Shown here: positions 1-64,000 of the stretch, in pieces
How the letters are laid out: every line of letters begins with the position of its first letter
Position numbering within the stretch: the first letter of the stretch is position 1
From: Acidobacteriota bacterium
Lineage (GTDB): Bacteria > Acidobacteriota > UBA890 > WLXD01
DNA length: 64,000 nucleotides
Reading direction: 5' to 3'
NCBI GenBank assembly: GCA_965205505.1
Contig: CBDBHB010000009.1
Span: 2,464,001 to 2,528,000, forward strand
Translations under genes and position numbers: made by a program
The notes under the pieces: generated by a model
The model's database searches: none
What the model was told of the DNA's origin: nothing
Seen by the model: the letters and a program-made list of their open reading frames with translations, nothing else

Positions 1-321
1 CAGCTGCGTCGGTCGATGCAGGACCTCCGCTCTGTGGGCGTTGATTTCCTGACCCTCGGCCAGTACCTGCAGCCTACGTCGAAGCACCTTGACGTCGTTG
101 AGTGGGTGACGCCGGAGCGCTTCGCACAGTTACGGCAGCTCGGCGAGCGACTCGGCTTCGCCTATGTGGCGTCGGGCCCGCTGGTACGCAGCTCTTATCG
201 GGCTGGCGAGTTCTTCGTCGCCAATCTGGTCGAAACGCACCGTGTCGCTGCGTCGGCAACTATCCGCACCACGTCCGCGATTCGCGCTTCCTCGGGGGAG
301 GGGGCATGGGCGAATTGCTGA
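1..321 (+). CDS. lipA: Lipoyl synthase, C-terminal part (5' end outside window)
   Basis: [10 protein letters not shown]...[13 protein letters not shown] is the LipA C-terminal signature; frame is open from base 1; lies next to a lipoate-dependent dehydrogenase operon. Confidence 0.93.
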
Positions 322-1283
322 CCGTCCTCGCCGACGACGTCGAAGCGATCGAGCGCAACGTCGGCGACCTGTCGGATGCCGACCTGACGGCCCTGTACGA
401 GTCACTGGTCGTGACGCGGGTCGTCGATGAACGGTGCGCCCGTCTACAGCAGTCAGGGCGAATCGGGTTTTGGGCGCCGTCGGGAGCAAGCGCAGCGGTA
501 TCGGCGGGGGCCGCGAGGGCCTTCGAAGACGGCGATTGGCTATATCCGTCCTATCGTGATGTGGGAGCGTTTCTGGTGCGCGGCGGAAGCATCGAGCAGC
601 TGTTCGCGCAGGTGCTCGCGTCGCGGGACGACCTGGCGCGTGGGCGCCAGTTGCCCGGACACGCGACGCTGCCGGCGGGGCGCTTCGTATCGGTTTCGGG
701 GCCGCTGGCGACACAAATTCAACACGCTGTGGGAACCGCGCTGGCCATGAAGCTGCGACATGACCCCCACACCGTTCTCGCCCTGTTCGGAGCTGCAGCC
801 ACCGACCAGGCTTCCTTTCAGATAGGCCTCTCAACTGCCGAGCGACATGCTGCCCCCGTGGTCTTCGTGTGTCGTTGCCCGAGCACCTCGCTGGCGCCCC
901 TCGCGATGGCGCACGGCGTGAAACCGGTGAGCGTCGATGGCACCGACATGTTGGCTGTGTACACGGCGGCACGAAGCGCCCGAGAAGCCGCGTTGGCTGG
1001 TGCCGGACCGACGCTGATCGAGGCAGTTGTGCCGGCTGGCACGGCGACGCTGAAGCCGGCGGCCAGACTGCGCCCTTATCTCGAACACCGCGGCGTCTGG
1101 GACGCCGGCCGAGAGGACGAGTTCAGTCGCCGCTGCGAGGAGCGAGGGGAGGCCGCCATCGCCTCGGCGGAGAGCGTTGGGCCACCGACAGCCGACACGA
1201 TGTTCGACGATGTATGGGCGGAGCGACCCTGGATGCTGCAAGAGCAGTCGCGCAAGCTACGTCGCCTGAAGGACGAATCCTAG
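306..1283 (+). CDS. 2-oxoacid dehydrogenase E1 alpha-like subunit with degenerate ThDP motif (probable pseudo-enzyme)
   Basis: E1a landmarks present ([52 protein letters not shown]). GDG is replaced by GAA, and the NN motif and YRxxxHS loop are absent. ATG 306 follows GGGGAGGGGG. Confidence 0.85.
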
Positions 1284-1293
1284 CGAGACGAAG

Positions 1294-2265
1294 ATGCCCG
1301 ATCTCAACATGGCGCAAGCGATCAATCGGACGCTGAGCGTCGAGATGCGCCGCGACGACTCGATCGTGCTGTTAGGTGAGGATGTCGGGGCACTCGGCGG
1401 CCTGTTCAGTACCACTGAAGGGTTGCTCGACGATTTCGGCGAGCGGCGCGTTATCGACGCTCCCACCGGGGAAGGTGGTGTGATCGGCACCGCCGTGGGC
1501 ATGGCGCTCTACGGGCTCCGTCCGGTAACCGAGATTCAGTTCGCCGATTTTGTCTGGCCTGGCTTCGAGCACATCGTGTCGGAGATGTCCAGGATCCGAT
1601 ATCGCTCCGGAGGTCAATACGCTTGTCCCCTCGTCTTGCGCCTTCCTTACGGCGGTGGTGTCGGTGGCGGGATGTACCAATCGCAGAGCCCAGAAGCGTA
1701 CTTCTGCCATACGCCCGGGCTCGTCGTGGCAGCACCATCGGATCCGACGGACGCCGCTGGCATGCTCCGTGCGGCGCTGCGCGGAGATGACCCGGTCGTG
1801 TTCTTGGAGCCCAAGAGCCTCTATCAGGATTGCCGAGCCAGCGTCGACGACGAGCACCTCGTGCCGCTCGGCGAGGCTCGAGTTCGGCGGCCGGGTACTG
1901 ATGTTTCGGTGTTCGCATACGGGTCGATGGTGCCAGTAGCCCTGGCGGCGGCCGACGCCGCCGCCGGGTCGGGCATTCAAACCGACGTCGTCGATCTACG
2001 TACCCTGCTTCCGCTCGACATCGCCACCGTTCTGAGCTCGATTGCCAAGACCGGGCGGGCGGTGATTGTGGCCGAGTCGCCAACCTACTGCGGCTTTGCC
2101 GCCGAGCTCTCGGCGACGCTGTCGGAGCGCGCCCTGTTGCATCTGGAGGCGCCGGTCGAGCGCGTCGCCGGCTTCGACGTACCTTTCCCTCACGTTCACG
2201 AGAACGATTACTTGCCGAGCGAGCGACGGGTTGTCGCCGCCATCGAGCGAGTAGCAAACTTCTGA
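1294..2265 (+). CDS. 2-oxoacid dehydrogenase E1 beta subunit (branched-chain type); catalytic His replaced by Gln
   Basis: GEDVG, GMALYGLRPVTEIQFADF, RYRSGG, SQSPEAYFCHTPG and DPVVFLEPK present; YQSQS where YHSQS is expected. Confidence 0.9.
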   Translation: MPDLNMAQAINRTLSVEMRRDDSIVLLGEDVGALGGLFSTTEGLLDDFGERRVIDAPTGEGGVIGTAVGMALYGLRPVTEIQFADFVWPGFEHIVSEMSRIRYRSGGQYACPLVLRLPYGGGVGGGMYQSQSPEAYFCHTPGLVVAAPSDPTDAAGMLRAALRGDDPVVFLEPKSLYQDCRASVDDEHLVPLGEARVRRPGTDVSVFAYGSMVPVALAAADAAAGSGIQTDVVDLRTLLPLDIATVLSSIAKTGRAVIVAESPTYCGFAAELSATLSERALLHLEAPVERVAGFDVPFPHVHENDYLPSERRVVAAIERVANF

Positions 2266-2270
2266 GGCCC

Positions 2271-3674
2271 ATGGCAAGCGAGATCAAGCTACCGGAGATC
2301 GGCGAGGGGACGGCCGAGGGCGAGATCATCAAGTGGCTCGTCACGGAGGGCCAAGCCGTGGAGGAGGACACGCCGCTCGTCGAGGTCATGACCGACAAGG
2401 CCACAGTGGAGATCCCGGCGCCATTCTCGGGCACCGTGTTCGAGCTACGCGCCAAGGAAGGCGAAGTCGTCGACGTTGGTGCGGTGATCTTGCTTATCGA
2501 CAGGGGCGAGCAGGCTGACAGCAGCAACCCGAGCGACGCTCGGGAGGTCGGTGTAGCTTCGCAGCCCCATGACGATGCTGACCCTGTAGTGCCGATCGCG
2601 GCAGAGGAGGTCGCCGCCGACCCGGTGGCGGCGGCGCAGGCGATGGCACGCGCGGAGCTCGACTCGGAAGCTGAGGAGACGGCCATTTGGGAGGTTCCCC
2701 GGGCCGCGTCCGGCGCCACGCCCACGACCCCGGCCACCCGCCGCCTGGCTCGGCAGCTCGGCGTCGATCTGCAAGAGATACAAGGGACCGGCAAGGGTGG
2801 GCGAGTTACCAAGGCGGATCTCTTGGGTGGCGCCGATCGAGCCGCGCCAACGGAAGACTCGCCAGCGATTCCCGGTGCGATCGCCGAAGCCGCACCGGTC
2901 GCCGTCAGGGCGGTCGATGCGGCGCCGATGGTCGCCAGCAACGCTCCTCGGCTGACGCCGGTCTCCGCCGGTTCACTCGAAGAGCGCATTCCGCTGCGCG
3001 GGCTTCGGCGGCGGATTGCTGAGCGCCTGGTGGAGGCGAAGCGTCTTGTCCCGCACTTCACATACGTCGAGGAGTGCGACATGACCGAGATCGTAGCGTT
3101 GCGTCGCGAGGCCAAGGAGATGGCCGCTGCTCAAGGGCTGCGGGTTACCTACCTGCCCTTCTTCATCAAGGCGTTGATCGAGGCGTGCCGTCGCCATCCG
3201 ATCCTCAATTCGTCGCTCGACGACGAGAGCGGTGAGATCGTGCTGAAGCGCTACTACAACGTTGGCATCGCTACCGACACGGAACGCGGTCTGATGGTGC
3301 CAGTGGTGAAGAATGCCGACCAGCTGAGCATCTTCGAGTTGGCACAAGAGATCGCACGTCTTTCCACGGATGCGCGCGCCGGGCGAAGCGCCGCGGATGA
3401 TCTGCAGGGCGGGACCATCACGGTCACGAGTACCGGTAGCATCGGTGGACTCCTTGCCACGCCGATCATCAACCACCCCGAGGTGGCAATTCTGGGCGTG
3501 GTCGCTATTCGCAAGCGCCCGGTGGTGCGTGGCGACGAGACCGTGATCCGCGACATGATGAACCTTTCGCTTTCTCTGGACCATCGCGTCGTCGACGGTG
3601 CTCCGGCAGCGCAGTTCATGCGTGATCTAGTGGCGTTGCTCGAGGATCCCAAGCTGCAGCTGCTCGTGACCTGA
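2271..3674 (+). CDS. Dihydrolipoamide acyltransferase E2 (one lipoyl domain)
   Basis: Lipoyl motif TDKATVE; E3-binding TPATRRLARQLGVDL..GTGKGGRVTKAD; catalytic DHRVVDG. Confidence 0.95.
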   Translation: MASEIKLPEIGEGTAEGEIIKWLVTEGQAVEEDTPLVEVMTDKATVEIPAPFSGTVFELRAKEGEVVDVGAVILLIDRGEQADSSNPSDAREVGVASQPHDDADPVVPIAAEEVAADPVAAAQAMARAELDSEAEETAIWEVPRAASGATPTTPATRRLARQLGVDLQEIQGTGKGGRVTKADLLGGADRAAPTEDSPAIPGAIAEAAPVAVRAVDAAPMVASNAPRLTPVSAGSLEERIPLRGLRRRIAERLVEAKRLVPHFTYVEECDMTEIVALRREAKEMAAAQGLRVTYLPFFIKALIEACRRHPILNSSLDDESGEIVLKRYYNVGIATDTERGLMVPVVKNADQLSIFELAQEIARLSTDARAGRSAADDLQGGTITVTSTGSIGGLLATPIINHPEVAILGVVAIRKRPVVRGDETVIRDMMNLSLSLDHRVVDGAPAAQFMRDLVALLEDPKLQLLVT

Positions 3675-3682
3675 GCCTGACC

Positions 3683-5083
3683 ATGAGCGTCGACGTTCAA
3701 GTAGGGGTCGCTGTCATCGGGGCAGGTCCGGGCGGCTATGTGGCGGCAATACGCGCTGCGCAGCTAGGGCAGCGGGTCGCTGTGATCGAGAGGGAATTCG
3801 TCGGCGGCACTTGCCTCAATGTTGGGTGTATCCCGTCAAAGGCGCTGCTCGATGCCTCGCACTTGTTCAGCCAGATCAACCGGGCGTCGGTGTTCGGGAT
3901 ACAGGTCGAAGGCGCCAGCGTCGATTTCGCCGCCATGCAGCGACACAAGGCCAAGGTAGTCAAGGCGTTGACTACCGGCGTGCGCGGACTGCTCAAGCGG
4001 CAAGGGGTCGAGCGCCTGATGGGGACGGCGCGCTTCAAAGCACCGGGCGTGCTTGGCGTGGAGTCAGCGGACGGGACTGGCGTGACCGTCCGTGCGGATA
4101 ACGTCATTGTCGCCACCGGGTCCGTCGAGGCAGAGTTGCCCGGGGTTCCATTCGACGACGCCGTCGTGATCTCGTCGCGCGGCGCACTCGGTCTCGAGAT
4201 GGTGCCCGATCGCCTGGTCGTCGTAGGTGCGGGCTATATCGGACTGGAGATCGGGAGCGTGTACTCACGACTCGGCGCTGAGGTCGTCGTGCTGGAAATG
4301 AGGGATCGTGTCCTGCCGGAGATGGACGCCGAGGTAGCCGCGGCGGCCTACACGCTTCTCCGGCAGCAAGGGCTCGACATCCGCCTCGGTGCGAGGGTTG
4401 CTGCGGTCCAGGTCGCGGGCGATTCTGCCCGGGTACGCTACAGCGTCGAGGACAACGAGGCGACCGTCGAGGCGGACCGCGTGTTGGTCTCGATCGGTCG
4501 GCGGCCCGCCACCGACGGGCTCGGGCTCGACGCGATTGGGCTCGAAACCGACGATCGTGGTTTCATCATCGTCGACCACGGCATGCGCACCGGGGTGCCT
4601 GGCGTCTATGCGATCGGCGACGTTGTCGCTACGCCGATGCTGGCGCACGTGGCCATGGACGAGGGTGTTGTCGCGGCGGAATGTATCGCTGGCCAAGTCG
4701 CCGCGATGGAGTACGACGCGATCCCTGCGGTCGTGTTCACGCATCCAGAGCTCGCCTCGGTGGGGCTCCAGGAACAGGAGGCCGAGCTGCGCGGACACCG
4801 GCTCAAGGTAGGCCGCTTCCCGTTCCGCGGCAACGGCAGAGCACGGGCGCGCGACGACATGGAAGGCTGGGTGAAGGTGATCGCCGACGCCGACACCGAC
4901 GCGATCCTGGGAGTTCACTGTGTGGGCCCGGAGGCCGGGCATCTGATTCATGAGGCAGTCGTGGCAATGGGGTACGGCGGCTGTGCTGAAGACCTCGCGC
5001 TAACCGTCCACGCGCACCCGACGCTGTCAGAGGCGTTCAAGGAAGCCGCCCTGGCGGTTGACGGTCGCTCGCTGCACATTTGA
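3683..5083 (+). CDS. lpdA: Dihydrolipoyl dehydrogenase E3
   Basis: GAGPGGYVAA, GGTCLNVGCIPSK, GAGYIGLE, HAHPTLSE. Confidence 0.96.
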   Translation: MSVDVQVGVAVIGAGPGGYVAAIRAAQLGQRVAVIEREFVGGTCLNVGCIPSKALLDASHLFSQINRASVFGIQVEGASVDFAAMQRHKAKVVKALTTGVRGLLKRQGVERLMGTARFKAPGVLGVESADGTGVTVRADNVIVATGSVEAELPGVPFDDAVVISSRGALGLEMVPDRLVVVGAGYIGLEIGSVYSRLGAEVVVLEMRDRVLPEMDAEVAAAAYTLLRQQGLDIRLGARVAAVQVAGDSARVRYSVEDNEATVEADRVLVSIGRRPATDGLGLDAIGLETDDRGFIIVDHGMRTGVPGVYAIGDVVATPMLAHVAMDEGVVAAECIAGQVAAMEYDAIPAVVFTHPELASVGLQEQEAELRGHRLKVGRFPFRGNGRARARDDMEGWVKVIADADTDAILGVHCVGPEAGHLIHEAVVAMGYGGCAEDLALTVHAHPTLSEAFKEAALAVDGRSLHI

Positions 5084-5090
5084 TCGGCCG

Positions 5091-7325
5091 ATGGCGCGAG
5101 CGCAGGAACCGTCGCTGTTCGACGGACGGCTTCGAGGCACCGTTGCCCGTGTGGTGTTCGAGAATCGCGACACGGGCTGGGCTGTGGTGCACCTAGAGCC
5201 CGACGATGGGGGTTTAGTTACCGTAGTTGGTCCGCTGGCCCCGCTCTATCCTGGTGAGTGCGTCGAGGTCGAGGGCGAATGGGAAACCGATCGGCGCTAC
5301 GGCAGGCAATTTCGGGCGCACGGAAGCATACCGGCCGAGCCCCAGAGCGAGAGCGGTGCGCGGCGCTACCTTGCTTCCGGCGTGATTCCCGGGATCGGCC
5401 CGGAGTTCGCCAAGCGGCTCGTTGAGCGCTTCGGTACCGACACGTTGCGCGTCCTGGATGAAGAGCCAGAGCGTCTCCTCACGGTGCGCGGCATCGGCGC
5501 CAAGAGGCTCGAGCAAATCAAGGCCGGATGGTTGGAGAAGACCGCGCATCGACAGGCACGGATCTTTCTTCAGGGGCATGGGCTGGGCCCGGCGCTCGCC
5601 GAGAAAGTCGTACGCACCTGGGGGAAGGAGACCATCGGCCGGGTGCGGAGGAATCCCTACGCGCTCGCCCGCGAGGTGCGCGGCATCGGGTTTCGCACCG
5701 CCGATGGGCTGGCAATGCGATTGGGCATTGCCCCGGACGCTCCTGAGCGGTTGATGGCAGGGCTGGCGGAGGCGCTGTTCGCGGCTGCAGGCCGGGGCAA
5801 CTGTTTCCTGCTGCGTTCCGAGCTGCAGGCGGCGGCTGCCAAGTTGCTCGAGCTCGAGGACTCGTGCGCTCTGTTGTCGCCAGTCGACGCCCTGGCGCAA
5901 CGGCGCGAGGTAGTGGTGGAGCCGGCTGGCGACGCCGACCCGCGGGTCTACGTGACCGGCCTACATGCCGCCGAGCTGCGAGTGGCGCGCCGGCTAGCCG
6001 TCCTGGGTGCTTCGGTCGTGAGCGAGTCGGCACAGGAGAGCGAACGGGTGATCGGTGCGGTACGCCAAGTCGAGGCGGGCCTGGAGCTCGGCCTCGCGGA
6101 GGAGCAGCGCGGCGCGCTCGAGGCCGCGCTTCTCGGCCGCCTGGTGGTAGTTACCGGCGGCCCTGGCACTGGCAAGACAACGCTGGTCGATGCGATCGCC
6201 CGGTGTGCTGCCATGCTCGACTTGCGCGTCGCCCTTGCAGCTCCGACCGGTCGCGCAGCCAAGCGGATGGAGCAGGCGACGGGGCGCGAGGCCAAGACGA
6301 TCCATCGTCTACTCGAGTTCGGGTACGGGCAAGGTTTTGGTCGCGGGCCGGACAATCCCATCGACGCCGATCTAGCGGTGATCGACGAGTTCTCCATGGT
6401 CGATCTGGTGCTCATGGACGCGTTCATCGCCGCGTTGCGGCCGGACGCGCGACTGTTGATGGTTGGCGATGCCGACCAGCTGCCGCCCGTCGGTCCCGGA
6501 GCGGTATTACGCGACCTCATCGCGTCGGAGCGTGTGCCCACCGTGCGGTTGCGGCGAATCTTCCGCCAGGCACGTGCGAGTCTGATCGTGCGGAACGCGC
6601 ATCGGGTGAACGCAGGCGAGGTTCCCGAGGCTCCGGCATCCACCGATGAGCCCGATGCAGATTTCTACATGATCGACGAGCGCGATCCGGACCGCGCTCT
6701 TGCGCTCGTACGACGGCTGGTTACACGACGTATTCCTAGGCGCTTCGGGTTGGACCCCATGCGCGACGTGCAGGTGCTGGCGCCGATGCACCGGGGTCGT
6801 TGCGGCGTGACCCGACTCAACTCCGAGCTTCAGGCGGCGCTCAACGCGGGTTCGTTGGCGGCGTTGCCGGAGACGCCGGTGCTGAGTGTCGGGGACCGAG
6901 TCATGCAGCTGCGCAACGACTACGACCGCGAGGTGTTCAACGGCGACATCGGGCACGTGGCGCTCGCCGATCCGGAGGAGGGCTTGACGGTCGATTTTGA
7001 CGGTCGCCTCGTGGGCTACGACCGTGGCGCCGCAGTTGACCTGACGCTAGCATACGCTATCTCGGTGCATAAGAGTCAGGGGAGCGAGTATCCCGCCGTG
7101 GTAATCGTTCTCATGCCCGAGCACCACATCATGCTGCAGCGCAACCTGCTTTACACGGCGTTGACCCGGGCTCGGCGGGTCGCGGTGCTGATTAGCAGTC
7201 GCGATGCGCTCGCCCGTGCCGTTGCCAACGCATCGCCGTCAGCTCGGAACACGACGCTGGCTGAGCGTATTCGCGAGGCGCTCGATGGCGTCGCGCCTAC
7301 CTTGCCCATCACACCGGCGTACTAG
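5091..7325 (+). CDS. recD2: ATP-dependent RecD2-like DNA helicase
   Basis: N-terminal OB and HhH repeats (PGIG, RGIG); Walker A GGPGTGKT; APTGRAAKR; DEFSM; YAISVHKSQGSE; YTALTRAR. Confidence 0.95.
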   Translation: MARAQEPSLFDGRLRGTVARVVFENRDTGWAVVHLEPDDGGLVTVVGPLAPLYPGECVEVEGEWETDRRYGRQFRAHGSIPAEPQSESGARRYLASGVIPGIGPEFAKRLVERFGTDTLRVLDEEPERLLTVRGIGAKRLEQIKAGWLEKTAHRQARIFLQGHGLGPALAEKVVRTWGKETIGRVRRNPYALAREVRGIGFRTADGLAMRLGIAPDAPERLMAGLAEALFAAAGRGNCFLLRSELQAAAAKLLELEDSCALLSPVDALAQRREVVVEPAGDADPRVYVTGLHAAELRVARRLAVLGASVVSESAQESERVIGAVRQVEAGLELGLAEEQRGALEAALLGRLVVVTGGPGTGKTTLVDAIARCAAMLDLRVALAAPTGRAAKRMEQATGREAKTIHRLLEFGYGQGFGRGPDNPIDADLAVIDEFSMVDLVLMDAFIAALRPDARLLMVGDADQLPPVGPGAVLRDLIASERVPTVRLRRIFRQARASLIVRNAHRVNAGEVPEAPASTDEPDADFYMIDERDPDRALALVRRLVTRRIPRRFGLDPMRDVQVLAPMHRGRCGVTRLNSELQAALNAGSLAALPETPVLSVGDRVMQLRNDYDREVFNGDIGHVALADPEEGLTVDFDGRLVGYDRGAAVDLTLAYAISVHKSQGSEYPAVVIVLMPEHHIMLQRNLLYTALTRARRVAVLISSRDALARAVANASPSARNTTLAERIREALDGVAPTLPITPAY

Positions 7326-8011
7326 TGGTAACCGGCAAGCCGACCACTGAGCCTTACCAGGGAGCTACGCATGTTCGACACGTCGAGGTGGTGGCGCCGT
7401 TCGGCGAGAACTCGTGGTTGATTGGCTGCCCCGAAACAGGTGCTGCGGCGCTTGTCGATCCGGGCGGTCACGTAACGGAGTTGCTCGCCATTGCCGGCCA
7501 GCAAGGGCTCGACGTCGAGCAGATCTGGCTCACTCACGCTCATATCGATCACGTAGCGGGTGTTGCCGAGGCAGTAGAGGCGACCGGCGCGCCGCTGGCG
7601 CTCCACCCGCTGGATCGACCGCTGTACGACGCGGTCGAGCAGCAGGCGGCGATGTTCGGGCTTCATGTGCCATCGTTGCCGACACCGACCCGCTGGCTCG
7701 AAACCGACGAGATGATGGAGCTGGGGGGACTGCGCGCCCGAGTTCTGCACGTGCCCGGCCATGCGCCGGGACACGTGGCCTTCTGGTTCGCTGAGCTCGA
7801 TATCGTGGTTTCGGGTGACTGTCTGTTTGCCGGATCGATCGGCCGCACCGATCTGCCAGGTGGCAACTACGAGGCCCTGATGCACTCGATTCGCACCGTG
7901 TTGCTCCCTCTCGGCGAAGAGGTCACGGTGCTTCCTGGTCATGGCCCGGAAACGACACTGGGTCAGGAGCGGCGCACCAACCCGTTTCTTACCACGCCGT
8001 CTTCCGCCTGA
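7325..8011 (+). CDS. MBL-fold metallo-hydrolase (glyoxalase II-like)
   Basis: THAHIDH, PGHAPG, GDCLF..SIGRTDLPGG, PGHGPETT; GTG overlaps the recD2 TAG, so the start is uncertain. Confidence 0.9.
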   Translation: MVTGKPTTEPYQGATHVRHVEVVAPFGENSWLIGCPETGAAALVDPGGHVTELLAIAGQQGLDVEQIWLTHAHIDHVAGVAEAVEATGAPLALHPLDRPLYDAVEQQAAMFGLHVPSLPTPTRWLETDEMMELGGLRARVLHVPGHAPGHVAFWFAELDIVVSGDCLFAGSIGRTDLPGGNYEALMHSIRTVLLPLGEEVTVLPGHGPETTLGQERRTNPFLTTPSSA

Positions 8012-8029
8012 CGGCGCGATCAGAGCCCA

Positions 8030-8062
8030 CTAGAGTTCTTCAGCGCCCTGCTAGTGTCCTGA
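8030..8062. repeat. Scar of CTAG-targeting element ends
   Basis: CTAG-agttcttcagcgccctg-CTAG-tgtcctga has the same junction layout as ...ttcaccacggcctg-CTAG-tgtcctgt at 34443-34468. Confidence 0.5.
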
Positions 8063-8068
8063 ATAGGC

Positions 8069-9346
8069 TCAGGCTCCCATGAGCCTCTTGGTGAGCCACT
8101 TTTCGGCATCGAGGGCGGCGCGGCAGCCATATCCCGCGGCGGTGATCGCCTGCCGGTAGTGGTGGTCGTGGACATCGCCCGCCACGAACACGCCGTCGAT
8201 CGCGGTGCTGGGCAGCGGCCGCTCGTCGTCGGCTACGTAGCCCAGCTCATCGAGCCGGATCGGCCAGTCGACCAGCACTCCGGTGTTGGGGTCGTGACCG
8301 ATGGCGATAAAGCATCCGTCGACCTGCACGTTGGCACCCTCGCCGGTTTGATTGTTGATCACTTGCACGCCGGTGAGTCCTGTTTCCGACGTGCCGACGA
8401 ACTCCTCGACCTCGGTGTTCCACAGGACATCGATCTGCTCGTGCTCCAGAACGCGTCGAGCCATGATGGGGCTGGCGCGGAGCTCGTCGCGTCGGTGTAG
8501 AAGCGTCACCGAGGAAGCGAACTTGGTGAGGAACAGGGCCTCTTCCATGGCGGAGTCACCGCCGCCGACGATCGCTACGGGTCGACCGCGGAAGAAGGCT
8601 GCATCGCACGTCGCGCAGGTGGAGACGCCGTAGCCGCGTAGCTCCATCTCACCGGGTACCCCCAGGGCCTTTGGCGACGCGCCCGTGGCAATGATCAGCG
8701 CATCGCAAGTGTGCTCGGCGCTGCCCTCCAGGACGACCTTGAAAGGGTGCTCACCTAGCTGAAGGCTGTCGACGTGACCAAACAACAGCTCGGCGCCGAA
8801 TCGCTCCGCCTGCGCCCGCATCCCGTCGATGAGCTCGGGCCCTTGGATACCGTCTGGGAACCCTGGGAAGTTCTCGACATCCGTCGTCGTGTATAGCTGT
8901 CCACCTAGCTCGCGACCGGTGATCACCAGCGGCGCCAAGTTGGCACGGGCGCTATAGATGGCCGCTGTCAGGCCGGCGCAGCCGGAGCCGATGATGATCA
9001 GCTCACGATGGTTCTCAGCCACCTCGCCCTCCGGGGCCCTGTCACGGCTATCGGCGTCCACAATCCCGGCACCGTTGTGGCCGTCGCGGTCGGCGTTGAG
9101 CAGCGGGTCCAGTTCGCCGCGAGTCTCGAGCGCGGCGAGCTCGTCGAACCCACCGATGTGCAGATCGTCGATGAATATCTGTGGCGCGGTGGCACGGCCG
9201 TTGGAGCGCTCGATCATCTCCGCGAATCGAGCACGGTCGGTCGAGACGTCGATCTCGTCCCATTCCACGCCCTTCGCCGCGAGCAGGTTCTTGGCCCAGC
9301 TGCAGTACGAGCAGAACGACTTGGTGTAGACGACAACTTGAGGCAT
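8069..9346 (-). CDS. trxB: Glutaredoxin-3 domain fused to thioredoxin reductase
   Basis: N-terminal YTKSFCSYC..TAPQIFIDDLHIGGFDEL; linker; then IIGSGCAG, GGQL, ENFPGF, CATCD, GGGDSAMEEA, HRRD, QAITAAG. Confidence 0.93.
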   Translation of the reverse strand: MPQVVVYTKSFCSYCSWAKNLLAAKGVEWDEIDVSTDRARFAEMIERSNGRATAPQIFIDDLHIGGFDELAALETRGELDPLLNADRDGHNGAGIVDADSRDRAPEGEVAENHRELIIIGSGCAGLTAAIYSARANLAPLVITGRELGGQLYTTTDVENFPGFPDGIQGPELIDGMRAQAERFGAELLFGHVDSLQLGEHPFKVVLEGSAEHTCDALIIATGASPKALGVPGEMELRGYGVSTCATCDAAFFRGRPVAIVGGGDSAMEEALFLTKFASSVTLLHRRDELRASPIMARRVLEHEQIDVLWNTEVEEFVGTSETGLTGVQVINNQTGEGANVQVDGCFIAIGHDPNTGVLVDWPIRLDELGYVADDERPLPSTAIDGVFVAGDVHDHHYRQAITAAGYGCRAALDAEKWLTKRLMGA

Positions 9347-9542
9347 CAGTGTGGGCGGTGGATGGTGTTGACGGGCTCGGCCGATCGGTCAGAGATCATC
9401 CTAACTCTTGCCGCGGTGACGGATGTGTCGCGACACCGGCGCGCTCGTGTGCTGGGCCGCTCGCAAGCCACTACACTTCAGCGGGACCCGAGACCACTAC
9501 TGGCTGCCGCCGCTTTCCTTCGGAGAGGGACTCTTGCCGCCG

Positions 9543-10280
9543 ATGCGACCGCACCGTGTTGCTTTGGTCACCGGTGGCGCCATCCGTGTCGGGCGCGCCA
9601 TTAGCATGGCGTTGGGACGCGCTGGCTACGCGGTGGCAATCAACTATCTGCGATCGGCGCAGCCTGCTGACGAGCTGGTGTCGGAGCTACGGACGGCAGG
9701 AGGGCGGGCGGCGGCGCTGCAGGCAGACATCACCGATCCGCGGTCAGCCACCGAGCTCGTCGACGCGGTCAAGCACGAGCTCGGCGAGGTTGATCTGCTG
9801 GTCAACAACGCCGCCGTTTTCGAACGCCGGGCATTCGTCGAACTGGACGAAACAACCTGGCAATACCACCTGAGCCTGAACCTCGAGGCGCCTTTCCGGC
9901 TCACTCGCTTGGTGGGGGAGCGCATGTGGGAGCGTGGCCGGGGCCGCATCGTCAACATTTGCGGCACTATTGGCATCCATCCACTCGGGGACTACGCTGC
10001 GTACTGCGTTGCCAAGAGCGGTCTCGATGCGTTGACGCGTTGCAGCGCTCAAGCTTTGGCGCCGCGCGTGCAGGTAAACGGGGTGGCGCCGGGCGCCATC
10101 CTGTTCCCTGAGGGAACGTCGGAGGCGGAGCGCGAGAGGGTGCTGGCCCGCGTGCCGGCGGGGTCTGCCGGGACTCCCGAAGACGTAGCGCGCGGCGTGC
10201 TCTTCTTCGCCGAAGCGCCGGACTACATAACTGGCACCATCCTGCCGGTCGACGGCGGCGCGTCGCTGAGTGCCGGCTAG
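9543..10280 (+). CDS. Pteridine reductase-like SDR (FolM/PTR1 type)
   Basis: TGGAIRVG (Arg-containing PTR motif), LVNNAA, YCVAK, LAPRVQVNGVAPG, VDGG. Confidence 0.82.
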   Translation: MRPHRVALVTGGAIRVGRAISMALGRAGYAVAINYLRSAQPADELVSELRTAGGRAAALQADITDPRSATELVDAVKHELGEVDLLVNNAAVFERRAFVELDETTWQYHLSLNLEAPFRLTRLVGERMWERGRGRIVNICGTIGIHPLGDYAAYCVAKSGLDALTRCSAQALAPRVQVNGVAPGAILFPEGTSEAERERVLARVPAGSAGTPEDVARGVLFFAEAPDYITGTILPVDGGASLSAG

Positions 10281-10555
10281 TGCTCCTGATCATAAGTACG
10301 GTGACGTTTGTGGCGCGCGCGACCGGGGCGAATTGTGGGAGCGGCGACGAGGGCGATGCAGGGTGTATCGTCGAGGCGCCGCGACGCCGAAGGTGGCCGG
10401 TCCCGCGGCCACCCGGAGGGCAGGAGCGATATGCGGACGATCTCGGCGTCAGGGCTCGTCGAGGATGGCTAAGGCATCGCCTTCCTCACCCTTCCTTGAT
10501 CTCGCCCGCATCTCGCTCCTGCAAACGTCACCGTACTTATGATCAGGAGCACTAG
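10277..10555. mobile_element. 279-bp MITE-like structured element, copy 1
   Basis: Perfect 34-bp terminal inverted repeat including CTAG (ctagtgctcctgatcataagtacggtgacgtttg); 271/279 identical to 22970-23248 by manual alignment. Confidence 0.93.
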
Positions 10556-11514
10556 TGTCAGCTCGATTCCACCACGGCCCGGTGATGATGTTCGGATCGC
10601 TTGATGCGGTGGCGGGTCTTGTCGCAGAGCGGATCTTGGGGGCAGGCGGTGACGCCATCGGGGTGGGCGCCAGGGAGCCGCCCGGGTGGCCGGGTGAGGC
10701 CGATTTTCATATATGCCGAGACCGGCGTGGGGTTGCTGCAGCAATACGCGAGCTTAGGCCAGAGTGCCTGATCAACTTCTGTGTCGACTCGCTCGCCCGC
10801 TCTGGGCGGCTCGCTCTTGCGAACACCGCGATGCGCGCCGCGGCGAGCGTGCGCGTACCACTGTTGATCCACTGGGGCAGCGCCGCCGCATACCCGCAGC
10901 CGTCGTCGGATGGGCGCCCTTGGTTGGAGACCGATACGCTCGATGACGCAGCAGGAGCCAACGACCAGACGGCGATAGATCGCGCCGTGCGTGAGTTCGC
11001 CGGGGTACACGGCCGAACAAACGTCTATGTGTTCCGGGCCGCTGCAACCATAGGGCCTCGGAGCACGAGCCTCATCGAAGATCTGCTGCGCACGCCGTTG
11101 GTCTCACGGCTACAACGTGATCCGATGGTGCAATTCCTTCATGAAGACGACGCCGCGGACGTTCTTTGGCGGGCGATACGGGAAGGGCACGGTGGTACCT
11201 ACAACGTGGCCGCCGACGGTCTACTACGACTCTCTGAGGTGTGCCGAGCCGTTGCGCGGCCCAGTCGGGTGCTTCCCGTCGGCTTTGCCTGGCTACTAGC
11301 AGGAGTTGCCTGGTTGTTGCGGCGGGCGCCATCGCCAGCGCGCCAGCTGCGCTGGTCATCCGGGTTGCCGATCATCGACAACACTCGACTGAAGACCCAC
11401 TTCGGGACGCGGCCGCGCCACACGGGACGCGAGGCCCTGGCAGCTGCTCGGGCTCACACGGCATTCAGCACCCTACTAGATGGGGAGTCGTCGACGTCCC
11501 CCGACCCGCCTTAA
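10555..11514 (+). CDS. Atypical NAD-dependent epimerase/dehydratase-family protein
   Basis: WGSAAAY, FRAAATIGP, VQFLHEDDAA and GTYNVAADG fit the extended-SDR fold; no GxxGxxG or YxxxK. Confidence 0.7.
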   Translation: MSARFHHGPVMMFGSLDAVAGLVAERILGAGGDAIGVGAREPPGWPGEADFHICRDRRGVAAAIRELRPECLINFCVDSLARSGRLALANTAMRAAASVRVPLLIHWGSAAAYPQPSSDGRPWLETDTLDDAAGANDQTAIDRAVREFAGVHGRTNVYVFRAAATIGPRSTSLIEDLLRTPLVSRLQRDPMVQFLHEDDAADVLWRAIREGHGGTYNVAADGLLRLSEVCRAVARPSRVLPVGFAWLLAGVAWLLRRAPSPARQLRWSSGLPIIDNTRLKTHFGTRPRHTGREALAAARAHTAFSTLLDGESSTSPDPP

Positions 11515-11566
11515 CCAGGCCCCGTCGCGCTCGCTACAGGCGTACCACTATTTGTGGGGCGTAGCA

Positions 11567-12205
11567 CTAGAAGCCCCAGGCGAGCCCCACCACCACCGTA
11601 TGCGCGTTGATGCCCGGGTTCGCCGGCCCGGTGCCGGCGTTCGAAACGTGATGCAGGCGGTAGTCGATTTGGATCGCTCGTCGTTCGGAGACAGCGAACT
11701 CCACCCCGGCGCCAACGAAGAGCGTGTAGTTGAAGCGCGTCTCGCCCGGGGGAACCCGGCGCGACGTGAACAACGTTCCTGTACCAGCCCGGATCACCGG
11801 GCGGACACTGCGTGCCGGCCTCAGGCGATGTTCGTACACGAGGCTCCAAGCCGCGCCCCAGGCGCTCGGCGATTGATCGAAGTAGCTGAATGGCGAGAGC
11901 TCGACGCCGACTGCAGGTTGCCCCCCCAAGAACTTCTTGGTGCTGGCGAGCACGTCTTGGCCGCCCAGCACTCGCGTCCATCGCACCCACACCGAGTCGA
12001 TGTCGATTTCCTTCGAGCCGTTGATCTGTGCACCGATCCCATGGCTACCGGCTACCGCCCAGCGGTTATGTCCCGGTCGCTTGGCCTGCACGTCTTCCGT
12101 GCGAGAGGCAGGCTCGGGCAACTCGAGGGGAGGGGCGGTGTCCTGGGCGAGCACGGGAGTCGCGAGACTCAAGATGGCCAAGATGAGCGAACTGCATCGC
12201 AGCAT
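11567..12205 (-). CDS. PagL / acyloxyacyl hydrolase-family outer-membrane beta-barrel
   Basis: Signal peptide MLRCSSLILAILSLATPVLA; FNYTLFVGAG; YRLHHVSNAG..NPGIN; C-terminal Phe. Confidence 0.8.
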   Translation of the reverse strand: MLRCSSLILAILSLATPVLAQDTAPPLELPEPASRTEDVQAKRPGHNRWAVAGSHGIGAQINGSKEIDIDSVWVRWTRVLGGQDVLASTKKFLGGQPAVGVELSPFSYFDQSPSAWGAAWSLVYEHRLRPARSVRPVIRAGTGTLFTSRRVPPGETRFNYTLFVGAGVEFAVSERRAIQIDYRLHHVSNAGTGPANPGINAHTVVVGLAWGF

Positions 12206-12469
12206 CGTAAACTCGCGGGTTTCCGGATGCGCTGCCCTCACCTCGGCAACCGCGTCCTGGCGGTTCGATCCCACAGTTTCGCATGCTCGATGGACGGGTG
12301 CGTTTCGTGGCCGACCCGCCCGGGTGCTTGACTCCCATTGCACAAGCCCTGAGACTGCGGCCGCGGTCTCGGCCACCCCTGAGCGAGTCGCTGCGATGCA
12401 GCGCGTTGCGTGGCTCGCGGCTTCTCACTGCGGTCGGGATGTCGATCTCGAGGGTGTCGAACGCTCGTC

Positions 12470-13492
12470 ATGAACCACGACCGGACCCAACCCCCGTCAC
12501 GTCCGGGCCCTGACAGGCGCGATCGTTTCCGAGCTCCGGAACACGATCGCGCGCTTCGAGTCATGGAAGCTCACCGGGTGCGGGAGCTTGCCGTGAAGAC
12601 GTCGATCTTCCGGCTGTCCGTCGCCGCCGCGCTCGGGCTGGTGCTGTTGAAGCTCGGTGCCGCCTGGTGGACCAACAGCCTGGCGATTCTCGCCTCCGGC
12701 CTCGACTCGATGCTCGACGTGGCGCTCGCCGGACTCAACTGGTTCTCGGCCAGGAAGGCGGAGGAGCCGCCGGACACCGAGCACCCGTTCGGGCACGGCA
12801 AGGTCGAGAGCCTCGTGGGCGGGATTCAGGCGTTGATATTGGCCGGTGTGGCGGTGTTTATCGGCGTTCAGGGCGTCGAGCGCCTACGCGCTCCGGAGCC
12901 CGTTGTCGGTACTACCTGGGGTGTCGGCGTGATGTTGGTCTCGGCGTTGGTCGCCCTCGGGCTCTCGCGGCTCATCCGTTCGCGCGGAGCCGGAACCGAG
13001 TCGCCGATAATCGCTACCGAACAGCTGCATTACTCGATGGATTTCACCAGTCACGCTGCCGTAATTCTTGCCCTCGTTCTGCAGGCGACCACGGGCGTCA
13101 TCTATTTCGATCCGTTCGTGTCGATCCTGATCGCCGTGTTCGTACTCTGGCAGGTGCGGGCGCTGAGCATCGACACCGCTCAGGATCTCCTGGACCGTGA
13201 GCTGCCGGCGGATGTTCAGCAGGAGATCGTCCGTGTCCTGGATGAGCATGGTGGCGAGGTGCTGGCATATCACGGCCTGCGCACGCGCCGCGCCGGAAGC
13301 CAGAAGATCGTCAATCTGCACTTGGTGCTGTGCAAGGCGATCAGCTTCGAGACCTCGCACCACATCGTTGACCACGTGGAGCAGGAGCTCGAGCTCGCGA
13401 TTCCGCGTACCGACGTGACCATCCACGCAGATCCGTGCGGCGAGTACTGTCCGGGCGAGGACCGCTGCCCGTGGTCTCGGTTGCTGCGCTAG
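12470..13492 (+). CDS. Cation diffusion facilitator (FieF-like)
   Basis: SGLDSMLD, HPFGHGKVE, HYSMD, LRTRRAG, IHADP. Confidence 0.9.
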   Translation: MNHDRTQPPSRPGPDRRDRFRAPEHDRALRVMEAHRVRELAVKTSIFRLSVAAALGLVLLKLGAAWWTNSLAILASGLDSMLDVALAGLNWFSARKAEEPPDTEHPFGHGKVESLVGGIQALILAGVAVFIGVQGVERLRAPEPVVGTTWGVGVMLVSALVALGLSRLIRSRGAGTESPIIATEQLHYSMDFTSHAAVILALVLQATTGVIYFDPFVSILIAVFVLWQVRALSIDTAQDLLDRELPADVQQEIVRVLDEHGGEVLAYHGLRTRRAGSQKIVNLHLVLCKAISFETSHHIVDHVEQELELAIPRTDVTIHADPCGEYCPGEDRCPWSRLLR

Positions 13493-13504
13493 GAAGTATC
13501 GCGA

Positions 13505-14377
13505 TCAAGAGCCCGCGTGCGGCTCGGCGTCTGGTTGGCTCGTGGCGACCGGCTTCGGTGGCGTGGCGGGTGCGGAGTCACTCGAGATCGGCAGCGGCGT
13601 CAGCCGCACGTAGGCGATCAGGATCACCAGGAAAGCAGCTCCGGATAGCAGCGCCAGCAACCCTGCGTCGCCGAACTCCGGTGCCTGGCTTTCAGTTGCC
13701 TCGAGCAACGGGATGGCGGCGAACGCCAGCAAATTGTTGGCGCCGTGCGCCAACATTGCCGGGAATATCGAGCCCGAGCGCCACACGAGAATACCGAAGT
13801 AGACGCCCAGCAGCGTGCGTGGCAACAGCCCGATAATGTCGAGGTGGAACAGCGCAAACAGCAGGCCGGTGATGAAGATCGGCACACCCCAGCGGCGGCC
13901 GCGAGCCAGCAGTTGCAGCATTAGGCCACGGAAGAGAAGCTCCTCGCAGACCGCGGCCAGAAACACTCCGCCGAACAGCAGCAGCGCCAGCTCGCCGGTG
14001 GTTTCTGTCTTCAGCAACGGTTCGAGCATTTGCTCCAGCAGCTCGCGCCAGTCGTCGCCGCCGGGAATAAACTCGAGGACCAACTCCTGCGTCGCTCCGC
14101 CGAACATCTGCAGCGGAATCGCAGTGGCCCCAGCGACCACGTAATGAATCCAATGCGTGGACCGCAGCAGGAACGCGTCGCGGAAGTTCAGTCTGAGCAG
14201 CAGTGCGAACAAGACCGGGGCGGCGAGGATCGCGCCGATCTCGTCCACGACGATCAGCAGCTTGAAGTCGAGTCCGGCGATCGTTCCGCCCATCGCCAGG
14301 AACAGATGGAGGGCGAGAGCGAACAAGAACAGCGCCATCGCGGTCCAGCGCGCGGACAGAGGAGGAGGCCAGGGCAA
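13505..14377 (-). CDS. CPBP (Abi/CAAX) intramembrane metalloprotease
   Basis: EELLFRG, FALFH and AHGANN motifs; hydrophobic; start uncertain. Confidence 0.88.
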   Translation of the reverse strand: MPWPPPLSARWTAMALFLFALALHLFLAMGGTIAGLDFKLLIVVDEIGAILAAPVLFALLLRLNFRDAFLLRSTHWIHYVVAGATAIPLQMFGGATQELVLEFIPGGDDWRELLEQMLEPLLKTETTGELALLLFGGVFLAAVCEELLFRGLMLQLLARGRRWGVPIFITGLLFALFHLDIIGLLPRTLLGVYFGILVWRSGSIFPAMLAHGANNLLAFAAIPLLEATESQAPEFGDAGLLALLSGAAFLVILIAYVRLTPLPISSDSAPATPPKPVATSQPDAEPHAGS

Positions 14378-14515
14378 GAAACGGCTCCGGATGGCGTTTG
14401 CGAAGGCCGGGGCGCGGCGGACAGTGCGCGCAGAAGGCTCATACTAGCATAGGAAGAGAGGGTCTCCAGAGCCCAATCTCTTGACCCCACAATCGCTTGA
14501 CCGGAGCCGCAACGG

Positions 14516-14944
14516 ATGCCCATGGACGAACCGATGGTGCGCAAGTCGACGCCGTTCGATGCTCTCCTCGGCCTTGATGTGAAGCAGGCGCGCGACGGGG
14601 AGTCGGAGGTTCTGCTGGAGCTGGTAGCGGCCCATTGCAATCGGCGCGGCGTGGCTCACGGAGGTGTCGTGTGTGGGCTGCTCGACACCGCCTTGGGTGC
14701 GGCCGTGGTGTCAACGCTCAGTGAAGCCGAATGGTGCGGTACGCTCGAGCTCTCGGTACAGTTTCGAGACCCGGCCCGCCACGGCCCTCTCGTGGCGCGT
14801 GGGCGCGTTGCGCGTCGCGGGCGTCGCGTGGCGTTTGCCGAGGGCGAAGTGGTCGACGCCCGCGATCGTGTGGTAGCCGTCGCTCATGGAGTCTGGACGA
14901 TCTGGCCAAGCCATCCCGACGGTCAGAGCACCTCGCTGACCTGA
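14516..14944 (+). CDS. PaaI-family thioesterase
   Basis: HCNRRGVAHGGVVCGLLD hot-dog motif. Confidence 0.88.
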   Translation: MPMDEPMVRKSTPFDALLGLDVKQARDGESEVLLELVAAHCNRRGVAHGGVVCGLLDTALGAAVVSTLSEAEWCGTLELSVQFRDPARHGPLVARGRVARRGRRVAFAEGEVVDARDRVVAVAHGVWTIWPSHPDGQSTSLT

Positions 14945-14948
14945 GCGC

Positions 14949-16217
14949 TCAATCGTAGAGCAGGTAACGGGCCCGGATGCGGCGGAATTCCTGCAGTGCC
15001 GGCGCCCAGCTCGTCGTTACGGCAAGCGCGTCCATTCCGGACCGGAGCTGTTCGTGTATCGCAGGATCGCCCCACAGGGTCGCGAGTCGGCGGTGCTCCC
15101 ACGAGCCGGCGTAAAGGCGCTCGAGCGTGGTCGCGAGCGTCGCCGCGGTCAGGCCAGCGTCGAATGCTTCGCGGTCGATCACGATCAGGTCGACGCCAGC
15201 GCATTCCTCGCCGGCGTACACAGAGGCCGCTGGAGTCAGGTGTCGGGGTATGAATCGGAGCCCGGGGAGCGCCGCGGCGTTGAGCGCCGCGGCGAGCTCT
15301 CGAGCGTCGATCCAGGGAGCCCCGAACCATTCGAACGGGGTGTCAGTGCCGCGACCTACAGAGATATTGGTCCATTCCAGTGGGCCGAGAGCGGGGTACA
15401 GCAAGGCTTGGGTGAGGTTGCGAATGTTGGGCGACGGATTGCGCCACAGCAAGCCGGTCTCGTCGTACCACATGCCGCGTTGCCAGCCCTCGGTGCGGAT
15501 CACCGTGAGCTCCGCGTCGATGCCACGCTCGTCGTTGAAGTAGCCAGCAAGCTCGCCGATCGTCATACCGTGCCGGGTCGGTATGGGCGCGTAGCCGACG
15601 AACGCCAGCAGCGATTCGTCCAATACAGGTCCGCTGATCGCGATGCCGCCAATGGGATTCGGGCGGTCGAGGACGACGATGGGAAGCCCGAGGCGCGCGG
15701 CCTCCTCCATGCAATACGCGAGGGTCGTAGCGTAGGTGTAAAAACGTGTGCCGACGTCCTGAATATCGAAGACCAACCCCTCTAGGCCGCGTAGCATCTC
15801 GGCTGTGGGGCGCCGAGTGTCTCCGTAGAGGCTGTGGATTGGGAGGCCGGTGGCCGAGTCGAAGGAATCGGCGACGTCGCCGTCGAGGGCGGCGGCAAAC
15901 CCGTGTTCCGGACTGAATATCGCGACCAACTCGATTGCCGGTGACTTGGAGAGAACGACGGCGGTCAGGGCGCCTCCGCCGGTGCGGCCAGTGTCGTTGG
16001 TAACTAGCCCGACGCGTCTGCCGGCCAGTGGATGGAAGCCCGCGGCCTGCCAAACGTCGATCCCGGGCCTTGTCGGAGCCGCAGCTAGGGTCAGCCGGGG
16101 CAGAGCCGATGGGGCGGGGCTTGTGATCGCCAGAGCCGCTAGCGCGAGAGCACCTATCCACGGCAGGTTGCTGCTAGTCCGGGGTTTGTCGCCGCCGGTG
16201 GCGGGCCGTACACTCAT
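14949..16217 (-). CDS. namZ: Exo-beta-N-acetylmuramidase NamZ (DUF1343)
   Basis: VGLVTN.TG, FSPEHG, SLYG, FDIQDVGTRFYTY, LDRPNP, RHGMTIGELA, PSPN, SVGRGT. Confidence 0.9.
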   Translation of the reverse strand: MSVRPATGGDKPRTSSNLPWIGALALAALAITSPAPSALPRLTLAAAPTRPGIDVWQAAGFHPLAGRRVGLVTNDTGRTGGGALTAVVLSKSPAIELVAIFSPEHGFAAALDGDVADSFDSATGLPIHSLYGDTRRPTAEMLRGLEGLVFDIQDVGTRFYTYATTLAYCMEEAARLGLPIVVLDRPNPIGGIAISGPVLDESLLAFVGYAPIPTRHGMTIGELAGYFNDERGIDAELTVIRTEGWQRGMWYDETGLLWRNPSPNIRNLTQALLYPALGPLEWTNISVGRGTDTPFEWFGAPWIDARELAAALNAAALPGLRFIPRHLTPAASVYAGEECAGVDLIVIDREAFDAGLTAATLATTLERLYAGSWEHRRLATLWGDPAIHEQLRSGMDALAVTTSWAPALQEFRRIRARYLLYD

Positions 16218-16283
16218 GTCACCGCTGCTGCCATGTCGCAGGAATCCATGATTCGGCTCCAGGATGCGCATCTTAGCTCACCA

Positions 16284-19250
16284 ATGCATGGCCTAGCAGG
16301 CGGCCTGGTCTTTGTGGTGATAATCCTGGGGAGCGCCGGAGGCACTGCGCCAGCCGGCCCGGCTGCCGTCGAGGTCGCGCTACTCCAGCGCCCGCCGCCC
16401 CTATCCATCGATCCTCGGGTGCCGCTTTCGCCTGCCGGCGAAGCGGAGATCGACGCGACGCTCGCCCCCATGAGTCTCGAGGAGCGCGTCGGACAGGTGC
16501 TCATGGTGCGGGCTTTCGGCGAATATTACCCGGCCGACGCCAACACCCGGCGCGAGCTGGTGTCGTTAGTGGAGGATCTCGCTCTGGGAGGGGTGATTCT
16601 CTTCCGGTCGCAAGCGTACGAGGCAGCGGCATTGCTACACGATCTGCAGCGAGCCGCGGCTGCCGCCGGCCATCTGCCACTCGTCGTCGCCGCCGACTTC
16701 GAGTGGGGAGCGGATTTCCGCATTGACGGCGCCGTTCCGTTTCCCACTGCCATGGCGGTCGGGGCTACCTACGATCCGGAGGCGGCCGAGTGGATGGGAC
16801 GCGCTAGCGCGCGCGACGCTCGGGCGCTGGGGGTGCACTGGATCTTTGCACCGGTCGCCGACGTCAACGTCAACCCGCGCAACCCGGTGATCAACGTGCG
16901 CGCCTTTGGTGAGGATCCGGATCACGTCGGCGGTATGGTGGCGGCATTTGTACGTGGAGCACAGCAAGGCGGGGTCCTGGCAACCGCCAAGCACTTCCCC
17001 GGACACGGTGACACGGCGGTCGACTCGCACAACGCCCTGCCTGTGCTGGACCACGACAACCGCCGACTGCAGGCGGTGGAGCTGGCCCCTTTCCGTGCGG
17101 CAATCGACGCCGGGGTGGCCAGCATCATGACCGCGCACATAGCGGTCCCGGCCTTGACTGCCGACAGCAGTTTGCCAGCGACGCTGTCGTACGCGGTGCT
17201 GACGGATCTCCTGCGTACGCAGCTCGACTTTCGCGGTCTGGTGGTTACCGACGCCATGGAGATGGGCGGCATCTCGCAGCGTTGGTGGAGCGGTCAAGCA
17301 GCCATCGAGGCGATGGTGGCGGGCGCCGATCTGGTGTTGTTGCCTCCCAACCCGCGTGCCGTCCACGCGGCTCTCGTCCGGGCTGTCGAACGTGGTGATC
17401 TCGGCCGGGATCGCCTTGATGGCGCTGTACGCGGCGTGTTGCGCGCGAAGATGCGATTGGGGCTCCGCAAAGGCGTCGTCGAATCGCCGCTGGCAGCGCT
17501 TCCCGACACCTTCGCTCCGGCCTCCGACCTGGAACGCTCGCAGGAGGTTTCGGACCGCACGGTGACGCTGCTGCGCGATCGCAATGGGCTGCTGCCTTTG
17601 GACGCCCGCGATTGGAACAACGTCATGGTGGTCGGAGTGTCGGACAACGATCAGCCGGCCCCGACATCGGCACTGGTGAGCGCCTTGCGCGAACCGTTAG
17701 CCAACGTGACGTCGCGGTCGATCGATGGGCGAACTCGGGGAGATGAGGCCGCCGAGATCGTTACCGCCGCGTCGAAGGCGAGTGTGCTGATCCTGGCGGT
17801 TCGCGTGCGCATACGCACGAGCACCGGTCGCATTGCCTTGCCGCGACGGCAGGCTCAGTACGCCGCGATGCTCGCCGACCTCCAGGTGCCGACGATCGTG
17901 GCAGCGCTCGGCAGCCCCTACGCTGTTGCCGCGTTCCCGCAGGCTTCGACGATCTTGACTGTCTACGGATGGAGTGATCCGTTGCAACGCGCGGTGGCCC
18001 GTGCCGTCACCGGAGAAATTCCCTTCACCGGCAGGCTGCCGGTCTCGGTACCCGGCCTCTATCCTGTCGGGCACGGCGAGCAACGCGACGCCGTCGACGC
18101 CAAGCTGGCGCTGCCGGCGGAAGCTGTTTATGGAGCGCCGGCCGGCGACGCACCCGGCGCCGCCGCGGTGGATCTGACGGCCGCCGCGGCCGCCCTGCAG
18201 CGCTGGGCGGATGCCGGTGCGTTCCCGGGCGCAGTCTACGCTGTCGGGCATCGACGCCAAATGGTCGGACTAGGCGCCATAGGCAAGATGAGCTACGACG
18301 ATAACGCCCCACCGATGCCCGTCGATGCGCTATTCGACCTTGCCTCTGTTACCAAGGTTGTGGCGACGACACCCGTGGCGATGCGCGCCATCGAGCGCGG
18401 CACGCTGCGGCTCGACTATCCCGTGCAGGCTCTGGTGCCAGAGTTTCAGGGCGCCGACAAGTCCGCGGTCACGATTCGCCACCTCCTGACGCACACATCT
18501 GGATTGCCCGCGTATGTGGAGTTCTTCCGCGACCACGCTCCCGACGATGCGGGTTCCGCCGTACGAGCCGCGGTGCTCGAGCGGATCTACGCGACCGAGT
18601 TGGAAGCGCCGGTAGGCAGTCGCTACGTTTATTCCGATCTTGGCATCGTGTTGCTCGGAGAGGCGCTCAGCCGAGCGCTCGGCGAACTTTTCGCGGAGTA
18701 TGCTCGGCGCGAGCTCTTCGAGCCGCTGGGGATGCACGACACGATGTGGAATCCGCCGGCCTCCGAGCATCACCGAATCCCCCCGACCGAGTACGACGCG
18801 TGGCGCGGTGCAATGGTGCGCGGTGCGGTGCACGACGAGAACGCCTACGCGATGGGCGGCGTCGCGCCCCATGCCGGGTTGTTCTCGACCGCTCAGGATC
18901 TGGCGGTTTACGCGCAGATGATGCTGAATCTGGGCACCTACGATCATGATCGGGTGCTAGGGCGGTCGACCATCGATCGCTGGCGCAAGCCGCAGAACAT
19001 CGTCGCCGGCAGTAGTCGTGCCCTCGGGTGGGATACGGCGCGCGGCAGCCAGCGTTGGACGATGTTCGATGCCAGCGCGTACGGTCACACTGGTTTCACC
19101 GGAACCTCGATTTGGATCGATCCGACGCGCGGCTTGTTCGTCATCCTACTGACCAACCGCGTGCACCCGACGCGTGAGAACCAGCAGCATGTCGAGGCAC
19201 GGGTTGAGTTCCATCGCGAGGTAGTGCAGGCGATTGACCGGGCTTCATGA
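16284..19250 (+). CDS. nagZ: GH3 beta-N-acetylglucosaminidase fused to a beta-lactamase-family serine hydrolase (AmiE-like)
   Basis: KHFPGHGDT..DSH and TDAMEM (GH3); ASVTK, YSD and GHTGFTG (serine hydrolase); start uncertain (16233 or 16284). Confidence 0.9.
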   Translation: MHGLAGGLVFVVIILGSAGGTAPAGPAAVEVALLQRPPPLSIDPRVPLSPAGEAEIDATLAPMSLEERVGQVLMVRAFGEYYPADANTRRELVSLVEDLALGGVILFRSQAYEAAALLHDLQRAAAAAGHLPLVVAADFEWGADFRIDGAVPFPTAMAVGATYDPEAAEWMGRASARDARALGVHWIFAPVADVNVNPRNPVINVRAFGEDPDHVGGMVAAFVRGAQQGGVLATAKHFPGHGDTAVDSHNALPVLDHDNRRLQAVELAPFRAAIDAGVASIMTAHIAVPALTADSSLPATLSYAVLTDLLRTQLDFRGLVVTDAMEMGGISQRWWSGQAAIEAMVAGADLVLLPPNPRAVHAALVRAVERGDLGRDRLDGAVRGVLRAKMRLGLRKGVVESPLAALPDTFAPASDLERSQEVSDRTVTLLRDRNGLLPLDARDWNNVMVVGVSDNDQPAPTSALVSALREPLANVTSRSIDGRTRGDEAAEIVTAASKASVLILAVRVRIRTSTGRIALPRRQAQYAAMLADLQVPTIVAALGSPYAVAAFPQASTILTVYGWSDPLQRAVARAVTGEIPFTGRLPVSVPGLYPVGHGEQRDAVDAKLALPAEAVYGAPAGDAPGAAAVDLTAAAAALQRWADAGAFPGAVYAVGHRRQMVGLGAIGKMSYDDNAPPMPVDALFDLASVTKVVATTPVAMRAIERGTLRLDYPVQALVPEFQGADKSAVTIRHLLTHTSGLPAYVEFFRDHAPDDAGSAVRAAVLERIYATELEAPVGSRYVYSDLGIVLLGEALSRALGELFAEYARRELFEPLGMHDTMWNPPASEHHRIPPTEYDAWRGAMVRGAVHDENAYAMGGVAPHAGLFSTAQDLAVYAQMMLNLGTYDHDRVLGRSTIDRWRKPQNIVAGSSRALGWDTARGSQRWTMFDASAYGHTGFTGTSIWIDPTRGLFVILLTNRVHPTRENQQHVEARVEFHREVVQAIDRAS

Positions 19251-20683
19251 CGCCGCTGGCGACTAATTGGCTCGTCGTCATCGCCTACTTCGTGCTGACG
19301 CTCTGGCTGGGCGAGCGCGTCGGGCGTGGTCAGCAAACCGTCGAGGACTACTTCCTCGCCGGCCGTCGAATGCCCTGGTGGAGCACCTGTCTGTCGATCG
19401 TCGGCACCGAGACATCGACGCTCACCTTCGTCGGTGTTCCGGCGATTGCCTACGGCGGCGATCTGACGTTCCTGCAGGTCGCCATGGGATATGTACTCGG
19501 CCGCGTGCTGGTGGCGTGGTTGCTGGTGCCGGCCTATTTCGCGGGCCATACCGAGACGGCGTACGACCACCTAGGCCGGCGTTTCGGCTCCATCGTTCAG
19601 CGCGTGACCTCGACGCTCTTCCTGATTTCGCGTTGCCTTGCAGACGGCGTCAGGCTGTTCGCCACGGCGTTGGTTCTGCAAGCGCTGCTGCCGATGCCGT
19701 TGTGGCTAGCGGTTGTTGGTGTCTCGGGAGTTACGCTTGTTTATACGCTGCGCGGCGGGCTACGGGCGGTGATTTGGAACGATGCCATTCAGTTGATCGT
19801 CTACCTTGGCGGTGCGGTGCTGGCACTCGTGCTTCTTCTGTGGCGCATCCCCGGGGGCTGGGCAGGCGCGCACGCCGCACTCGAGCCACTCGCCAAGCTA
19901 CGAGTATTCGACTTCGCATGGAGTTGGTCGACCCCCTATGTGTTCTGGGCCGGCCTGATTGGAGGTGCCACGCTGACGATGGCTACGCACGGCACGGACC
20001 AGATGTTCGTGCAGCGTCTGCTGGCCTGCGGCTCGGCTCGGCAAGCGCGCCGCGCCGTGGTGGCGTCCGGTGTGCTCGTGCTGGCTCAATTGGCACTCTT
20101 CTTGGTGCTCGGCTCTCTGCTGTTCGTGTTCTACCAGATCCACGCGCCGTCGCCGCCGTTTGCCACCAACGATCAAGTATTTCCGCGCTTCATTGCCGAA
20201 CAGATGCCGGCCGGGGTGGGCGGGCTGGTGATAGCAGCCGTGTTCGCTGCCGCGATGTCGACGCTCTCATCGTCGATGAGCTCGGTCGCCTCGGTTGCGA
20301 CCCTGGATTTCGCGCGCCGCGGCCAGAGCCGGAGCGTCGAGTCGAGCTCGCTGCGCACCGCACGGTTGTATACCGCCGGAGCGGCCGTAGCGCTGGCCGC
20401 GGTGGCGGCGCTGGCGCGCGCGTGGGGGTCGGTGCTGGAGGCCGGATTGACGATCACGTCGATCACGTTCGGGGGTGTTCTGGGGGTGTTCCTGCTCGCT
20501 GGCACCCCTTGGCGCGTCCGTGAAACGCACGTAGCGATCGCCCTGCTGGCCGGTGTGGGCGCTGCGCTCTTCGCTCAGCAACAGACAGTTCTGGCGTGGA
20601 CTTGGTTGGCGCCGCTTGGTGCGACGGTCACATTCGGCGTGGGTGCCTCGTTTGTGTTGTTGTCGCCGACAGGCGAAATCTGA
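19247..20683 (+). CDS. Sodium:solute symporter family transporter
   Basis: DYFLAGR, ETSTLTF, GGLRAVIWND, GTDQMFVQR, AAAMSTLSS. Confidence 0.92.
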   Translation: MTPLATNWLVVIAYFVLTLWLGERVGRGQQTVEDYFLAGRRMPWWSTCLSIVGTETSTLTFVGVPAIAYGGDLTFLQVAMGYVLGRVLVAWLLVPAYFAGHTETAYDHLGRRFGSIVQRVTSTLFLISRCLADGVRLFATALVLQALLPMPLWLAVVGVSGVTLVYTLRGGLRAVIWNDAIQLIVYLGGAVLALVLLLWRIPGGWAGAHAALEPLAKLRVFDFAWSWSTPYVFWAGLIGGATLTMATHGTDQMFVQRLLACGSARQARRAVVASGVLVLAQLALFLVLGSLLFVFYQIHAPSPPFATNDQVFPRFIAEQMPAGVGGLVIAAVFAAAMSTLSSSMSSVASVATLDFARRGQSRSVESSSLRTARLYTAGAAVALAAVAALARAWGSVLEAGLTITSITFGGVLGVFLLAGTPWRVRETHVAIALLAGVGAALFAQQQTVLAWTWLAPLGATVTFGVGASFVLLSPTGEI

Positions 20684-20689
20684 TCGTCG

Positions 20690-21631
20690 ATGGCGAGGAT
20701 CGCGGTCGTCGGTGTGGTGGTCGACGATCACATTGTGCGGGCCGACGGCACCATCGTCCGTAGTCTCGGCGGTCTCGCCTACAGTGTCAGCTCCATGGCT
20801 GCGCTGGCCGGCCCGGACGTCGAGATCCTGCCGGTGTGCCGCGTCGCACATGCCCTTCGCGACCGCCTGTATGACGAGTGGTTCGCTTTCGGCAACGTCA
20901 ATGACTCAGGGCTCCTTTCCTGGACCGGACCGCCTAGCCGGGTGCGCCTCGAGTATCGGCACGGAGGGCGCATTGGTGGAGATCGCGAGGAACGGTTGCT
21001 TTGTCCGACCCCGCCGCTCGCCGCGCACGAGATCGATCTGGCGCTCGCCGCCGATGCGATTCTGCTCAACTGCGTCACCGGAGCAGTGCTCACCCCCGAG
21101 GCCCTGGCGCGGTTGACGGCGTCGAGGACTCCCGTTCATCTCGATGTACACAGTCTGGTGCTAGGAGGTGCTGCCGGCGGCCTCCGATACCCGCAGCGCC
21201 CCGCCGACTGGCGCCGCTGGATCGAGGTCGCCCACACGCTGCAGTGCAACGAGCAGGAAGCGATGGTGCTGGCTGGCCCGGCGGTATCGGGTGAAGCGAG
21301 CTCGGACCTGGTCGAGCGCTTCGTGTGCACCACGCTGGGTCAGCAAGTCGGGCCTCGCACTGTGGTGATCACTCGTGGGGCTGCTGGAGCGGTGGTCTTC
21401 GAGCATGGAGCGCCGGACGTTCGGGTCGCGGCGCCGGACGTGGAGGCCCTCGATCCGACTGGTGCAGGGGATACCTTCGGTGCGGCGTTCGTCGTGGCGC
21501 GTGTCGGCGGCGCCGACGCCGCGACGGCAGCGCGAGCCGCGGTCAGTGCGGCGTCGGCGGCCTGCCTGCTGTCGGGTACCGAGGCGATCGCATCGCTTCC
21601 GGCCATGATCGCCTCGCTCGCTGACCGGTGA
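20690..21631 (+). CDS. PfkB-family carbohydrate kinase
   Basis: SLGG, CNEQEA, ITRGAAG, DPTGAGDTFGA. Confidence 0.88.
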   Translation: MARIAVVGVVVDDHIVRADGTIVRSLGGLAYSVSSMAALAGPDVEILPVCRVAHALRDRLYDEWFAFGNVNDSGLLSWTGPPSRVRLEYRHGGRIGGDREERLLCPTPPLAAHEIDLALAADAILLNCVTGAVLTPEALARLTASRTPVHLDVHSLVLGGAAGGLRYPQRPADWRRWIEVAHTLQCNEQEAMVLAGPAVSGEASSDLVERFVCTTLGQQVGPRTVVITRGAAGAVVFEHGAPDVRVAAPDVEALDPTGAGDTFGAAFVVARVGGADAATAARAAVSAASAACLLSGTEAIASLPAMIASLADR

Positions 21632-21758
21632 CTCCGGGCGTCTACCGTCGGCATGTCTGCCGGCCTACGAAACCGCGGAGCGAAACGAACCGTATCCTAC
21701 AAGGAACAGCGGACCGATCTACGAGGTCGAGGCGCTCAATGGAACTTTCGGAGGCGGT

Positions 21759-22973
21759 ATGACGAGCAGATTTGCCAACCAGCTCCTGTCGAGGCGTCAG
21801 ATCGTGGCGTGGGCCACCGTCCTGGCGCTGCCCGCCTGTGCAGTGACCGTCTCCTCGGCGCCGCCGTTGCCGTTCGAATCCGAACGCCGCCTCGAGCGCA
21901 CCCTCGAGGTCGCCCCGGGGACCACTTTGCGGATCGAGAACCTTGCCGGCGGTTTCTCTATCGAGCGCACCGATAGCTCGAGCGTGGAGATCGAGGTCCT
22001 GGTGCATGCTGGGGGGCACGAACAGGACGAAGCGAACTCGCTCGCAGAACATATCCAACTGGCGCTCGAAGACGATGGCAACACGCGAATCCTGCGCGCC
22101 ACCTACCCGGTGGATGACTACCGGGAGTACTACTACCCGAGCGATCGTGAGTCGCACTCGTTCTTTGGTGTGTTCGACACGAGCAGCGCCCGGTTCGAGT
22201 ACATGGGCCGTCGGGTGAGGGTCTCGACCCGTCGTGGAGGACGGTCGGCCTCGGTTTGGGCTGACTTCCATGTGCGCGTACCGAGCGGGATACGGCTCCA
22301 GGTGCTCAACGCGGTCGGCGAGATTCAGTCGGCGTCGGTGAACGGCGAGGTCCGCCTCGAGGCCCATTTTGGCAGCATCAAGTCGCAGGACGGGGAGGGC
22401 TCGGTAACGCTAGATACGGGCAGTGGCAGCATTACGGTCGATGGGCATCGCGGTGAGGTTCTGGCGGATACCGGCTCGGGTCGTGTCGAGATACGCGAGG
22501 TCGTCGGCGACGTCATGGCCGATACCGGCTCGGGCGCCGTCAGACTTACGGGCATAACCGCCGAAGCGGTCGAGGTGGATACTGGCTCCGGCGGTGTGAC
22601 GCTCGATCGGGTCAGCGGTTCGATCTCCATAAGTACGGGATCCGGGTCGGTGCGCGCCGACGAAATCGTTTCCGGGGAGCGCGTCCTGGTTGATACCGGT
22701 AGCGGTAGCGTGCGGCTCAACGGCGACGTTTCGCGTGCCAGGAACATCCAGATCGAAACCTCGAGCGGTCGCGTCGAGATGCGCTTGCGGGCCTACCCGG
22801 CGATGAGCCTCAGGTTGAGCACCGGCAGCGGCGGCATCGACGTGGACCTGCCGGCGCTGGTCCTGGAGCGCGATGAGCGCGACCTTCTCGTAGGCCGTGT
22901 TGGCGACGATCCGATCACCCGCGTGGTCATCGACACCGGCAGCGGCAGCATCAGAATCGCCGAAGGCGGCTAG
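21759..22973 (+). CDS. DUF4097-like beta-strand repeat protein, exported
   Basis: N-terminal hydrophobic segment; about nine DTGSG/STGSG repeats; GGAGG upstream of the ATG. Confidence 0.82.
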   Translation: MTSRFANQLLSRRQIVAWATVLALPACAVTVSSAPPLPFESERRLERTLEVAPGTTLRIENLAGGFSIERTDSSSVEIEVLVHAGGHEQDEANSLAEHIQLALEDDGNTRILRATYPVDDYREYYYPSDRESHSFFGVFDTSSARFEYMGRRVRVSTRRGGRSASVWADFHVRVPSGIRLQVLNAVGEIQSASVNGEVRLEAHFGSIKSQDGEGSVTLDTGSGSITVDGHRGEVLADTGSGRVEIREVVGDVMADTGSGAVRLTGITAEAVEVDTGSGGVTLDRVSGSISISTGSGSVRADEIVSGERVLVDTGSGSVRLNGDVSRARNIQIETSSGRVEMRLRAYPAMSLRLSTGSGGIDVDLPALVLERDERDLLVGRVGDDPITRVVIDTGSGSIRIAEGG

Positions 22974-23248
22974 CGCTCCTGATCATAAGTACGGTGACGT
23001 TTGTGGTGCGCGCGACCGGGACGAATTGTAGGAGCGGCGACGAGGGCGATGCTGAGTGTATCGTCGAGGCGCCGCGACGCCCAAGGTGGCCGGTCCCGCG
23101 GCCACCCGGAGGGCAGGAGCGATATGCGGGCGATCTCGGCGTCAGGGCTCGTCGAGGATGGCTAAGGCATCGCCTTCCTCACCCTTCCTTGATCTCGCCC
23201 GCATCTCGCTCCTGCAAACGTCACCGTACTTATGATCAGGAGCACTAG
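22970..23248. mobile_element. 279-bp MITE-like structured element, copy 2
   Basis: 33/34 terminal inverted repeat; left CTAG contains the stop codon of the DUF4097 gene; 8 substitutions versus copy 1. Confidence 0.93.
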
Positions 23249-23273
23249 TTCCGCTAGACGTAGATCCTCACGT

Positions 23274-26200
23274 CTACTGCGTGAAGTACACCGTGACTGC
23301 GGCACGCTGATAGTTTTCGGTGGCTCCCGGAAGCATGAGTTCCAGTACCGCCCGCCCAGGACCGCCGACGATAACGCTGGTTGCCGCGATGCCCTCCACG
23401 GAACGCACCGGCCACGGCGTTGCAATTTCCACTCGATAGCGCCGCCCCGGGATGCCCTCGACGCGTAGCTGCAGCGCTCCGCCGACGAGCACCGACTCGA
23501 GCACTCGCAGCCCCGTGCTGGTAGCGCCTGGCTCCGGCGCCGGGAGAGGTTGCACCACCTCCGGATACGGGCTGTGACGGAAGACCACAGTGGCCTGCGG
23601 CTCGGTCAGGGTGACGGTAACCCGAGCTTCCTTCTCGTGCGGGTGGTCGATTACCGAAAGGCCTCCGGCGATCACGACACCTGTGGTGTTGTCGGGATCA
23701 AGGTTCACGAGCACGTCGCGCGGGAACGGCAACGCAAGCTCCAGTTGTATCGGGTCGTTGCCGGCCAGGCGGTCGATGGTGAAGCCGCTCGACTCCGGTG
23801 CGCGGAAGATCGCGACTCGAAAGGACTCCGCGCCTACCTTTACTGGCTGCACGGTGGTCTCGGTCCATCCACCGGGTAGGTGCGGGTAGATCCTGAGCCG
23901 CCCCTGTAGTGCGTCGGGTCGGATGCCGAGCATGCCCTCTACGGCCGGGAGGACGGCCATGGCGTGCGACGTCGCCTGATGAGTAGTTTCGCCGGCCAGT
24001 TCGTAGGTTTCGCCGTGCAGCGCCTCGGGGATGTGTCCGAGATTGCCCTGACGCACGAGTCGCAGGTTCTGGTTCAGGTTGAGGTACCCGGCCAGAGGGC
24101 GTCCATGGGCGTATGCGGCCAGCGATGTCCAGCCGGAGAACAGCGGCCATACCATTCCCTGGTGGTACCCGTTGGGGTCGTATGCAGGACTCGACCGCTC
24201 GATCAGCCGGGCGCCCCAATCGCTGGTGATATCGGAGCTTGCGAATCGCTCCAACAGCGGCCGCACTTTGGCCGCATCGACCAATCCGAAGTACATCGGG
24301 ACCGCCGGCAGGATAGTCGGAGCCGACTGATAGGCGCCGTCGGCGCGGAGTCCGTAAAAATAGGTGCGCGCCTGCGGATCCCAGAACCCCTCTTCGAGGG
24401 TCGCCTCGGCGCTGGCGCGCCGCTGTTGCGATAGCGCCGTGAGCTCATCATCGACCATCCACACGGCCATGCGCTCGACCGCTTGCAGGGCGGCTACCCA
24501 GAGGCTCGCAAGGTAGAAGGTAGTGTGAGCTCCGTAAATTGCTCCTTCCTCGATCCATCCATGTCCGACGGCGGTGTTCTCGATCAGGCCGTCGCCGTCG
24601 GTATCGGTGCTCTCGAGGAAGCGCATCGCGCGTCGGACGCTTGGCCACAGTTGGCGTAACAACTCTCGGTCGCCCGTGGCTCGGATATGGTGGTCAAGGC
24701 CGAGGAGAAATAAGGGCGTGGAGTCGGCGGCGTCATAGTGGATCGCCCATCCGGGTGATATCTGATGGGCGATCTTGCCGTCCACGTCCTGGTACCTGGC
24801 CAAGAAGCGGAGGGCCTCGGCGGTGAGGTCGGTGCCCCCGTAAGCGTCGGCGGCGAAGGCCGTCCACACGGCATCGCGGCCGAAGTACCAAGCGTAGCCG
24901 GGCCGGCGCAGGAAATCGTTGTCGCGGTGCCACGCGGCGGCGGTCGGATCGGCGCTAGCGGCGTACCCGGCGACCAGCCCGGTTCCCATTCCCGGCGTCG
25001 TGACGCGGAATGCATCCAGACCGACCGTGGCCCATCGGAAAGCCTCGTTGAACGTCGGATCGGGAGACGCGATCGACAGCGACTCGGCCAGGAATTGTCG
25101 ATAATGGTTGGCGTTCGCCGTCCAGGTGGCCGCCGGATCGCCGAGCAACTCGAGGTACGAGTTGCGCGCGGTGCTGTCATCGAAGGCACTGGCCACCACG
25201 AACGCCACGCCGGGCTCGAGGGTCGGATCGTGTGTGACCTGGAGCGACACGCGCGCGTTCTCCAGCTGGTTGGCAGACTCTCCCTGCGACGGCGGCGCGG
25301 TTGCTTCGAGCGCCTCTGCGGTACTCACGTCGAGCTGCCGGCCGCCGATCGTGACGCTCGACGCTGGCGCGCTGAATCCGGCATAGGCTGTGAACGACGC
25401 CGTCGGATCGCGCCACACCACCGCCGCTACGCCAGCATCCCAGCCCAGCTCGATTGGACCGAGGTGTCGCGGCTCTCGCGGCCACATCGAGGCATGATCG
25501 CTTCGCCAGCGTGCGTGCATGACCACGGGGGTGTCGCTTTCCACTTCGAACAGCGCCACGAGCCCGGGTCGATCGCGCGGCACAGCCAGGTGGGCGACGA
25601 TCGTGAGGTCGTCGAACGCGTATCGGAACGACGCGCCCTCCGGCCGGATGGTGAAGGTGATGCTCTGCGCTGCGGTGTCCAGCCATCTGATCTGAGCTGT
25701 GCCTTGTCGAGAGGCATCGCGACTGAAGCCGAATCGCAGGTCGCGCAACATGCGGAGCGGATATCCCCATAGCTCATCGATACGCCCATTCCGGGTACCG
25801 ACCACGAGCGCACGCGGACTGTACAGGTCGAACGGCGCGTTGTCGGCAACCTCCTGCTCGAGCGCGAGGCCCGAACGGGCGGCGGAGACCGCCTCAACCA
25901 CATCCGCGCGTAGCTCGGTGGCAGACTCTTCGGAGCTTGCCTCAAACCAGCGCGAGCCGGCCTGGCGAGGCGTCCAATACGTGGTTGCCCCGAGCACTCC
26001 CGGCAACTCCTCTGCTGTGGGCTCGGGCGAAACGGGCCGTAGATCGCTGCCACCCGGTGGAGGTGGCGGGGCGTCGCCGTCGCCAGCGGCCATCGTCCGT
26101 AGGGCAGGAAGGGCCACCGCTCCGGTAGAGGCAATCGCGGCCCCGGGCGGCGCCGGTGGTTGATCTCCACTGATGTAGACAAGCGCGTCGCGGGCAAACA

Positions 26201-26981
26201 GCTCCAGCTGCATGCGGTTGCGGTTGTCCCGATCGGCGAAGTACAGACCCTCGCCGATGACCAGAACGGGTCCGGCGCGGCCATCGCCCGCCGCATACTC
26301 GACGATCACGCGGTGCTCCGGGTTGAACCCGATGTAGCGTTTCCCGACCGCCACCACGGCGCCGTCCAGTGGCCAGTTGTCGCCGCTCCAGCGCACCGAC
26401 GCATAGCGCTTGTCGCGGTGCAGCACGCCCGTATACACGCCGCCCCAGAAGCGGCGCAGCAACGGGTGTCCACGGTAGCTCTGAAGACCGGTTAGCAGAC
26501 GTTCGTCGTCGGGCGTCCAGCGGGCCCAATCGGCGCCCAGGCGCAGGCCCACGTCGTCCGGAGGGTGGGCTTCAAGTTCCAGAGGCACAACCCAAGTGGC
26601 CGCGAAGAGCGACAACATCAGGGCGCCGCCGCCGCGAAGATGGGCACGCACAGCGTCGATTGCCGGTTGCTGCATGGCGCTTGTCGGCAGTGCGGCCGAG
26701 TCTGCGTGGTGCCACCAGAGCACGCTGCCAGGATCAGGCCGCGCAGTGGCGAGGTCCGACAGCTGCACGAACTCCGTTGCGAACCCCGGCTGGGCCTGTA
26801 GCCATTCCATCGCCGCCCGCTCCTCCTCGGGCATCGTCGGTTCGGCGGCATCGCTCAGAAACGTAATTGCAATGGGCTGGTCGGGGTCGAGCGACGAGCC
26901 CGTGCGAGCGGTATTGCGGCACCCGAGGATCACCACTGCGGCGATGGCGATCCCGGCGGCGAGCCAGCGGCGCTGAGTCAG
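23274..26981 (-). CDS. Large lipoprotein with a C-terminal (alpha/alpha)6 glycogen-debranching/amylo-alpha-1,6-glucosidase-like domain
   Basis: WYFGRDAVW, YDAADSTPLF, DTDGDGLIEN, YHQGMVWP, HIPE; lipobox signal (M)TQRRWLAAGIAIAAVVILGC if started at CTG 26981 (first GTG is at 26936). Confidence 0.8.
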   Translation of the reverse strand: MTQRRWLAAGIAIAAVVILGCRNTARTGSSLDPDQPIAITFLSDAAEPTMPEEERAAMEWLQAQPGFATEFVQLSDLATARPDPGSVLWWHHADSAALPTSAMQQPAIDAVRAHLRGGGALMLSLFAATWVVPLELEAHPPDDVGLRLGADWARWTPDDERLLTGLQSYRGHPLLRRFWGGVYTGVLHRDKRYASVRWSGDNWPLDGAVVAVGKRYIGFNPEHRVIVEYAAGDGRAGPVLVIGEGLYFADRDNRNRMQLELFARDALVYISGDQPPAPPGAAIASTGAVALPALRTMAAGDGDAPPPPPGGSDLRPVSPEPTAEELPGVLGATTYWTPRQAGSRWFEASSEESATELRADVVEAVSAARSGLALEQEVADNAPFDLYSPRALVVGTRNGRIDELWGYPLRMLRDLRFGFSRDASRQGTAQIRWLDTAAQSITFTIRPEGASFRYAFDDLTIVAHLAVPRDRPGLVALFEVESDTPVVMHARWRSDHASMWPREPRHLGPIELGWDAGVAAVVWRDPTASFTAYAGFSAPASSVTIGGRQLDVSTAEALEATAPPSQGESANQLENARVSLQVTHDPTLEPGVAFVVASAFDDSTARNSYLELLGDPAATWTANANHYRQFLAESLSIASPDPTFNEAFRWATVGLDAFRVTTPGMGTGLVAGYAASADPTAAAWHRDNDFLRRPGYAWYFGRDAVWTAFAADAYGGTDLTAEALRFLARYQDVDGKIAHQISPGWAIHYDAADSTPLFLLGLDHHIRATGDRELLRQLWPSVRRAMRFLESTDTDGDGLIENTAVGHGWIEEGAIYGAHTTFYLASLWVAALQAVERMAVWMVDDELTALSQQRRASAEATLEEGFWDPQARTYFYGLRADGAYQSAPTILPAVPMYFGLVDAAKVRPLLERFASSDITSDWGARLIERSSPAYDPNGYHQGMVWPLFSGWTSLAAYAHGRPLAGYLNLNQNLRLVRQGNLGHIPEALHGETYELAGETTHQATSHAMAVLPAVEGMLGIRPDALQGRLRIYPHLPGGWTETTVQPVKVGAESFRVAIFRAPESSGFTIDRLAGNDPIQLELALPFPRDVLVNLDPDNTTGVVIAGGLSVIDHPHEKEARVTVTLTEPQATVVFRHSPYPEVVQPLPAPEPGATSTGLRVLESVLVGGALQLRVEGIPGRRYRVEIATPWPVRSVEGIAATSVIVGGPGRAVLELMLPGATENYQRAAVTVYFTQ

Positions 26982-26986
26982 GAGGT

Positions 26987-28615
26987 CTACCTCGGTCTGC
27001 CAGGCACCCCGGCCATGCCGATGCTCATCCCGAGGCTCTCCAGCAGCGTGCCCTTTGCCTGCTCGAGCCGGGCGCCTGAGTTCATGTAGTTGGTAATCGC
27101 TTGTAGCTCAGAGGTGCGAGCGTTGGCGAGATCTCGCTGGAACGTGAGCACCTCGAAGTTCGTTGTCGTACCTACGGCGAACTTGCGTTCCTCGGCGTCG
27201 AGCTGCCGTTCGGCCAGCACGCGCGCCACGGTGGCCTGCGCTACCTGCTGGGCGCCGCTGGTCACCTGGCGGACGGCCTTGGTGATATCCACCCGGAGCT
27301 GCTGCTCCCGATCGGCGATCTGCACAAGCAACTGGCGCTCGTTGATGATCGCCTGAGCATGCTGTGCCTTGGCGGCCCAGTTGTTGATGGGGAACTGTAC
27401 CTGAAGCCCCACTTGCCAGTTGCGGAACTCGCCCGAGAACAGGTTGCGAAGCGCGTCCGAGAACCCGCCCTCTTGAACCTCGAGAATCTCACTGGAGCCG
27501 AAGCCGCCGCCCCGTATCAGGGTGTCGCCACCCTGGCCGGAAAGCACGAGCGAGCCACTGAAGTTCACCTGCGGTAGCAGCGCGTTGCGTGCAGTGCGAA
27601 CGCTGAGTGCACGGGTACGGACCCCTACCCGCAGGCTCCGAAGCTGCGGGTCGCGCTCGAGTGCCTGATTGATAGCCTCCTCGAGGTCGATGAGCTCGCC
27701 GGTGACCTGTGGCTCGTCGGCCGCCACCAGCGGCACGTCCCAGCCAACCAGCGTCCCCGCCTCTACGTTCAGCAGCCGTCTGAGGTCGTCGCGCGCGTCT
27801 GCCAGCGCCTGTCGAGCCTGGGTGAGCTGTAGCTCGTTGGTGGCCACCTGCTGCTCGGCCTGGATCGTTTCGATCGGCGCCAGAGTGCCGATCTCGACCT
27901 GCACCTTGTTGCGCTCGAACTGCTGCTGTGCCAGGTCGAGCGACAGCTCCTTGACCGCCAGGTCGTCCTCGGCGAAAACGAGCTGCCAGTAAGCCTCGTA
28001 AACGCTCAGCATCGTCTGCTGCACCTGATTGCGGAAGGTCTCCATGCTGACTTCGAGATTGTCCTGGGCAATCACGATCTGAGAGATGTTGCTTTCCCGG
28101 CCGAAGTTACGAAGCAGCGGCTGTGTCAGCTGGACTCTCAGCGTGGAGCTGAAGTTCGGGTTGAACGTCGAGAACGAGTTGGTGCTGAAGCGTCGTTGAG
28201 AGGTCCAATTGATTGAATAATTTGTTCCGTATTCCAGCAGATGACTGAAGCCGAACCCGCCCCCGAAGGTCTCATCGGTGACCACGTCGCCGCCCGCCAG
28301 GGTCGAGGTGCCCTGGCTAGTGTTGCGGCCAAAGGTGCTCGGCACATCGAACGTTACGGTCGGATCGAATCGAGCGCGGGCGGAGGTGATGTTCTCTGCT
28401 TGGACCTGCGGAGCAAACTTGTTGATGCGCACCTGGAGGTTGTGTCGCAGCGCCATCTCGACGGCCTCACGCAGCGTCAGCTCGAGCGTCGGCACATCGT
28501 CTTCCGCCATCGGGGCGGCCGCTGTTTGCTCCTGGGCCGAGGCAGGCAGTGGGCCCAGGACGGTCGCAACTACTGCGACCAAGCGCAAGATCTTGAGCGT
28601 GTGAGCTCGGATCAT
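26987..28615 (-). CDS. TolC-family outer-membrane channel
   Basis: Signal peptide; LTLREAVEMALRHN, LTQPLLRNFG, AYWQL, EERKFAVG. Confidence 0.9.
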   Translation of the reverse strand: MIRAHTLKILRLVAVVATVLGPLPASAQEQTAAAPMAEDDVPTLELTLREAVEMALRHNLQVRINKFAPQVQAENITSARARFDPTVTFDVPSTFGRNTSQGTSTLAGGDVVTDETFGGGFGFSHLLEYGTNYSINWTSQRRFSTNSFSTFNPNFSSTLRVQLTQPLLRNFGRESNISQIVIAQDNLEVSMETFRNQVQQTMLSVYEAYWQLVFAEDDLAVKELSLDLAQQQFERNKVQVEIGTLAPIETIQAEQQVATNELQLTQARQALADARDDLRRLLNVEAGTLVGWDVPLVAADEPQVTGELIDLEEAINQALERDPQLRSLRVGVRTRALSVRTARNALLPQVNFSGSLVLSGQGGDTLIRGGGFGSSEILEVQEGGFSDALRNLFSGEFRNWQVGLQVQFPINNWAAKAQHAQAIINERQLLVQIADREQQLRVDITKAVRQVTSGAQQVAQATVARVLAERQLDAEERKFAVGTTTNFEVLTFQRDLANARTSELQAITNYMNSGARLEQAKGTLLESLGMSIGMAGVPGRPR

Positions 28616-28764
28616 GCCGTTTCTCGACACTGTCTGGATGGCGCATGTAGAGACCAACCAGCCAGAGAGTCGCGTAAGGGCGAGGCTTTCGAAAGGGCGC
28701 ACGATGCCATCCTTTTCATCGGGAGACGGTCGCCCACCGCTCGTTGTTTCAGAAGACGAACCCA

Positions 28765-30021
28765 TTACTCGTATCGCAAGGCTTCTACGGGATCGAGCCG
28801 GGCCGCACGGTTAGCAGGATAAATACCGGAGGCAACGCCAATCAAGGACGAGGTTCCCACCGCGATGGCGAACGACCACCACGGTAACGATATTGGGAAG
28901 CCGGTGGCCATGTGCGCCGCATAGCCGATGCCAGCGCCCACCAGCGCTCCGAGCAAACCGCCGACCGCAGCCAACACTACCGCCTCCGCCAGAAACTGCA
29001 GGAGAACGTCGGAGCGCCGCGCACCCAGCGCCTTGCGCACGCCAATCTCGCGCGTGCGCTCGGTGACCGATACGAGCATGATCGCCATTACACCGATGCC
29101 GCCGACCATCAGGGCCACGGAGGAGAGCGCCACCAGCGTCAGGAAGAAGTACTGCGTGAGGTTCTTCCACAGCTCCAACAGGCTTTCCTGGGTGGTTAGG
29201 TCGAAGTCCCTATCCTCGTTGGCGCGGAGGCCGTGCCTCGCCCGCATGATGCCCTCGACCTCGGTTTGCATCCGGTCCACGCCGTGCTCGGCCTTCGCCC
29301 GCATGACCACCATTGCTCCTTGGGGGCGCGGGCCGAACAGCTTGCTGTAGTTGGTCGACGACACCAGAACAAAGTTGTCGGCCTGGTCGCCGGCCAAGCT
29401 CGATGCGTCCCGTGACTTGATCGTGCCGATCACCCGATACTCGCGCCCGTTGACGCGCACCCGGCGACTGATCGGATCGCGGTCTGGAAACAACACCGAG
29501 CGCGGCCCGTCGCCCAGCACGACGACGTCCGTGCGTTGCCGCACGTCGATCGTGCTGATGAAGCGGCCCAAATCCAACTCCATGTCGCCGGCATCCAGGA
29601 ACCGCGGGGCGATTCCCATGACCTGAGTTTGGTTGGTGCGCCGGCCGGCGAATCGAACCATCGCCTGGCTCGGTGGAAAGCCGGCCCCGTACATGATCGA
29701 GACCCGCTCGACTGATTCAGCGAGTCGCCCGATGGCGTCGGCGTCGCGCTCGGTGATGTCCGGCCGGGCGTTGAGTCGGCGGAACTCCTCTCCCGAGGTA
29801 ACCAGTCGGCCGCCCCACTTGATGAGGTACACCGTGTCCGACCCGAGCGACTCGATCTGGCCGGTCATCGATTGATCGAAGCCGCGTATGAGGCTCGTCA
29901 TTCCGACCACCATCGTGATGCCGATGACTATACCCAGGATAGTGAGGAACGAGCGCATCTTGTGGGCGCGCAGGCTCTTCCAGGCCATCCCGAGGACTTG
30001 GCTAATGACGACGGAGCGCAT
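28765..30021 (-). CDS. MacB-like ABC permease
   Basis: RSFLTILGIVIGI, VGGIGVMAIMLVSVTERTREIGVRKALGA, LDPVEALRYE. Confidence 0.93.
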   Translation of the reverse strand: MRSVVISQVLGMAWKSLRAHKMRSFLTILGIVIGITMVVGMTSLIRGFDQSMTGQIESLGSDTVYLIKWGGRLVTSGEEFRRLNARPDITERDADAIGRLAESVERVSIMYGAGFPPSQAMVRFAGRRTNQTQVMGIAPRFLDAGDMELDLGRFISTIDVRQRTDVVVLGDGPRSVLFPDRDPISRRVRVNGREYRVIGTIKSRDASSLAGDQADNFVLVSSTNYSKLFGPRPQGAMVVMRAKAEHGVDRMQTEVEGIMRARHGLRANEDRDFDLTTQESLLELWKNLTQYFFLTLVALSSVALMVGGIGVMAIMLVSVTERTREIGVRKALGARRSDVLLQFLAEAVVLAAVGGLLGALVGAGIGYAAHMATGFPISLPWWSFAIAVGTSSLIGVASGIYPANRAARLDPVEALRYE

Positions 30022-31268
30022 CACTCGTACCGGAGCGCGGCGATCGGATCGAGCATGGCGGCGCGGCTCGCCGGGTAGATCCCAAAGACCACACCCACCA
30101 CCATGACGGTGGCGAGCGCCGCTGCCACCGACCAGGGCACGAGCACGAACGGCAGCGGAGTGAAGTTGGATATTCCCGCCGCCGCAGCGTAGCCCATGGT
30201 GATTCCCGCCACACCGCCGACCAGCGAGACGGTGACCGCCTCGACGAGGAACTGCCACAGGATCTGCTGATATGTGGCCCCCACCGCCTTGCGGATGCCC
30301 ACCTCTCGGGTTCGCTCGGTGACCACCATCAACATGATGTTCATGATCACTATCCCGCCAACCACCAGCGCCATCGCGACGATGCCGATCAATGCCGCGT
30401 AGATGCCGGCCGTAAATTGATGATAGAGATCCAGGAACGTGTCGGAGCTGGTCACCGCGAAGTCGTCCTCGTCGCGGGGCCGCAAGCGGTGTCGAATGCG
30501 CATCAGCATCCGAGCCTCGTCCATCGAGGCCTCCACCAGTTCGGGTCGGCGCGGCTTGACGCGAAATTCCAACGAGGTGCGGTAACCGAACAGACGTTGC
30601 CAGATCCCGATCGGAACTACTGCCACTTCGTCCTGACTGAAGCCGAACACCGAGCCGCGGGTCTCGAGCACTCCGATCACGATAAAATGCAGGCTCCCGA
30701 TGCGAACACGGCGGCCCAGCGCGGCCTCCGGTGGGAGCCCGGGAAACAACTCCTCCACTATGTCGAGGCCCAGCATCGCGACGGCACGGTTCCGGTCCAC
30801 CTCGAGGGAGGAGAAGTAGCGTCCCGCGCGCATTCCGGTTGGGTCGAGGAACGCCCAGTCATACGACCGTCCCTCGATACCGACTCCGTCTACCGATCGG
30901 CTCCCGTACTCAACTCGTGTGCTGCGGTCCGCGCCCACCGACAGTGCGGCGATCGTCGTGGCCTCCTCGCGCACGAAGCGAGCATCGGCGCGCGTAAGCC
31001 GAGGTCGATTGCGCATGGCCATAGCCTCCTCGTGCGAGAAGGCGATGCCCGCGCGCTCGATCGAGTACACGTCGGCGCCCTCGGCGGTGAGCAGGCCGGT
31101 GACCTCGGAGTTGACACCCTGGATGATCGTCACCACGAGGATGATCGAGCTCACGGCGATGATGTTGCCGAGCACCGTGAGGAACGAGCGCAGCTTGTTG
31201 GCCCAGATCGAGTCGAGCGCGATGAGCACACCCTCCGAAAGCCCGATAGCGCGGCGCGTGCTGCTCAT
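30021..31268 (-). CDS. MacB-like ABC permease
   Basis: [50 protein letters not shown]. Confidence 0.93.
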
Positions 31269-32020
31269 CCGGCCGAGGCGTGCTCGGCGCCGATCAGCCA
31301 CGGTGTTTGCCGTTCATCTCGCACGATCTCGCCGTCGAGGAAATGCACGGCGCGGTGGGCATACTTGGCGATGTCCGCTTCGTGGGTTACGACGATCACG
31401 GTCTGACCCTTGTCGTGCAGCTCGATGAACAGCTCCATGACCTCGTACGAGGTCTTCGAGTCGAGGTTCCCGGTGGGCTCGTCGGCGAGCAGGATCGCAG
31501 GTTCGTTGACCAACGCGCGAGCGATCGCGACGCGCTGCCGCTGGCCACCGGAGAGCTCGTTTGGACGGTGGTCCGAGCGGTCGGCGAGGCCGGTTACCTC
31601 GAGTGCGTGCAGCGCCCGCTTCTTGCGCTCGCGCCCGGAGACTCCGGCGTAGATCAGCGGCAACTCGACGTTGTGCAAGGCGGTGGCGCGCGGCAGCAGG
31701 TTGAAGGTCTGGAAGACGAAGCCGATCTCGCTGTTGCGCACAGCGGCTAGCTCGTTGTCGTCGAGATTGCTGACCTCCTGGTGATTGAGCGTATATGTGC
31801 CAGCGGTCGGCGTATCCAGGCAACCGATCAGGTTCATCAGAGTCGATTTGCCGGAGCCCGAAGGGCCCATGATGGCGATGAACTCGTTCTGATATATGTC
31901 AAGGTCGACACCGCGAAGCGCCTCGACCTTGACCTTACCCATGTCGTACGTTTTTCCGAGGCCACGGATCTCGATGATCGGCGATCCGCCATCGGTGCCG
32001 CGCGTCTCCGCCTCACTCAT
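31265..32020 (-). CDS. ABC transporter ATP-binding protein (MacB/LolD-like)
   Basis: [31 protein letters not shown]. Confidence 0.95.
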
Positions 32021-32024
32021 GCGC

Positions 32025-33320
32025 TTACTCCGTTTCCTTCGTGGTTCGATTTCGTCGTGGCGTGCCGGTGTCGACGCGCTCGCCGGACTGCAGCGTGCGG
32101 ATCACGTCGAATGGGCCGACCACCACCTCATCGCCCTCGGCAATCCCCGAAAGTACCTCGAAGTATCGCTCGCCGGCCACGCCGATCTTCACTGGGACGA
32201 ACTCCGCCTTGTCGTCTCGAACCAAGAAAGCTCCTTCGAGCTCTTGAAGCTCCTGCTCGGCATCGTCATCCCCACCGCCGTTTTCGACCTCGGCCAAGAG
32301 CTCGGCGAGGGGGTCGCGCTGCACGATCTGCCCGTTCTCGTCCAGCTCGACCTCGCGCAGAATCAACGACTGGATTGGAACCGCCAGCGCCTCGTCGCGG
32401 GTGGCGGTCACGATGTCGGCTGTGCACGACAGCCCCGGTCGAGCGCCTGGGACGGCTTCGAGCACGCGCACAACTACCTTGAAGTTGATCGCCTGCGTGC
32501 TCGAGGTCGCTTGGGCGCTGTTGATCGGGCTCCTCCCCACTTCGATCACACTTGCCGAGAACACGGAATCTGGAAACGCGTCGATGCGGACTTCTGCTTG
32601 TTGCCCAAGCTCGACGTCGACGATGTCGGTCTCGTCGATCTCGATCTCCGCCTCGACGAACGAGAGGTCGGCGACCGTGAGGAGCACCGTACCCGGGTTG
32701 TTCATGGTCCCGGTGATGGCGGTCTCCCCCTCTTCGATGTTGAGCTTGGTGATGACCCCGTCGATCGGCGACCGGAATGCCACCTGCGACAGGTCGTGCT
32801 CGGATTGCTTGAGCTGGGCGCGCAGGCGCTCGATGTCGGTCTCCCGCATCTGCAGGTTTTGCTCCTCGCGGCGCACCGCCTGTAGCGCCTCCAGGTAGGC
32901 TTCCTCGGCGAGCAGGTCTTGCTGATACAGACCCTCGCGGCGGTCGAGCACGTCGCGTGCATAGGCGAGATTCTGGCGGGCCAGCTCGGTGTTGGTCTCT
33001 GCCGACTGCATCGATGCCTCGACCTGCTCGACGGCGCTGCGGTAGCGCACCGGGTCGATTCGGAGTAGGAACTGCCCGGCCGACACGTCCTGTCCTTCCA
33101 GTACCGAGAGCTGCACTACGCGACCGCTAACGTTGGAGGAGATGTCGACCTCCTTGAACGGCCTGATCTTGCCCGAGCCGGAGACCGTCGCGGTAAGGTC
33201 GCGGCGCTTGACGTTCTCGGTTTGCACCTCGATGGCCTTGGCGGTGCGTCCGCGATTCGCATACACGCCGGCGGTGACGATAAGCGCCGCGACGACCCCG
33301 ATCAGTATCTTCTTCAGCAT
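32025..33320 (-). CDS. Efflux periplasmic adaptor (MacA-like membrane fusion protein)
   Basis: N-terminal anchor; biotinyl-like halves ([24 protein letters not shown]); alpha-hairpin; IDETDIVDV. Confidence 0.92.
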
Positions 33321-33545
33321 GATTTCGCAGATGTGGCGCGGATTCTGAGAGGGGGAGCGGAGTCAGCTTCTCCTTAGATGAGGGTAGTCACGCTACGCGC
33401 CGCCGGCAAGCAACATTTCGTCGCCGGCACGGTGCTCCGATGGACGGTCGGTGGTCCTGGTTGAGCGGCGTCGAGCGGACTATGGGTCCTACCCAATGTG
33501 CTGCCCCACAAGGGGTTTTTCGCTTCCGGAGCCGCCTGGCCACCG

Positions 33546-33554
33546 TGCTAAACT
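33546..33554 (+). promoter_or_regulatory. Extended -10 element (TGcTAAACT), probable leaderless promoter
   Basis: 6 nt before GTG 33561; no Shine-Dalgarno. Confidence 0.45.
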
Positions 33555-33560
33555 GCCTCC

Positions 33561-34403
33561 GTGAACTACACTTTCAAACAGCTGATGCAGCGTACGCTGC
33601 TGGCGGTTCTTGGCCTCCTGGCGGTGTCGCTGGCGGGTAGTCACTACGTGGCCCCGGACGGCGCGTTGTGGCCCGAGGTCGATCTCGGTGGCCCGCTGCC
33701 GGAGTTCCGCACCGATCGGCTCGCCACGTCGTGGACAGAGGTCGCGCGTGTGCTCGAGCCTTCCGTAGCTGTGGTGGCTATCTACGACGGAGCGCGCGGC
33801 GAGGGGGCTCCGCAGCGTTCGAGCGGCTCAGCGCTGGTGGTCCGCTCCGACGGTTATTTGGTGACCAATTGGCACGTCGTGGAAGGTGCCGGACAGATCG
33901 AGATACTGCTGCAAGGCTTGCCGCCGTTGTTGGCGACCGTGGTGGGGCGCGACAGCAGCACTGATCTCGCGGTCCTCAGGGTCGACGTCACCGAGCCGCT
34001 ACAGGCAGCGGCGTTGGGCGATTCGGAGGTGCTTCGAGTGGGTGAGTGGGTGGTAGCCATGGGAGCCCCGTTTCGGCTGACGGGGACGGTGTCGACAGGT
34101 ATCGTGAGCGCCCTTGATCGCCGCGTGCGGTCACTGTCGATGCGCAGCGGATTCATCCAGACAGACGCGGCGATCAACCCCGGCAACTCCGGCGGCCCGC
34201 TAGCGAATCTGCGTGGTGAAGTTATTGGCATCAATACGGCGATCGCAGTGTCTGAGGCGGCGTCAAGGACCGGGCGCGGTGCCTACGCCGGCGTCGGCTT
34301 CGCCATCCCGATCAATACCGTGCGTCGCGTGGCGGCGCGACTCATCGGCCGCGCCGGGCTGCTAGCCCCTGAAAGGGACCGCGCCGAGATCGCGGCATCC
34401 TAA
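33561..34403 (+). CDS. HtrA/DegS-like trypsin protease without PDZ domain
   Basis: TNWHVV, DLAVL and QTDAAINPGNSGGPL triad; ends soon after GFAIP. Confidence 0.9.
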   Translation: MNYTFKQLMQRTLLAVLGLLAVSLAGSHYVAPDGALWPEVDLGGPLPEFRTDRLATSWTEVARVLEPSVAVVAIYDGARGEGAPQRSSGSALVVRSDGYLVTNWHVVEGAGQIEILLQGLPPLLATVVGRDSSTDLAVLRVDVTEPLQAAALGDSEVLRVGEWVVAMGAPFRLTGTVSTGIVSALDRRVRSLSMRSGFIQTDAAINPGNSGGPLANLRGEVIGINTAIAVSEAASRTGRGAYAGVGFAIPINTVRRVAARLIGRAGLLAPERDRAEIAAS

Positions 34404-34438
34404 CAGGAGGCCGCCTTGCGGAGCCACGAGCGTCGATT

Positions 34439-34460
34439 CACTTTCACCACGGCCTGCTAG
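34439..34460. repeat. Isolated end of a second CTAG-targeting element
   Basis: cactttcaccacggcctgctag is the exact reverse complement of 63859-63880. Confidence 0.8.
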
Positions 34461-34735
34461 TGTCCTGTAACAGAGGTTCGTTGCATATTGCTGGGTCGAG
34501 ATGGGGGCAAGCTCAAGGCGCGATGAGAATGGCGATGCGGTGTCCATCGTCGACGAATCGCAACGCTGAGATTGCCCCCATATCGACCCAGCCCTCCGGG
34601 TGGCCGCGGGACTGGCCGCCTCCGGCGTCGGCCCTCCTCTGCGATACGCTCAGCATCGCCGTCGTCGAGCCTCCTTGGATTCGACTAAGTCGCGCGCGCC
34701 ACAATATGCAACGAACCTCTGTTACAGAACACTAG
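34457..34735. mobile_element. 279-bp MITE-like structured element, copy 3 (diverged, inverted)
   Basis: 33/34 terminal inverted repeat (ctagtgtcctgtaacagaggttcgttgcatattg); reverse complement aligns gap-free with copy 1 at about 199/279. Confidence 0.92.
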
Positions 34736-34746
34736 GACGCTCGCCT

Positions 34747-35901
34747 ATGCGCCCGCCGGCTCCTGAACGACTGCGGTTGGCGTTAATTGCCTCTACCGTC
34801 GTTGCTTCGTTGCTCTCGGTGGTTCTCGGTGTGCCGCGTGCGCGTGCCTGGCTGACGCCGCAGATTGGGCGCGTATGGGTGGCGTCGGCGACGTTCGGCG
34901 ACACGGTAGCCAGCGTCGCGTCGAAGGAGGCGGTCTCGGGCACGCCCGTTACCCTGTTCGCGATCCTGGAGGCGACGCCGCGCTTTGGCGGCGGAGAGAC
35001 GGTGCTCTTCGGTAGCACGCCCAGTGTGCGTCTCGCCCCGGAGGCCGAGCCTCGCCCGGTCGAGGCGTGGAGCAGTTGGTGGTACGCGCCGGAGTTTCTC
35101 TGGTTCAAGGTCGAACCGACGTTTCCGTTCGCCAACGAGAACTTCGACCCGAGCTTCGTCGCTACGCAGATCGGCTTCACCGACAACTATCAAGTGAGCT
35201 GGGGTTTCGGTTGGAGCCACGCTGCGGACATCGACCCCAGCGGCGATGCCTACCCTGATCTCGGAGCCGGAACGATGCACTTCATGGTGCGCGCCGTGAT
35301 TCGTGATCAGCGTGACCGAATCCTCCAGCGGTCGGCCTCCCCAGGGGGCGACGCGGCCCACGCGGCCGCAGCGGCCGCGCGCCCTCATCGGGTGACGGTG
35401 CGCGCCGGCGACGACGCGTTCGGGATCCTCCAGGGGTTTGCCGGATTGCCCTATGTGCCGGTGATCGGGGAGACGGACGATCATCCGGCAGAGCGTTTTC
35501 TGGGAGGCACGGTGCTCGCATTCTGGCAGGCGGCGCAGCGGCGCGCAGGTGGCTTCGAAGGGCCGATCCTGCCGTGGGATCGTCTCGAAGACATCGCCGA
35601 CAGGGTAGTGGACGACATGTTTCTGGCCACTGACGGCACCTACTACTGGACCAACGATCCATTGCGTGCGGTGGAGTTCGACGTCGTGCGGGCGGGCGAT
35701 ATTCTCACCATCGATGATCATGCCGGGGTGCTGTACGAGGATCGCGGCCCAGGCGGCGCCGGTGACCGGATCTTGAACCGGTGGGACCGGGCGTTCGAGG
35801 CGTACTTCGAGCCGTTGCGCACGACACAGCTGGGCGAGGCTTTCGTCGCCGACATCGCCGTCTGGCGTCTTCGCGACATCAGCCCGGGGGGCCAACCCTG
35901 A
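34747..35901 (+). CDS. Exported hypothetical protein, possibly with a degenerate NlpC/P60-like C-terminal domain
   Basis: Signal/anchor segment; GLPYV..ERFLGG and [13 protein letters not shown] pattern. Confidence 0.65.
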
Positions 35902-35908
35902 GCGGCGC

Positions 35909-37633
35909 ATGGGTACGAGGATGACGGAAACCAAAAACATCGGGAGGCCGATGCATACGGACGAGCGTCCAGCGGGGCCGATTCGGGCGCCGCGCGGAGT
36001 AGAGTGCACTTGCTCGACCTGGGACACAGAAGGCGCCCTGCGGATGCTGATGAACAACCTCGATCCTGAGGTTGCCGTCGACTGGCCGAATCTGGTGGTG
36101 TACGGAGGGAGCGGCAGGGCGGCGCGGAACTGGCGAGCCTACGGACAGATCGTCGAGAGCCTGCGTAGCCTGGCCGCCGACGAGACCTTGTGCGTTCAGT
36201 CGGGCAAGCCCGTCTACGTGGCGCGCACATCGCCTGATGCTCCGCGAGTGATCATCGCCAATTCCAACCTGGTGCCGGATTGGGCAACCGAGGAGCATTT
36301 CGAGGAGCTCGATCTGGCCGGTCTCATGATGTACGGACAGATGACGGCCGGATCCTGGATCTACATCGGCACTCAGGGGATCTTGCAGGGTACGTACGAG
36401 ACCTTCGCCGCCTGTGCGAAGCAGGAGTTCGGCGCCGATAGCCTGCGGGGCAAATTCGTCCTCACCGCCGGGCTCGGTGGGATGAGCGGCGCCCAACCGC
36501 TGGCAGCGACGATGAACGCCGCCGCCGCGCTGGTCGTCGAGGTGCGCCCGGATCGTGTCGCCCGCAAGGTCGAGGAAGGATACTGCGACCGCCGATCGGA
36601 CGATCTCGAGGAGGCAGTAGGCTGGATCGAGGAGGCTCGGAGTCAGGGGAGAGGGCTGTCTGTGGGGCTGGTTGGCAACGCTGCCGAGGTCTATCCGCGG
36701 CTGGCCGCGATGGGCGCCATCCCCGACGTGGTCACCGACCAAACATCGGCGCACAACCTGCTCGACTACGTACCGCTCGGCGACCTCGAAGAGCTCGACC
36801 GATTGAGGGTCGATGCTCCCGACCAGTATCGTCGCCGCGCTCTCGATTCGATCGTGGCGCATACGCAGGGCATCCTCGACCTGCAGCGCGCCGGTGCGGT
36901 GTGCTTCGACTATGGCAACAACCTGCGAGGTCAGGCGGAGCGCGGCGGCCTGACAGTGCGCGATGACAATGGTCACTACCTCTATCCCGGATTCGTTCCA
37001 GCATACGTTCGTCCGTTGTTCTGCGAGGGCAAGGGACCCTTCCGTTGGGCCTGTTTGTCTGGGGACGAGGCGGATCTCGCGGTGCTCGACGACGCCCTCC
37101 TGCGTGTGTTCCCAGACGATCGGGTGCTGCATCGCTGGGTGAGCTTGGCGCGGGAGCGCGTCCCTCAGCTCGGACTACCATCGAGGATCTGCTGGCTCGG
37201 ATACGGTGAACGGGCGCGATTCGGTCTTGAGATCAACCGGCTAGTAGCCTCGGGCGAGGTGTCGGCACCGGTCGCCATTGGCCGCGATCACCTCGATTGC
37301 GGATCTGTGGCTTCGCCCAACCGGGAGACCGAGGCGATGCTCGACGGCTCCGACGCAGTGGCCGACTGGCCGCTCTTGAACTTCGCCATGAACGCAGTCA
37401 GCGGCGCCTCGTGGGTTTCGTTTCATCACGGCGGTGGGGTCGGGATGGGGCGAGCGTTGCATGCTGGGATGGTGATCGTCGCCGACGGCACCGAGCACAA
37501 AGCGGAGCGGCTCGAGCGAGTCCTCACCGTCGATCCCGGGCTCGGCGTCGTGCGTCATGCCGACGCCGGCTACGAGCTGGCAATCGAGACGGCTCGGACG
37601 CGCAACGTGAAAATGCCCTCGCTCGATGGCTGA
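35909..37633 (+). CDS. hutU: Urocanate hydratase
   Basis: [59 protein letters not shown]. Confidence 0.97.
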
Positions 37634-38930
37634 GTCGGGTGGTAAGACCGTTGCCACGCTCGTCGTTCGTGGCATCCGACAGTGCCTCACCATGGCCGGC
37701 GGGACCACGTACCCGCAGCGCGGCGTCGATCAGGGGAACGTCGGTCTGGTTGAGGACGCCGCCGTCGCAGTTGCCGGCGAAGAGATCGTGTACGCGGGTC
37801 CGGCAAGCGGCGTTCTGTCGACCGTGCGCGTCGCTGCTGATGCGGTAAGTTTGGACGCCGACGGCGGCGTGCTGATACCTGGATTCGTCGATCCGCACAC
37901 GCATTTGCTGTTCGGCGGCTGGCGGCCTGGTGAGTTCGCGCAGCGCATTGACGGCGCCAGCTACAGCGAAATCCTGCAGGCCGGCGGCGGCATTCTCAGC
38001 ACGGTCACTGCTACTCGGGCCTGTAGTGAGGAGGATCTCGTCGAGATTGGCGCGCGCCGGCTTCGACGCATGCTGAGTGCGGGTACGACCACCGTTGAGG
38101 CAAAGAGCGGCTACGGGCTCAGCGCTGCGGATGAGGCCAAGCTCGTTCGAGCGGCGCGGCGCCTTGCTGCAACAGAGGCGACGGACGTGGTAGTGACGCT
38201 ATTGGCGGCACACGCCATGCCGCCCGAGCACCGCGATCGCCGAGAGGGCTATTTGAGCCTGGTGGAGGAGATGATCGCGACGCTTGCCGATCGCATCGAC
38301 TACGTCGACGCGTTTTGCGAGGAAGGTGCGTTTTCCGTTCCCGAGTGCCGCCGTGTCTTCGCCGCCGCCGCTGACGCCCAGTGCGGCATCAAGATTCACG
38401 CGGATCAGCTTGCCGACACCGGTGGTGCCGAGCTCGCGTCCGAGGTCGGTGCAGTCTCGGCAGATCATCTCGATTACATCTCGACGGCGGGAATCGCTGC
38501 CCTGGCAGGTGCCGGCGTAGTCGCAGTGCTCCTGCCGTCGGTGCCGCTGTACTTGATGTCGCGTCGCCAGGCGCCGGCTCGACGGCTGCAGGCGGCCGGC
38601 GTCCCGATTGCCCTGGCCACCGACTTCAACCCCGGAACGAGCGCCATCGAGTCCATGGGGCTAATCGTTGCGCTGGCGTGCACCTTACTGGGAATGACTC
38701 CCGAGGCGGCGCTGGTCGCAGCAACGACCAACGCCGCGCATGCCATCGGTCAAGGCGATGTCGTAGGTCGGCTGGAGCCGGGAATGCGCGCCGACCTGCA
38801 GATCTACTCCGCCCACGACTACCGTATGCTGCCGTACCGGTTCGGACAGCTGCGTCCGCGCTGGGTCATCAAGCGTGGTCGATTGGTCGCGGGCGAAGGC
38901 GCCGAGGCGGCGGTCGCTGCGAGGGCGTGA
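37626..38930 (+). CDS. hutI: Imidazolonepropionase
   Basis: [37 protein letters not shown]. Confidence 0.95.
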
Positions 38931-38949
38931 TGCCGCTTGGAGGTTGCCG

Positions 38950-39981
38950 ATGAGAATCGCGCGCTGGTCGCTGCCAATCCTTGCCGCGCTGGCGAGCTGT
39001 GGCAGCCCTGCCCCGCAGGACAGCCCCTATCGCGTCGTGTACGAAGGTACAGGCGGCCCCGGCGCCGGCAAGCACATCGTCATGATCGCCGGGGACCACG
39101 AGTATCGGTCTGAAGAGATCCTGCCGGCGATGGGGCGCATCTTGGCCAGCAGATTCGGCTTCAAGTGCAGCGTCTTCTTCACGCTCGACTCCGACGGTTT
39201 CATCGAGCCCGGAAGCTCCGACATCGCTGGCCTCGAGGCGCTCGAGACCGCCGACCTGTTGATCGTCGGCCTGCGCTTTCAGGACTTCCCGGCCACCGAG
39301 ATGCAGCACATCGTCGACTACCTCGACCGCGGCGGCCCGATCGTCGGCATCCGCACCGCGACCCATGCCTTCAAGATCGAGGAAGGGCCCTTCGTCAAGT
39401 ACACCTGGGACTCCTCCGTCCCGGAGTACGAGGGCGGCTTCGGCCGCCAGGTGCTCGGCGAGACCTGGGTGACCCATCATGGCGAGAATCACGAGCAGAG
39501 CTCGAGCCTGCTGCTCGAGGGGCAGGAGTCGCACCCGATTCTTCGCGGCGTACGCGACGTGCACGTTCAGTCGGGCGGTTACTACGCCGATCCGATGCCT
39601 GATTCCGTGGTGTTGGCCCGCGGGCAGGTCCTCGACGGCATGACCGCCGATTCGCCTCCGGCGCCCGACAAGGCGGTGCTGCCCGTGGCTTGGACGCGCA
39701 TCTACGAGGCTGGGGACGGCAGCCAGGCCCGCGTCTTTACTACGACGCACGGCGCCTCCGAGGACTTCCTGAACGAGGGCTTTCGCCGGCTGCTGCTCAA
39801 CGCGGCCCTGTGGACTGTGGGCTTGGAGGATTCGATTCGCGCCGACAGCGACCTATCCTTTGTGGGGCCCTATAATCCCGTGACCTTCAACTTCGATGGC
39901 TACCGCCGCGGCGTGAGGCCGGCCGATCTCGCCGGCTGGGATACGCCGATCATGTCGACGGACAGGCCGACCCAGGACTGA
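38950..39981 (+). CDS. ThuA-like domain lipoprotein
   Basis: Lipobox LASC; AGDHEYRSEE, GIRTATHAF, HPILRGV, PVAW, RVFTTTHG; GGAGG upstream. Confidence 0.8.
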   Translation: MRIARWSLPILAALASCGSPAPQDSPYRVVYEGTGGPGAGKHIVMIAGDHEYRSEEILPAMGRILASRFGFKCSVFFTLDSDGFIEPGSSDIAGLEALETADLLIVGLRFQDFPATEMQHIVDYLDRGGPIVGIRTATHAFKIEEGPFVKYTWDSSVPEYEGGFGRQVLGETWVTHHGENHEQSSSLLLEGQESHPILRGVRDVHVQSGGYYADPMPDSVVLARGQVLDGMTADSPPAPDKAVLPVAWTRIYEAGDGSQARVFTTTHGASEDFLNEGFRRLLLNAALWTVGLEDSIRADSDLSFVGPYNPVTFNFDGYRRGVRPADLAGWDTPIMSTDRPTQD

Positions 39982-39985
39982 GCCC

Positions 39986-42880
39986 ATGTGGAGCTGCTCC
40001 CGAGGCATCACACCGGTGCTCGTTTTGCTCGCTGCCGCTGCGGCGTGCAGCACCACCGAGATCCCATTCGAGCAAGGCGACCACGTGGTGCTCATCGGCA
40101 ACGCGCTGGCGGACCGCATGCAGCATGACGGCTGGCTGGAAGCGCACCTGCAATCGGAGCTCCCGGATCTGCAACTGGTGATCCGCAACCACGGCTTTGC
40201 CGGCGACCGCCTCGATCATCGCCCGCGCGTCAAGGGATCGGTGCCTGGTCGTGATGACGGGCCTGCCGGGCCCGGGTTCCCGAGCGCCGACGAGTATCTG
40301 TTGTTCTCGCAAGCCGACGTCGTCGTCGCCATGTTCGGCTACAACGAATCCTTCGACGGGCAACCGGCGCAGTTTGCCGAAGCGTTGAACGACTGGATCG
40401 ATCATACGCGAGCGCAGAGCTATTCCGGCCGCGGAGCGCCGCGGATCGTGCTGCTGTCTCCCATCGCGCACGAGGACCTTCACGACCCGAACCTACCGGA
40501 CGGCCGCGAGAACAACGCCCGCCTCGCCGCCTACACGGAGGCCATGGCGGCGGTGGCGCGAGACAGGAGCGTGCCCTACGTCGACCTGTTCGGTCCTTCG
40601 CAGGAGCTCTATCGCGCCGCCGCGGATCCGCTGACCATTAACGGCATTCACCTGAATAGCGACGGCAACCGGCGAATCGCCGAGGTGATCGTCGAGTCAT
40701 TGGTGGGTCGGGCGCCGAGTGCCGATCCGGAGACGCTCGAGGCGGTGCGCACCGCGGTTCTCGACAAGAACTGGCACTGGTTCAACCGCTACCGCGCCAC
40801 GGACGGCAACGACGTCTGGGGCACACGCTCATCGCTCGCCTTCACCGATGACCAGACGAACTTCGAGGTGCTGCAGCACGAGCTCACGCAGCTCGACGTG
40901 ATGGCTGCGAACCGCGATGCGGTGACCTGGGCCGCGGCCAACGGCGCCTCCCTGGCGCCCGACGACTCCGACGTGCCCAAGCCCGTCGAGGTCAAGACGA
41001 ACCTGGCGGAGCCTCAGGTTCAGGACGGCGTGAGCATCACCGGCACGCTCGACTTCATGACCCCGCAGGAGAGCATCGACAAGATGTCCCTGGACGAGGG
41101 CCTGCGCGCCAATCTCTTCGCCTCCGAGGAGATGTTCCCGGAGCTCATCAACCCGGTGCAGCTCGGCGTCGACACGCGCGGGCGGCTGTGGGCGGCGACG
41201 TGGGCGACCTACCCGAAGTGGGAGCCGACCAAGGCGATGGACGATCGCCTGCTGATCCTCCCCGACGAGGATCGCGACGGCGTCGCCGACGAGGCGATCA
41301 CCTTCGCCTACGTACACAATCCGACCGGCTTCGAGTTCTGGAACGGCGGCGTGATCGTCGCCTCGGTGCCCGACCTGCTGTTCCTCAAGGACACCGACGG
41401 CGACGACGTGGCCGATGTGCGCATCCGCGTCCTCGGCGCGCTCGGATCGGCAGACACACATCACTCGGCCAACAACTTCGTATACGGTCCCGACGGGTTC
41501 ATCTACTACCAGCGCGGCATCTTCAACGTTTCCAACGTCGAGACGCCCTGGAGGTCGAACCAGGAATCGAACGCCTCCGGGATGTACCGCTTCAACCCGC
41601 GCACCTACGAGTTCAGCTTCCACGCCGAGAATGTGCCCAACGCGCACGGAATCAGCTTCGACTACTGGGGCTACCACTACGCCACCGACGCCACCGGCGG
41701 AGCCGCCTATCAGGTGAAGCCTAACGGCGACGCCTCGTTCAGCATGCGCTCGTTGCTGCAGCACACAGTGCGACCGGTGCCGAGCAGCGGAATCCTCTCC
41801 AGCGCGCACTTTCCCGACGAGAGCCAGGGTAACTTCCTTATCCTCAACGCCATCGCGTTCCTCGGGATCAAGCAATACGAGCTGACGTTCGACACCGACA
41901 CCGACACCGGCGACGTGCACGGCACCGAGATCGACGATTTCCTGGTCTCCACCGACCCCAACTTCCGGCCCACCGACTTCGAGATCGCCGACGACGGTGC
42001 GGTGTACGTCGCCGACTGGGCCAATGCCATCGTTGGACACATGCAGCACAACGTGCGCGACCCTGCTCGCGACCATGCGCACGGGCGCATCCACCGGATC
42101 ACCGTGCCGGGGCGGCCGTTGTCGGACCACGTCGCCATCGATGGACGGCCGATCCCGGAGCTGCTCGCTGCTCTCGAGCATCCGATCAACGGCATCCGGC
42201 GTCGGGCGCGCGTGGAGCTTTCCGAACGCGACAGCGCCGCGGTGATTGCCGCCACCGAGGAGTGGCTGCAGCAGTTCGATGCCCGCGGTGCGCGCGACGC
42301 GCACCATTTTCTGGAAGCGCTCTGGGTGCATCAGCAGCACAACGTCGTCAACCGCGACCTGCTGGCGCTAGTGCTCAACTCTCCCGAGCCGCACGCGCGC
42401 ATCGCGGCCCGGACAGTGGAACAGTTCTGGGATCACAACGCCGCGGAGCCGTTCGACTTCGCCTCGCGGCTTGCGGACGACCCCGACATCGAAGACGTCA
42501 CTCCCGATCCGGACGCCATCGTCATCCGGACGCTCGTCGACCAGATGCGGTTCGATATTGCCGAGTTCACCGTCAACCCCGGGCAGAGCGTGAAGATCTG
42601 GTTCGAGAACCCCGACTACATGCCGCACAACCTGATCATCGGCGAGCCCGGCTCGGCCGAGGAGATCGGCCTGGCCGCCGAGGCGCTCGGCGCGGTGGGC
42701 TTCGCCGTCGGGTTCCTGCCCGCCAGTGACAAGATCATTGCCGCGTCGGAGTTGCTCAACCACCGCGAGTACCAGGTGCTCGAGTTCACCGCTCCGAGCG
42801 TGGTCGGCGACTACGACTTTCTTTGCACGTTCCCGAACCACTGGCAAACGATGCAGGGGCTCATGCGGGTGGTGGAGTAG
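39986..42880 (+). CDS. Multidomain lipoprotein: SGNH-like + PVC-type beta-propeller + HEAT + azurin-like cupredoxin
   Basis: Lipobox AAAC; GNALAD, GYNES and NGIH; DTDGDDVAD, FVYGPDG, FRPTD, VADW; C-terminal HN and CTFPNHWQTM. Confidence 0.8.
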   Translation: MWSCSRGITPVLVLLAAAAACSTTEIPFEQGDHVVLIGNALADRMQHDGWLEAHLQSELPDLQLVIRNHGFAGDRLDHRPRVKGSVPGRDDGPAGPGFPSADEYLLFSQADVVVAMFGYNESFDGQPAQFAEALNDWIDHTRAQSYSGRGAPRIVLLSPIAHEDLHDPNLPDGRENNARLAAYTEAMAAVARDRSVPYVDLFGPSQELYRAAADPLTINGIHLNSDGNRRIAEVIVESLVGRAPSADPETLEAVRTAVLDKNWHWFNRYRATDGNDVWGTRSSLAFTDDQTNFEVLQHELTQLDVMAANRDAVTWAAANGASLAPDDSDVPKPVEVKTNLAEPQVQDGVSITGTLDFMTPQESIDKMSLDEGLRANLFASEEMFPELINPVQLGVDTRGRLWAATWATYPKWEPTKAMDDRLLILPDEDRDGVADEAITFAYVHNPTGFEFWNGGVIVASVPDLLFLKDTDGDDVADVRIRVLGALGSADTHHSANNFVYGPDGFIYYQRGIFNVSNVETPWRSNQESNASGMYRFNPRTYEFSFHAENVPNAHGISFDYWGYHYATDATGGAAYQVKPNGDASFSMRSLLQHTVRPVPSSGILSSAHFPDESQGNFLILNAIAFLGIKQYELTFDTDTDTGDVHGTEIDDFLVSTDPNFRPTDFEIADDGAVYVADWANAIVGHMQHNVRDPARDHAHGRIHRITVPGRPLSDHVAIDGRPIPELLAALEHPINGIRRRARVELSERDSAAVIAATEEWLQQFDARGARDAHHFLEALWVHQQHNVVNRDLLALVLNSPEPHARIAARTVEQFWDHNAAEPFDFASRLADDPDIEDVTPDPDAIVIRTLVDQMRFDIAEFTVNPGQSVKIWFENPDYMPHNLIIGEPGSAEEIGLAAEALGAVGFAVGFLPASDKIIAASELLNHREYQVLEFTAPSVVGDYDFLCTFPNHWQTMQGLMRVVE

Positions 42881-43041
42881 GGGGGGAAGACGCGAGGATC
42901 GTCGCAGGTGCGGCCGCTAGCTCCTCGCCCGTTGCCTGAGCCGGTTGCGACCCCCGACTTTCACTGATGCTGCCGCCACGACCCGTCGGGCAATTGGATC
43001 CAGTCACCTCGACGCGCGTCGGCGCGCAGCGCGGCAGCATC

Positions 43042-43073
43042 TGATACGGCATCACGTAGACGACGATGCCGGT
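43042..43073 (-). repeat. Degenerate copy of the DUF420 gene 3' end
   Basis: 28/32 identical to 44222-44253; reads TGIVVYVMPYQ versus TGIIIYVMLYH. Confidence 0.7.
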
Positions 43074-43112
43074 GACGCGGGTTGCTCTTGCGCTAAGGAG
43101 CGAGCCTGATCG

Positions 43113-44042
43113 CTAGCGGATTACGGTGTCTTCGCCACGCTCGTCAATCAACTTCTGGATGTGCTCAACGAGCCGTCCGCGTCGCTCCACGAGCGCGCCC
43201 ATCTGCGTCGGCGCGAGGTAGGTGTCGATCGCTGCGCGGATCTGTGCATCGGTCACCTGGTTCAGCAGCTGCCACGTGCGCCGAGTGCACCAGACGAACT
43301 CATCGCTGTACTTCAGCTCCCTGCGCATCTGGAATGCGCGTGAGTGATCGATCATCCAGAGCTTCCAATCGGCGTCGAAGAGGTAGTTGCCTGGGTTCCG
43401 GTCGTCGTTGAAGATCAAGCTGTCGAAGAGCCGCATGGCCTGGACCTGGCGCAGCCAGTCGCTTATCACCGGCGGGCGCAATCCCGCCTCGTTTCGATCG
43501 GTCTCGCTGCGCGTTTCCTCCATCCAGAGCTGTACACTGCCCTCGATTCCGTTGACCCTGCGGCATACCGTCGGCGGCACGTTGTCGAGCTCGAACAGGC
43601 GCGCCAGCACATAGGCAGCGCACTGGTTCTTGTAGCTGTCGTAGTAGCTGCGGAACATGCGCCCGCCCACGCGGGAGTCGCTCGTCACGTTGTTGATGGC
43701 GTGAAACGCTCCGCGCGCGCGGATGCCGTCGTGCTCGAGCACCAGGCGCTTTATCCCCGCGATGCCGATGCCGACATTCTCAGACGACACGATCCGGGCT
43801 GTGCGCAGGAACTCCGTCGCCTCATTGTAGGTTCGAAACGGCAATGGCTTGCCATCGGGCCCTGGCCACAAGCGGGGAATCTCTGCATGATCCTGAGACC
43901 GATGCGCCCAGGCGAGCGTGTTCGCACCGAGCGCCAGCGCCAACACCAGTGCCACGGTGACGGCGCCGAAGAAGCGCCCGGTCGCATCAACGTGGCGAGC
44001 AGTCGGGTCGCTTCTCTTGGGAACGGCCATGCGAACCTCCAT
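43113..44042 (-). CDS. Exported atypical kinase-like protein (PI3/4-kinase- or HipA-like fold)
   Basis: Signal-like N-terminus; AAYVLARL..VPPTV; GSVQLW; FDSLIFNDDRNPGN; MIDHSRAF. Confidence 0.7.
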   Translation of the reverse strand: MEVRMAVPKRSDPTARHVDATGRFFGAVTVALVLALALGANTLAWAHRSQDHAEIPRLWPGPDGKPLPFRTYNEATEFLRTARIVSSENVGIGIAGIKRLVLEHDGIRARGAFHAINNVTSDSRVGGRMFRSYYDSYKNQCAAYVLARLFELDNVPPTVCRRVNGIEGSVQLWMEETRSETDRNEAGLRPPVISDWLRQVQAMRLFDSLIFNDDRNPGNYLFDADWKLWMIDHSRAFQMRRELKYSDEFVWCTRRTWQLLNQVTDAQIRAAIDTYLAPTQMGALVERRGRLVEHIQKLIDERGEDTVIR

Positions 44043-44199
44043 CGCGTGCTGGCACCGAGGCCTCTACGCGGTAGGCACGCAAGGTAATCGAAACATTGGG
44101 CCGACATCAACAGCGGAGAGCACTATGGCCATGAAACGCACCCTGCAGACTCCCTCGAATTCCGTAGATGCCGGCGCAGCTCGGATTCATCGATGACGA

Positions 44200-44655
44200 T
44201 TACGGGGCAGTCCCGGGAACGTGATACAGCATCACGTAGATGATGATCCCGGTCAGCGAGACGTAGAGCCATATCGGCAGCGTCCAGCGCGCCAGCGCGG
44301 CGTGCTGCGCGAACCGCCCGCGGAGGGCGCGCGCCAGCGTCCACAGGACCATGGGCGCGGTGGTGACCGCGAGAACCGTATGGGTCAGCAGGATTGTCAT
44401 GAAGAGGGCGCGAACCGCCGTCCCGTCGTGCCCGAACCGCGTCGTGCCGATGTGGTAGTGGAGCGTCAGGTAGCCGGTCAGGAAGAACAGGCTGCTGACG
44501 AAGGCGCCGAGCATACAGGCACGATGCGCCCCGATACGGCGCCTGCGGATGAACCGGTAGCCGCTCAGCAGCAGTACGGCACAGGTGCCGTTGAGCCCGG
44601 CGTTGATGAGCGGCAGGGAGCGAACCCAGTCGGGAGCGGTATCCATCGGATGCAC
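44200..44655 (-). CDS. DUF420-family membrane protein
   Basis: LINAGLN, HRACM, ILLTHTVLA, ARWTLPIWLYVSLTG. Confidence 0.85.
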   Translation of the reverse strand: MHPMDTAPDWVRSLPLINAGLNGTCAVLLLSGYRFIRRRRIGAHRACMLGAFVSSLFFLTGYLTLHYHIGTTRFGHDGTAVRALFMTILLTHTVLAVTTAPMVLWTLARALRGRFAQHAALARWTLPIWLYVSLTGIIIYVMLYHVPGTAP

Positions 44656-44658
44656 AGC

Positions 44659-45552
44659 TCAGAAGACCTGCCGGTCGAGCAGCATGAGGGCGAGCAGCGC
44701 CGGCAGGTAGATCAACGAGTAAAGGAAGGCAGCCCGGTCGGTCCGCCGCGAGGGCTTCAATGCGGCGCGCACGGCGCTCCCCAGGAAACCCACACCGAGC
44801 AAGATCGACCCGGCCAGGTACACGGTTCCTGTCGCACCGGTCCAGACCAGCGACGCGGAGATCGGGATCAGCGCTACGCAGTAGAAGATCATGTGTCGAT
44901 ACGCTTGGGGATCGTCCTCCTGAACGCCCGTCATCATCATTCCGGCGCTGCGGTAGTCGTCGCGAAACAGCCGCGCGATAGCCAAGAAGTGGGGCATCTG
45001 CCAGAAGAACAGGATGGCGAACAGCACCGCGGCGGTGCGATCGAGCTGTCCGGTGGCCGCCGCCCAACCGATCATCGGCGGGGTGGCACCAGGAACTGCG
45101 CCGACCAGCGTGCAGAGCCGCGACAAACGCTTCAGCGGCGTGTAGACGAAGACGTAGAGCACGAACCCGCCAGCGCCCAGTGCTGCCGATAGAAGGTTGA
45201 CCTGGAACGCCAGAACGGCGACGCCGACGACCGCAAGCATGACTCCGAAGGCTCCGGCGGGCCCAGCCCATAGGCGCCCGGACGGCAGCGGTCGATCGCG
45301 TGTGCGGCGCATCAAGGCGTCGATTTCGCGCTCGTTTACCTGGTTGAGCGCGTTGGCCCCCCCTACCACGAGGATGGTGCCCAACAGCGCGAAGGCCAGC
45401 GGGATCAACGTCGCGCTCGGCCGTGGCGCCAGCAGGAACCCGGCCGCCGTGGTGGCGAGCACGAGCGCGCTCAGGCGCGGCTTGGTGAGCGCGATGTAGT
45501 CGGCTAGCCGGGTGGGAGGGCTGCTAGCTGCGGACGCCGACGATGTCGTCAA
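44659..45552 (-). CDS. ctaB: Protoheme IX farnesyltransferase (heme O synthase)
   Basis: LTKPR, NALNQV.EREIDALMRRTRDRPLPSG, YTPLKR, WQMPHF; TTG overlaps the ctaA TGA. Confidence 0.95.
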   Translation of the reverse strand: MTTSSASAASSPPTRLADYIALTKPRLSALVLATTAAGFLLAPRPSATLIPLAFALLGTILVVGGANALNQVNEREIDALMRRTRDRPLPSGRLWAGPAGAFGVMLAVVGVAVLAFQVNLLSAALGAGGFVLYVFVYTPLKRLSRLCTLVGAVPGATPPMIGWAAATGQLDRTAAVLFAILFFWQMPHFLAIARLFRDDYRSAGMMMTGVQEDDPQAYRHMIFYCVALIPISASLVWTGATGTVYLAGSILLGVGFLGSAVRAALKPSRRTDRAAFLYSLIYLPALLALMLLDRQVF

Positions 45553-46511
45553 GCGATTGCCCCCGAGATCTGCCGCACGTCGACGGGCGACTCTGATGAC
45601 GGGGCGATTCGGCGATGCGCCCGGGCGGTGAGCACGACCAGGCTGCAGAGCAACAGTGCGCCGCCGAGCACGTGTGCGGTGGTCGTGTAGACCTCCAGCT
45701 GCGAGATTACGCTGAGCGCTCCGAGGAGGACCTGCAGGGCCACGCAGCCGAGAGCCGCCAGCGCCGGGCGGCGGAACTCGGGCACGTCGGGATAACGAGC
45801 CCAGGCGCGCTCGGCGAGCCAGAACACCAGCGCGGTGACGACGAGCGCGCCGACTCGGTGCGACATGTGGAGGGCAATCGCCCCGCTGGTCAGATCGGGC
45901 AGCAACCGTCCGTTGCACAGCGGGAAATCGGGGCAGGCGAGACCGGCTCCGGTGTGGCGCATCGCCGCGCCGAGCAGGATCTGCAGGTAAGCTGCGGCGG
46001 TAGCTACCAGGGCGAGCCGCCGCAGCTCACCAGCAGGCGCCGCGGTTCGCCGGTGGGTGGCGTGCCAGCTTGGCGACGTTGCGATCGCCAGCAGCGTGAC
46101 GATTGCCAGGAACAGCATCGCCGTTCCCAAGTGCGACGTCGACACGACGGGCGGCAGCAGCCAGATCACCGTGATGCCGCCCAGCAGCGCCTGAACAACC
46201 ACCGTGCCGAGCGCCAGCCAACCCAGTCGTCGCACCCAAGCACGGGCCTCACAACGCGATACCCAGAACGCCAGCGCTGCGGTCATCAGGCCGACGGCGC
46301 CGGCGATCATGCGATGGCCGTGCTCGTAGAAGATTCCGCCCACCATCGGTGGGAAGAGCATGCCGTACGACAGCGGCCAGTCGGGTACCGCCAGGCCTGA
46401 GTCGGTACTGGTCACCATACCGCCCGCGACGATCAGCACCAGGGTCGCCGCTGTCACCAACAGCGCGTACCGGTGCAGCCACCCCCCGGCCGTCTCCTGG
46501 CGCCTGCTCAT
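45549..46511 (-). CDS. ctaA: Heme A synthase (COX15/CtaA)
   Basis: SGLAVPDWP, EHGHR, QALLG, GLACPDFPLC, HMSHR, TAHV. Confidence 0.92.
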   Translation of the reverse strand: MSRRQETAGGWLHRYALLVTAATLVLIVAGGMVTSTDSGLAVPDWPLSYGMLFPPMVGGIFYEHGHRMIAGAVGLMTAALAFWVSRCEARAWVRRLGWLALGTVVVQALLGGITVIWLLPPVVSTSHLGTAMLFLAIVTLLAIATSPSWHATHRRTAAPAGELRRLALVATAAAYLQILLGAAMRHTGAGLACPDFPLCNGRLLPDLTSGAIALHMSHRVGALVVTALVFWLAERAWARYPDVPEFRRPALAALGCVALQVLLGALSVISQLEVYTTTAHVLGGALLLCSLVVLTARAHRRIAPSSESPVDVRQISGAIA

Positions 46512-46536
46512 CGTGGTCTCGATTGTTCCCAAACGA

Positions 46537-46567
46537 CGTCGGCGCCCCTCTTGGTGGGGCGCCGACG
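46537..46567 (-). terminator. Hairpin between the cupredoxin lipoprotein gene and ctaA
   Basis: Perfect 12-bp stem cgtcggcgcccc/ggggcgccgacg with a 7-nt loop; only a weak U tract (tcgttt) on the minus strand. Confidence 0.5.
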
Positions 46568-46616
46568 AAGAAGGCCGTGCTGTGAGCCTCGTCGCAGCGC
46601 GACAGGCGTGTGGGGG

Positions 46617-47399
46617 TCAGCCTCCGAAGCTGATGCTCGCCGCGGCTGTCTCGTTCGGGGCCACGGTAACGCTCTGCGTCTGCGTGCCCAACGTTTCGTG
46701 CCACGCCTCGATCACGTAATCGCCTGGGGGCAGGTTGTCGATCGAGAAGCTGCCGTCGGTGCCCGACACGGCGAAGTACGGATGGTCGAACACGTTGATG
46801 AACGCCGACATCCAGGGGTGTACATCGCATCGTGCGGGAATGCCGACCTCGGCGTTGTCGAACACCTTTTCGATGACCATTCCGGCGAGCGGCTGCGCCT
46901 GGTTGAACGCGGAGTTTTCGTTCGGCTGGACGTTGACGTTATGGAGCGTGTCGTCGTCGTTGAGGATCGTCAGCATCTGGCCGGTGCGCAGCGCGACGAT
47001 GTGCGGTGCGTAGATGCACCCGTTCTGGCCCATGCTTGCCGGGCCGCTGGCGGCCGGGAAGGTGTAGCCTTCGAGCCCGGCGGCGACGTGCACGACCACG
47101 TTCATCAGGCCACCCGCGTCGTCGACCAGCACCGGCGACGTCGTCACTGTGTCGCTGTGGGCGAGCTGACAGAAGGGGTCGGCGGCCATCTGGATGGTGT
47201 CGGCGGCGGGCGCATCGCCCGAGAACATCACCGTGCCGCTGATGCCGCCGGCGTCGCTCAGGTCAGGCGCGGTTGCCGCTGGGGCGCTGGTATCCGGGGT
47301 CGGTGTGGCCGCATCGTCGACACCACCGCCGCAAGCGGCTACGGCGACGAGCGCGATCGATGCGACGACCGCTGCGAACTTTCGTTGCTGCATTGTCAA
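46617..47399 (-). CDS. Lipoprotein with cupredoxin-like and carboxypeptidase-regulatory-like domains
   Basis: Lipobox VAAC; Q.GC.Y.PH, LHNVN, CDVHPWM, DHPYFAV, EAWHE.LG. Confidence 0.8.
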   Translation of the reverse strand: MTMQQRKFAAVVASIALVAVAACGGGVDDAATPTPDTSAPAATAPDLSDAGGISGTVMFSGDAPAADTIQMAADPFCQLAHSDTVTTSPVLVDDAGGLMNVVVHVAAGLEGYTFPAASGPASMGQNGCIYAPHIVALRTGQMLTILNDDDTLHNVNVQPNENSAFNQAQPLAGMVIEKVFDNAEVGIPARCDVHPWMSAFINVFDHPYFAVSGTDGSFSIDNLPPGDYVIEAWHETLGTQTQSVTVAPNETAAASISFGG

Positions 47400-47568
47400 C
47401 TCCTAGGGCGATTCTCACCGCCGCGCCGGGATCGGGCGGAGCGCGGGAATCTGTTCAGAACAACGGCGTAGATTATGCCCTGATTGGGCGGGTCACGCCC
47501 GCCTGTCTGCGGGTGCAAGGCTGCTGCTGCGTTGCGTCCAGGAAGCGCTGCTATTCCTTCACGGGAAA

Positions 47569-50472
47569 CTAGTTGCCGATGCTCATGATGTAGGCAACCA
47601 GGGCGTCGATCTCGACCTGCGGATCGTTGCCCAGTGGAGCCCAGTAGCCGCGGCCCGGATCGAGGCTGGCATAGAACTGCGGCATGTTGGTGCCGGGCTG
47701 CAGGCTTTGTGGATCCTTGATCCAGCCGTCGAGCCACTGCGGTCGTAGGCGGTCGGCTGCCAGGGCGAGGTCGGGCGCCCACTGCGTCGGTGGTACGCGC
47801 GGCTCCTGTTCGCCCTGGAAATGGCACGAGAAACACTGCAACGAGCCACCCTGATCCGCGGCCAGCACGGCGCCCTCGCGCACCAGACTCGCCGGGTACT
47901 CGTGCGCCGTGGTGAACGTCTCTTCGAACGGGTAAGGGGCCTCATCAAGGGCCGCGAAATAGGCGGTCAGGGCGTTGAGGTCCTCATCCTCGAACTGGAA
48001 CGTCGGCATGCGTACTTGCAGCCACGGGCGGATGGTGCTGGGCTCGTCGAAGAAACGGTATAGCCACGTAGGCTGCACGCGGGCCCCCTCGGAGCGCAGG
48101 TTCGGAGGTCCGAACACCAACCCGGCGGCAAGGCTGGCTACTTCGCCGGAGGCGAGCTTGGCCTCGGCGATAACATCGCGGATGGCGCCACCGCGGTCTT
48201 CCAGGATGTGGCAGCCGCGGCAGTTGTAGAGGTCGGCGATATGGCGGCCCTTTTCAATCGCCAGGCGCCGCGGTGTTGGTGCCGGCAGACTCTCGGCCGG
48301 CGTCTCCTCGCTGGTGAGCCCGAGGATTGCGGTGGCGAGCGCTTCGATCTCCTCTTCGGTGAGGTCGAAGCTCGGCATGCGGAGCATTTCCTCGGCCGAC
48401 CGCTCGCGGCCGTCGTCGTAGCTGCGCGGTGCGCGCAGCTTCTGCTCCAGGAACACGCCGCGCTCGTGCTCCATGTCGCGCAGCCCGAAATCGAGGCGCG
48501 TCACCGGCTTGCTGCCCCACTCTGTCAGGCTCGTGCCGACACGGCCGGCGTTCTCGAAGCCCGGGATCAAGTGGCAGCCCGAACAGCCGTAGCGATTGAT
48601 GAGCCGCTCGCCCAGGTAGTTGCGCGTCTCGTTTTCGTCCATCGACGCGACACGGGCGGCAGCCTCCTCGCTCGGCAGCTGCGTCCGCAAATACTCGAGC
48701 GCCACCGCGTCGCGTAGCGCCGGGTCGACGGGGGGAATCTGCGGATCCTCCCAGCCCGGCCGCTCGATGCCGACCAGATAGGCGGTGATGTCGCCCGCCT
48801 CCTGCGGTGTCAGCCGCAGGTCGGGCATCACCGTCTCGTCCCAATAGTGCGTCGGGTCACGTGCCCAGGTGTAGAGCCAGTCGGCGCTGACCTTGCTGCC
48901 GAGGCCGCTCAGGTTCGGGCCGTGGTGGCGATAGCCGCTGAAGCGCGCTGCTTCGCCAGGTCGTTCACCCTCCGTGTCCTCCTGGGCGCTGTCCTCGCCG
49001 ATCATGTGGCAGCCGAGGCAACCGACTGACTCGACCAGCACCTCACCGCGCTCGGCGTTGCCGTTCGGTGCGTTCTCCAACTCGATCTCGACGGAGTTGT
49101 CGAACAGATAGGTGACGATGCTCTCGGCCTCTACCTTGTTGCGCTCGGTCCAGTAGCTGTCGGAGGTGTTCGAGAGATTGAAGAACCGCGGCATCCGAGT
49201 GTCGGGTCGGTAGCTCTTGGGTTCCATTACCCAGTTGTAGGCCCACTCGATATCGGTCTTCGACCGCAGGAACGACAGGTTGGGTGCCGGTTTGCGGCGG
49301 TCGTCGAAGCGGTCGATCTGATGACAGCCGTAGCACCCTAATTTCTCGACCAACTCGAGCCCGTACTCGACCTTGGGGGCGTCCGGTAGCCAGTTGTCGC
49401 TGCCGTGGCAGCTCAGGCAGCCGGCCTGGGTTTCGCCCGAGGGCCGCATCGGCCACTCCCACAGGTGGGTGGGCTCCCAACCGTAGTCGTGTTCCCAGCG
49501 CTCGCGTTCGCTTTCGTTGTCCGGTGTGTGGACGGCGTTGAGAAAACTGGTGGCGTGGCCCTTACCGCCGTGGCACGAGCTACAGCCGAACTGCGCTGCC
49601 GGGTGCACCGAGTTGTCGGCGACGAACAGATCCAGGCGCGGGTGGGCGGTGAAGGGCGGCTCGCTGGTGGCGTAGTCGGCCAAGGCGGCTCCCAAGTGGC
49701 ATGACTGGCAGCGGTCGACGCGCGGCGCATCGGTGAAGTTGAGATCGAAGCGGACGTTGTTGAGCACCACTTGATTGATGCGCACCGACGGATTGAAGCT
49801 GTCCATGAAGGGAGCGTTGCGCAGGTAGTAGACCCAGTTGAAGCGCAGGCTGTTCACCCGCGCCTGCAGGCGCTCGATCTCGCGCTCCATCGCCGTGATC
49901 GCGCTCCGCGCCTCATCGCCGGCGCCAGTGAGGTCGTCACGGTCGGCCTGCAGCGCATCTCTCTCTAAGGTCAGCTCCTCGACCTCCGCGGCGTACCCCG
50001 CTACTTCCGCGATGGAGGCATCCAGGGTGGCGCGCTCGCTCGCGGCGCCTTCCTCACCCTCGTGCTTGCGGGCTTCCTCGAACACCCAACGGCGCGCGTC
50101 GTAGGTGGAGCGCGCGAAGCGCAGGTTCTGATCGGCGAGCTCCAGGCGAGTGTTGACGCGCGTCAGCTCGCTCTCCAACTCGCCTAACTGCGCCTGTTGG
50201 CCGGAGAGGGTCTCCTCTGCCGCGTCGCGCTGCTGACGCAGCTCGGCTAGCCGCTGCTGGTCGACGCCAGCTTGCTCATCGGCGAGCTGCTGTTGCGTGA
50301 CCTCGGCCTCGATGACGCGGAACTGCCGCTGATACGACTTCCACGGCCGGGCGTAGTCGTCCCAGACCATCCACAAGACGCTGAGCAGGCTGGCGATAGC
50401 AACTACCGCGAACCACAAGTTCAGGCGGTCGACGTCGCGCGCGTATACGCCCTTACGCTTCGGCTTGGCCAT
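47569..50472 (-). CDS. Membrane-anchored octaheme cytochrome c with long coiled coil
   Basis: Eight CxxCH motifs: CQSCH, CSSCH, CLSCH, CYGCH, CLGCH, CSGCH, CRGCH, CFSCH; one N-terminal TM helix. Confidence 0.92.
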   Translation of the reverse strand: MAKPKRKGVYARDVDRLNLWFAVVAIASLLSVLWMVWDDYARPWKSYQRQFRVIEAEVTQQQLADEQAGVDQQRLAELRQQRDAAEETLSGQQAQLGELESELTRVNTRLELADQNLRFARSTYDARRWVFEEARKHEGEEGAASERATLDASIAEVAGYAAEVEELTLERDALQADRDDLTGAGDEARSAITAMEREIERLQARVNSLRFNWVYYLRNAPFMDSFNPSVRINQVVLNNVRFDLNFTDAPRVDRCQSCHLGAALADYATSEPPFTAHPRLDLFVADNSVHPAAQFGCSSCHGGKGHATSFLNAVHTPDNESERERWEHDYGWEPTHLWEWPMRPSGETQAGCLSCHGSDNWLPDAPKVEYGLELVEKLGCYGCHQIDRFDDRRKPAPNLSFLRSKTDIEWAYNWVMEPKSYRPDTRMPRFFNLSNTSDSYWTERNKVEAESIVTYLFDNSVEIELENAPNGNAERGEVLVESVGCLGCHMIGEDSAQEDTEGERPGEAARFSGYRHHGPNLSGLGSKVSADWLYTWARDPTHYWDETVMPDLRLTPQEAGDITAYLVGIERPGWEDPQIPPVDPALRDAVALEYLRTQLPSEEAAARVASMDENETRNYLGERLINRYGCSGCHLIPGFENAGRVGTSLTEWGSKPVTRLDFGLRDMEHERGVFLEQKLRAPRSYDDGRERSAEEMLRMPSFDLTEEEIEALATAILGLTSEETPAESLPAPTPRRLAIEKGRHIADLYNCRGCHILEDRGGAIRDVIAEAKLASGEVASLAAGLVFGPPNLRSEGARVQPTWLYRFFDEPSTIRPWLQVRMPTFQFEDEDLNALTAYFAALDEAPYPFEETFTTAHEYPASLVREGAVLAADQGGSLQCFSCHFQGEQEPRVPPTQWAPDLALAADRLRPQWLDGWIKDPQSLQPGTNMPQFYASLDPGRGYWAPLGNDPQVEIDALVAYIMSIGN

Positions 50473-50537
50473 CCGTTTCCCCTTGCTCGGTCATCGCCCG
50501 TATTCGTTGCACAACGGTGTGGGGCGTGCCGCCGCCC

Positions 50538-51626
50538 CTAGATATTGAAGAAAAACTCCGGAATCGCGACGAAGTACTTCAAGTTCACGGTCCAGCGCAG
50601 ATACATCTTGATCGGCACCAGGCACATCCACAGGAGCAGCTGGGTGAAGATTACGTAGCGCATCATCCCCATCTGGTCAAAGTACTTCCGCATGAATCTG
50701 CTGGCGGCCCAGGCCGGCAGCGCGATGAAGTAGAGCAGCAACAGAACGATGCCGACGGACTCGCGCACCAGCCAGAAGCTGGGGAGCCCGATCCCCAGCC
50801 CGCGCGCCCAGACGAACTCGGACAGCTGAATATTGGCCAGAGGGACAAGCTTGTGCGCGTCCCAGATCTCGTAGGGACCGTAGAAGTTCCAGTTGGGCCC
50901 GCGCAGGAACGTACCCTGAAAGATCAGGAACACCCAGAGAACGATGAAGCCGAGTTGGAACAACACGATTTCAGAGGGGCGTTCCTCGAAGGTGTAGTAG
51001 CCGTTGCCCTTGGGATTCGGATCCATGTACGGGATCGCCATCAACCCGATGAGGATGAACGTCGGGATGACCACGCCCGCCAGCCACGGATCGAAGTAGA
51101 CGAGGATCTCCTGCAGCCCGAGGAAGTACCACGGTGCCTTGGAGGGGTTCGGCGTCAGCTGCGGGTTAGCGGGTTCCTCGAGGGGCGCCGGCACCAGGAT
51201 CGACCATACGACCAGCAGGATGCTCACCAGCAGCACGCACATGAACTCCGTGTACACCAGGTCCGGCCACACGAAGACCTTCTCCTCCTCCTCCTCTTCG
51301 GCCTCATACGGCGGCCGACCGTCCTTCATGCGCTCGTCGTTGTCGACTGCCTTCTTCAGTGCGAACCAGGTGAAGAAGACGACCAGGAACACCATCCCCG
51401 AGATGGGCAGGTTGTCGGGACGCTTGAACTGGATCCAGAAGTTGTCATCCAGCGCCGAGAGCGCGAAGAACACCAGCGGCGAGGCAACGATGCTGCCGGC
51501 GATCCACTTGTTTTTCGTCGCCTGGTGTCGATAGCGGTACAGCAGCAAGACCCCCGCGGTGGTCAACGTGACCGCGAAGTAGGGCTGAAAAAGCAAGTTG
51601 ATGAAGTTCTTGAGCGCCTCGATCAT
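50538..51626 (-). CDS. Cytochrome b C-terminal subunit (subunit IV-like) with N-terminal extension
   Basis: VWPDL, APLEEPANP..TPNPSKAPWYFLG (PEWY equivalent). Confidence 0.85.
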   Translation of the reverse strand: MIEALKNFINLLFQPYFAVTLTTAGVLLLYRYRHQATKNKWIAGSIVASPLVFFALSALDDNFWIQFKRPDNLPISGMVFLVVFFTWFALKKAVDNDERMKDGRPPYEAEEEEEEKVFVWPDLVYTEFMCVLLVSILLVVWSILVPAPLEEPANPQLTPNPSKAPWYFLGLQEILVYFDPWLAGVVIPTFILIGLMAIPYMDPNPKGNGYYTFEERPSEIVLFQLGFIVLWVFLIFQGTFLRGPNWNFYGPYEIWDAHKLVPLANIQLSEFVWARGLGIGLPSFWLVRESVGIVLLLLYFIALPAWAASRFMRKYFDQMGMMRYVIFTQLLLWMCLVPIKMYLRWTVNLKYFVAIPEFFFNI

Positions 51627-51648
51627 TGCTTCAGCATCCTGCTGCCGT

Positions 51649-52497
51649 TCACAGGGCTAGCTTCCCGCCCTTGCCAGGGCCGGAGATCCCACCGTCGCGG
51701 CGTACGCGCCAGAAGTGCACCGCGAGCAAGATCACGAAGATGAACGGGATTCCGAGACAGTGCAGCACGTAGAACCGCAGCAGGGCTGCCTCACCTACGA
51801 ATCTGCCCGCCAGCAGCACGAAGCGCATGTCAGAGCCAGCGGTAATAAGCGGCACTTCGCCGATCTGCATCAGCTGCTGACCTGGCCCCTCGGCCCCCAT
51901 GATCGGCGTCGCACGCGCCATGTTGCTGCCCACCGTCACTGCCCACATGGCCAGCTGATCCCAAGGCAGCAGGTAGCCGGTGAACGAAAACAGCAGGGTC
52001 AGCACCAGCAGCGTGACGCCGATAACCCAGTTGAACTCGCGCGGCGGCTTGTACGAGCCGGTGAGAAAAACACGCAGCATATGGAGCCACACCGTGATGA
52101 CCATCAAGTGCGCGCCCCAGCGGTGCATCTCACGCATCAGGCCGAGCGACACCGACTCCATCAAGTCGAGCATGTCCGGATAGGCGTGCTGCGCGGTCGG
52201 GCGGTAGTAGAACATCAGCAGGATGCCGGTGACCGTCAGCGAGAGGAAGAGAAAGAACGAGATTCCGCCCATGCACCAGGTGTACGAGATCCGCAGCCCC
52301 TGCTTGCGCATGCGCACCGGATGCAGGTGCAGGAACACGTTGGTCAGCACCACCAGCGCCCGGTTCTTCGGATCCTGCGGCAGCTTGTGGCGGAAGAGCG
52401 ACTTCCACACCGGGGTGCGGGTAAAGTCGCCGTACCAGTCCTCGGGTGAGCCGAACCTCTCCTTCAGACCCTTCAGACGTTCTCCGAGACTGCTCAT
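51649..52497 (-). CDS. Cytochrome b6-like N-terminal subunit
   Basis: [46 protein letters not shown]. Confidence 0.92.
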
Positions 52498-52531
52498 CCG
52501 AGCTTTGCTCCTGGCGGATTCAGCATCGATC

Positions 52532-53083
52532 TCAAGCGCTAAAGCGGAGGAACGAGTCGGGATCGTCCCAGCCACCCTGCTCGAATAGGAACTTGCGCGA
52601 TTTGTCGACCAGAATCTGGCCGTCGTCGGCCAGCGAGACGGCAGCTCGTTCGAGCGGACGTGGTGCGGGCCCCTCGAAGTTCATGCCGGTGCTGTAGAAG
52701 CCACTGCCGTGGCATGGGCATTTGAACTTGTTCTCGGCGGCCAGCCAATTGGGTGTGCAGCCAAGGTGCGTGCAAACCGAGATCAGCGCGTAGAAACCCT
52801 CCTCGTTGCGCACCACCCAAACGCCGTAGCGATCTTTGAAGGCCAGCGACACCTCGCCGACCTGGAAGTCGACTGGCAGCCCGATCTTGAACTGCAGGGG
52901 CGGCTCGTACAGCACATTCGGAAACATGAACCTCGTCGTGGCGGCCAGCATGGCGCCCACAGCCCCGGTGAACGCCGCCCAGCCGATGGTTACCCACGGC
53001 AAGGATTCGAGGAACTCACGGCGACTCTTGCCGCCCTCTGCCTGCCCACCTGCAGCGGCCCTTGGTGTCTCGGTTTCTGCCAT
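52532..53083 (-). CDS. Rieske [2Fe-2S] subunit
   Basis: Tat motif SRREFL; CTHLGC; CPCHGS; GPAPRPL. Confidence 0.94.
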
Positions 53084-53097
53084 CTCTCTGGCTCCCC

Positions 53098-54021
53098 CTA
53101 TTGCTCCTGAGCCAGGAGCGTTGATGCATCGCGAGTTACCGATCCCTGCGGCGCCGAGAGAACCCGGCGAGCCGCCTCGCGTACGCGAAGATCGGGGTCC
53201 GTGTCGCGCAGATCCGTCAATTTGTCTTCCAAGCCGCTGGTGCCCAGTCGTTCCAGCGCCTGAAGCGCCGCTAGCATGGTGGGGCTGTGATCCTGTGAGT
53301 CGATGCCCGGTACCGAGGAGAGGTGCTCACGGTCGATCATGCGTCGAAGCATTTCCTTGCCGCCGTCGTGCCCCAACATGGCGAGCGCAACCGCAGCGTT
53401 CCAGCGTACTGCGGGCACAGTATCGTTCAACGCGACGCGTAGCGAGCGCTCTACGTCCGGATTTGCCAGAACTCCGAGCACATAAGCAGCCATTGTCCGC
53501 ACCGCCGGGACGCTGTCGTTCAGCTGTTCGGCGATGGCGGTTGCGGCGCTCGGATCGCCGATCACGCCCAAGGCCCAAGCGGCGTTGACGCGCGCCTCGG
53601 AGTCCTCGTCTCGGGTAGTCGCCACGAGCACGGGGACGGCCGACGGATGCTCGAGGCGTCCGAGAGCAATGCTGAGGAACCTACGCACGCGCGGGTCGCC
53701 ATCCTCGGCGCGCTGCAGCGCGTTGATGACCTGTGCGGTGAACTCGGGGTCGTCTTTGAGCTGCTCGTTGTACTGCAGCTGCTGCGACAGATGGAAGGCG
53801 GCCTGCCAGGGTTCGTTGATGCCGTTGCCGCTGAGCGCCGGTAGGTAGTCAGCGGGGTCGGCGCCATCGTGGGCCAGGACGCCGAACATCAAGAACAGGG
53901 CGATCCCCACCATTACCATCAGCAGCGGCAGGATGAAGAACCCGATGGCGACTCGGAACGGACTCGGCTCGTCCACGCCGTCAGAGGTCTCCGGAGACTC
54001 CGGAACGTTGGGGTCGGTCAT
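53098..54021 (-). CDS. Membrane-anchored HEAT-repeat protein
   Basis: One TM helix, then VRRFLSIALG, ARVNAAWALG, VRTMAAYVLG and VRWNAAVALA repeats. Confidence 0.85.
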   Translation of the reverse strand: MTDPNVPESPETSDGVDEPSPFRVAIGFFILPLLMVMVGIALFLMFGVLAHDGADPADYLPALSGNGINEPWQAAFHLSQQLQYNEQLKDDPEFTAQVINALQRAEDGDPRVRRFLSIALGRLEHPSAVPVLVATTRDEDSEARVNAAWALGVIGDPSAATAIAEQLNDSVPAVRTMAAYVLGVLANPDVERSLRVALNDTVPAVRWNAAVALAMLGHDGGKEMLRRMIDREHLSSVPGIDSQDHSPTMLAALQALERLGTSGLEDKLTDLRDTDPDLRVREAARRVLSAPQGSVTRDASTLLAQEQ

Positions 54022-54090
54022 ATGTTCGCGTATCGAGACCTTGCCAGATCGTGCGGCCGCACAGCCCCCACCGGGCCGCGGAGCGCGTAC

Positions 54091-54119
54091 AACCTACCCT
54101 CGATGCCTAGGGGTGTCAA
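54091..54119 (-). promoter_or_regulatory. Sigma70-type promoter for the HEAT-Rieske-cytochrome b operon
   Basis: TTGACA-17 nt-TAGGTT on the minus strand. Confidence 0.7.
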
Positions 54120-54168
54120 ATCATCGATATCGACGCCGAGAGGCTGCCAATTAAGGCTTCCGGAACGA

Positions 54169-54645
54169 TCAGGCGTCGCTCTGCTGGGCCTCCTCGGCGA
54201 CAGCGTTGATGGGTGCCTCACGACGGTATCGATCTGCCAGCAACGGATCGTGGGCGCGGTGCAGCGGGTTGTGCTCGAATCCACGATGGATGGCCTCGCA
54301 TCCATAGCAAACGGTGATCTCCGGCACGAGGCGGTACAGGCCATAGTCCAGCGCCATGAACACGACCAGGCTCAAGCCGTAGGTCCAGGGAGACAGCACG
54401 GCGCCAATGACCACCATTACTAGCCCGATCTTGCGGTTGAAGTCCTTCTGTGCGAAGAGCCGATCATAGCCGCAGGCGATGCAAGCTACAGCGGGGTCGA
54501 CGACGACGACGGAGTCGTCGAGAGTGCCCTCGACATACGCCATCGTGTGGCCGCAACTCGAGCACGCCAGGCTGCGCTTGCCGTCGAGATCCTGTTGGTC
54601 GGGGCGCTGGCACTCAGGGCAGCGCCATTCAAGCGAGTGGCCCAT
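54169..54645 (-). CDS. Zinc-ribbon membrane protein
   Basis: CPEC, CSSC, CIAC, two TM segments, CYGC. Confidence 0.75.
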   Translation of the reverse strand: MGHSLEWRCPECQRPDQQDLDGKRSLACSSCGHTMAYVEGTLDDSVVVVDPAVACIACGYDRLFAQKDFNRKIGLVMVVIGAVLSPWTYGLSLVVFMALDYGLYRLVPEITVCYGCEAIHRGFEHNPLHRAHDPLLADRYRREAPINAVAEEAQQSDA

Positions 54646-55454
54646 CAGTACGGATGTCCCGTCGAGAGCGAGAGATAGAGCGAGATCACCTCACCGAAAA
54701 GCACGAACACGATCGCAGCATACAAGATCCCAGTCGCCGACTGGATGGAGCGAATCTGGACGGTCTTCCAAGTCATCCACCCCAACACGATGGGCGCCAG
54801 CACGCCGAGTGTGGCGCGTACGGCCACGAAGAGAGCGTCCCCGAGCACGAAGGCCCGCAATAGGCCGCCGCCGGTGTCGTTCCAACCCGGCAGATGGATC
54901 GCCACTATGGCGAACAACAGGATCAGCTTGACGCCCTCGGTGGCGAGAAACATCCCTAGCACGCGGTTGAGCGGCGCGATCGGCATCCGCGGCTCGATGA
55001 GGTACCAGTGGGCCAGGATCATCGCTAGCAGCACCGACCCCAGCGCCATAGCGATGCTGAATAGACCCGCCACGTAGACGACAGACTCGAACGTGCCGGC
55101 ACCGGTCGCTGGTCGCAACGTCGGATCTAGCACGATCGAAGCGATTGCCGCGATCGTAGCGAGACCGAGCAGCCAGCCGTGGCGCTCATTTCCGGCGACG
55201 GCCTTGCGCGCGCCAAACCCGATCAGCAACAGCGACGCGATGGCCAGCGCCAGCAGCGACCCGCGGCCGGGGTGGGGGAGCGCTGCGCTCAGGACGCTCA
55301 GCCGCAATCCCATGCCGAGCCCGAAACCAGTAAGGACGAGCAAAATCGTCAAACGCCAGAAGCCTGGGCCCGTCGGCGGTCTCGCGACCAGGGCGGCGAC
55401 CACCATTCCCACCGAGGTATAGATGAGCATCACCGAGACGGCGGCGAAGAGCAT
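54645..55454 (-). CDS. Polytopic membrane protein, unknown function
   Basis: About 8 hydrophobic segments; MILAHWYL and SATGILY motifs; stop overlaps the next start. Confidence 0.72.
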   Translation of the reverse strand: MLFAAVSVMLIYTSVGMVVAALVARPPTGPGFWRLTILLVLTGFGLGMGLRLSVLSAALPHPGRGSLLALAIASLLLIGFGARKAVAGNERHGWLLGLATIAAIASIVLDPTLRPATGAGTFESVVYVAGLFSIAMALGSVLLAMILAHWYLIEPRMPIAPLNRVLGMFLATEGVKLILLFAIVAIHLPGWNDTGGGLLRAFVLGDALFVAVRATLGVLAPIVLGWMTWKTVQIRSIQSATGILYAAIVFVLFGEVISLYLSLSTGHPY

Positions 55455-55590
55455 TTGGAAAGCGCTTGTGTAACGGCGCGGCCAGACGTTGCCGGCGCGG
55501 CGGCTTGAAGGGAATTGGGCGCGGTGCGGCGAACTGCCGCGCGCCCCGATGCGGGCCGCAGATTACCACGGCCACGCTAGACTGCTGTGC

Positions 55591-56331
55591 ATGAGCAGGA
55601 AGCCGCACATTGCCATCGTCATGCCGGCGCGCGACGAGGCGCAGGCGCTGCCCCATGTGCTTGCCGAGATTCCGTCAGAGCACTCTCCGCGCATCGTGGT
55701 TGTCGACAACGGCAGCGTCGACGGTACCGGTGAAGTGGCGCGCCGGCTCGGCGCGGAGGTGGTGCTCGAGGAGCGGCCAGGCTACGGCATCGCGTGCCAG
55801 GCCGGGCTACGTCATCTGGCCGCCGACCCTCCGAACATCGTCGTGATTCTTGATGCCGACCACAGCGACTATCCGCAGGACCTCGATGCCGTGTTGCAGC
55901 CGATACTGGCTGGCGAGGCTGATCTCGTGTGCGGAAACCGGGTACGTTTGGCCGAGCCCGGCGCGCTGGGTCCGCACGTGCGCTGGGGGAACAGTCTGTC
56001 GACGATGCTGATCCGACTCTTGTTCGGCCATAGGTACGAGGACATGGGGCCGTTTCGAGCGATTCGCTGGGAGGCGCTGCAGCAACTGCAAATGTGCGAC
56101 CCGGCGTACGGTTGGAATGCCGAGATGCAGGTAAAGGCGCTCCAGCATCGGCTCCGAGTTCGTGAGGTTGCAGTGCGCTACCGGGCTCGCAGAGGTCGCT
56201 CGAAGATCAGCGGCACACTGCGCGGCACGCTCGGCGCCGGCGCCGGAATCCTGCTGACCGTACTGTGCTTGCGCTTCGCCCCCCGATGGTATGCTCGCCG
56301 GGTTCCCGTTCCGACCGCACCGTTCTCGTAG
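55591..56331 (+). CDS. Family 2 glycosyltransferase
   Basis: MPARDE, VVDNGSVDGT, LDADHS, DMGPFRAI, GRSKISG. Confidence 0.92.
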   Translation: MSRKPHIAIVMPARDEAQALPHVLAEIPSEHSPRIVVVDNGSVDGTGEVARRLGAEVVLEERPGYGIACQAGLRHLAADPPNIVVILDADHSDYPQDLDAVLQPILAGEADLVCGNRVRLAEPGALGPHVRWGNSLSTMLIRLLFGHRYEDMGPFRAIRWEALQQLQMCDPAYGWNAEMQVKALQHRLRVREVAVRYRARRGRSKISGTLRGTLGAGAGILLTVLCLRFAPRWYARRVPVPTAPFS

Positions 56332-56369
56332 TCCAGCGACCCGAGAGCCGCGGCTCGCCGCCACCGTTC

Positions 56370-57569
56370 ATGGACCGCCTGGCCTTCTATCGCTCGCTCG
56401 CCACGCCCTCGGATCAACGCATCCTCTTCATGGTGCTCGATGGCCTGGGCGGCTTACCGCACCCCGAGACCGGGCTCACCGAGCTCGAGAAGGCACACAC
56501 TCCGACGCTCGACGAGCTGGCATCGGGGGGCGAGTGTGGGCTCACCGTTCCCGTGCTACCGGGGATCACCCCCGGCAGCGGCCCTGCGCACATCGCCTTG
56601 TTCGGATACGACCCGGTTGAAAACCAGGTAGGCCGCGGTGTGTTGGCCGCGCTCGGCGAGGATTTCGATCTACGTTCGGGCGATGTCGCTGCGCGGATCA
56701 ACTTCTGCACGCTCGACGGCGACGGCAACGTGGTGGACCGTCGCGCCGGACGCATCGACGATCCCCAGGCCATGCCGTTGGTCGAGCGTCTTGACGCCAT
56801 CGACTTGGGACGGGGCATCGAGTGCAGCGTACGGCACGTGAAGCAGTATCGTGCCTGTGTGATTCTGCGCGGCGATGATCTGGACGGGCGCATCGCGGAC
56901 ACCGATCCGCAACGCACGGGCGTGCCCCCGCTGGCGCCGCGCGCGCTGGCCGATGCCGCCGGACCGACCGCTGATCTGGCCGGCCGCTTCATCCACGCTG
57001 CACACCTTGCGTTGGCCGACCAGGACGTGGCCAACGGGGTGCTGTTGCGCGGCTTCGACGGATTCCGACCGCTACCGAGCTTTGCCGATCTCTACGGGGT
57101 GCGGGCGGCTGCCGTGGCCAGTTACCCGATGTATCTGGGAGCCGCCCGGCTCGCCGGCATGAGCGCGCATCGGGCGCCCGATTCCCCGGATGCCCTGGCG
57201 GCCACGGTGGCTTCGGTCGCCGATAGTGACTTCGTGTTCCTGCACTACAAGTCCACCGACAGCCGCGGAGAGGACGGTGACTACGAGGGCAAGGTCGCGG
57301 AGATCGAAAAAGCCGATGCGTTGCTGGCACGGCTGCGTTCAGCCTTCGACGTGGTCATGGTCACCGGAGATCACTCGACGCCGGCGCGAATGCGGTCGCA
57401 TTCGTGGCATCCGGTGCCATTGCTCATCCATAGTGATCGTGCCCGCAGCAACGAGCGTAAGTTCGGCGAGCGAGCCTGCGCGCAAGGCAGCCTCGGGCAA
57501 GTGCGGTCCATCGACATATTGCCGCTTGTGCTGGCGCACGCCGGGCGCCTACGGAAGTTCGGCGCCTGA
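56370..57569 (+). CDS. apgM: 2,3-BPG-independent phosphoglycerate mutase (ApgM type)
   Basis: LDGLGG, TPGSGPAH..LFGYDP, DRRAGRI, HYKSTD, TGDHSTP, HSWHPVP. Confidence 0.9.
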   Translation: MDRLAFYRSLATPSDQRILFMVLDGLGGLPHPETGLTELEKAHTPTLDELASGGECGLTVPVLPGITPGSGPAHIALFGYDPVENQVGRGVLAALGEDFDLRSGDVAARINFCTLDGDGNVVDRRAGRIDDPQAMPLVERLDAIDLGRGIECSVRHVKQYRACVILRGDDLDGRIADTDPQRTGVPPLAPRALADAAGPTADLAGRFIHAAHLALADQDVANGVLLRGFDGFRPLPSFADLYGVRAAAVASYPMYLGAARLAGMSAHRAPDSPDALAATVASVADSDFVFLHYKSTDSRGEDGDYEGKVAEIEKADALLARLRSAFDVVMVTGDHSTPARMRSHSWHPVPLLIHSDRARSNERKFGERACAQGSLGQVRSIDILPLVLAHAGRLRKFGA

Positions 57570-58172
57570 GACACGTGCTCGCGCCGCCTCGAGATCTTCG
57601 GGCGTATTGATGTTGTGCAGCATGTCGCGCGGATCGCCGAACACGCGCAGCTCGGAATCGCGGATCTCGACCGCGTCGACGCGGTCGAGAAGGCGTTGAA
57701 GATCGCGTCGCCCACCGTCGAGCCAGGCGCGGAGCGGTGGCAGGAACGCGGGGGAGTAGGCCGCACACAGCGGGTGCCAGCGTTGTCCGTGCCGGGGCGC
57801 TGCGGCGATGCGCCCATCGGTCAAGCGCTGCAGCAGGTCGGCAAGGAGCGCCGCTGGCACGAACGGTAGGTCTGCGGCGCACACGACGAGCGCCGCACCA
57901 GCGAACGCCGCCAGGCCGGTCTCGATAGCTCCGGCAGGTCCGCATCCGGGGCGGAGATCCGCGAGCACCGGCCAGCCGAGCCCCGGTATCGGCTCGCCGC
58001 CGAGTTGTAGGCGCGCTTCGCACACCGCCGACAGTGCCCTTGCCGACCACATGCCGAGGGGGCGATCGCCGAGCGATAGCGCGGATTTGTCTACCCCCAT
58101 TCGCGCACTTTGGCCGCCCGCGACGACCGCGACCACGGCGCGCGCAATGTCGCCACTGCGATCCTCACGCAT
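57549..58172 (-). CDS. mobA: Molybdenum cofactor guanylyltransferase
   Basis: AGGQSARMGVDKS, GPAGAI, AADLPF, HPLCAAY, NINTPED. Confidence 0.9.
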   Translation of the reverse strand: MREDRSGDIARAVVAVVAGGQSARMGVDKSALSLGDRPLGMWSARALSAVCEARLQLGGEPIPGLGWPVLADLRPGCGPAGAIETGLAAFAGAALVVCAADLPFVPAALLADLLQRLTDGRIAAAPRHGQRWHPLCAAYSPAFLPPLRAWLDGGRRDLQRLLDRVDAVEIRDSELRVFGDPRDMLHNINTPEDLEAARARVSGAELP

Positions 58173-58265
58173 CGGGTTGTCATCTGTCTCAGGAGCCGAA
58201 AACACCGCTCGGACCGCCACTTAGGGGGCGCAAGACGCCTATCGCTTCTGCGTTACACTGGCCCT

Positions 58266-59423
58266 ATGATACGCAAATCGCGGCTGATGACCCCTGGCCC
58301 GGCACCGGTTCACCCGTCGGCACGTGCCGCCGCGACCGGCCCACTGCCGCACCATCGAGCCGCCGCGTTCAAGCGCTGCTTTGCTGCGGTGCAGGAGGGA
58401 TTGCGCTCCGCATTCCGCACTGACGGGCCGGTCGCCGTGCTGGCTGCGTCGGGCACTGGTGCCATGGAGGCGGCGCTGGTCAACCTGTTTTCAGCCGGCG
58501 ATCGGGTAGTGGTACTGGCCGGCGGAAAATTCGGGCAGCGCTGGGCGGAGGTCGCGGAAGTGTACGGGATGCGGGTCAAGACCGTGCATGCCGAGGTCGG
58601 TGGGACATTGACCGCCGACGACGCCGCCGAGGCGGTGGCGGCGTTTCGACCGGTGAGCGGGCTGGTGATGACAGCGAGCGAGACGTCCACCGGTGCGGCC
58701 GTCGATGTCGCCGAGATCGCCGCGGCGACGCGGCGCCTGGAACCCGGTGCGGCCATCGTCGTGGATGCGATTACCGCCGTGGGCGCGTTTCCGATTGAAA
58801 CTGATGCGTGGGAGCTGGATGCTGTGTGCGGCGGTTCGCAAAAGGCCTTCATGATTCCGCCCGGGCTCGGTTTTGTGGCCTGCTCGGCGCGTGGCTGGGA
58901 CCGCATGAACGGCGAGCGCGCCAAGCCGCGCTATTATTTCGACCTTCGCAAGTACGCCCGATCGGCGAGCAACGACCAGACGCCGTTCACACCTGCCACG
59001 GGGCTCGTTCTGCAGCTTCAGGCGGCGCTGGGCGCGATCGCCGACGCGGGCGGGATCGATGCCCTCGAAGACAACGCACAGGCGCTCGCTTCGGCGACGC
59101 GGGCCGCGGCAGAGGCGCTCGATCTCAGCCTTCTCTCACCCGAGTATCCGAGCCCAGCGGTGACCGCGATCCGAGCTCCGCGGTCCGGGATGGCGCCCGA
59201 CATCGTCGCCGCGATGCGAGAGCGCCACGACCTTTTCATCGCCGGCGGACAGGGAGATCTCAAGCCCGATATCTTCCGCATCGGCCATCTCGGCTACATC
59301 GACGACGTCGACCTGTTGGGCACGCTCGCTACCCTGGAGCGCGTTCTGGCGTCCGTCGGTCACCAGGTTCGCATGGGCGCGTCGGTGGCCGCGGCGACTG
59401 CCGTGCTCGAGGCCCGTGGCTGA
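58266..59423 (+). CDS. Class V PLP aminotransferase (serine-pyruvate/phosphoserine type)
   Basis: MTPGP, SGTGAMEA, ETSTG, VDAIT, GSQKAFMIPPG, TPFTP, FRIGHLG. Confidence 0.92.
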   Translation: MIRKSRLMTPGPAPVHPSARAAATGPLPHHRAAAFKRCFAAVQEGLRSAFRTDGPVAVLAASGTGAMEAALVNLFSAGDRVVVLAGGKFGQRWAEVAEVYGMRVKTVHAEVGGTLTADDAAEAVAAFRPVSGLVMTASETSTGAAVDVAEIAAATRRLEPGAAIVVDAITAVGAFPIETDAWELDAVCGGSQKAFMIPPGLGFVACSARGWDRMNGERAKPRYYFDLRKYARSASNDQTPFTPATGLVLQLQAALGAIADAGGIDALEDNAQALASATRAAAEALDLSLLSPEYPSPAVTAIRAPRSGMAPDIVAAMRERHDLFIAGGQGDLKPDIFRIGHLGYIDDVDLLGTLATLERVLASVGHQVRMGASVAAATAVLEARG

Positions 59424-61005
59424 AGCGCCGCAGCGTGTGTTGGTTTGCGGGCGTCTGCCAGAGGACGGACGCGAGGCTCTCGAGTCCGCTGGGCTCGTCA
59501 TCGAGCATCTTCCGGATCGCCAGGCCGGCTCGCTGGCCGACGTCATCGCGCCGTTCGCCGCGGTAATCGTACATTCGCCGCATCGTGTAGACGCCGCGGC
59601 GCTGGAAGCGGCACCGCTGTTGAAGGTCGTCGGCCGTGCCGGCGTCGGCGTCGACAACATCGACGTCGAAGCGGCAACACGCCGAGGGGTGCTGGTGATG
59701 AACCTGCCGTGGGGAAATACAGTCACCGCGGCGGAGCACACGATGGCGATGCTGATGTCGCTGGCGCGGAATATCCCGCAATCGTCCGCAGCGCTGAAAC
59801 AGGGCGTGTGGGATCGGGCCGCTTATCTCGGCGTGGAGCTCAAGGACAAGACGCTCGGGATCATCGGACTGGGTCGCATCGGTCGGGAGGTGGCGCGTCG
59901 GGCTCGTGGCATGGAGATGCGTGTTGTGGGCTCCGACCCGTTCCTGTCGCCGTCGGTGGCGCATGACCTCGGCATCGAGTTGGTGTCCACCGCCGAGCTG
60001 CTACCACAGGCCGACTTTCTCACGCTGCACGTCCCGAAGACCGACGAAACGACGCACCTCATCGACTATCAAGCGATCGCATCGATGAAACCGGGAGCCC
60101 GGCTGGTCAACTGTGCGCGCGGCGGCCTGGTAGAGGAGGCAGCACTGCTGGCGGGGCTGGAATCCGGCCAACTGGCTGGCGCTGCCTGCGACGTGTTCGA
60201 GACCGAGCCGACAGACAACGCGGCGCTGGTGGCGCACCCGAGCTTCGTGGGTACGCCGCATCTCGGTGGGGCGACCCACGAGGCACGCCAGCGCGTCGGG
60301 TCGGGTATAGCCCGGCAGGTTGCCGAGTATCTTGCCGACGGGGTGATTCGCCACGCGATCAACGTGCAGGCGTTACCGCCGGACGAGCAGCGCGCCATGG
60401 AGCCGTATCTTCAGCTCGGCGAGCGGCTGGGCGCTCTGGTGTCGCAGTGCTTCGAGAACATCGAACGATTGCAGATCGAGTACTACGGCGAGATAACCGG
60501 CTATACGCTCCGCCCACTCAGCGCGCACATTCTCGCTGGCTACCTGCGCCCGTTCCTCGGTGACCAGGTCAATGTCGTCAATGCCGCCGCGATTGCGCGC
60601 CAAAGAGGTCTACGAGTGGACGAGTCCAAGAGCACGTCGGAGCGCGGCTACCAGAGCCTGATTCGAGTGACTGCGATAACTGAAGCAGGGAAGCACTCGG
60701 TGGCGGGCACCGTCTTCGACGGAGCTCGTGGCCGGCTTGTGGAACTTCGTCGGATACTCGTCGAGACAACGCTCGAAGGTCATCTCTTGGTGCTCGAGAA
60801 CGAAGACCGCCCCGGGGTCGTGGGGCAGTTGGGTATGTTTCTTGCGGAGCGTGGTATCAACATCGCCGACATGAGCCTGGGCCGCGATGAGCCTCGCGGC
60901 ACGGCGATCGTCGTGCTGGCGATGGATCAGCTGCTCGACACCGATGGACTCGGTGAACTCTTGGCCCTCTCGGACATTCACTGGGCCCGCGTAATCTCGT
61001 TCTGA
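59416..61005 (+). CDS. serA: D-3-phosphoglycerate dehydrogenase (ASB + ACT)
   Basis: GRAGVGVDNID, AAEHT, GLGRIG, NCARGG, TPHLG, C-terminal DRPGVVG. Confidence 0.95.
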   Translation: MAEAPQRVLVCGRLPEDGREALESAGLVIEHLPDRQAGSLADVIAPFAAVIVHSPHRVDAAALEAAPLLKVVGRAGVGVDNIDVEAATRRGVLVMNLPWGNTVTAAEHTMAMLMSLARNIPQSSAALKQGVWDRAAYLGVELKDKTLGIIGLGRIGREVARRARGMEMRVVGSDPFLSPSVAHDLGIELVSTAELLPQADFLTLHVPKTDETTHLIDYQAIASMKPGARLVNCARGGLVEEAALLAGLESGQLAGAACDVFETEPTDNAALVAHPSFVGTPHLGGATHEARQRVGSGIARQVAEYLADGVIRHAINVQALPPDEQRAMEPYLQLGERLGALVSQCFENIERLQIEYYGEITGYTLRPLSAHILAGYLRPFLGDQVNVVNAAAIARQRGLRVDESKSTSERGYQSLIRVTAITEAGKHSVAGTVFDGARGRLVELRRILVETTLEGHLLVLENEDRPGVVGQLGMFLAERGINIADMSLGRDEPRGTAIVVLAMDQLLDTDGLGELLALSDIHWARVISF

Positions 61006-61068
61006 GCTGCCGCTCGCGATCCCGACCGTCTCCGATGACTCCCAACCCGGGGCCTAACCCGGCCGTGT

Positions 61069-61097
61069 TTGAACCCCCTGGAGGCCCATGGTAGCTT
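61069..61097 (+). promoter_or_regulatory. Sigma70-type promoter upstream of icd
   Basis: TTGAAC-17 nt-TAGCTT with extended TG. Confidence 0.55.
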
Positions 61098-61253
61098 GAC
61101 TTTCCCACCGGTCCCTGGCCGCCGGGTACCGTACCCGACCGGATCGCCGCCACCTTCCTGTCGTCCTACGCGCCTCTCGCGCCCTCGGATCCGCCGCGCC
61201 GACCGGCCCACGCGCACCGAGCGCACGCGAAAGCCCGACTACAAGAGGCCGAG

Positions 61254-62504
61254 ATGCCCGCCGACAGCTACACGCCGCCTGCCGAGGGCATCCGCATCGA
61301 GCTCGACGGTCAAGATCGACTGGTCGTCCCCGATCAACCGATCGTCTGCTGGATGGAAGGCGACGGGATCGGGTCTGATATTTGGGTGGCGGCGCGCCAC
61401 GTGTTCGATAGTGCCGTCGCCAACGCGTATGGCGGCTCGCGCGCTATTGCCTGGATGGAACTTCTGGCGGGCGGGAAAGCGCATGCCGAAGTTGGTGAAT
61501 GGCTGCCGCAGAGCACGCTCGACGCCATCAGCCATTACCGAGTAGCGATCAAGGGACCGATGACTACGCCGGTGGGGGGCGGCATGCGCAGCCTCAACGT
61601 GGCACTGCGCCAACGGCTCGACCTGTATGCCTGCATACGGCCTGTGAAGTACTACCGCGGCACACCATCGCCGGTGCGCGAGCCGGAAAAGCTCGACGTG
61701 GTGATCTTCCGGGAGAATACCGAGGACGTCTATTCGGGTATCGAGTGGGAGGCGGGGAGCGAGGAGGCGAACCGAGCAATCGAGTTCATGCGCACCGAGC
61801 TTGATGCCCAGATACGTCCAGGGAGCGGAATTGGCATCAAGCCGATGTCGGCAGACGGCTCCAAGAGGCTCGTTCGCAAGGCGATTCGCTATGCTCTCGA
61901 GCGCGGTCGTGCCAGCGTCACTCTGATGCACAAGGGCAACATCATGAAGTTCACCGAGGGCGCTTTCCGTACTTGGGGCTACGAGCTCGCCAGCGAGGAA
62001 TTCGGCCACGTCACGCTGACCGAGACCGAGCTCTGGGATGACCACAGCGGTGAGGTACCGGACGGCAAGGTAGTGATAAAGGACCGCATCGCCGACGCCA
62101 TGTTCCAGCAGGTTCTGCTGCGGCCCAGCGAATACGACGTCATCGCTACGCCCAACCTGAATGGCGACTACATCTCCGACGCTGCCGTGGCGCAGGTCGG
62201 CGGTCTTGGCGTGGCGCCCGGCGCCAACATGAGCGACGACGTGGCGCTCTTCGAGCCCACGCACGGCACCGCGCCCAAGTACGCCGGCCAGGACAAGGTG
62301 AACCCGTCGTCGCTGATCCTCAGCGGCGTCATGATGTTCGATCACCTTGGCTGGCCCGAGGCCGCGCGAATGACCGAGCGGGCGCTCGAAAAGACGTTGC
62401 AGGCCAAGACCGTTACCTACGACCTCGAGCGCCAGATGGATGGCGCGACGCTCCTGAGCTGCTCCGAGTTCGGTCGGGCGCTCGTCGACAACATGGAGAA
62501 CTGA
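61254..62504 (+). CDS. icd: Isocitrate dehydrogenase (NADP-type, dimeric)
   Basis: [57 protein letters not shown]. Confidence 0.97.
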
Positions 62505-62507
62505 GCC

Positions 62508-63437
62508 ATGGCCCTGAAGAAGGTCAGCATTGTGGGCGCCGGGAATGTCGGTGCGACTTGCGCCTACAGCCTCGTCAATCGACGCCTTGCCGATGTGACA
62601 CTCGTCGACATCGTCGAGGGCATGCCACAGGGCAAGGCGCTCGACATGATGGAAGCCACGCCCATCGTGGGCGGCGACTGCAAGATCACCGGGACCAACA
62701 ACTACATCGACACCCAGGACTCCGACATCGTGGTGATCACGGCCGGCCTGGCTCGTAAGCCGGGCATGAGCCGTGACGACCTGTTGTTCAAGAACGTCAA
62801 GATCGTTGGCGGGGTAGTCGACGAAGTTGTCAAGTACTCACCTGATTCGATCCTCATCCTGGTCACCAATCCGCTCGACGCCATGGTGTACGTGGCCCAG
62901 AAGAGGTCGGGGTTTCCACGCCAGCGCATCATGGGAATGGCCGGGGTCCTCGACTCGGCGCGCTGTCGTGCCTTCATTGCCATGGAGCTGGGCGTCTCGG
63001 TCGAGAACACGCATGCCTTCGTGCTCGGCGGACACGGCGATACCATGGTGCCCTTGCCGCGCTACTCGACCGTCGCCGGGGTGCCGATCACCGAGCTCAT
63101 GAGCAGCGAGCAGGTGCAGCGGATCGTCGATCGCACCCGCAATGGCGGTGCTGAGATCGTCAAATTGCTGGGTACGGGCTCGGCCTACTACGCTCCCGGC
63201 GAGTCGGTCGTCGAGATGATCGAGGCGATCCTTCTGGACAAGAAGAAGATCCTGCCGGTGGCAGCGTGTCTCGAGGGTGAGTATGGCGTGAACGGCCTGT
63301 TTGTCGGAGTCCCGGCGGTGCTTGGCATCGGCGGAATGGAGAGCGTCTTGGAGATCGAGCTCACCGAATCCGAGCAGGCTGAATTCGACCGTTCGGTGGC
63401 GCATGTGCGCGAGCTCGTCAAGAAGCTGGAGGAGTAG
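62508..63437 (+). CDS. mdh: Malate dehydrogenase (LDH-like)
   Basis: [38 protein letters not shown]. Confidence 0.96.
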
Positions 63438-63442
63438 TCAGG

Positions 63443-63862
63443 ATGGCTGTAGAGCGGACCCTGGCCATGATCAAGCCCGACGCCACGGCACGAAATCTGG
63501 CGGGCACGATCCTGGCGCACTACGAGCAAGATGGCTTTCGTGTCGTGGCATGCAAGAAAACGCGGCTGTCGCGCGCCGAGGCAGAGGCGTTCTACGCTGT
63601 GCATAGCGAGCGCCCGTTCTTCGATAGCCTGTGCGACTTCATGACTTCCGGGCCGATCTTGGCGGTGGCGTTGGAGCGTGAGAGCGCCATTGCTCATTTG
63701 CGCCGGGTCATGGGGGCCACCAACCCGGAGGACGCCGAGCCTGGAACCATCCGCGCTCTGTACGCCGAGAGTATCGAGCGCAACTCGGTGCATGGCTCCG
63801 ACGGCCCGGAAACAGCAGCGCAGGAGCTCGCGTTCCACTTCTCGGGCCGCGAGCTGCTCTAG
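63443..63862 (+). CDS. ndk: Nucleoside diphosphate kinase
   Basis: [32 protein letters not shown]. Confidence 0.97.
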
Positions 63863-64000
63863 CAGGCCGTGGTGAAAGTGTGGTGGGTCTGGCGACAGGG
63901 TTTTGCGAGGTGGAGGCAAGGAGAGAGGAGGAGGCGATGGATACCCCATCGCCTGTGTCAGGCCGCCTTGCATCTGGCCCCAACTCGCCGTAACCAGACC
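63859..64000. mobile_element. Start of another CTAG-targeting repeat element (runs off the window)
   Basis: Begins at the ndk TAG; first 22 nt are the reverse complement of 34439-34460; contains the caagg..gagga-ggcgatg-loop-catcg module of the 279-bp family. Confidence 0.7.

Follow-up and report, generated by a model that had tools for sequence, protein, structure and literature searches.

A degenerate split E1 in an Acidobacteriota 2-oxoacid dehydrogenase operon as a candidate pseudoenzyme docked on E2

The 2-oxoacid dehydrogenase complexes are textbook machines in which E1 is always treated as the catalytic entry point. The BCKDH-type heterotetrameric E1s (Thermus thermophilus 1UM9; human E1b 1DTW/1OLS; Pseudomonas putida 1QS0) have the same fold and the same subunit split as the E1 pair described here, whose operon also encodes E2 and E3. 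This pair differs from them by the absence of the GDG/GEG...NN motif, of both active-site loops, of the alpha loop His and of the beta His, and by scores under the NCBIfam cut-offs. In eukaryotic PDH, the E3-binding protein (E3BP, protein X) is a paralogue of E2 which has no catalytic activity and serves a structural purpose. The likeness to the present case is a loose one: in both, on our proposal, the complex retains an inactive paralogue of one of its components as structural subunit, but E3BP is derived from E2 rather than from E1 and belongs to a different domain of life. TKTL1 (transketolase-like) is a ThDP-family member in which a deletion removes cofactor-binding residues and whose activity is debated; it is however another enzyme, eukaryotic and outside any multienzyme complex. 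Finally, operons with two alpha genes, E1a1-E1b-E2-E1a2-(E3), are found in Myxococcota, Planctomycetota and other Acidobacteriota, and this architecture is likely ancestral. It is still present in three genomes of the class studied here (G010, G002 and G001), and alpha1 of the two-alpha operon of the Myxococcota MAG L010 is also devoid of NN and His loop. Unlike these operons, the family to which our sequence belongs has no alpha2 and its beta His is mutated too.

The window, i.e. the whole stretch of DNA analysed, covers 64,000 nt of a bacterium from an uncultured Acidobacteriota lineage (GCA_965205505.1, contig CBDBHB010000009.1, forward strand, 2,464,001-2,528,000). The following features were located in it:

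1-321, + strand: lipA (lipoyl synthase), the gene that opens the operon, present as an ORF fragment of 106 aa covering its 3' end, the start lying upstream of the window
306-1283, + strand: degenerate E1alpha, 325 aa, PF00676, a PP-domain fold without ThDP-Mg site
786-803, + strand: FGAAAT, residues 161-166 of E1alpha, remnant of the GDG/GEG Mg-ThDP motif with no acidic residue left
870-890, + strand: CRCPSTS, site of a deletion of about 13 residues, with loss of NN and of the inner active-site loop
1017-1058, + strand: site of a deletion of about 25 residues in E1alpha, with loss of the outer loop carrying the catalytic His
1294-2265, + strand: E1beta, 323 aa, PF02779 and PF02780 (Pfam), well conserved with the catalytic His replaced
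1678-1680, + strand: Gln129 (CAA) of E1beta, aligned with the catalytic His (H146beta' in human)
2271-3674, + strand: E2 acyltransferase, 467 aa, PF00364, PF02817 (residues 152-185) and PF00198
2646-2699, + strand: E2 linker, by alignment a class-specific helix '..ARAEL..' followed by WEVP (2688-2699), which precedes the PSBD by about 10 residues
3683-5083, + strand: intact E3 dihydrolipoyl dehydrogenase, 466 aa, TIGR01350 552 bits against a cut-off of 409

The lipA gene was identified from BLASTP matches with longer ORFs of relatives and from its label in the first-pass annotation, a Pfam scan of the 106-aa fragment giving no match; a lipA-like ORF precedes E1alpha in all the relatives examined. 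Upstream of the operon, the genome carries a gene pair which, on reading, was putatively named as ABC-transporter-like. The E1alpha frame starts with an ATG preceded by the ribosome-binding stretch GGGGGAGGGGG. In E2, the lipoyl domain, the linker, the E1/E3-binding domain (PSBD) and the catalytic domain follow each other in this order. The translations contain TDKA (lipoyl Lys43) and DHRVVDG in E2, and CLNVGC and HPTLSE in E3, which bears out the earlier reading of both genes as intact.

E1alpha and E1beta are homologous in sequence and fold to the heterotetrameric ThDP-dependent E1 (Pfam, PDB, Foldseek). E1alpha was aligned to Thermus 1UM9_A with an E value of 2e-40, and its match to PF00676 (E1_dh; E 1.5e-41) was restricted to profile positions 3-223 of 300. 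Its score against NCBIfam TIGR03181 was 205.8 bits, below the cut-off of 411.35. The AlphaFold model is a confident fold (pLDDT 85.9, pTM 0.85) and was superposed by Foldseek on human BCKDH E1alpha with a TM of 0.86-0.89. In the alignment with 1UM9_A and human 1V11_A, GDG/GEG is replaced by GAA, the GGA codon at 789-791 encoding Gly162, and the GDG/GEG-X(~26)-NN motif is absent, neither the acidic residue nor the Asn pair being present. To our knowledge, no ThDP enzyme without GDG...NN has been described. Translation and alignment to the solved E1s thus confirmed the motif losses which had been noticed in the first-pass annotation. A study of the Geobacillus enzyme (PMC2663715) deals with the roles of D173, N202 and the inner loop. 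According to this study and to PDB entry titles, reductive acylation needs the outer-loop His, which is H271alpha in the Geobacillus enzyme and H291alpha in the human one.

E1beta was aligned to Thermus 1UM9_B with an E value of 6.5e-106 and scored 279.7 bits against the cut-off of 321 of NCBIfam NF006667. At 1672-1695 it reads MYQSQSPE where the Thermus subunit has 'hhhsqspe', so that the replacement of His by Gln, claimed from the letters alone, was found to be correct. The Glu position of TGEGG, which we take to be the residue activating the ThDP aminopyrimidine, is kept in all 26 aligned E1beta and fused-beta rows.

Among the 26 genomes of the class, 22 possess the operon lipA-E1a-E1b-E2-(E1a2)-E3. 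Both NN and His loop are missing from alpha1 in 21 of these 22 operons, and no acidic residue is left at the GDG site in any of the 11 genomes belonging to the same family as the window. The beta His is replaced by Gln in 12 of 21 aligned sequences, namely the 11 genomes of this family and G009, and is conserved in the 9 others. G010 is the one relative with fully intact motifs, which is evidence of ancestry and not of recent decay. The dN/dS ratios, calculated by the Nei-Gojobori method, were within the genus 0.07-0.11 for alpha, 0.08-0.11 for beta, 0.08-0.13 for E3 and 0.16-0.24 for E2; in four other pairs they were 0.13-0.23 for alpha and 0.10-0.20 for beta. The split E1alpha and E1beta are therefore under strong purifying selection (dN/dS 0.07-0.23), like E3.

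That these genes are slowly decaying pseudogenes or an assembly artefact appears very improbable. Loss is indeed seen in one genus: E1beta of G013 has one in-frame TAG and, in the small and reduced genomes G015 and G011, the split E1 is deleted from a lipA-E2-E3 operon whereas the fused E1 described below is kept. The split E1 is thus dispensable, and because of these deletions and this stop codon the selection for it is not universal. However, the reading frames have stayed intact in two families, and neither a dN/dS near 1 nor frameshifts in most relatives were seen, so decay was rejected. Assembly error was rejected as well: Logan contigs from runs of three studies (X4, X6 and X7, one of these runs being possibly the source of the window itself) each cover 306-2265 unbroken, with 1-2 substitutions, zero indels and unchanged key codons. 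The recurrence of the losses, the low dN/dS, these contigs and the second, intact E1 found in the genome support the first-pass proposal of a retained non-catalytic E1.

The strong purifying selection, together with the retention of the beta Glu and of several residues of the alpha pocket, could also be read as the signature of an enzyme still at work, which would bind ThDP in an unusual manner independent of the Mg motif or catalyse a different reaction. We consider this improbable in view of the joint loss of the GDG acid, NN, inner loop, outer-loop His and beta His.

The E2 subunit was analysed for features related to E1 docking. Like the Geobacillus E1, the E1beta of the window ends in ...NF (...VANF, aligned end to end with Geobacillus ...VMNF), an ending conserved in the alignment of relatives, and its E2 has a canonical PSBD. 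In contrast to Geobacillus, the E1 is, judging from its sequence, presumably inactive, and the E2 linker bears a conserved helix together with an additional WE(A/V)P motif, neither of which is present in the compared E2s outside the class. The presence of WExP matches the state "degenerate alpha1, no alpha2" in 22 of 22 operons: it was found in all 18 E2s of operons in this state and is absent from G010 and G002, both with alpha2, as well as from G015 and G011, where the split E1 is missing. Unlike its two congeners G015 and G011, G013 possesses both split E1 and WExP. On the E2+E3 tree, this correlation corresponds to 2 independent contrasts in the same direction, which is not significant (sign test, p 0.5). 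A complex prediction with two E1beta and residues 112-192 of E2 passed its mark weakly, with a median score of 0.57 against 0.00 for the best of 3 controls. Of 80 complexes with known structure 58 reach this mark, as do 2 of 110 mismatched pairs; scores of 0.60 or less account for only 7 of these 80 and for both of the passing mismatches. A like complex has been solved (1W85), so that the pass may reflect the predictor's memory of it. The runs shared at least 50% of contacts, with a partner pLDDT of at least 60.

A non-catalytic function independent of docking to the PSBD, either as a sensor or regulator responding to 2-oxoacids or thiamine derivatives or as a lipoyl-domain-binding helper for LipA-dependent lipoylation, was also considered and seems rather unlikely. 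It would account for the remaining half of the former cofactor and substrate pocket (SYRD, GRQLPGH, S131), which varies little or not at all within the degenerate clade, with an omega of 0.06 for its YRD...GRQLPGH part, and it is compatible with the conserved ThDP-activating beta Glu and with lipA as first gene of the operon. The adjacency of lipA is nevertheless uninformative because it is ancestral, being also observed beside canonical E1 operons in Planctomycetota and Myxococcota, and such a function leaves the joint loss of WExP and split E1 unexplained.

The search for a second, intact E1, suggested by the first-pass annotation, revealed two of them in the genome. A complete AceE-AceF-Lpd operon, which contains the other E2 of the genome, is located on contig 8. 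An orphan fused E1alpha-beta of 741 aa is encoded 2.3 Mb from the operon without adjoining E2; its motifs GDGTTAE, ADNDIAIS, GHSSAADL and YHSMS are intact and its C-terminus is unlike that of canonical E1beta. Orthologues of the fused E1 were detected in 24 of the 26 genomes of the class; none was found in G008, a genome 83% complete with a degenerate alpha1. As G015 and G011 keep the fused E1 and lipA-E2-E3 without any split E1, E2/E3 can be fed from elsewhere. The chemistry is probably done by the fused E1. The intact E2 and E3 beside a dead E1 could otherwise be understood as mainly a lipoyl-dependent redox relay of the Lpd-DlaT-AhpD type, without decarboxylase and with the dead E1 as a leftover structural partner. 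This is improbable, given that the orphan E1 occurs without an E2 of its own in 24 of 26 genomes, including those in which the split E1 is deleted, and that the other E2 of the genome belongs to the AceE operon.

These data are best explained, with a probability that we put at about one half, by a split E1alpha/E1beta which is a pseudoenzyme docked on E2, the fused E1 feeding E2/E3. The catalytic and cofactor residues of the pair are lost, its frames are intact and its dN/dS is well below 1, the TAG in E1beta of G013 being the exception. According to this proposal, the pair would fold as a BCKDH-type alpha2beta2 E1 and be predicted to assemble and dock on E2, with a presumed role of WExP. The alpha subunit would be unable to anchor Mg-ThDP, so that the split E1 should not bind ThDP, and reductive acylation would be lost along with the His of the alpha loop and that of beta; E1 activity is thus expected to be lost, as far as the sequence indicates. 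A preserved ability to assemble on the E2 core would be the reason why the split E1 is retained, and it may act there as a structural or occupancy-setting subunit. Decarboxylation feeding the E2/E3 of the operon would be performed by the orphan fused E1, the presumed partner of this E2. Of the three functions guessed at the outset, the scaffold or competitor on E2 fits best, on the basis of the conservation of the beta C-terminus, of the E2 linker motif that co-varies, and of the weakly passing complex prediction; the redox module without decarboxylase is not needed, owing to the intact orphan E1 in 24 of 26 genomes.

Of the 150 best representative proteins in a library-wide profile search, 68 were devoid of all three alpha motifs, and many more such proteins are suggested to exist in metagenomes. 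A search of the literature for such an E1 without ThDP motifs returned no description. It is tentatively put forward, as a possibility weaker than the pseudoenzyme reading of the window's own pair, that these E1alphas belong to one large and ancient family, as yet undescribed, whose members serve bacterial 2-oxoacid dehydrogenase complexes as non-catalytic subunits. They would originate from alpha1 of two-alpha operons and would regulate or organise the complexes. Each would have a matching docking motif in the E2 linker, WE(A/V)P for the class studied here and 'ATAVGDIKExLPG' for other lineages; the chemistry would be done by another E1 (alpha2 or fused alpha-beta), and the lineage of the window would be the extreme case with beta dead as well. 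A dead E1 conserved under selection would be a new non-catalytic peripheral subunit of bacterial complexes, for which the known parallel is the E3BP of eukaryotes, and a natural system for the control of E2 binding domain occupancy. The source annotations label the E1 genes as 'pyruvate/2-oxoisovalerate dehydrogenase E1', and metabolic reconstructions of these Acidobacteriota therefore credit them with an activity which is probably lacking.

The operon at the start of the window, with the stretches at issue in its two E1 genes, is set out below.

Features of the operon (genes by ORF reading, with the families of E1alpha, E1beta, E2 and E3 assigned by Pfam; short stretches by translation)
1-321, + strand, 3' end of lipA
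306-1283, + strand, E1alpha-like gene, 325 aa
786-803, + strand, FGAAAT in E1alpha, with GGA at 789-791
870-890, + strand, CRCPSTS in E1alpha
1017-1058, + strand, 14-residue stretch of E1alpha
1294-2265, + strand, E1beta, 323 aa
1672-1695, + strand, MYQSQSPE in E1beta, with CAA (Gln129) at 1678-1680
2271-3674, + strand, E2
3683-5083, + strand, E3

The first-pass annotation had described catalytic motifs as lost from both E1 subunits and intact in E2 and E3. After translation, all the changes claimed in E1alpha and E1beta were found at the positions listed, and the catalytic motifs of E2 and E3 are both retained. The losses held against Thermus and human E1: in the alignment with solved E1alpha chains, GAA stands in place of GDG/GEG, about 13 residues with the NN pair and the next loop are absent, and so are about 25 residues with the His loop, while position 129 of E1beta is Gln where Thermus E1beta has His. 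Both E1alpha and E1beta fall under the NCBIfam cut-offs and E3 lies over its own. A role in acetyl transfer is described for H271alpha of the Geobacillus outer loop (PMC2663715), and the titles of human BCKDH PDB entries designate His291-alpha and His146-beta' as the reductive acylation residues. The predicted structure of the window E1alpha (pLDDT 85.9, pTM 0.85) superposes on BCKDH E1alpha with a TM of 0.86-0.89. The split E1 (E1alpha and E1beta of the window operon) would be a pseudoenzyme pair that still forms an E1-shaped particle; that it keeps some residual catalysis or has gained a new one seems improbable to us. No description of an E1 without the ThDP motif, or of a non-catalytic E1 subunit, was found in full-text searches of open-access articles.

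The class of the window's genome, a small one within the Acidobacteriota, comprises 26 GTDB species genomes in two families (f1 and f2). The split E1alpha gene is present in 22 of them, always in the order lipA-E1alpha-E1beta-E2-E3. Three genomes, G010, G002 and G001, carry a second E1alpha (alpha2, the first being alpha1), which sits between E2 and E3 in G010 and G002, the two in which its position was read. The alpha1 of G010 is wholly canonical (GDGATSQ, QNNQWAIS, GPHSSNDDP), G002 and G001 each have a half-degenerate one (FGEAAK, CQNRR, His loop gone), and the remaining 19 are without NN and without the His loop. Throughout the window's family (11 genomes), alpha1 has both deletions, and no acidic residue is left where GDG is expected. 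The replacement of His by Gln in E1beta was observed in these 11 genomes and in G009, and YHSQS is kept in nine others; G013 was excluded from this alignment because its E1beta is broken by one in-frame TAG. The losses, which the first-pass annotation had proposed to look for in orthologous operons, are therefore recurrent, alpha being degenerate (without GDG/GEG, NN and/or His-loop motifs) in 21 of 22 operons and Gln being present in E1beta of 12 genomes. The E1beta of G009 (L151, 726-1694), from the other family, has Gln at the catalytic position in an identical local GGGMYQSQSPE, apparently by a second, parallel substitution.

In runs from three other studies, 306-2265 is covered each time by a single unbroken contig that shows no indels and one or two substitutions, all of them outside the key codons; one of these runs is possibly the origin of the window itself. 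No RNA dataset is among those listed as carrying 306-5083. An assembly error, which the annotation had named as a threat to its reading, is ruled out by these contigs. The dN/dS ratios (Nei-Gojobori) among four genomes of the genus are 0.07-0.11 for alpha, 0.08-0.11 for beta, 0.08-0.13 for E3 and 0.16-0.24 for E2, and four further pairs from both families gave 0.13-0.23 for alpha and 0.10-0.20 for beta. Values so far below 1 (0.07-0.23) in both E1 genes, and the same losses across the class, argue for a retained non-catalytic E1 rather than decay, as had been anticipated, its inactivity being read from the sequence. Decay is visible in a single genus. In G015 and G011 (2.5-Mb genomes) the operon consists of lipA-E2-E3 followed by a 770-aa ORF and both E1 genes are missing, the fused E1 (a 741-aa E1alpha-beta in the window's genome, encoded apart from the operon) being retained elsewhere; in G013, the sole member of the genus with a split E1, the TAG splits E1beta (L138/L099, contig 35). 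These deletions and this stop codon mark one lineage where selection for the split E1 has lapsed, and the split E1 is dispensable since G015 and G011 deleted both genes. As an account of the window's genes, decay or artefact is very hard to sustain. A role of the split E1 as a ligand sensor or as a lipoylation helper is conceivable, although we consider it rather doubtful.

The annotation had also raised the question of a second, intact E1, and one was found, in addition to AceE. In this 96%-complete genome, E1_dh (PF00676) matches only two proteins, the window E1alpha and the fused E1:

126155-128380 of contig 9 of the window's own genome (922-3147 of locus L007), - strand, fused E1alpha-beta, 741 aa, PF00676, on the same contig as the window

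The motifs of the fused E1 are intact (GDGTTAE, ADNDIAIS, GHSSAADL, YHSMS). No E2 was found among its neighbouring ORFs, the only one of at least 200 aa being alanine dehydrogenase- or PntA-like by reading of its sequence. The nearest solved structures are BCKDH subunits, which are distant, and a search of solved structures returned none of the fused type. Orthologues with at least 58% identity occur in 24 of the 26 class genomes; none was found in G010 (90% complete, canonical split E1) or G008 (83% complete, degenerate alpha1). The genome further contains a complete AceE-AceF-Lpd operon on contig 8 and two POR_N oxidoreductases, and no sucA-type E1 was found in it. Judged by this complement of E1s (window, fused, AceE operon, no sucA type), the window E2/E3 appear to make up a further complex, distinct from the AceE-AceF-Lpd one, in which the native E1 is dead; no orphan E1 other than the fused one is at their disposal. 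Because G015 and G011 keep lipA-E2-E3 and the fused E1 without a split E1, E2/E3 can be served by an E1 encoded elsewhere. We favour, with a probability of roughly 0.5, a pseudoenzyme pair docked on E2 with the chemistry performed by the fused E1. The dead particle would stay seated on E2, the fused E1 would deliver acyl groups to this E2, and the particle might act in regulation, in stabilisation or in controlling how occupancy is shared between E1 and E3 sites. That E2/E3 work as a lipoyl redox relay without any decarboxylase is, in our opinion, unlikely.

Among the fused E1 sequences, the C-terminal tail ...W[MI]PRRYYEG is conserved in four (own genome, G017, G018 and G022) and missing from the G015 orthologue. 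The fused E1 of G016 (C1, 112771-114978) holds one TGA and the E3 of the same genome (L121, 10100-11504) lies in two overlapping frames; a frameshift or an assembly error is possible in both cases.

In the E2 linker, a conserved helix, ..A.AR..ARAE[LR].. (window 2646-2660, alignment A4), is found throughout the class, even where the split E1 has been lost, and is absent from all five E2s compared outside it; it may be a candidate docking site for the fused E1. A W-E-x-P motif lies about 10 residues before the PSBD (the E1/E3-binding domain of E2) in 18 of 18 E2s from operons with a degenerate alpha1 and no alpha2, with PWEIA as the variant in G021. It is missing from G010 and G002, where alpha2 is present, and from G015 and G011, where the split E1 is gone; their congener G013 has both split E1 and motif. 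The motif agrees with the operon state in 22 of 22 cases, which is suggestive only, because the E2+E3 tree reduces them to two independent contrasts (p 0.5 by sign test).

Across the class, E1beta has a conserved C-terminus (...VANF), which can be aligned end to end with that of Geobacillus E1beta (...VMNF); in 1W85 this C-terminus contacts the PSBD. Complex prediction with two E1beta chains and E2 residues 112-192 gave weak support for docking, with a median score of 0.57 against 0.00 for the best of three controls, at least 50% of contacts in agreement between runs and a partner pLDDT of at least 60. Of 80 solved complexes, 58 came up to the mark, as did 2 of 110 mismatched pairs; both of these mismatches, but just 7 of the solved complexes, did so with a score of 0.60 or less. 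The pass may also reflect memory because a like complex is already solved. The pair can be described as a conserved, selected and doubly dead E1 for which a probable catalytic substitute and a candidate for the docking motif have been identified, its function being inferred; the finding is stronger than a sequence-only reading could tell.

Operons with two alpha genes (E1alpha1-E1beta-E2-E1alpha2) are also present in Myxococcota and Planctomycetota, and paired alpha matches 3-4 kb apart suggest the same arrangement in several other Acidobacteriota. In the alpha tree, the alpha1 sequences of the class form one group (SH-aLRT 93), whose earliest branches are the canonical G010 and one metagenome protein and whose 20 degenerate sequences make up a single clade (SH-aLRT 99); alpha2 of the class clusters with alpha2 of other phyla. 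In the E2+E3 tree, G010, G002 and the rest of f2 are unresolved against f1. A single origin of the alpha1 degeneration is thus no more than possible, and long-branch effects could also join degenerate sequences.

Outside the class, NN and His loop are lost in alpha1 of a Myxococcota MAG (L010), the His loop in alpha1 of Labilithrix luteola (L046), and on the metagenome contigs L235 and L275, lipA is accompanied by an alpha that is fully degenerate and a beta that has His. The alpha2 of L010 (10406-11691) is split over two frames, possibly by a frameshift or an assembly error. Four E2s (L046, 9126-10586; L235, 4636-5709; L272, 5428-6807; L277, 6163-6957), from Labilithrix and metagenome contigs and adjoining degenerate or partly degenerate E1alpha, share the linker motif ATAVGDIKE[ST]LPG ... 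F[NQ].KPLATPATRKLAR, an unusual conservation since E2 linkers are normally of low complexity.

Among the best 80 GTDB loci obtained with a degenerate-clade profile, GDG/GEG is absent only in the two of this class. When 1.84 billion representative proteins were searched with a profile, the best 150 were aligned together with two references (152 rows, MAFFT, fast settings): 69 rows, the window protein and 68 others, are without all three alpha motifs, 59 have all three and 24 are intermediate, fractions which are not frequencies because the query profile is biased to degenerate sequences. In a rough FastTree, in which long-branch effects are possible, most degenerate rows belong to one of two groups, with 31 and 42 rows respectively. 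The 68 degenerate representatives lie within proteins P0121-P0267, in at least two large groups. With a profile of the second group (A5), which does not discriminate between degenerate and canonical alphas, 25 loci were read in 301 Acidobacteriota genomes, 23 canonical and two degenerate, the latter from the window's class (the 25 take in L178 of the unpublished genome G071, on which alone no claim is made), and 30 of 30 loci read in 201 genomes of the Myxococcota MAG's phylum were canonical. A metagenome scan (A6), whose pattern is also common to canonical E1alpha, yielded a non-canonical alpha in 7 of 80 loci, two fully and five partially degenerate.

Downstream of the operon, a 755-aa ORF (5058-7325, + strand) overlaps the end of E3 and is RecD/helicase-like by its P-loop GGPGTGKT. 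By sequence reading, an MBL-fold (glyoxalase II-like) ORF (7325-8011, + strand) adjoins a 425-aa ORF (8069-9346, - strand) with a glutaredoxin-like N-terminus and a thioredoxin-reductase-like body.

Follow-up and report, generated by a model that had tools for sequence, protein, structure and literature searches.

Element copies and genomic setting

The window, a stretch of 64,000 nucleotides that probably derives from an Acidobacteriota chromosome, contained three copies of a 279-bp element running from CTAG to CTAG, together with a second family of elements, B (Table 1). The length, ends and positions of the three copies, as given in an earlier note on this DNA, were confirmed. A fourth DNA copy was found in an Acidobacteriota MAG (L002). 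Copies 1 and 2 formed subfamily A, while copy 3 and the L002 copy formed subfamily C, and the identities within them (97% and 97.5%, respectively) were evidence of recent spread. Between the subfamilies, copy 3 was complementary without gaps to copies 1 and 2 over 279 nt (71% and 72%, respectively, by the repeat finder), in agreement with an earlier count of approximately 199/279 between copies 1 and 3. All four DNA copies aligned without any gap.

Table 1. Elements, element parts and overlapped stop codons in the window
Feature	Position	Strand	Description
TAG stop of short-chain dehydrogenase gene (9423-10280)	10278..10280	+	inside the 5' CTAG of copy 1
Copy 1	10277..10555	+	subfamily A; 279 bp, CTAG to CTAG; 34/34 inverted repeat (repeat finder)
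Copy 1, terminal stem	10277-10309 with 10523-10555		
Copy 1, left arm	10310-10412		
Copy 1, right arm	10420-10522		
Copy 1, invariant 20-mer	10401-10420		
B-like remnant (tcgattc..caccacggcc)	10563..10579	+	just right of copy 1
TAG stop of DUF4097 gene (21759-22973)	22971..22973	+	inside the 5' CTAG of copy 2
Copy 2	22970..23248	+	subfamily A; 279 bp
Short B-type piece	34404..34460	+	between the TAA stop of a trypsin-like protease gene and copy 3
Copy 3	34457..34735	-	subfamily C; 279 bp; in the opposite orientation to copies 1 and 2
Family B element	63859..64000	+	cut by the window end; 5' CTAG at 63859 includes the TAG stop codon of the ndk gene (63443-63862); nhmmer E 7e-4 to the A/C right-arm tip

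CTAG bounded every copy at both ends, and in three of the four DNA copies (copy 1, copy 2 and L002) the 5' CTAG contained the TAG stop of the upstream gene, as did that of the family B element at ndk. Among 46 Pfam-supported genes, three of the eight C-TAG stop codons were occupied. The Pfam domains of the dehydrogenase and NDK reached to 2–5 residues from their stops (adh_short_C2 ended 5 aa before the dehydrogenase stop), so these proteins were not truncated. The neighbouring genes differed between copies, unrelated host genes flanked each copy, and the flanks had no mutual similarity apart from pieces of family B. Three of the four copies were co-oriented with the upstream gene. Since both orientations occurred within 25 kb and copy 3 was antisense to both of its flanking genes, which lie on the + strand, there was no obvious replication-strand or transcription-strand rule.

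The terminal repeat of family B was unrelated to those of A and C; a hairpin module, ggcgatg-loop-catcgcc, was common to family B and the A/C elements. The last 22 nt of the short B-type piece left of copy 3 were the B terminal repeat, with an exact 18-mer match (0.05 expected), and the piece and copy 3 had one CTAG in common. The motif search for the remnant beside copy 1 gave two matches in the window versus 0 expected. The A/C element thus abutted ends of family B, which likewise starts with CTAG.

A Pfam search of the 149 window ORFs of at least 140 aa detected no family of transposase, integrase or HUH type, consistent with the earlier statement that the window holds no cognate enzyme, and no transposase or Y1/HUH family was detected among the 11 ORFs of L002. 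No reading frame was open in both subfamilies, and the element was therefore regarded as non-coding. Rfam, proposed as a check in the earlier note, gave no match at the gathering score in the whole window, and its E-value mode returned sub-threshold noise only; the element matched no family. A promoter scan yielded 0 sites, and the one terminator-like site was outside the element.

Predicted fold and covariation between subfamilies

The predicted fold was Y-shaped, with a 33-bp terminal stem and two arms of approximately 100 nt (102 pairs in total). RNA folding gave an MFE of −180.4 (z −12.3) for copy 1 and −169.8 (z −11.5) for copy 3, and none of 200 shuffles was as stable in either case. Copy 1 alone was predicted as one long hairpin, and copy 3 and the consensus as a Y.

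Fixed differences between A and C affected 71 of the 279 columns, about a quarter of the bases. Fifty-two of these positions lay in 26 fully compensated pairs, four were one-sided (three of them wobble changes) and 15 were unpaired. In the Y fold, 98.8% of the cells were paired, versus 34–45% in slid controls, and 28 of the 102 pairs had changed on both sides, versus 1–3 in six slid controls. None of 500 shuffles attained the score observed for pairing or for covariation. The four DNA copies represent only two lineages and thus amount to a single comparison of A with C across many positions. Column pair 8/272 was seen mid-change, being T-A in subfamily A, T·G in copy 3 and C-G in L002. Between A and C, it was the shape of the fold that was preserved and not the sequence: the 26 compensated pairs and the absence of any indel bear out the earlier claim that shape and length are kept while the sequence of the terminal repeats drifts.

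The terminal repeats were the most diverged part, with 26 of 66 columns fixed-different, versus 45 in the other 213 columns. The 13–14 differences reported previously between terminal arms corresponded to 13 fixed positions that had changed on both arms. A near-perfect inverted repeat of 33–34/34 had been claimed for each copy; this held for copy 1 (34/34) and copy 2 (33/34, the single mismatch being a C at column 5). The terminal stem of copy 3 comprised 32 Watson-Crick pairs and one T·G wobble, 33 pairs in all. Including flanks, the inverted repeat of copy 3 extended over 39 nt at 92% (repeat finder). The internal 21-bp stem covaried as described (columns 144–164/226–246) and retained the same single mismatch, T·C at 154/236, in all four copies. 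Covariation was likewise found in the shorter helices at columns 65–69/102–106 and 175–178/213–216. The proposed conserved core was recovered as the 20-mer tcccgcggccacccggaggg, invariant in all four copies; it is not an unpaired centre, as a portion of the 20-mer forms pairs with gtggcgcgcgcgac, which is likewise invariant and lies at the base of the left arm.

Strand asymmetry and maintenance of pairing

Eight stem positions had a fixed G·T wobble and none had a fixed A·C, a count that rests on the fold predicted for that same strand; 13 symmetric-loop oppositions were added as a check, and none of these was A·C. All eight were in the inner arms, with no fixed wobble in the terminal stem, and the G·T at 82/90 and 170/220 have been kept in all four copies since the A/C split. 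With RNA parameters, the MFE was 2–8 kcal/mol better on the strand in copy 1 orientation for all four copies, while with DNA energy parameters this asymmetry was absent or reversed. The G·T-only asymmetry suggests folding of one strand, either RNA or ssDNA, in line with the single-strand folding envisaged earlier. At the copy 3 locus, read-through RNA would carry the less stable strand; the orientation thus held for three of four copies and was not a rule.

The element could also be a MITE-type repeat in which a neutral DNA process, and not selection on a fold, keeps the pairing. The palindrome would fold back on a single strand at replication, and hairpin template switching or mismatch repair would copy arm onto arm, so that each mutation is erased or doubled. 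Copying between hairpin arms is described as a possible source of compensatory change without selection, and hairpins are reported to arise and be maintained through template switching (PMC8794818). Seventeen of the 26 compensated pairs (10/13 in the terminal stem and 7/13 inside) were transversion pairs, which have no wobble intermediate and so agree better with copying between arms than with compensation in steps, as in RNA. The lack of fixed wobbles in the terminal stem agrees with such copying, as do the unpaired cells, which were few and all private recent changes, and the private changes in stems, which were not significantly rarer there (9 in 204 paired columns versus 7 in 75 unpaired). 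However, such copying would be expected to eliminate G·T and does not favour either strand, so the eight fixed G·T of the inner arms, two of them present in all copies, and the absence of fixed A·C count against it. Conserved internal mismatches, such as T·C at 154/236 and the C·C of columns 44/127, also persisted in all four copies, the changed positions of the terminal stem were unclustered (5 adjacent pairs among the 13 of 33, by manual count, versus approximately 4.7 expected at random), and no indels had accumulated over 71 substitutions. We consider neutral copying unlikely, and selection of the fold rather probable.

A non-mobile structured RNA, either a multi-copy non-coding RNA gene or a cis-regulatory RNA, with CTAG and the inverted termini as its closing helix, would have a strongly compensated three-way fold and strand-specific wobbles, and the co-orientation of three copies with the upstream gene is compatible with it. 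This explanation is nevertheless highly improbable given the lack of an Rfam match or promoter-like site, the antisense position of one copy, and the presence of 97% identical copies exactly in CTAG at unrelated loci, between unrelated host genes and abutting the CTAG-starting family B.

Mobility and candidate enzymes

The element is very probably a mobile repeat of the MITE type. Like MITEs of IS630/Tc1-mariner, it is small and non-coding, with long terminal inverted repeats, dispersed copies and the potential to form a long hairpin. It is flanked by TA within CTAG, described as the preferred target of IS630, which duplicates the TA (PMC2170065). In contrast to those MITEs, its terminal repeats are the least conserved part, with arms co-changed at 13/33 pairs, and its body is a conserved three-way fold. 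MITEPsy1, an IS5-like MITE of Pseudomonas syringae, is reported to insert at either CTAG or YTAA, with duplication of that site, which is then present on both sides, as here, but it has 100 nt, with 18-nt repeats similar to those of the known ISPsy2, and the portion of the source used here mentions no conserved internal fold or compensatory evolution (PMC3189936).

From its CTAG/TA target signature, the element would be moved by a DDE transposase (IS630- or IS5-like), and we regard a DDE-type enzyme as likely. The whole reading, a non-autonomous non-coding MITE served in trans by a DDE transposase and with a body selected to fold on one strand, was given a probability of about one half. Under this MITE reading, a transposase encoded elsewhere would move the elements, most likely of the IS630/Tc1-mariner kind (duplicating TA in CTAG) or the IS5 kind (duplicating CTAG). 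As the element ends rebuild CTAG on both sides, insertion would keep the host TAG stop and create two new target sites, which would explain the end-to-end arrangement with family B. A and C, with terminal repeats that differ at 13/33 pairs, probably depend on transposases that are related yet distinct. The body would be selected to fold on one strand, that of copy 1 orientation; the inner arms have eight fixed G·T and no fixed A·C. The fold would most likely act as RNA, in read-through from the gene with the overlapped stop codon, where, as an intercistronic or 3'-end structure, it may stabilize the host transcript or lessen the harm done to it; alternatively, one DNA strand may fold during movement.

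The earlier note proposed a structure-recognised mobile unit (ssDNA/HUH- or REPIN-like) or a functional structured RNA. In a mobile unit of the first kind, read as a single strand by its structure (REPIN- or IS200/IS605-like), an HUH/Y1-type enzyme would recognise, on one DNA strand, the subterminal hairpins, which are conserved, and would cut at CTAG, with the left one as the target and the right one as the element's own end; terminal repeats could drift as long as they pair, and a single enzyme could act on A, C and even B. This would suit terminal repeats that are least conserved yet always complementary, the ggcgatg-loop-catcg(c/t)c hairpin common to A, C and B despite the unrelated B terminal repeat, and the one-strand G·T wobbles. 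To our knowledge, however, IS200/IS605 elements lack terminal inverted repeats, whereas the signature seen here, long perfect terminal inverted repeats with a palindromic CTAG at both ends, is the one reported for DDE elements (PMC2170065, PMC3189936). The hairpin tips are approximately 75 nt from the element ends, both orientations occur within 25 kb, and neither the window nor L002 yielded a Y1/HUH family. RAYT genes are reported from Acidobacteria, but REPs are described as 20–40 bp long with GTAG or CGTC tags (PMC3733652), in contrast to the CTAG tag and approximately 100-nt arms here, and it is for DDE elements that a CTAG/TA specificity has been documented (PMC2170065, PMC3189936). A single-strand unit of this kind is thus less likely than the DDE MITE, and quite improbable.

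Compensatory change in MITE-like repeats is already known from bcr1 and REPINs. REPINs, as described, resemble the element in combining two inverted hairpin-forming units in one foldback, in keeping length and pairing while sequence varies, with compensatory changes common, and in having alternative long-hairpin and 'clover' folds (PMC3116915, PMC3733652), which the long-hairpin and Y folds of copy 1 and copy 3/consensus recall. They are approximately 70–110 nt long and linked to a RAYT gene (PMC3116915, PMC3733652), unlike the 279-bp element, which has a CTAG at each end and perfect terminal repeats of 34 bp, with no RAYT seen in the window or L002. The closest functional analogue is bcr1 of the Bacillus cereus group, a transcribed MITE-like mobile repeat with flanking direct repeats (PMC3184786). 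It differs in its length (approximately 155 bp), 5-bp direct repeats and phylum and has no sequence relation to the element; its structural stability is reported to have been lost several times (PMC3184786), versus 98.8% pairing kept by both subfamilies here.

Further subfamilies

The fixed length claimed earlier held for all four DNA copies but not family-wide, as relatives from translated searches contained indels. The translated A-type copy P0001 implied a 1-nt deletion in the core C-run, and more distant translated relatives required gaps in the alignment. Further subfamilies were recovered as translated ORFs (P0002, P0004, P0005, P0008 and P0010). In P0010, 22 of 23 codon-determined pairs still paired, versus 5–14 when slid, one of them being a new compensated terminal pair.

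Two subfamilies of a 279-bp repeat

The three copies in the window were each 279 bp long from CTAG to CTAG. Copies 1 and 2 were 97% identical, and the inverted copy 3 matched them without gaps at 71-72% of positions, as the earlier note had described. The invariant 20-mer was used as the query in a scan that covered each prokaryotic species with one genome and yielded three loci, none of them in the window. The sole true copy among these was at L002, a locus on a 2.2-Mb contig of an Acidobacteriota MAG, which suggests an Acidobacteriota relative as the source of the window. It was 279 nt long, shared 97.5% identity with copy 3 over 277 nt and aligned without gaps to the other three copies. Judged from sequence identity, copies 1 and 2 make up one subfamily, A, and copy 3 and the L002 copy another, C, with an A-to-C divergence of 25-29% and no indel. 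At L003 the match was limited to 21 nt. At L001 (2455-2501, Opitutaceae MAG), 42-47 nt matched the invariant core and its left neighbour at 88% of positions, with an nhmmer E of 1.5e-4 that applies to a small search space; the rest of the element was absent around this match, which is probably due to chance in high-GC DNA. A four-copy nhmmer profile run on the window and the three loci recovered no additional full copy, and blastn in distant mode gave no match for copy 1 against plasmids or for copy 3 against phages.

The flanks of the three window copies and the L002 copy were dissimilar and their neighbouring genes different (see table). Beyond the element copy, similarity between L002 and the window was limited to pieces of a second CTAG-starting repeat family, family B. 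The window had a G+C content of 65% and its genes were ordinary chromosomal ones, encoding a pyruvate-dehydrogenase-type complex, RecD2, MacB-type efflux, urocanase and cytochrome bc, together with serA, icd, mdh and ndk. Two neighbouring MacB/FtsX-type permease genes (28765-31301) were paralogues with 72-78% identical stretches (repeats D2 and D11); the efflux operon around them also encodes a membrane-fusion protein, an outer-membrane factor and an ABC ATPase.

Positions of element copies, family B pieces and parts of the consensus fold
Feature	Position	Context or basis
Copy 1 (subfamily A)	window 10277-10555	short-chain dehydrogenase gene on one side, epimerase-like gene on the other, both + strand
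Copy 2 (subfamily A)	window 22970-23248	DUF4097 gene on one side, convergent glycoside-hydrolase-like gene on the other
Copy 3 (subfamily C, inverted)	window 34457-34735	trypsin-like protease gene on one side, + strand ORF with its start at ~34748 on the other
L002 copy (subfamily C)		between two FAD-oxidoreductase genes
Terminal stem	alignment columns 1-33 with 247-279	consensus fold, four copies
Left arm	alignment columns 34-136	consensus fold, four copies
Right arm	alignment columns 144-246	consensus fold, four copies
Family B element	window 63859-64000, cut by window end	starts with CTAG holding the TAG stop of ndk
Short B piece, 57 nt	window 34404-34460	flanked by the trypsin-like protease gene's TAA stop and by copy 3
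B-like remnant tcgattc..caccacggcc	window 10563-10579	directly right of copy 1
B piece at L002	L002 5806-5862	end to end with the element, as at copy 3
Solo B end at L002	L002 262-293	

Conserved fold and compensated substitutions

Folding energies were -180.4 kcal/mol for copy 1 (z -12.3) and -169.8 kcal/mol for copy 3 (z -11.5), and none of 200 shuffles was as stable. For the four copies together, a Y-shaped consensus fold is predicted, with a terminal stem and two arms of ~100 nt, both of which end in a ggcgatg-loop-catcg hairpin. The centre, described as conserved in the earlier note, was invariant but is not free in the predicted fold: its ccgcggccac stretch is paired with gtggcgcgcgcgac, a likewise invariant sequence at the left arm's base.

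Standard pairs filled 98.8% of the 408 cells of the alignment, and both sides had changed in at least one sequence in 28 of the 102 pairs. When the 3' partners were slid by 1-3 columns as a control, pairing was 34-45% and the number of double changes 1-3. The observed pairing or covariation score was equalled in 0 of 500 shuffles. There were 71 fixed differences between A and C, uniform within each subfamily. Twenty-six fully compensated pairs (13 in the terminal stem and 13 in the arms) comprised 52 of these, evidence that is one comparison of two lineages, though at many positions; four were one-sided (three of them wobble changes) and 15 lay in unpaired columns. The tool's count of 28 pairs takes in two with copy-private changes. 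Substitutions followed base pairs, not codons. The short helices named in the earlier note covaried as stated (gcggc/gccgc vs ggctc/gggcc; aggg/ccct vs gcga/tcgc). Pair 8/272 shows a change in progress, subfamily A having T-A, copy 3 T·G and the L002 copy C-G. The 16 copy-private changes were distributed as nine in 204 paired and seven in 75 unpaired columns, a trend that was not significant.

The terminal repeats were the most diverged part of the element, yet always complementary. The repeat finder gave 34/34 matching positions for copy 1 and 33/34 for copy 2, and the terminal stem of copy 3 had 32 Watson-Crick pairs and one T·G among its 33. An origin of A and C as independent fresh palindromes from two IS ends was rejected, as the left arm is distinct from the right one and A and C have this asymmetry in common, in the same register.

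Mobile repeats whose folds are conserved through compensatory changes are of a kind already known. REPINs are alike in keeping length and pairing, with compensatory changes being common (PMC3116915). What is unusual here is that 26 pairs were exchanged without an indel and with nearly complete pairing at this subfamily divergence; the least-conserved terminal repeats, the three-way architecture and the stop-codon landing sites are unusual too. The literature searched, which included work on Acidobacteria MITEs and covered the MITE census PMC11602168 without its supplements, held no description of this family.

Probable selection on the fold and possible arm-to-arm copying

Fixed G·T pairs occurred at eight stem positions (five in A and five in C, two of them shared), all in the inner arms. 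No A·C position was fixed; the only two A·C cells were private mutations. The wobble count includes 13 symmetric-loop oppositions, which lowers the bias from a fold predicted on the same strand. The two arms are homologous in inverted orientation. A constraint on the DNA duplex should therefore place G·T in one of them and A·C in its counterpart, but both arms showed G·T on the same strand. The RNA minimum free energy (MFE) was 2-8 kcal/mol better on this strand in all four copies, an advantage that does not hold with DNA energy parameters. Internal mismatches were kept in every copy, namely C·C at 44/127 and T·C at 154/236. The latter is the single mismatch of the 21-bp internal stem, which was reported in the earlier note to covary and did so. 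Within the predicted fold, the one-strand G·T pattern, the RNA MFE and the kept mismatches argue for selection on a single-strand fold.

The same three observations count against a neutral process in which one arm is copied onto the other by template switching or hairpin repair; template switching is reported to make and preserve hairpins (PMC8794818). However, 17 of the 26 compensated pairs were transversion pairs, which have no wobble intermediate, and the terminal stem had no fixed wobble, so that such copying may contribute, especially in the terminal stem. There, a transposase would in addition need the same sequence at both ends. If a single-strand fold is what selection sees, the two active subfamilies with their exchanged stem pairs would be an unusually clean natural experiment, and the family could be used to ask what the secondary structure of a small transposon does. 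Candidate roles of the fold are end synapsis, single-strand recognition and tolerance of the insertion in host transcripts.

More distant relatives in protein sets

The frame-0 translation, used as the query in a word-indexed search of proteins, matched one entry, P0001, a 63-aa ORF that is an A-type copy. Its frame shifts in the otherwise invariant C-run of the core, so that either 1 nt has been deleted or the homopolymer was misread in sequencing; no other observation spoke against a strict length in subfamily A. Ten matches at E <= 1e-3 came from an exhaustive profile search, which covered 1.84 billion representatives. Six of these matches were real, and through them the elements appear in public protein sets as spurious Arg/Pro-rich ORFs: P0001, P0002, which was C-like with a different right end, and P0004, P0005, P0008 and P0010, which belonged to more distant subfamilies. 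The other four (P0003, P0006, P0007 and P0009; 914-2815 aa, repetitive, with six to eight matched stretches) were left out as low-complexity noise without inspection of their sequences.

The distant subfamilies kept the core PVPxPPGG (frame 0) and started with residues encoded by CTAG-T. Their alignment needed gaps, so the length is not fixed across the family. The fixed length of 279 bp proposed in the earlier note therefore stood for the four DNA copies but not for these translated relatives, nor, if its deletion is real, for P0001. Codon degeneracy was used to ask whether paired columns can still pair given the protein sequence, an indirect test of little weight. Pairing was possible for 22 of the 23 fully determined pairs of P0010 (slid controls 5-14), which also had a new compensated terminal pair at 20/260, and the result was clear for P0001 (13/13) and P0002 (12/13). 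It was weak for P0005 (19/25) and P0008 (14/20), whose alignments are gapped and uncertain, and for P0004 (7/13), which was no better than one slid control and whose gapped alignment is likewise uncertain.

Probable mobility and insertion at stop codons

No frame was open in both subfamilies, and a protein-coding reading was rejected. At 279 bp the non-coding element was within the MITE size range of 50-800 bp. Its terminal inverted repeats were 33-34 bp long, where MITEs have at least 10-15 bp, and several near-identical copies were found at unrelated loci (three in the window and one at L002). The element is probably mobile. A functional structured RNA, the other possibility raised in the earlier note, found no family match: Rfam at gathering score gave 0 matches over the whole window, and copies 1 and 3 reached 14.6-20.2 bits in E-value mode vs gathering scores of 45-168. 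A promoter scan showed no promoter-like site.

CTAG was present at both ends of all three window copies; the L002 copy had CGAG at one end. The TAG stop of the upstream gene was located inside the 5' CTAG of the element in three of the copies (1, 2 and that of L002), and the family B element at ndk had the same arrangement. Pfam domains reached within five residues (dehydrogenase) and two residues (NDK) of these stops, and the proteins thus keep their natural ends. Element ends made up seven of the 63 CTAG sites in the window. Among the 46 Pfam-supported genes there were eight C-TAG stops, three of which were occupied. If CTAG is rebuilt on both sides at insertion, the stop codon would be kept, and the element could land in the TAG stop of a gene without harm. 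Intragenic CTAG insertions would be lost and surviving copies would cluster at stop codons; we infer that the rebuilding of stop codons is the reason for this clustering.

CTAG was under-represented in the window, where ~200 sites would be expected by our own estimate from base composition. C preceded eight of the 15 TAG stops of Pfam-supported genes. At copy 3 (34732-34750), the right CTAG and the next two bases gave AGGA ten bases before the ATG of the downstream ORF at ~34748, likely a ribosome-binding site overlapping the closing stem. This AGGA, too, would be kept at insertion. Directly after copy 2 (23254-23279), a further CTAG and a hairpin with a 7-bp stem (tagacgt..acgtcta) were located between the two convergent genes and may be their terminator.

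Family B and stacked elements

The terminal repeat of family B begins with ctagcaggccgtggtgaaagtg and is unrelated to that of A and C, but the family carries the A/C hairpin module ggcgatg-loop-catcgcc. The short B piece next to copy 3 shared its CTAG with that copy, so that two elements are stacked in tandem within a short intergenic region. The piece was bounded by CTAA and CTAG and had CAGG-type ends on both sides, and may not be a broken element but a mini-element. The motif of the B-like remnant recurred at 34433-34454 (two matches in the window, 0 expected by chance). Elements in each other's CTAG ends would be expected of a CTAG-seeking transposon.

The putative transposition enzyme

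In agreement with the earlier note, the 149 window ORFs of at least 140 aa included no transposase, integrase or HUH family. Neither a full-length IS with the element's ends nor RAYT was present in the 64-kb window or in 8 kb of L002. IS200/IS605-type elements (PATE) are not known to have terminal inverted repeats, and have subterminal hairpins near their ends; the element had 34-bp terminal inverted repeats, and its hairpin tips were ~75 nt from the ends. REPs are 20-40-bp palindromic units with GTAG or CGTC tags in paired, inverted arrangement (PMC3733652), and the element differed from this unit in its CTAG tag and its ~100-nt arms.

An HUH enzyme could act in an IS200/IS605-like scheme, with the left CTAG as the target and the right CTAG as the element's own. 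Such a scheme would suit terminal repeats that diverge most while remaining complementary, a subterminal hairpin common even to family B and the strand-specific wobble pattern. It is less likely in view of the perfect 34-bp terminal repeats, the length of the arms with hairpin tips far from the ends, the CTAG tag vs the GTAG/CGTC of REPs (PMC3733652) and the occurrence of both orientations within 25 kb. We consider it improbable that the enzyme reads a one-strand DNA fold and the CTAG tips, not the terminal-repeat sequence, and serves A, C and B through their shared subterminal hairpin. If true, this would be a new class of CTAG-tagged, REPIN-like, structure-guided mobile DNA in Acidobacteriota, with stop codons as safe landing sites.

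IS3/IS481-type elements produce an identical 6-bp NCTAGN duplication. This model was rejected, since in each of the three window copies the outer N was unequal at the two ends, g preceding the left CTAG and a the right one. Elements of the IS630 family use TA as their target and duplicate it, and IS630 itself favours the TA of CTAG (PMC2170065). The IS5-like MITEPsy1 inserts at CTAG/YTAA and duplicates its target (PMC3189936). The element flanks were compatible with a 2-bp TA duplication of the IS630 type and as well with a 4-bp CTAG/YTAR duplication of the IS5 type, and may also have arisen without a duplication. A DDE enzyme is more likely than an HUH enzyme. Of the structure-recognised mobile unit proposed in the earlier note, the conserved structure and the probable mobility are retained; the HUH/REPIN-like class is the less likely one. 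The CTAA and CTAG flanks of the short B piece fit TA slightly better than an exact 4-bp repeat, a difference that mutation could explain.
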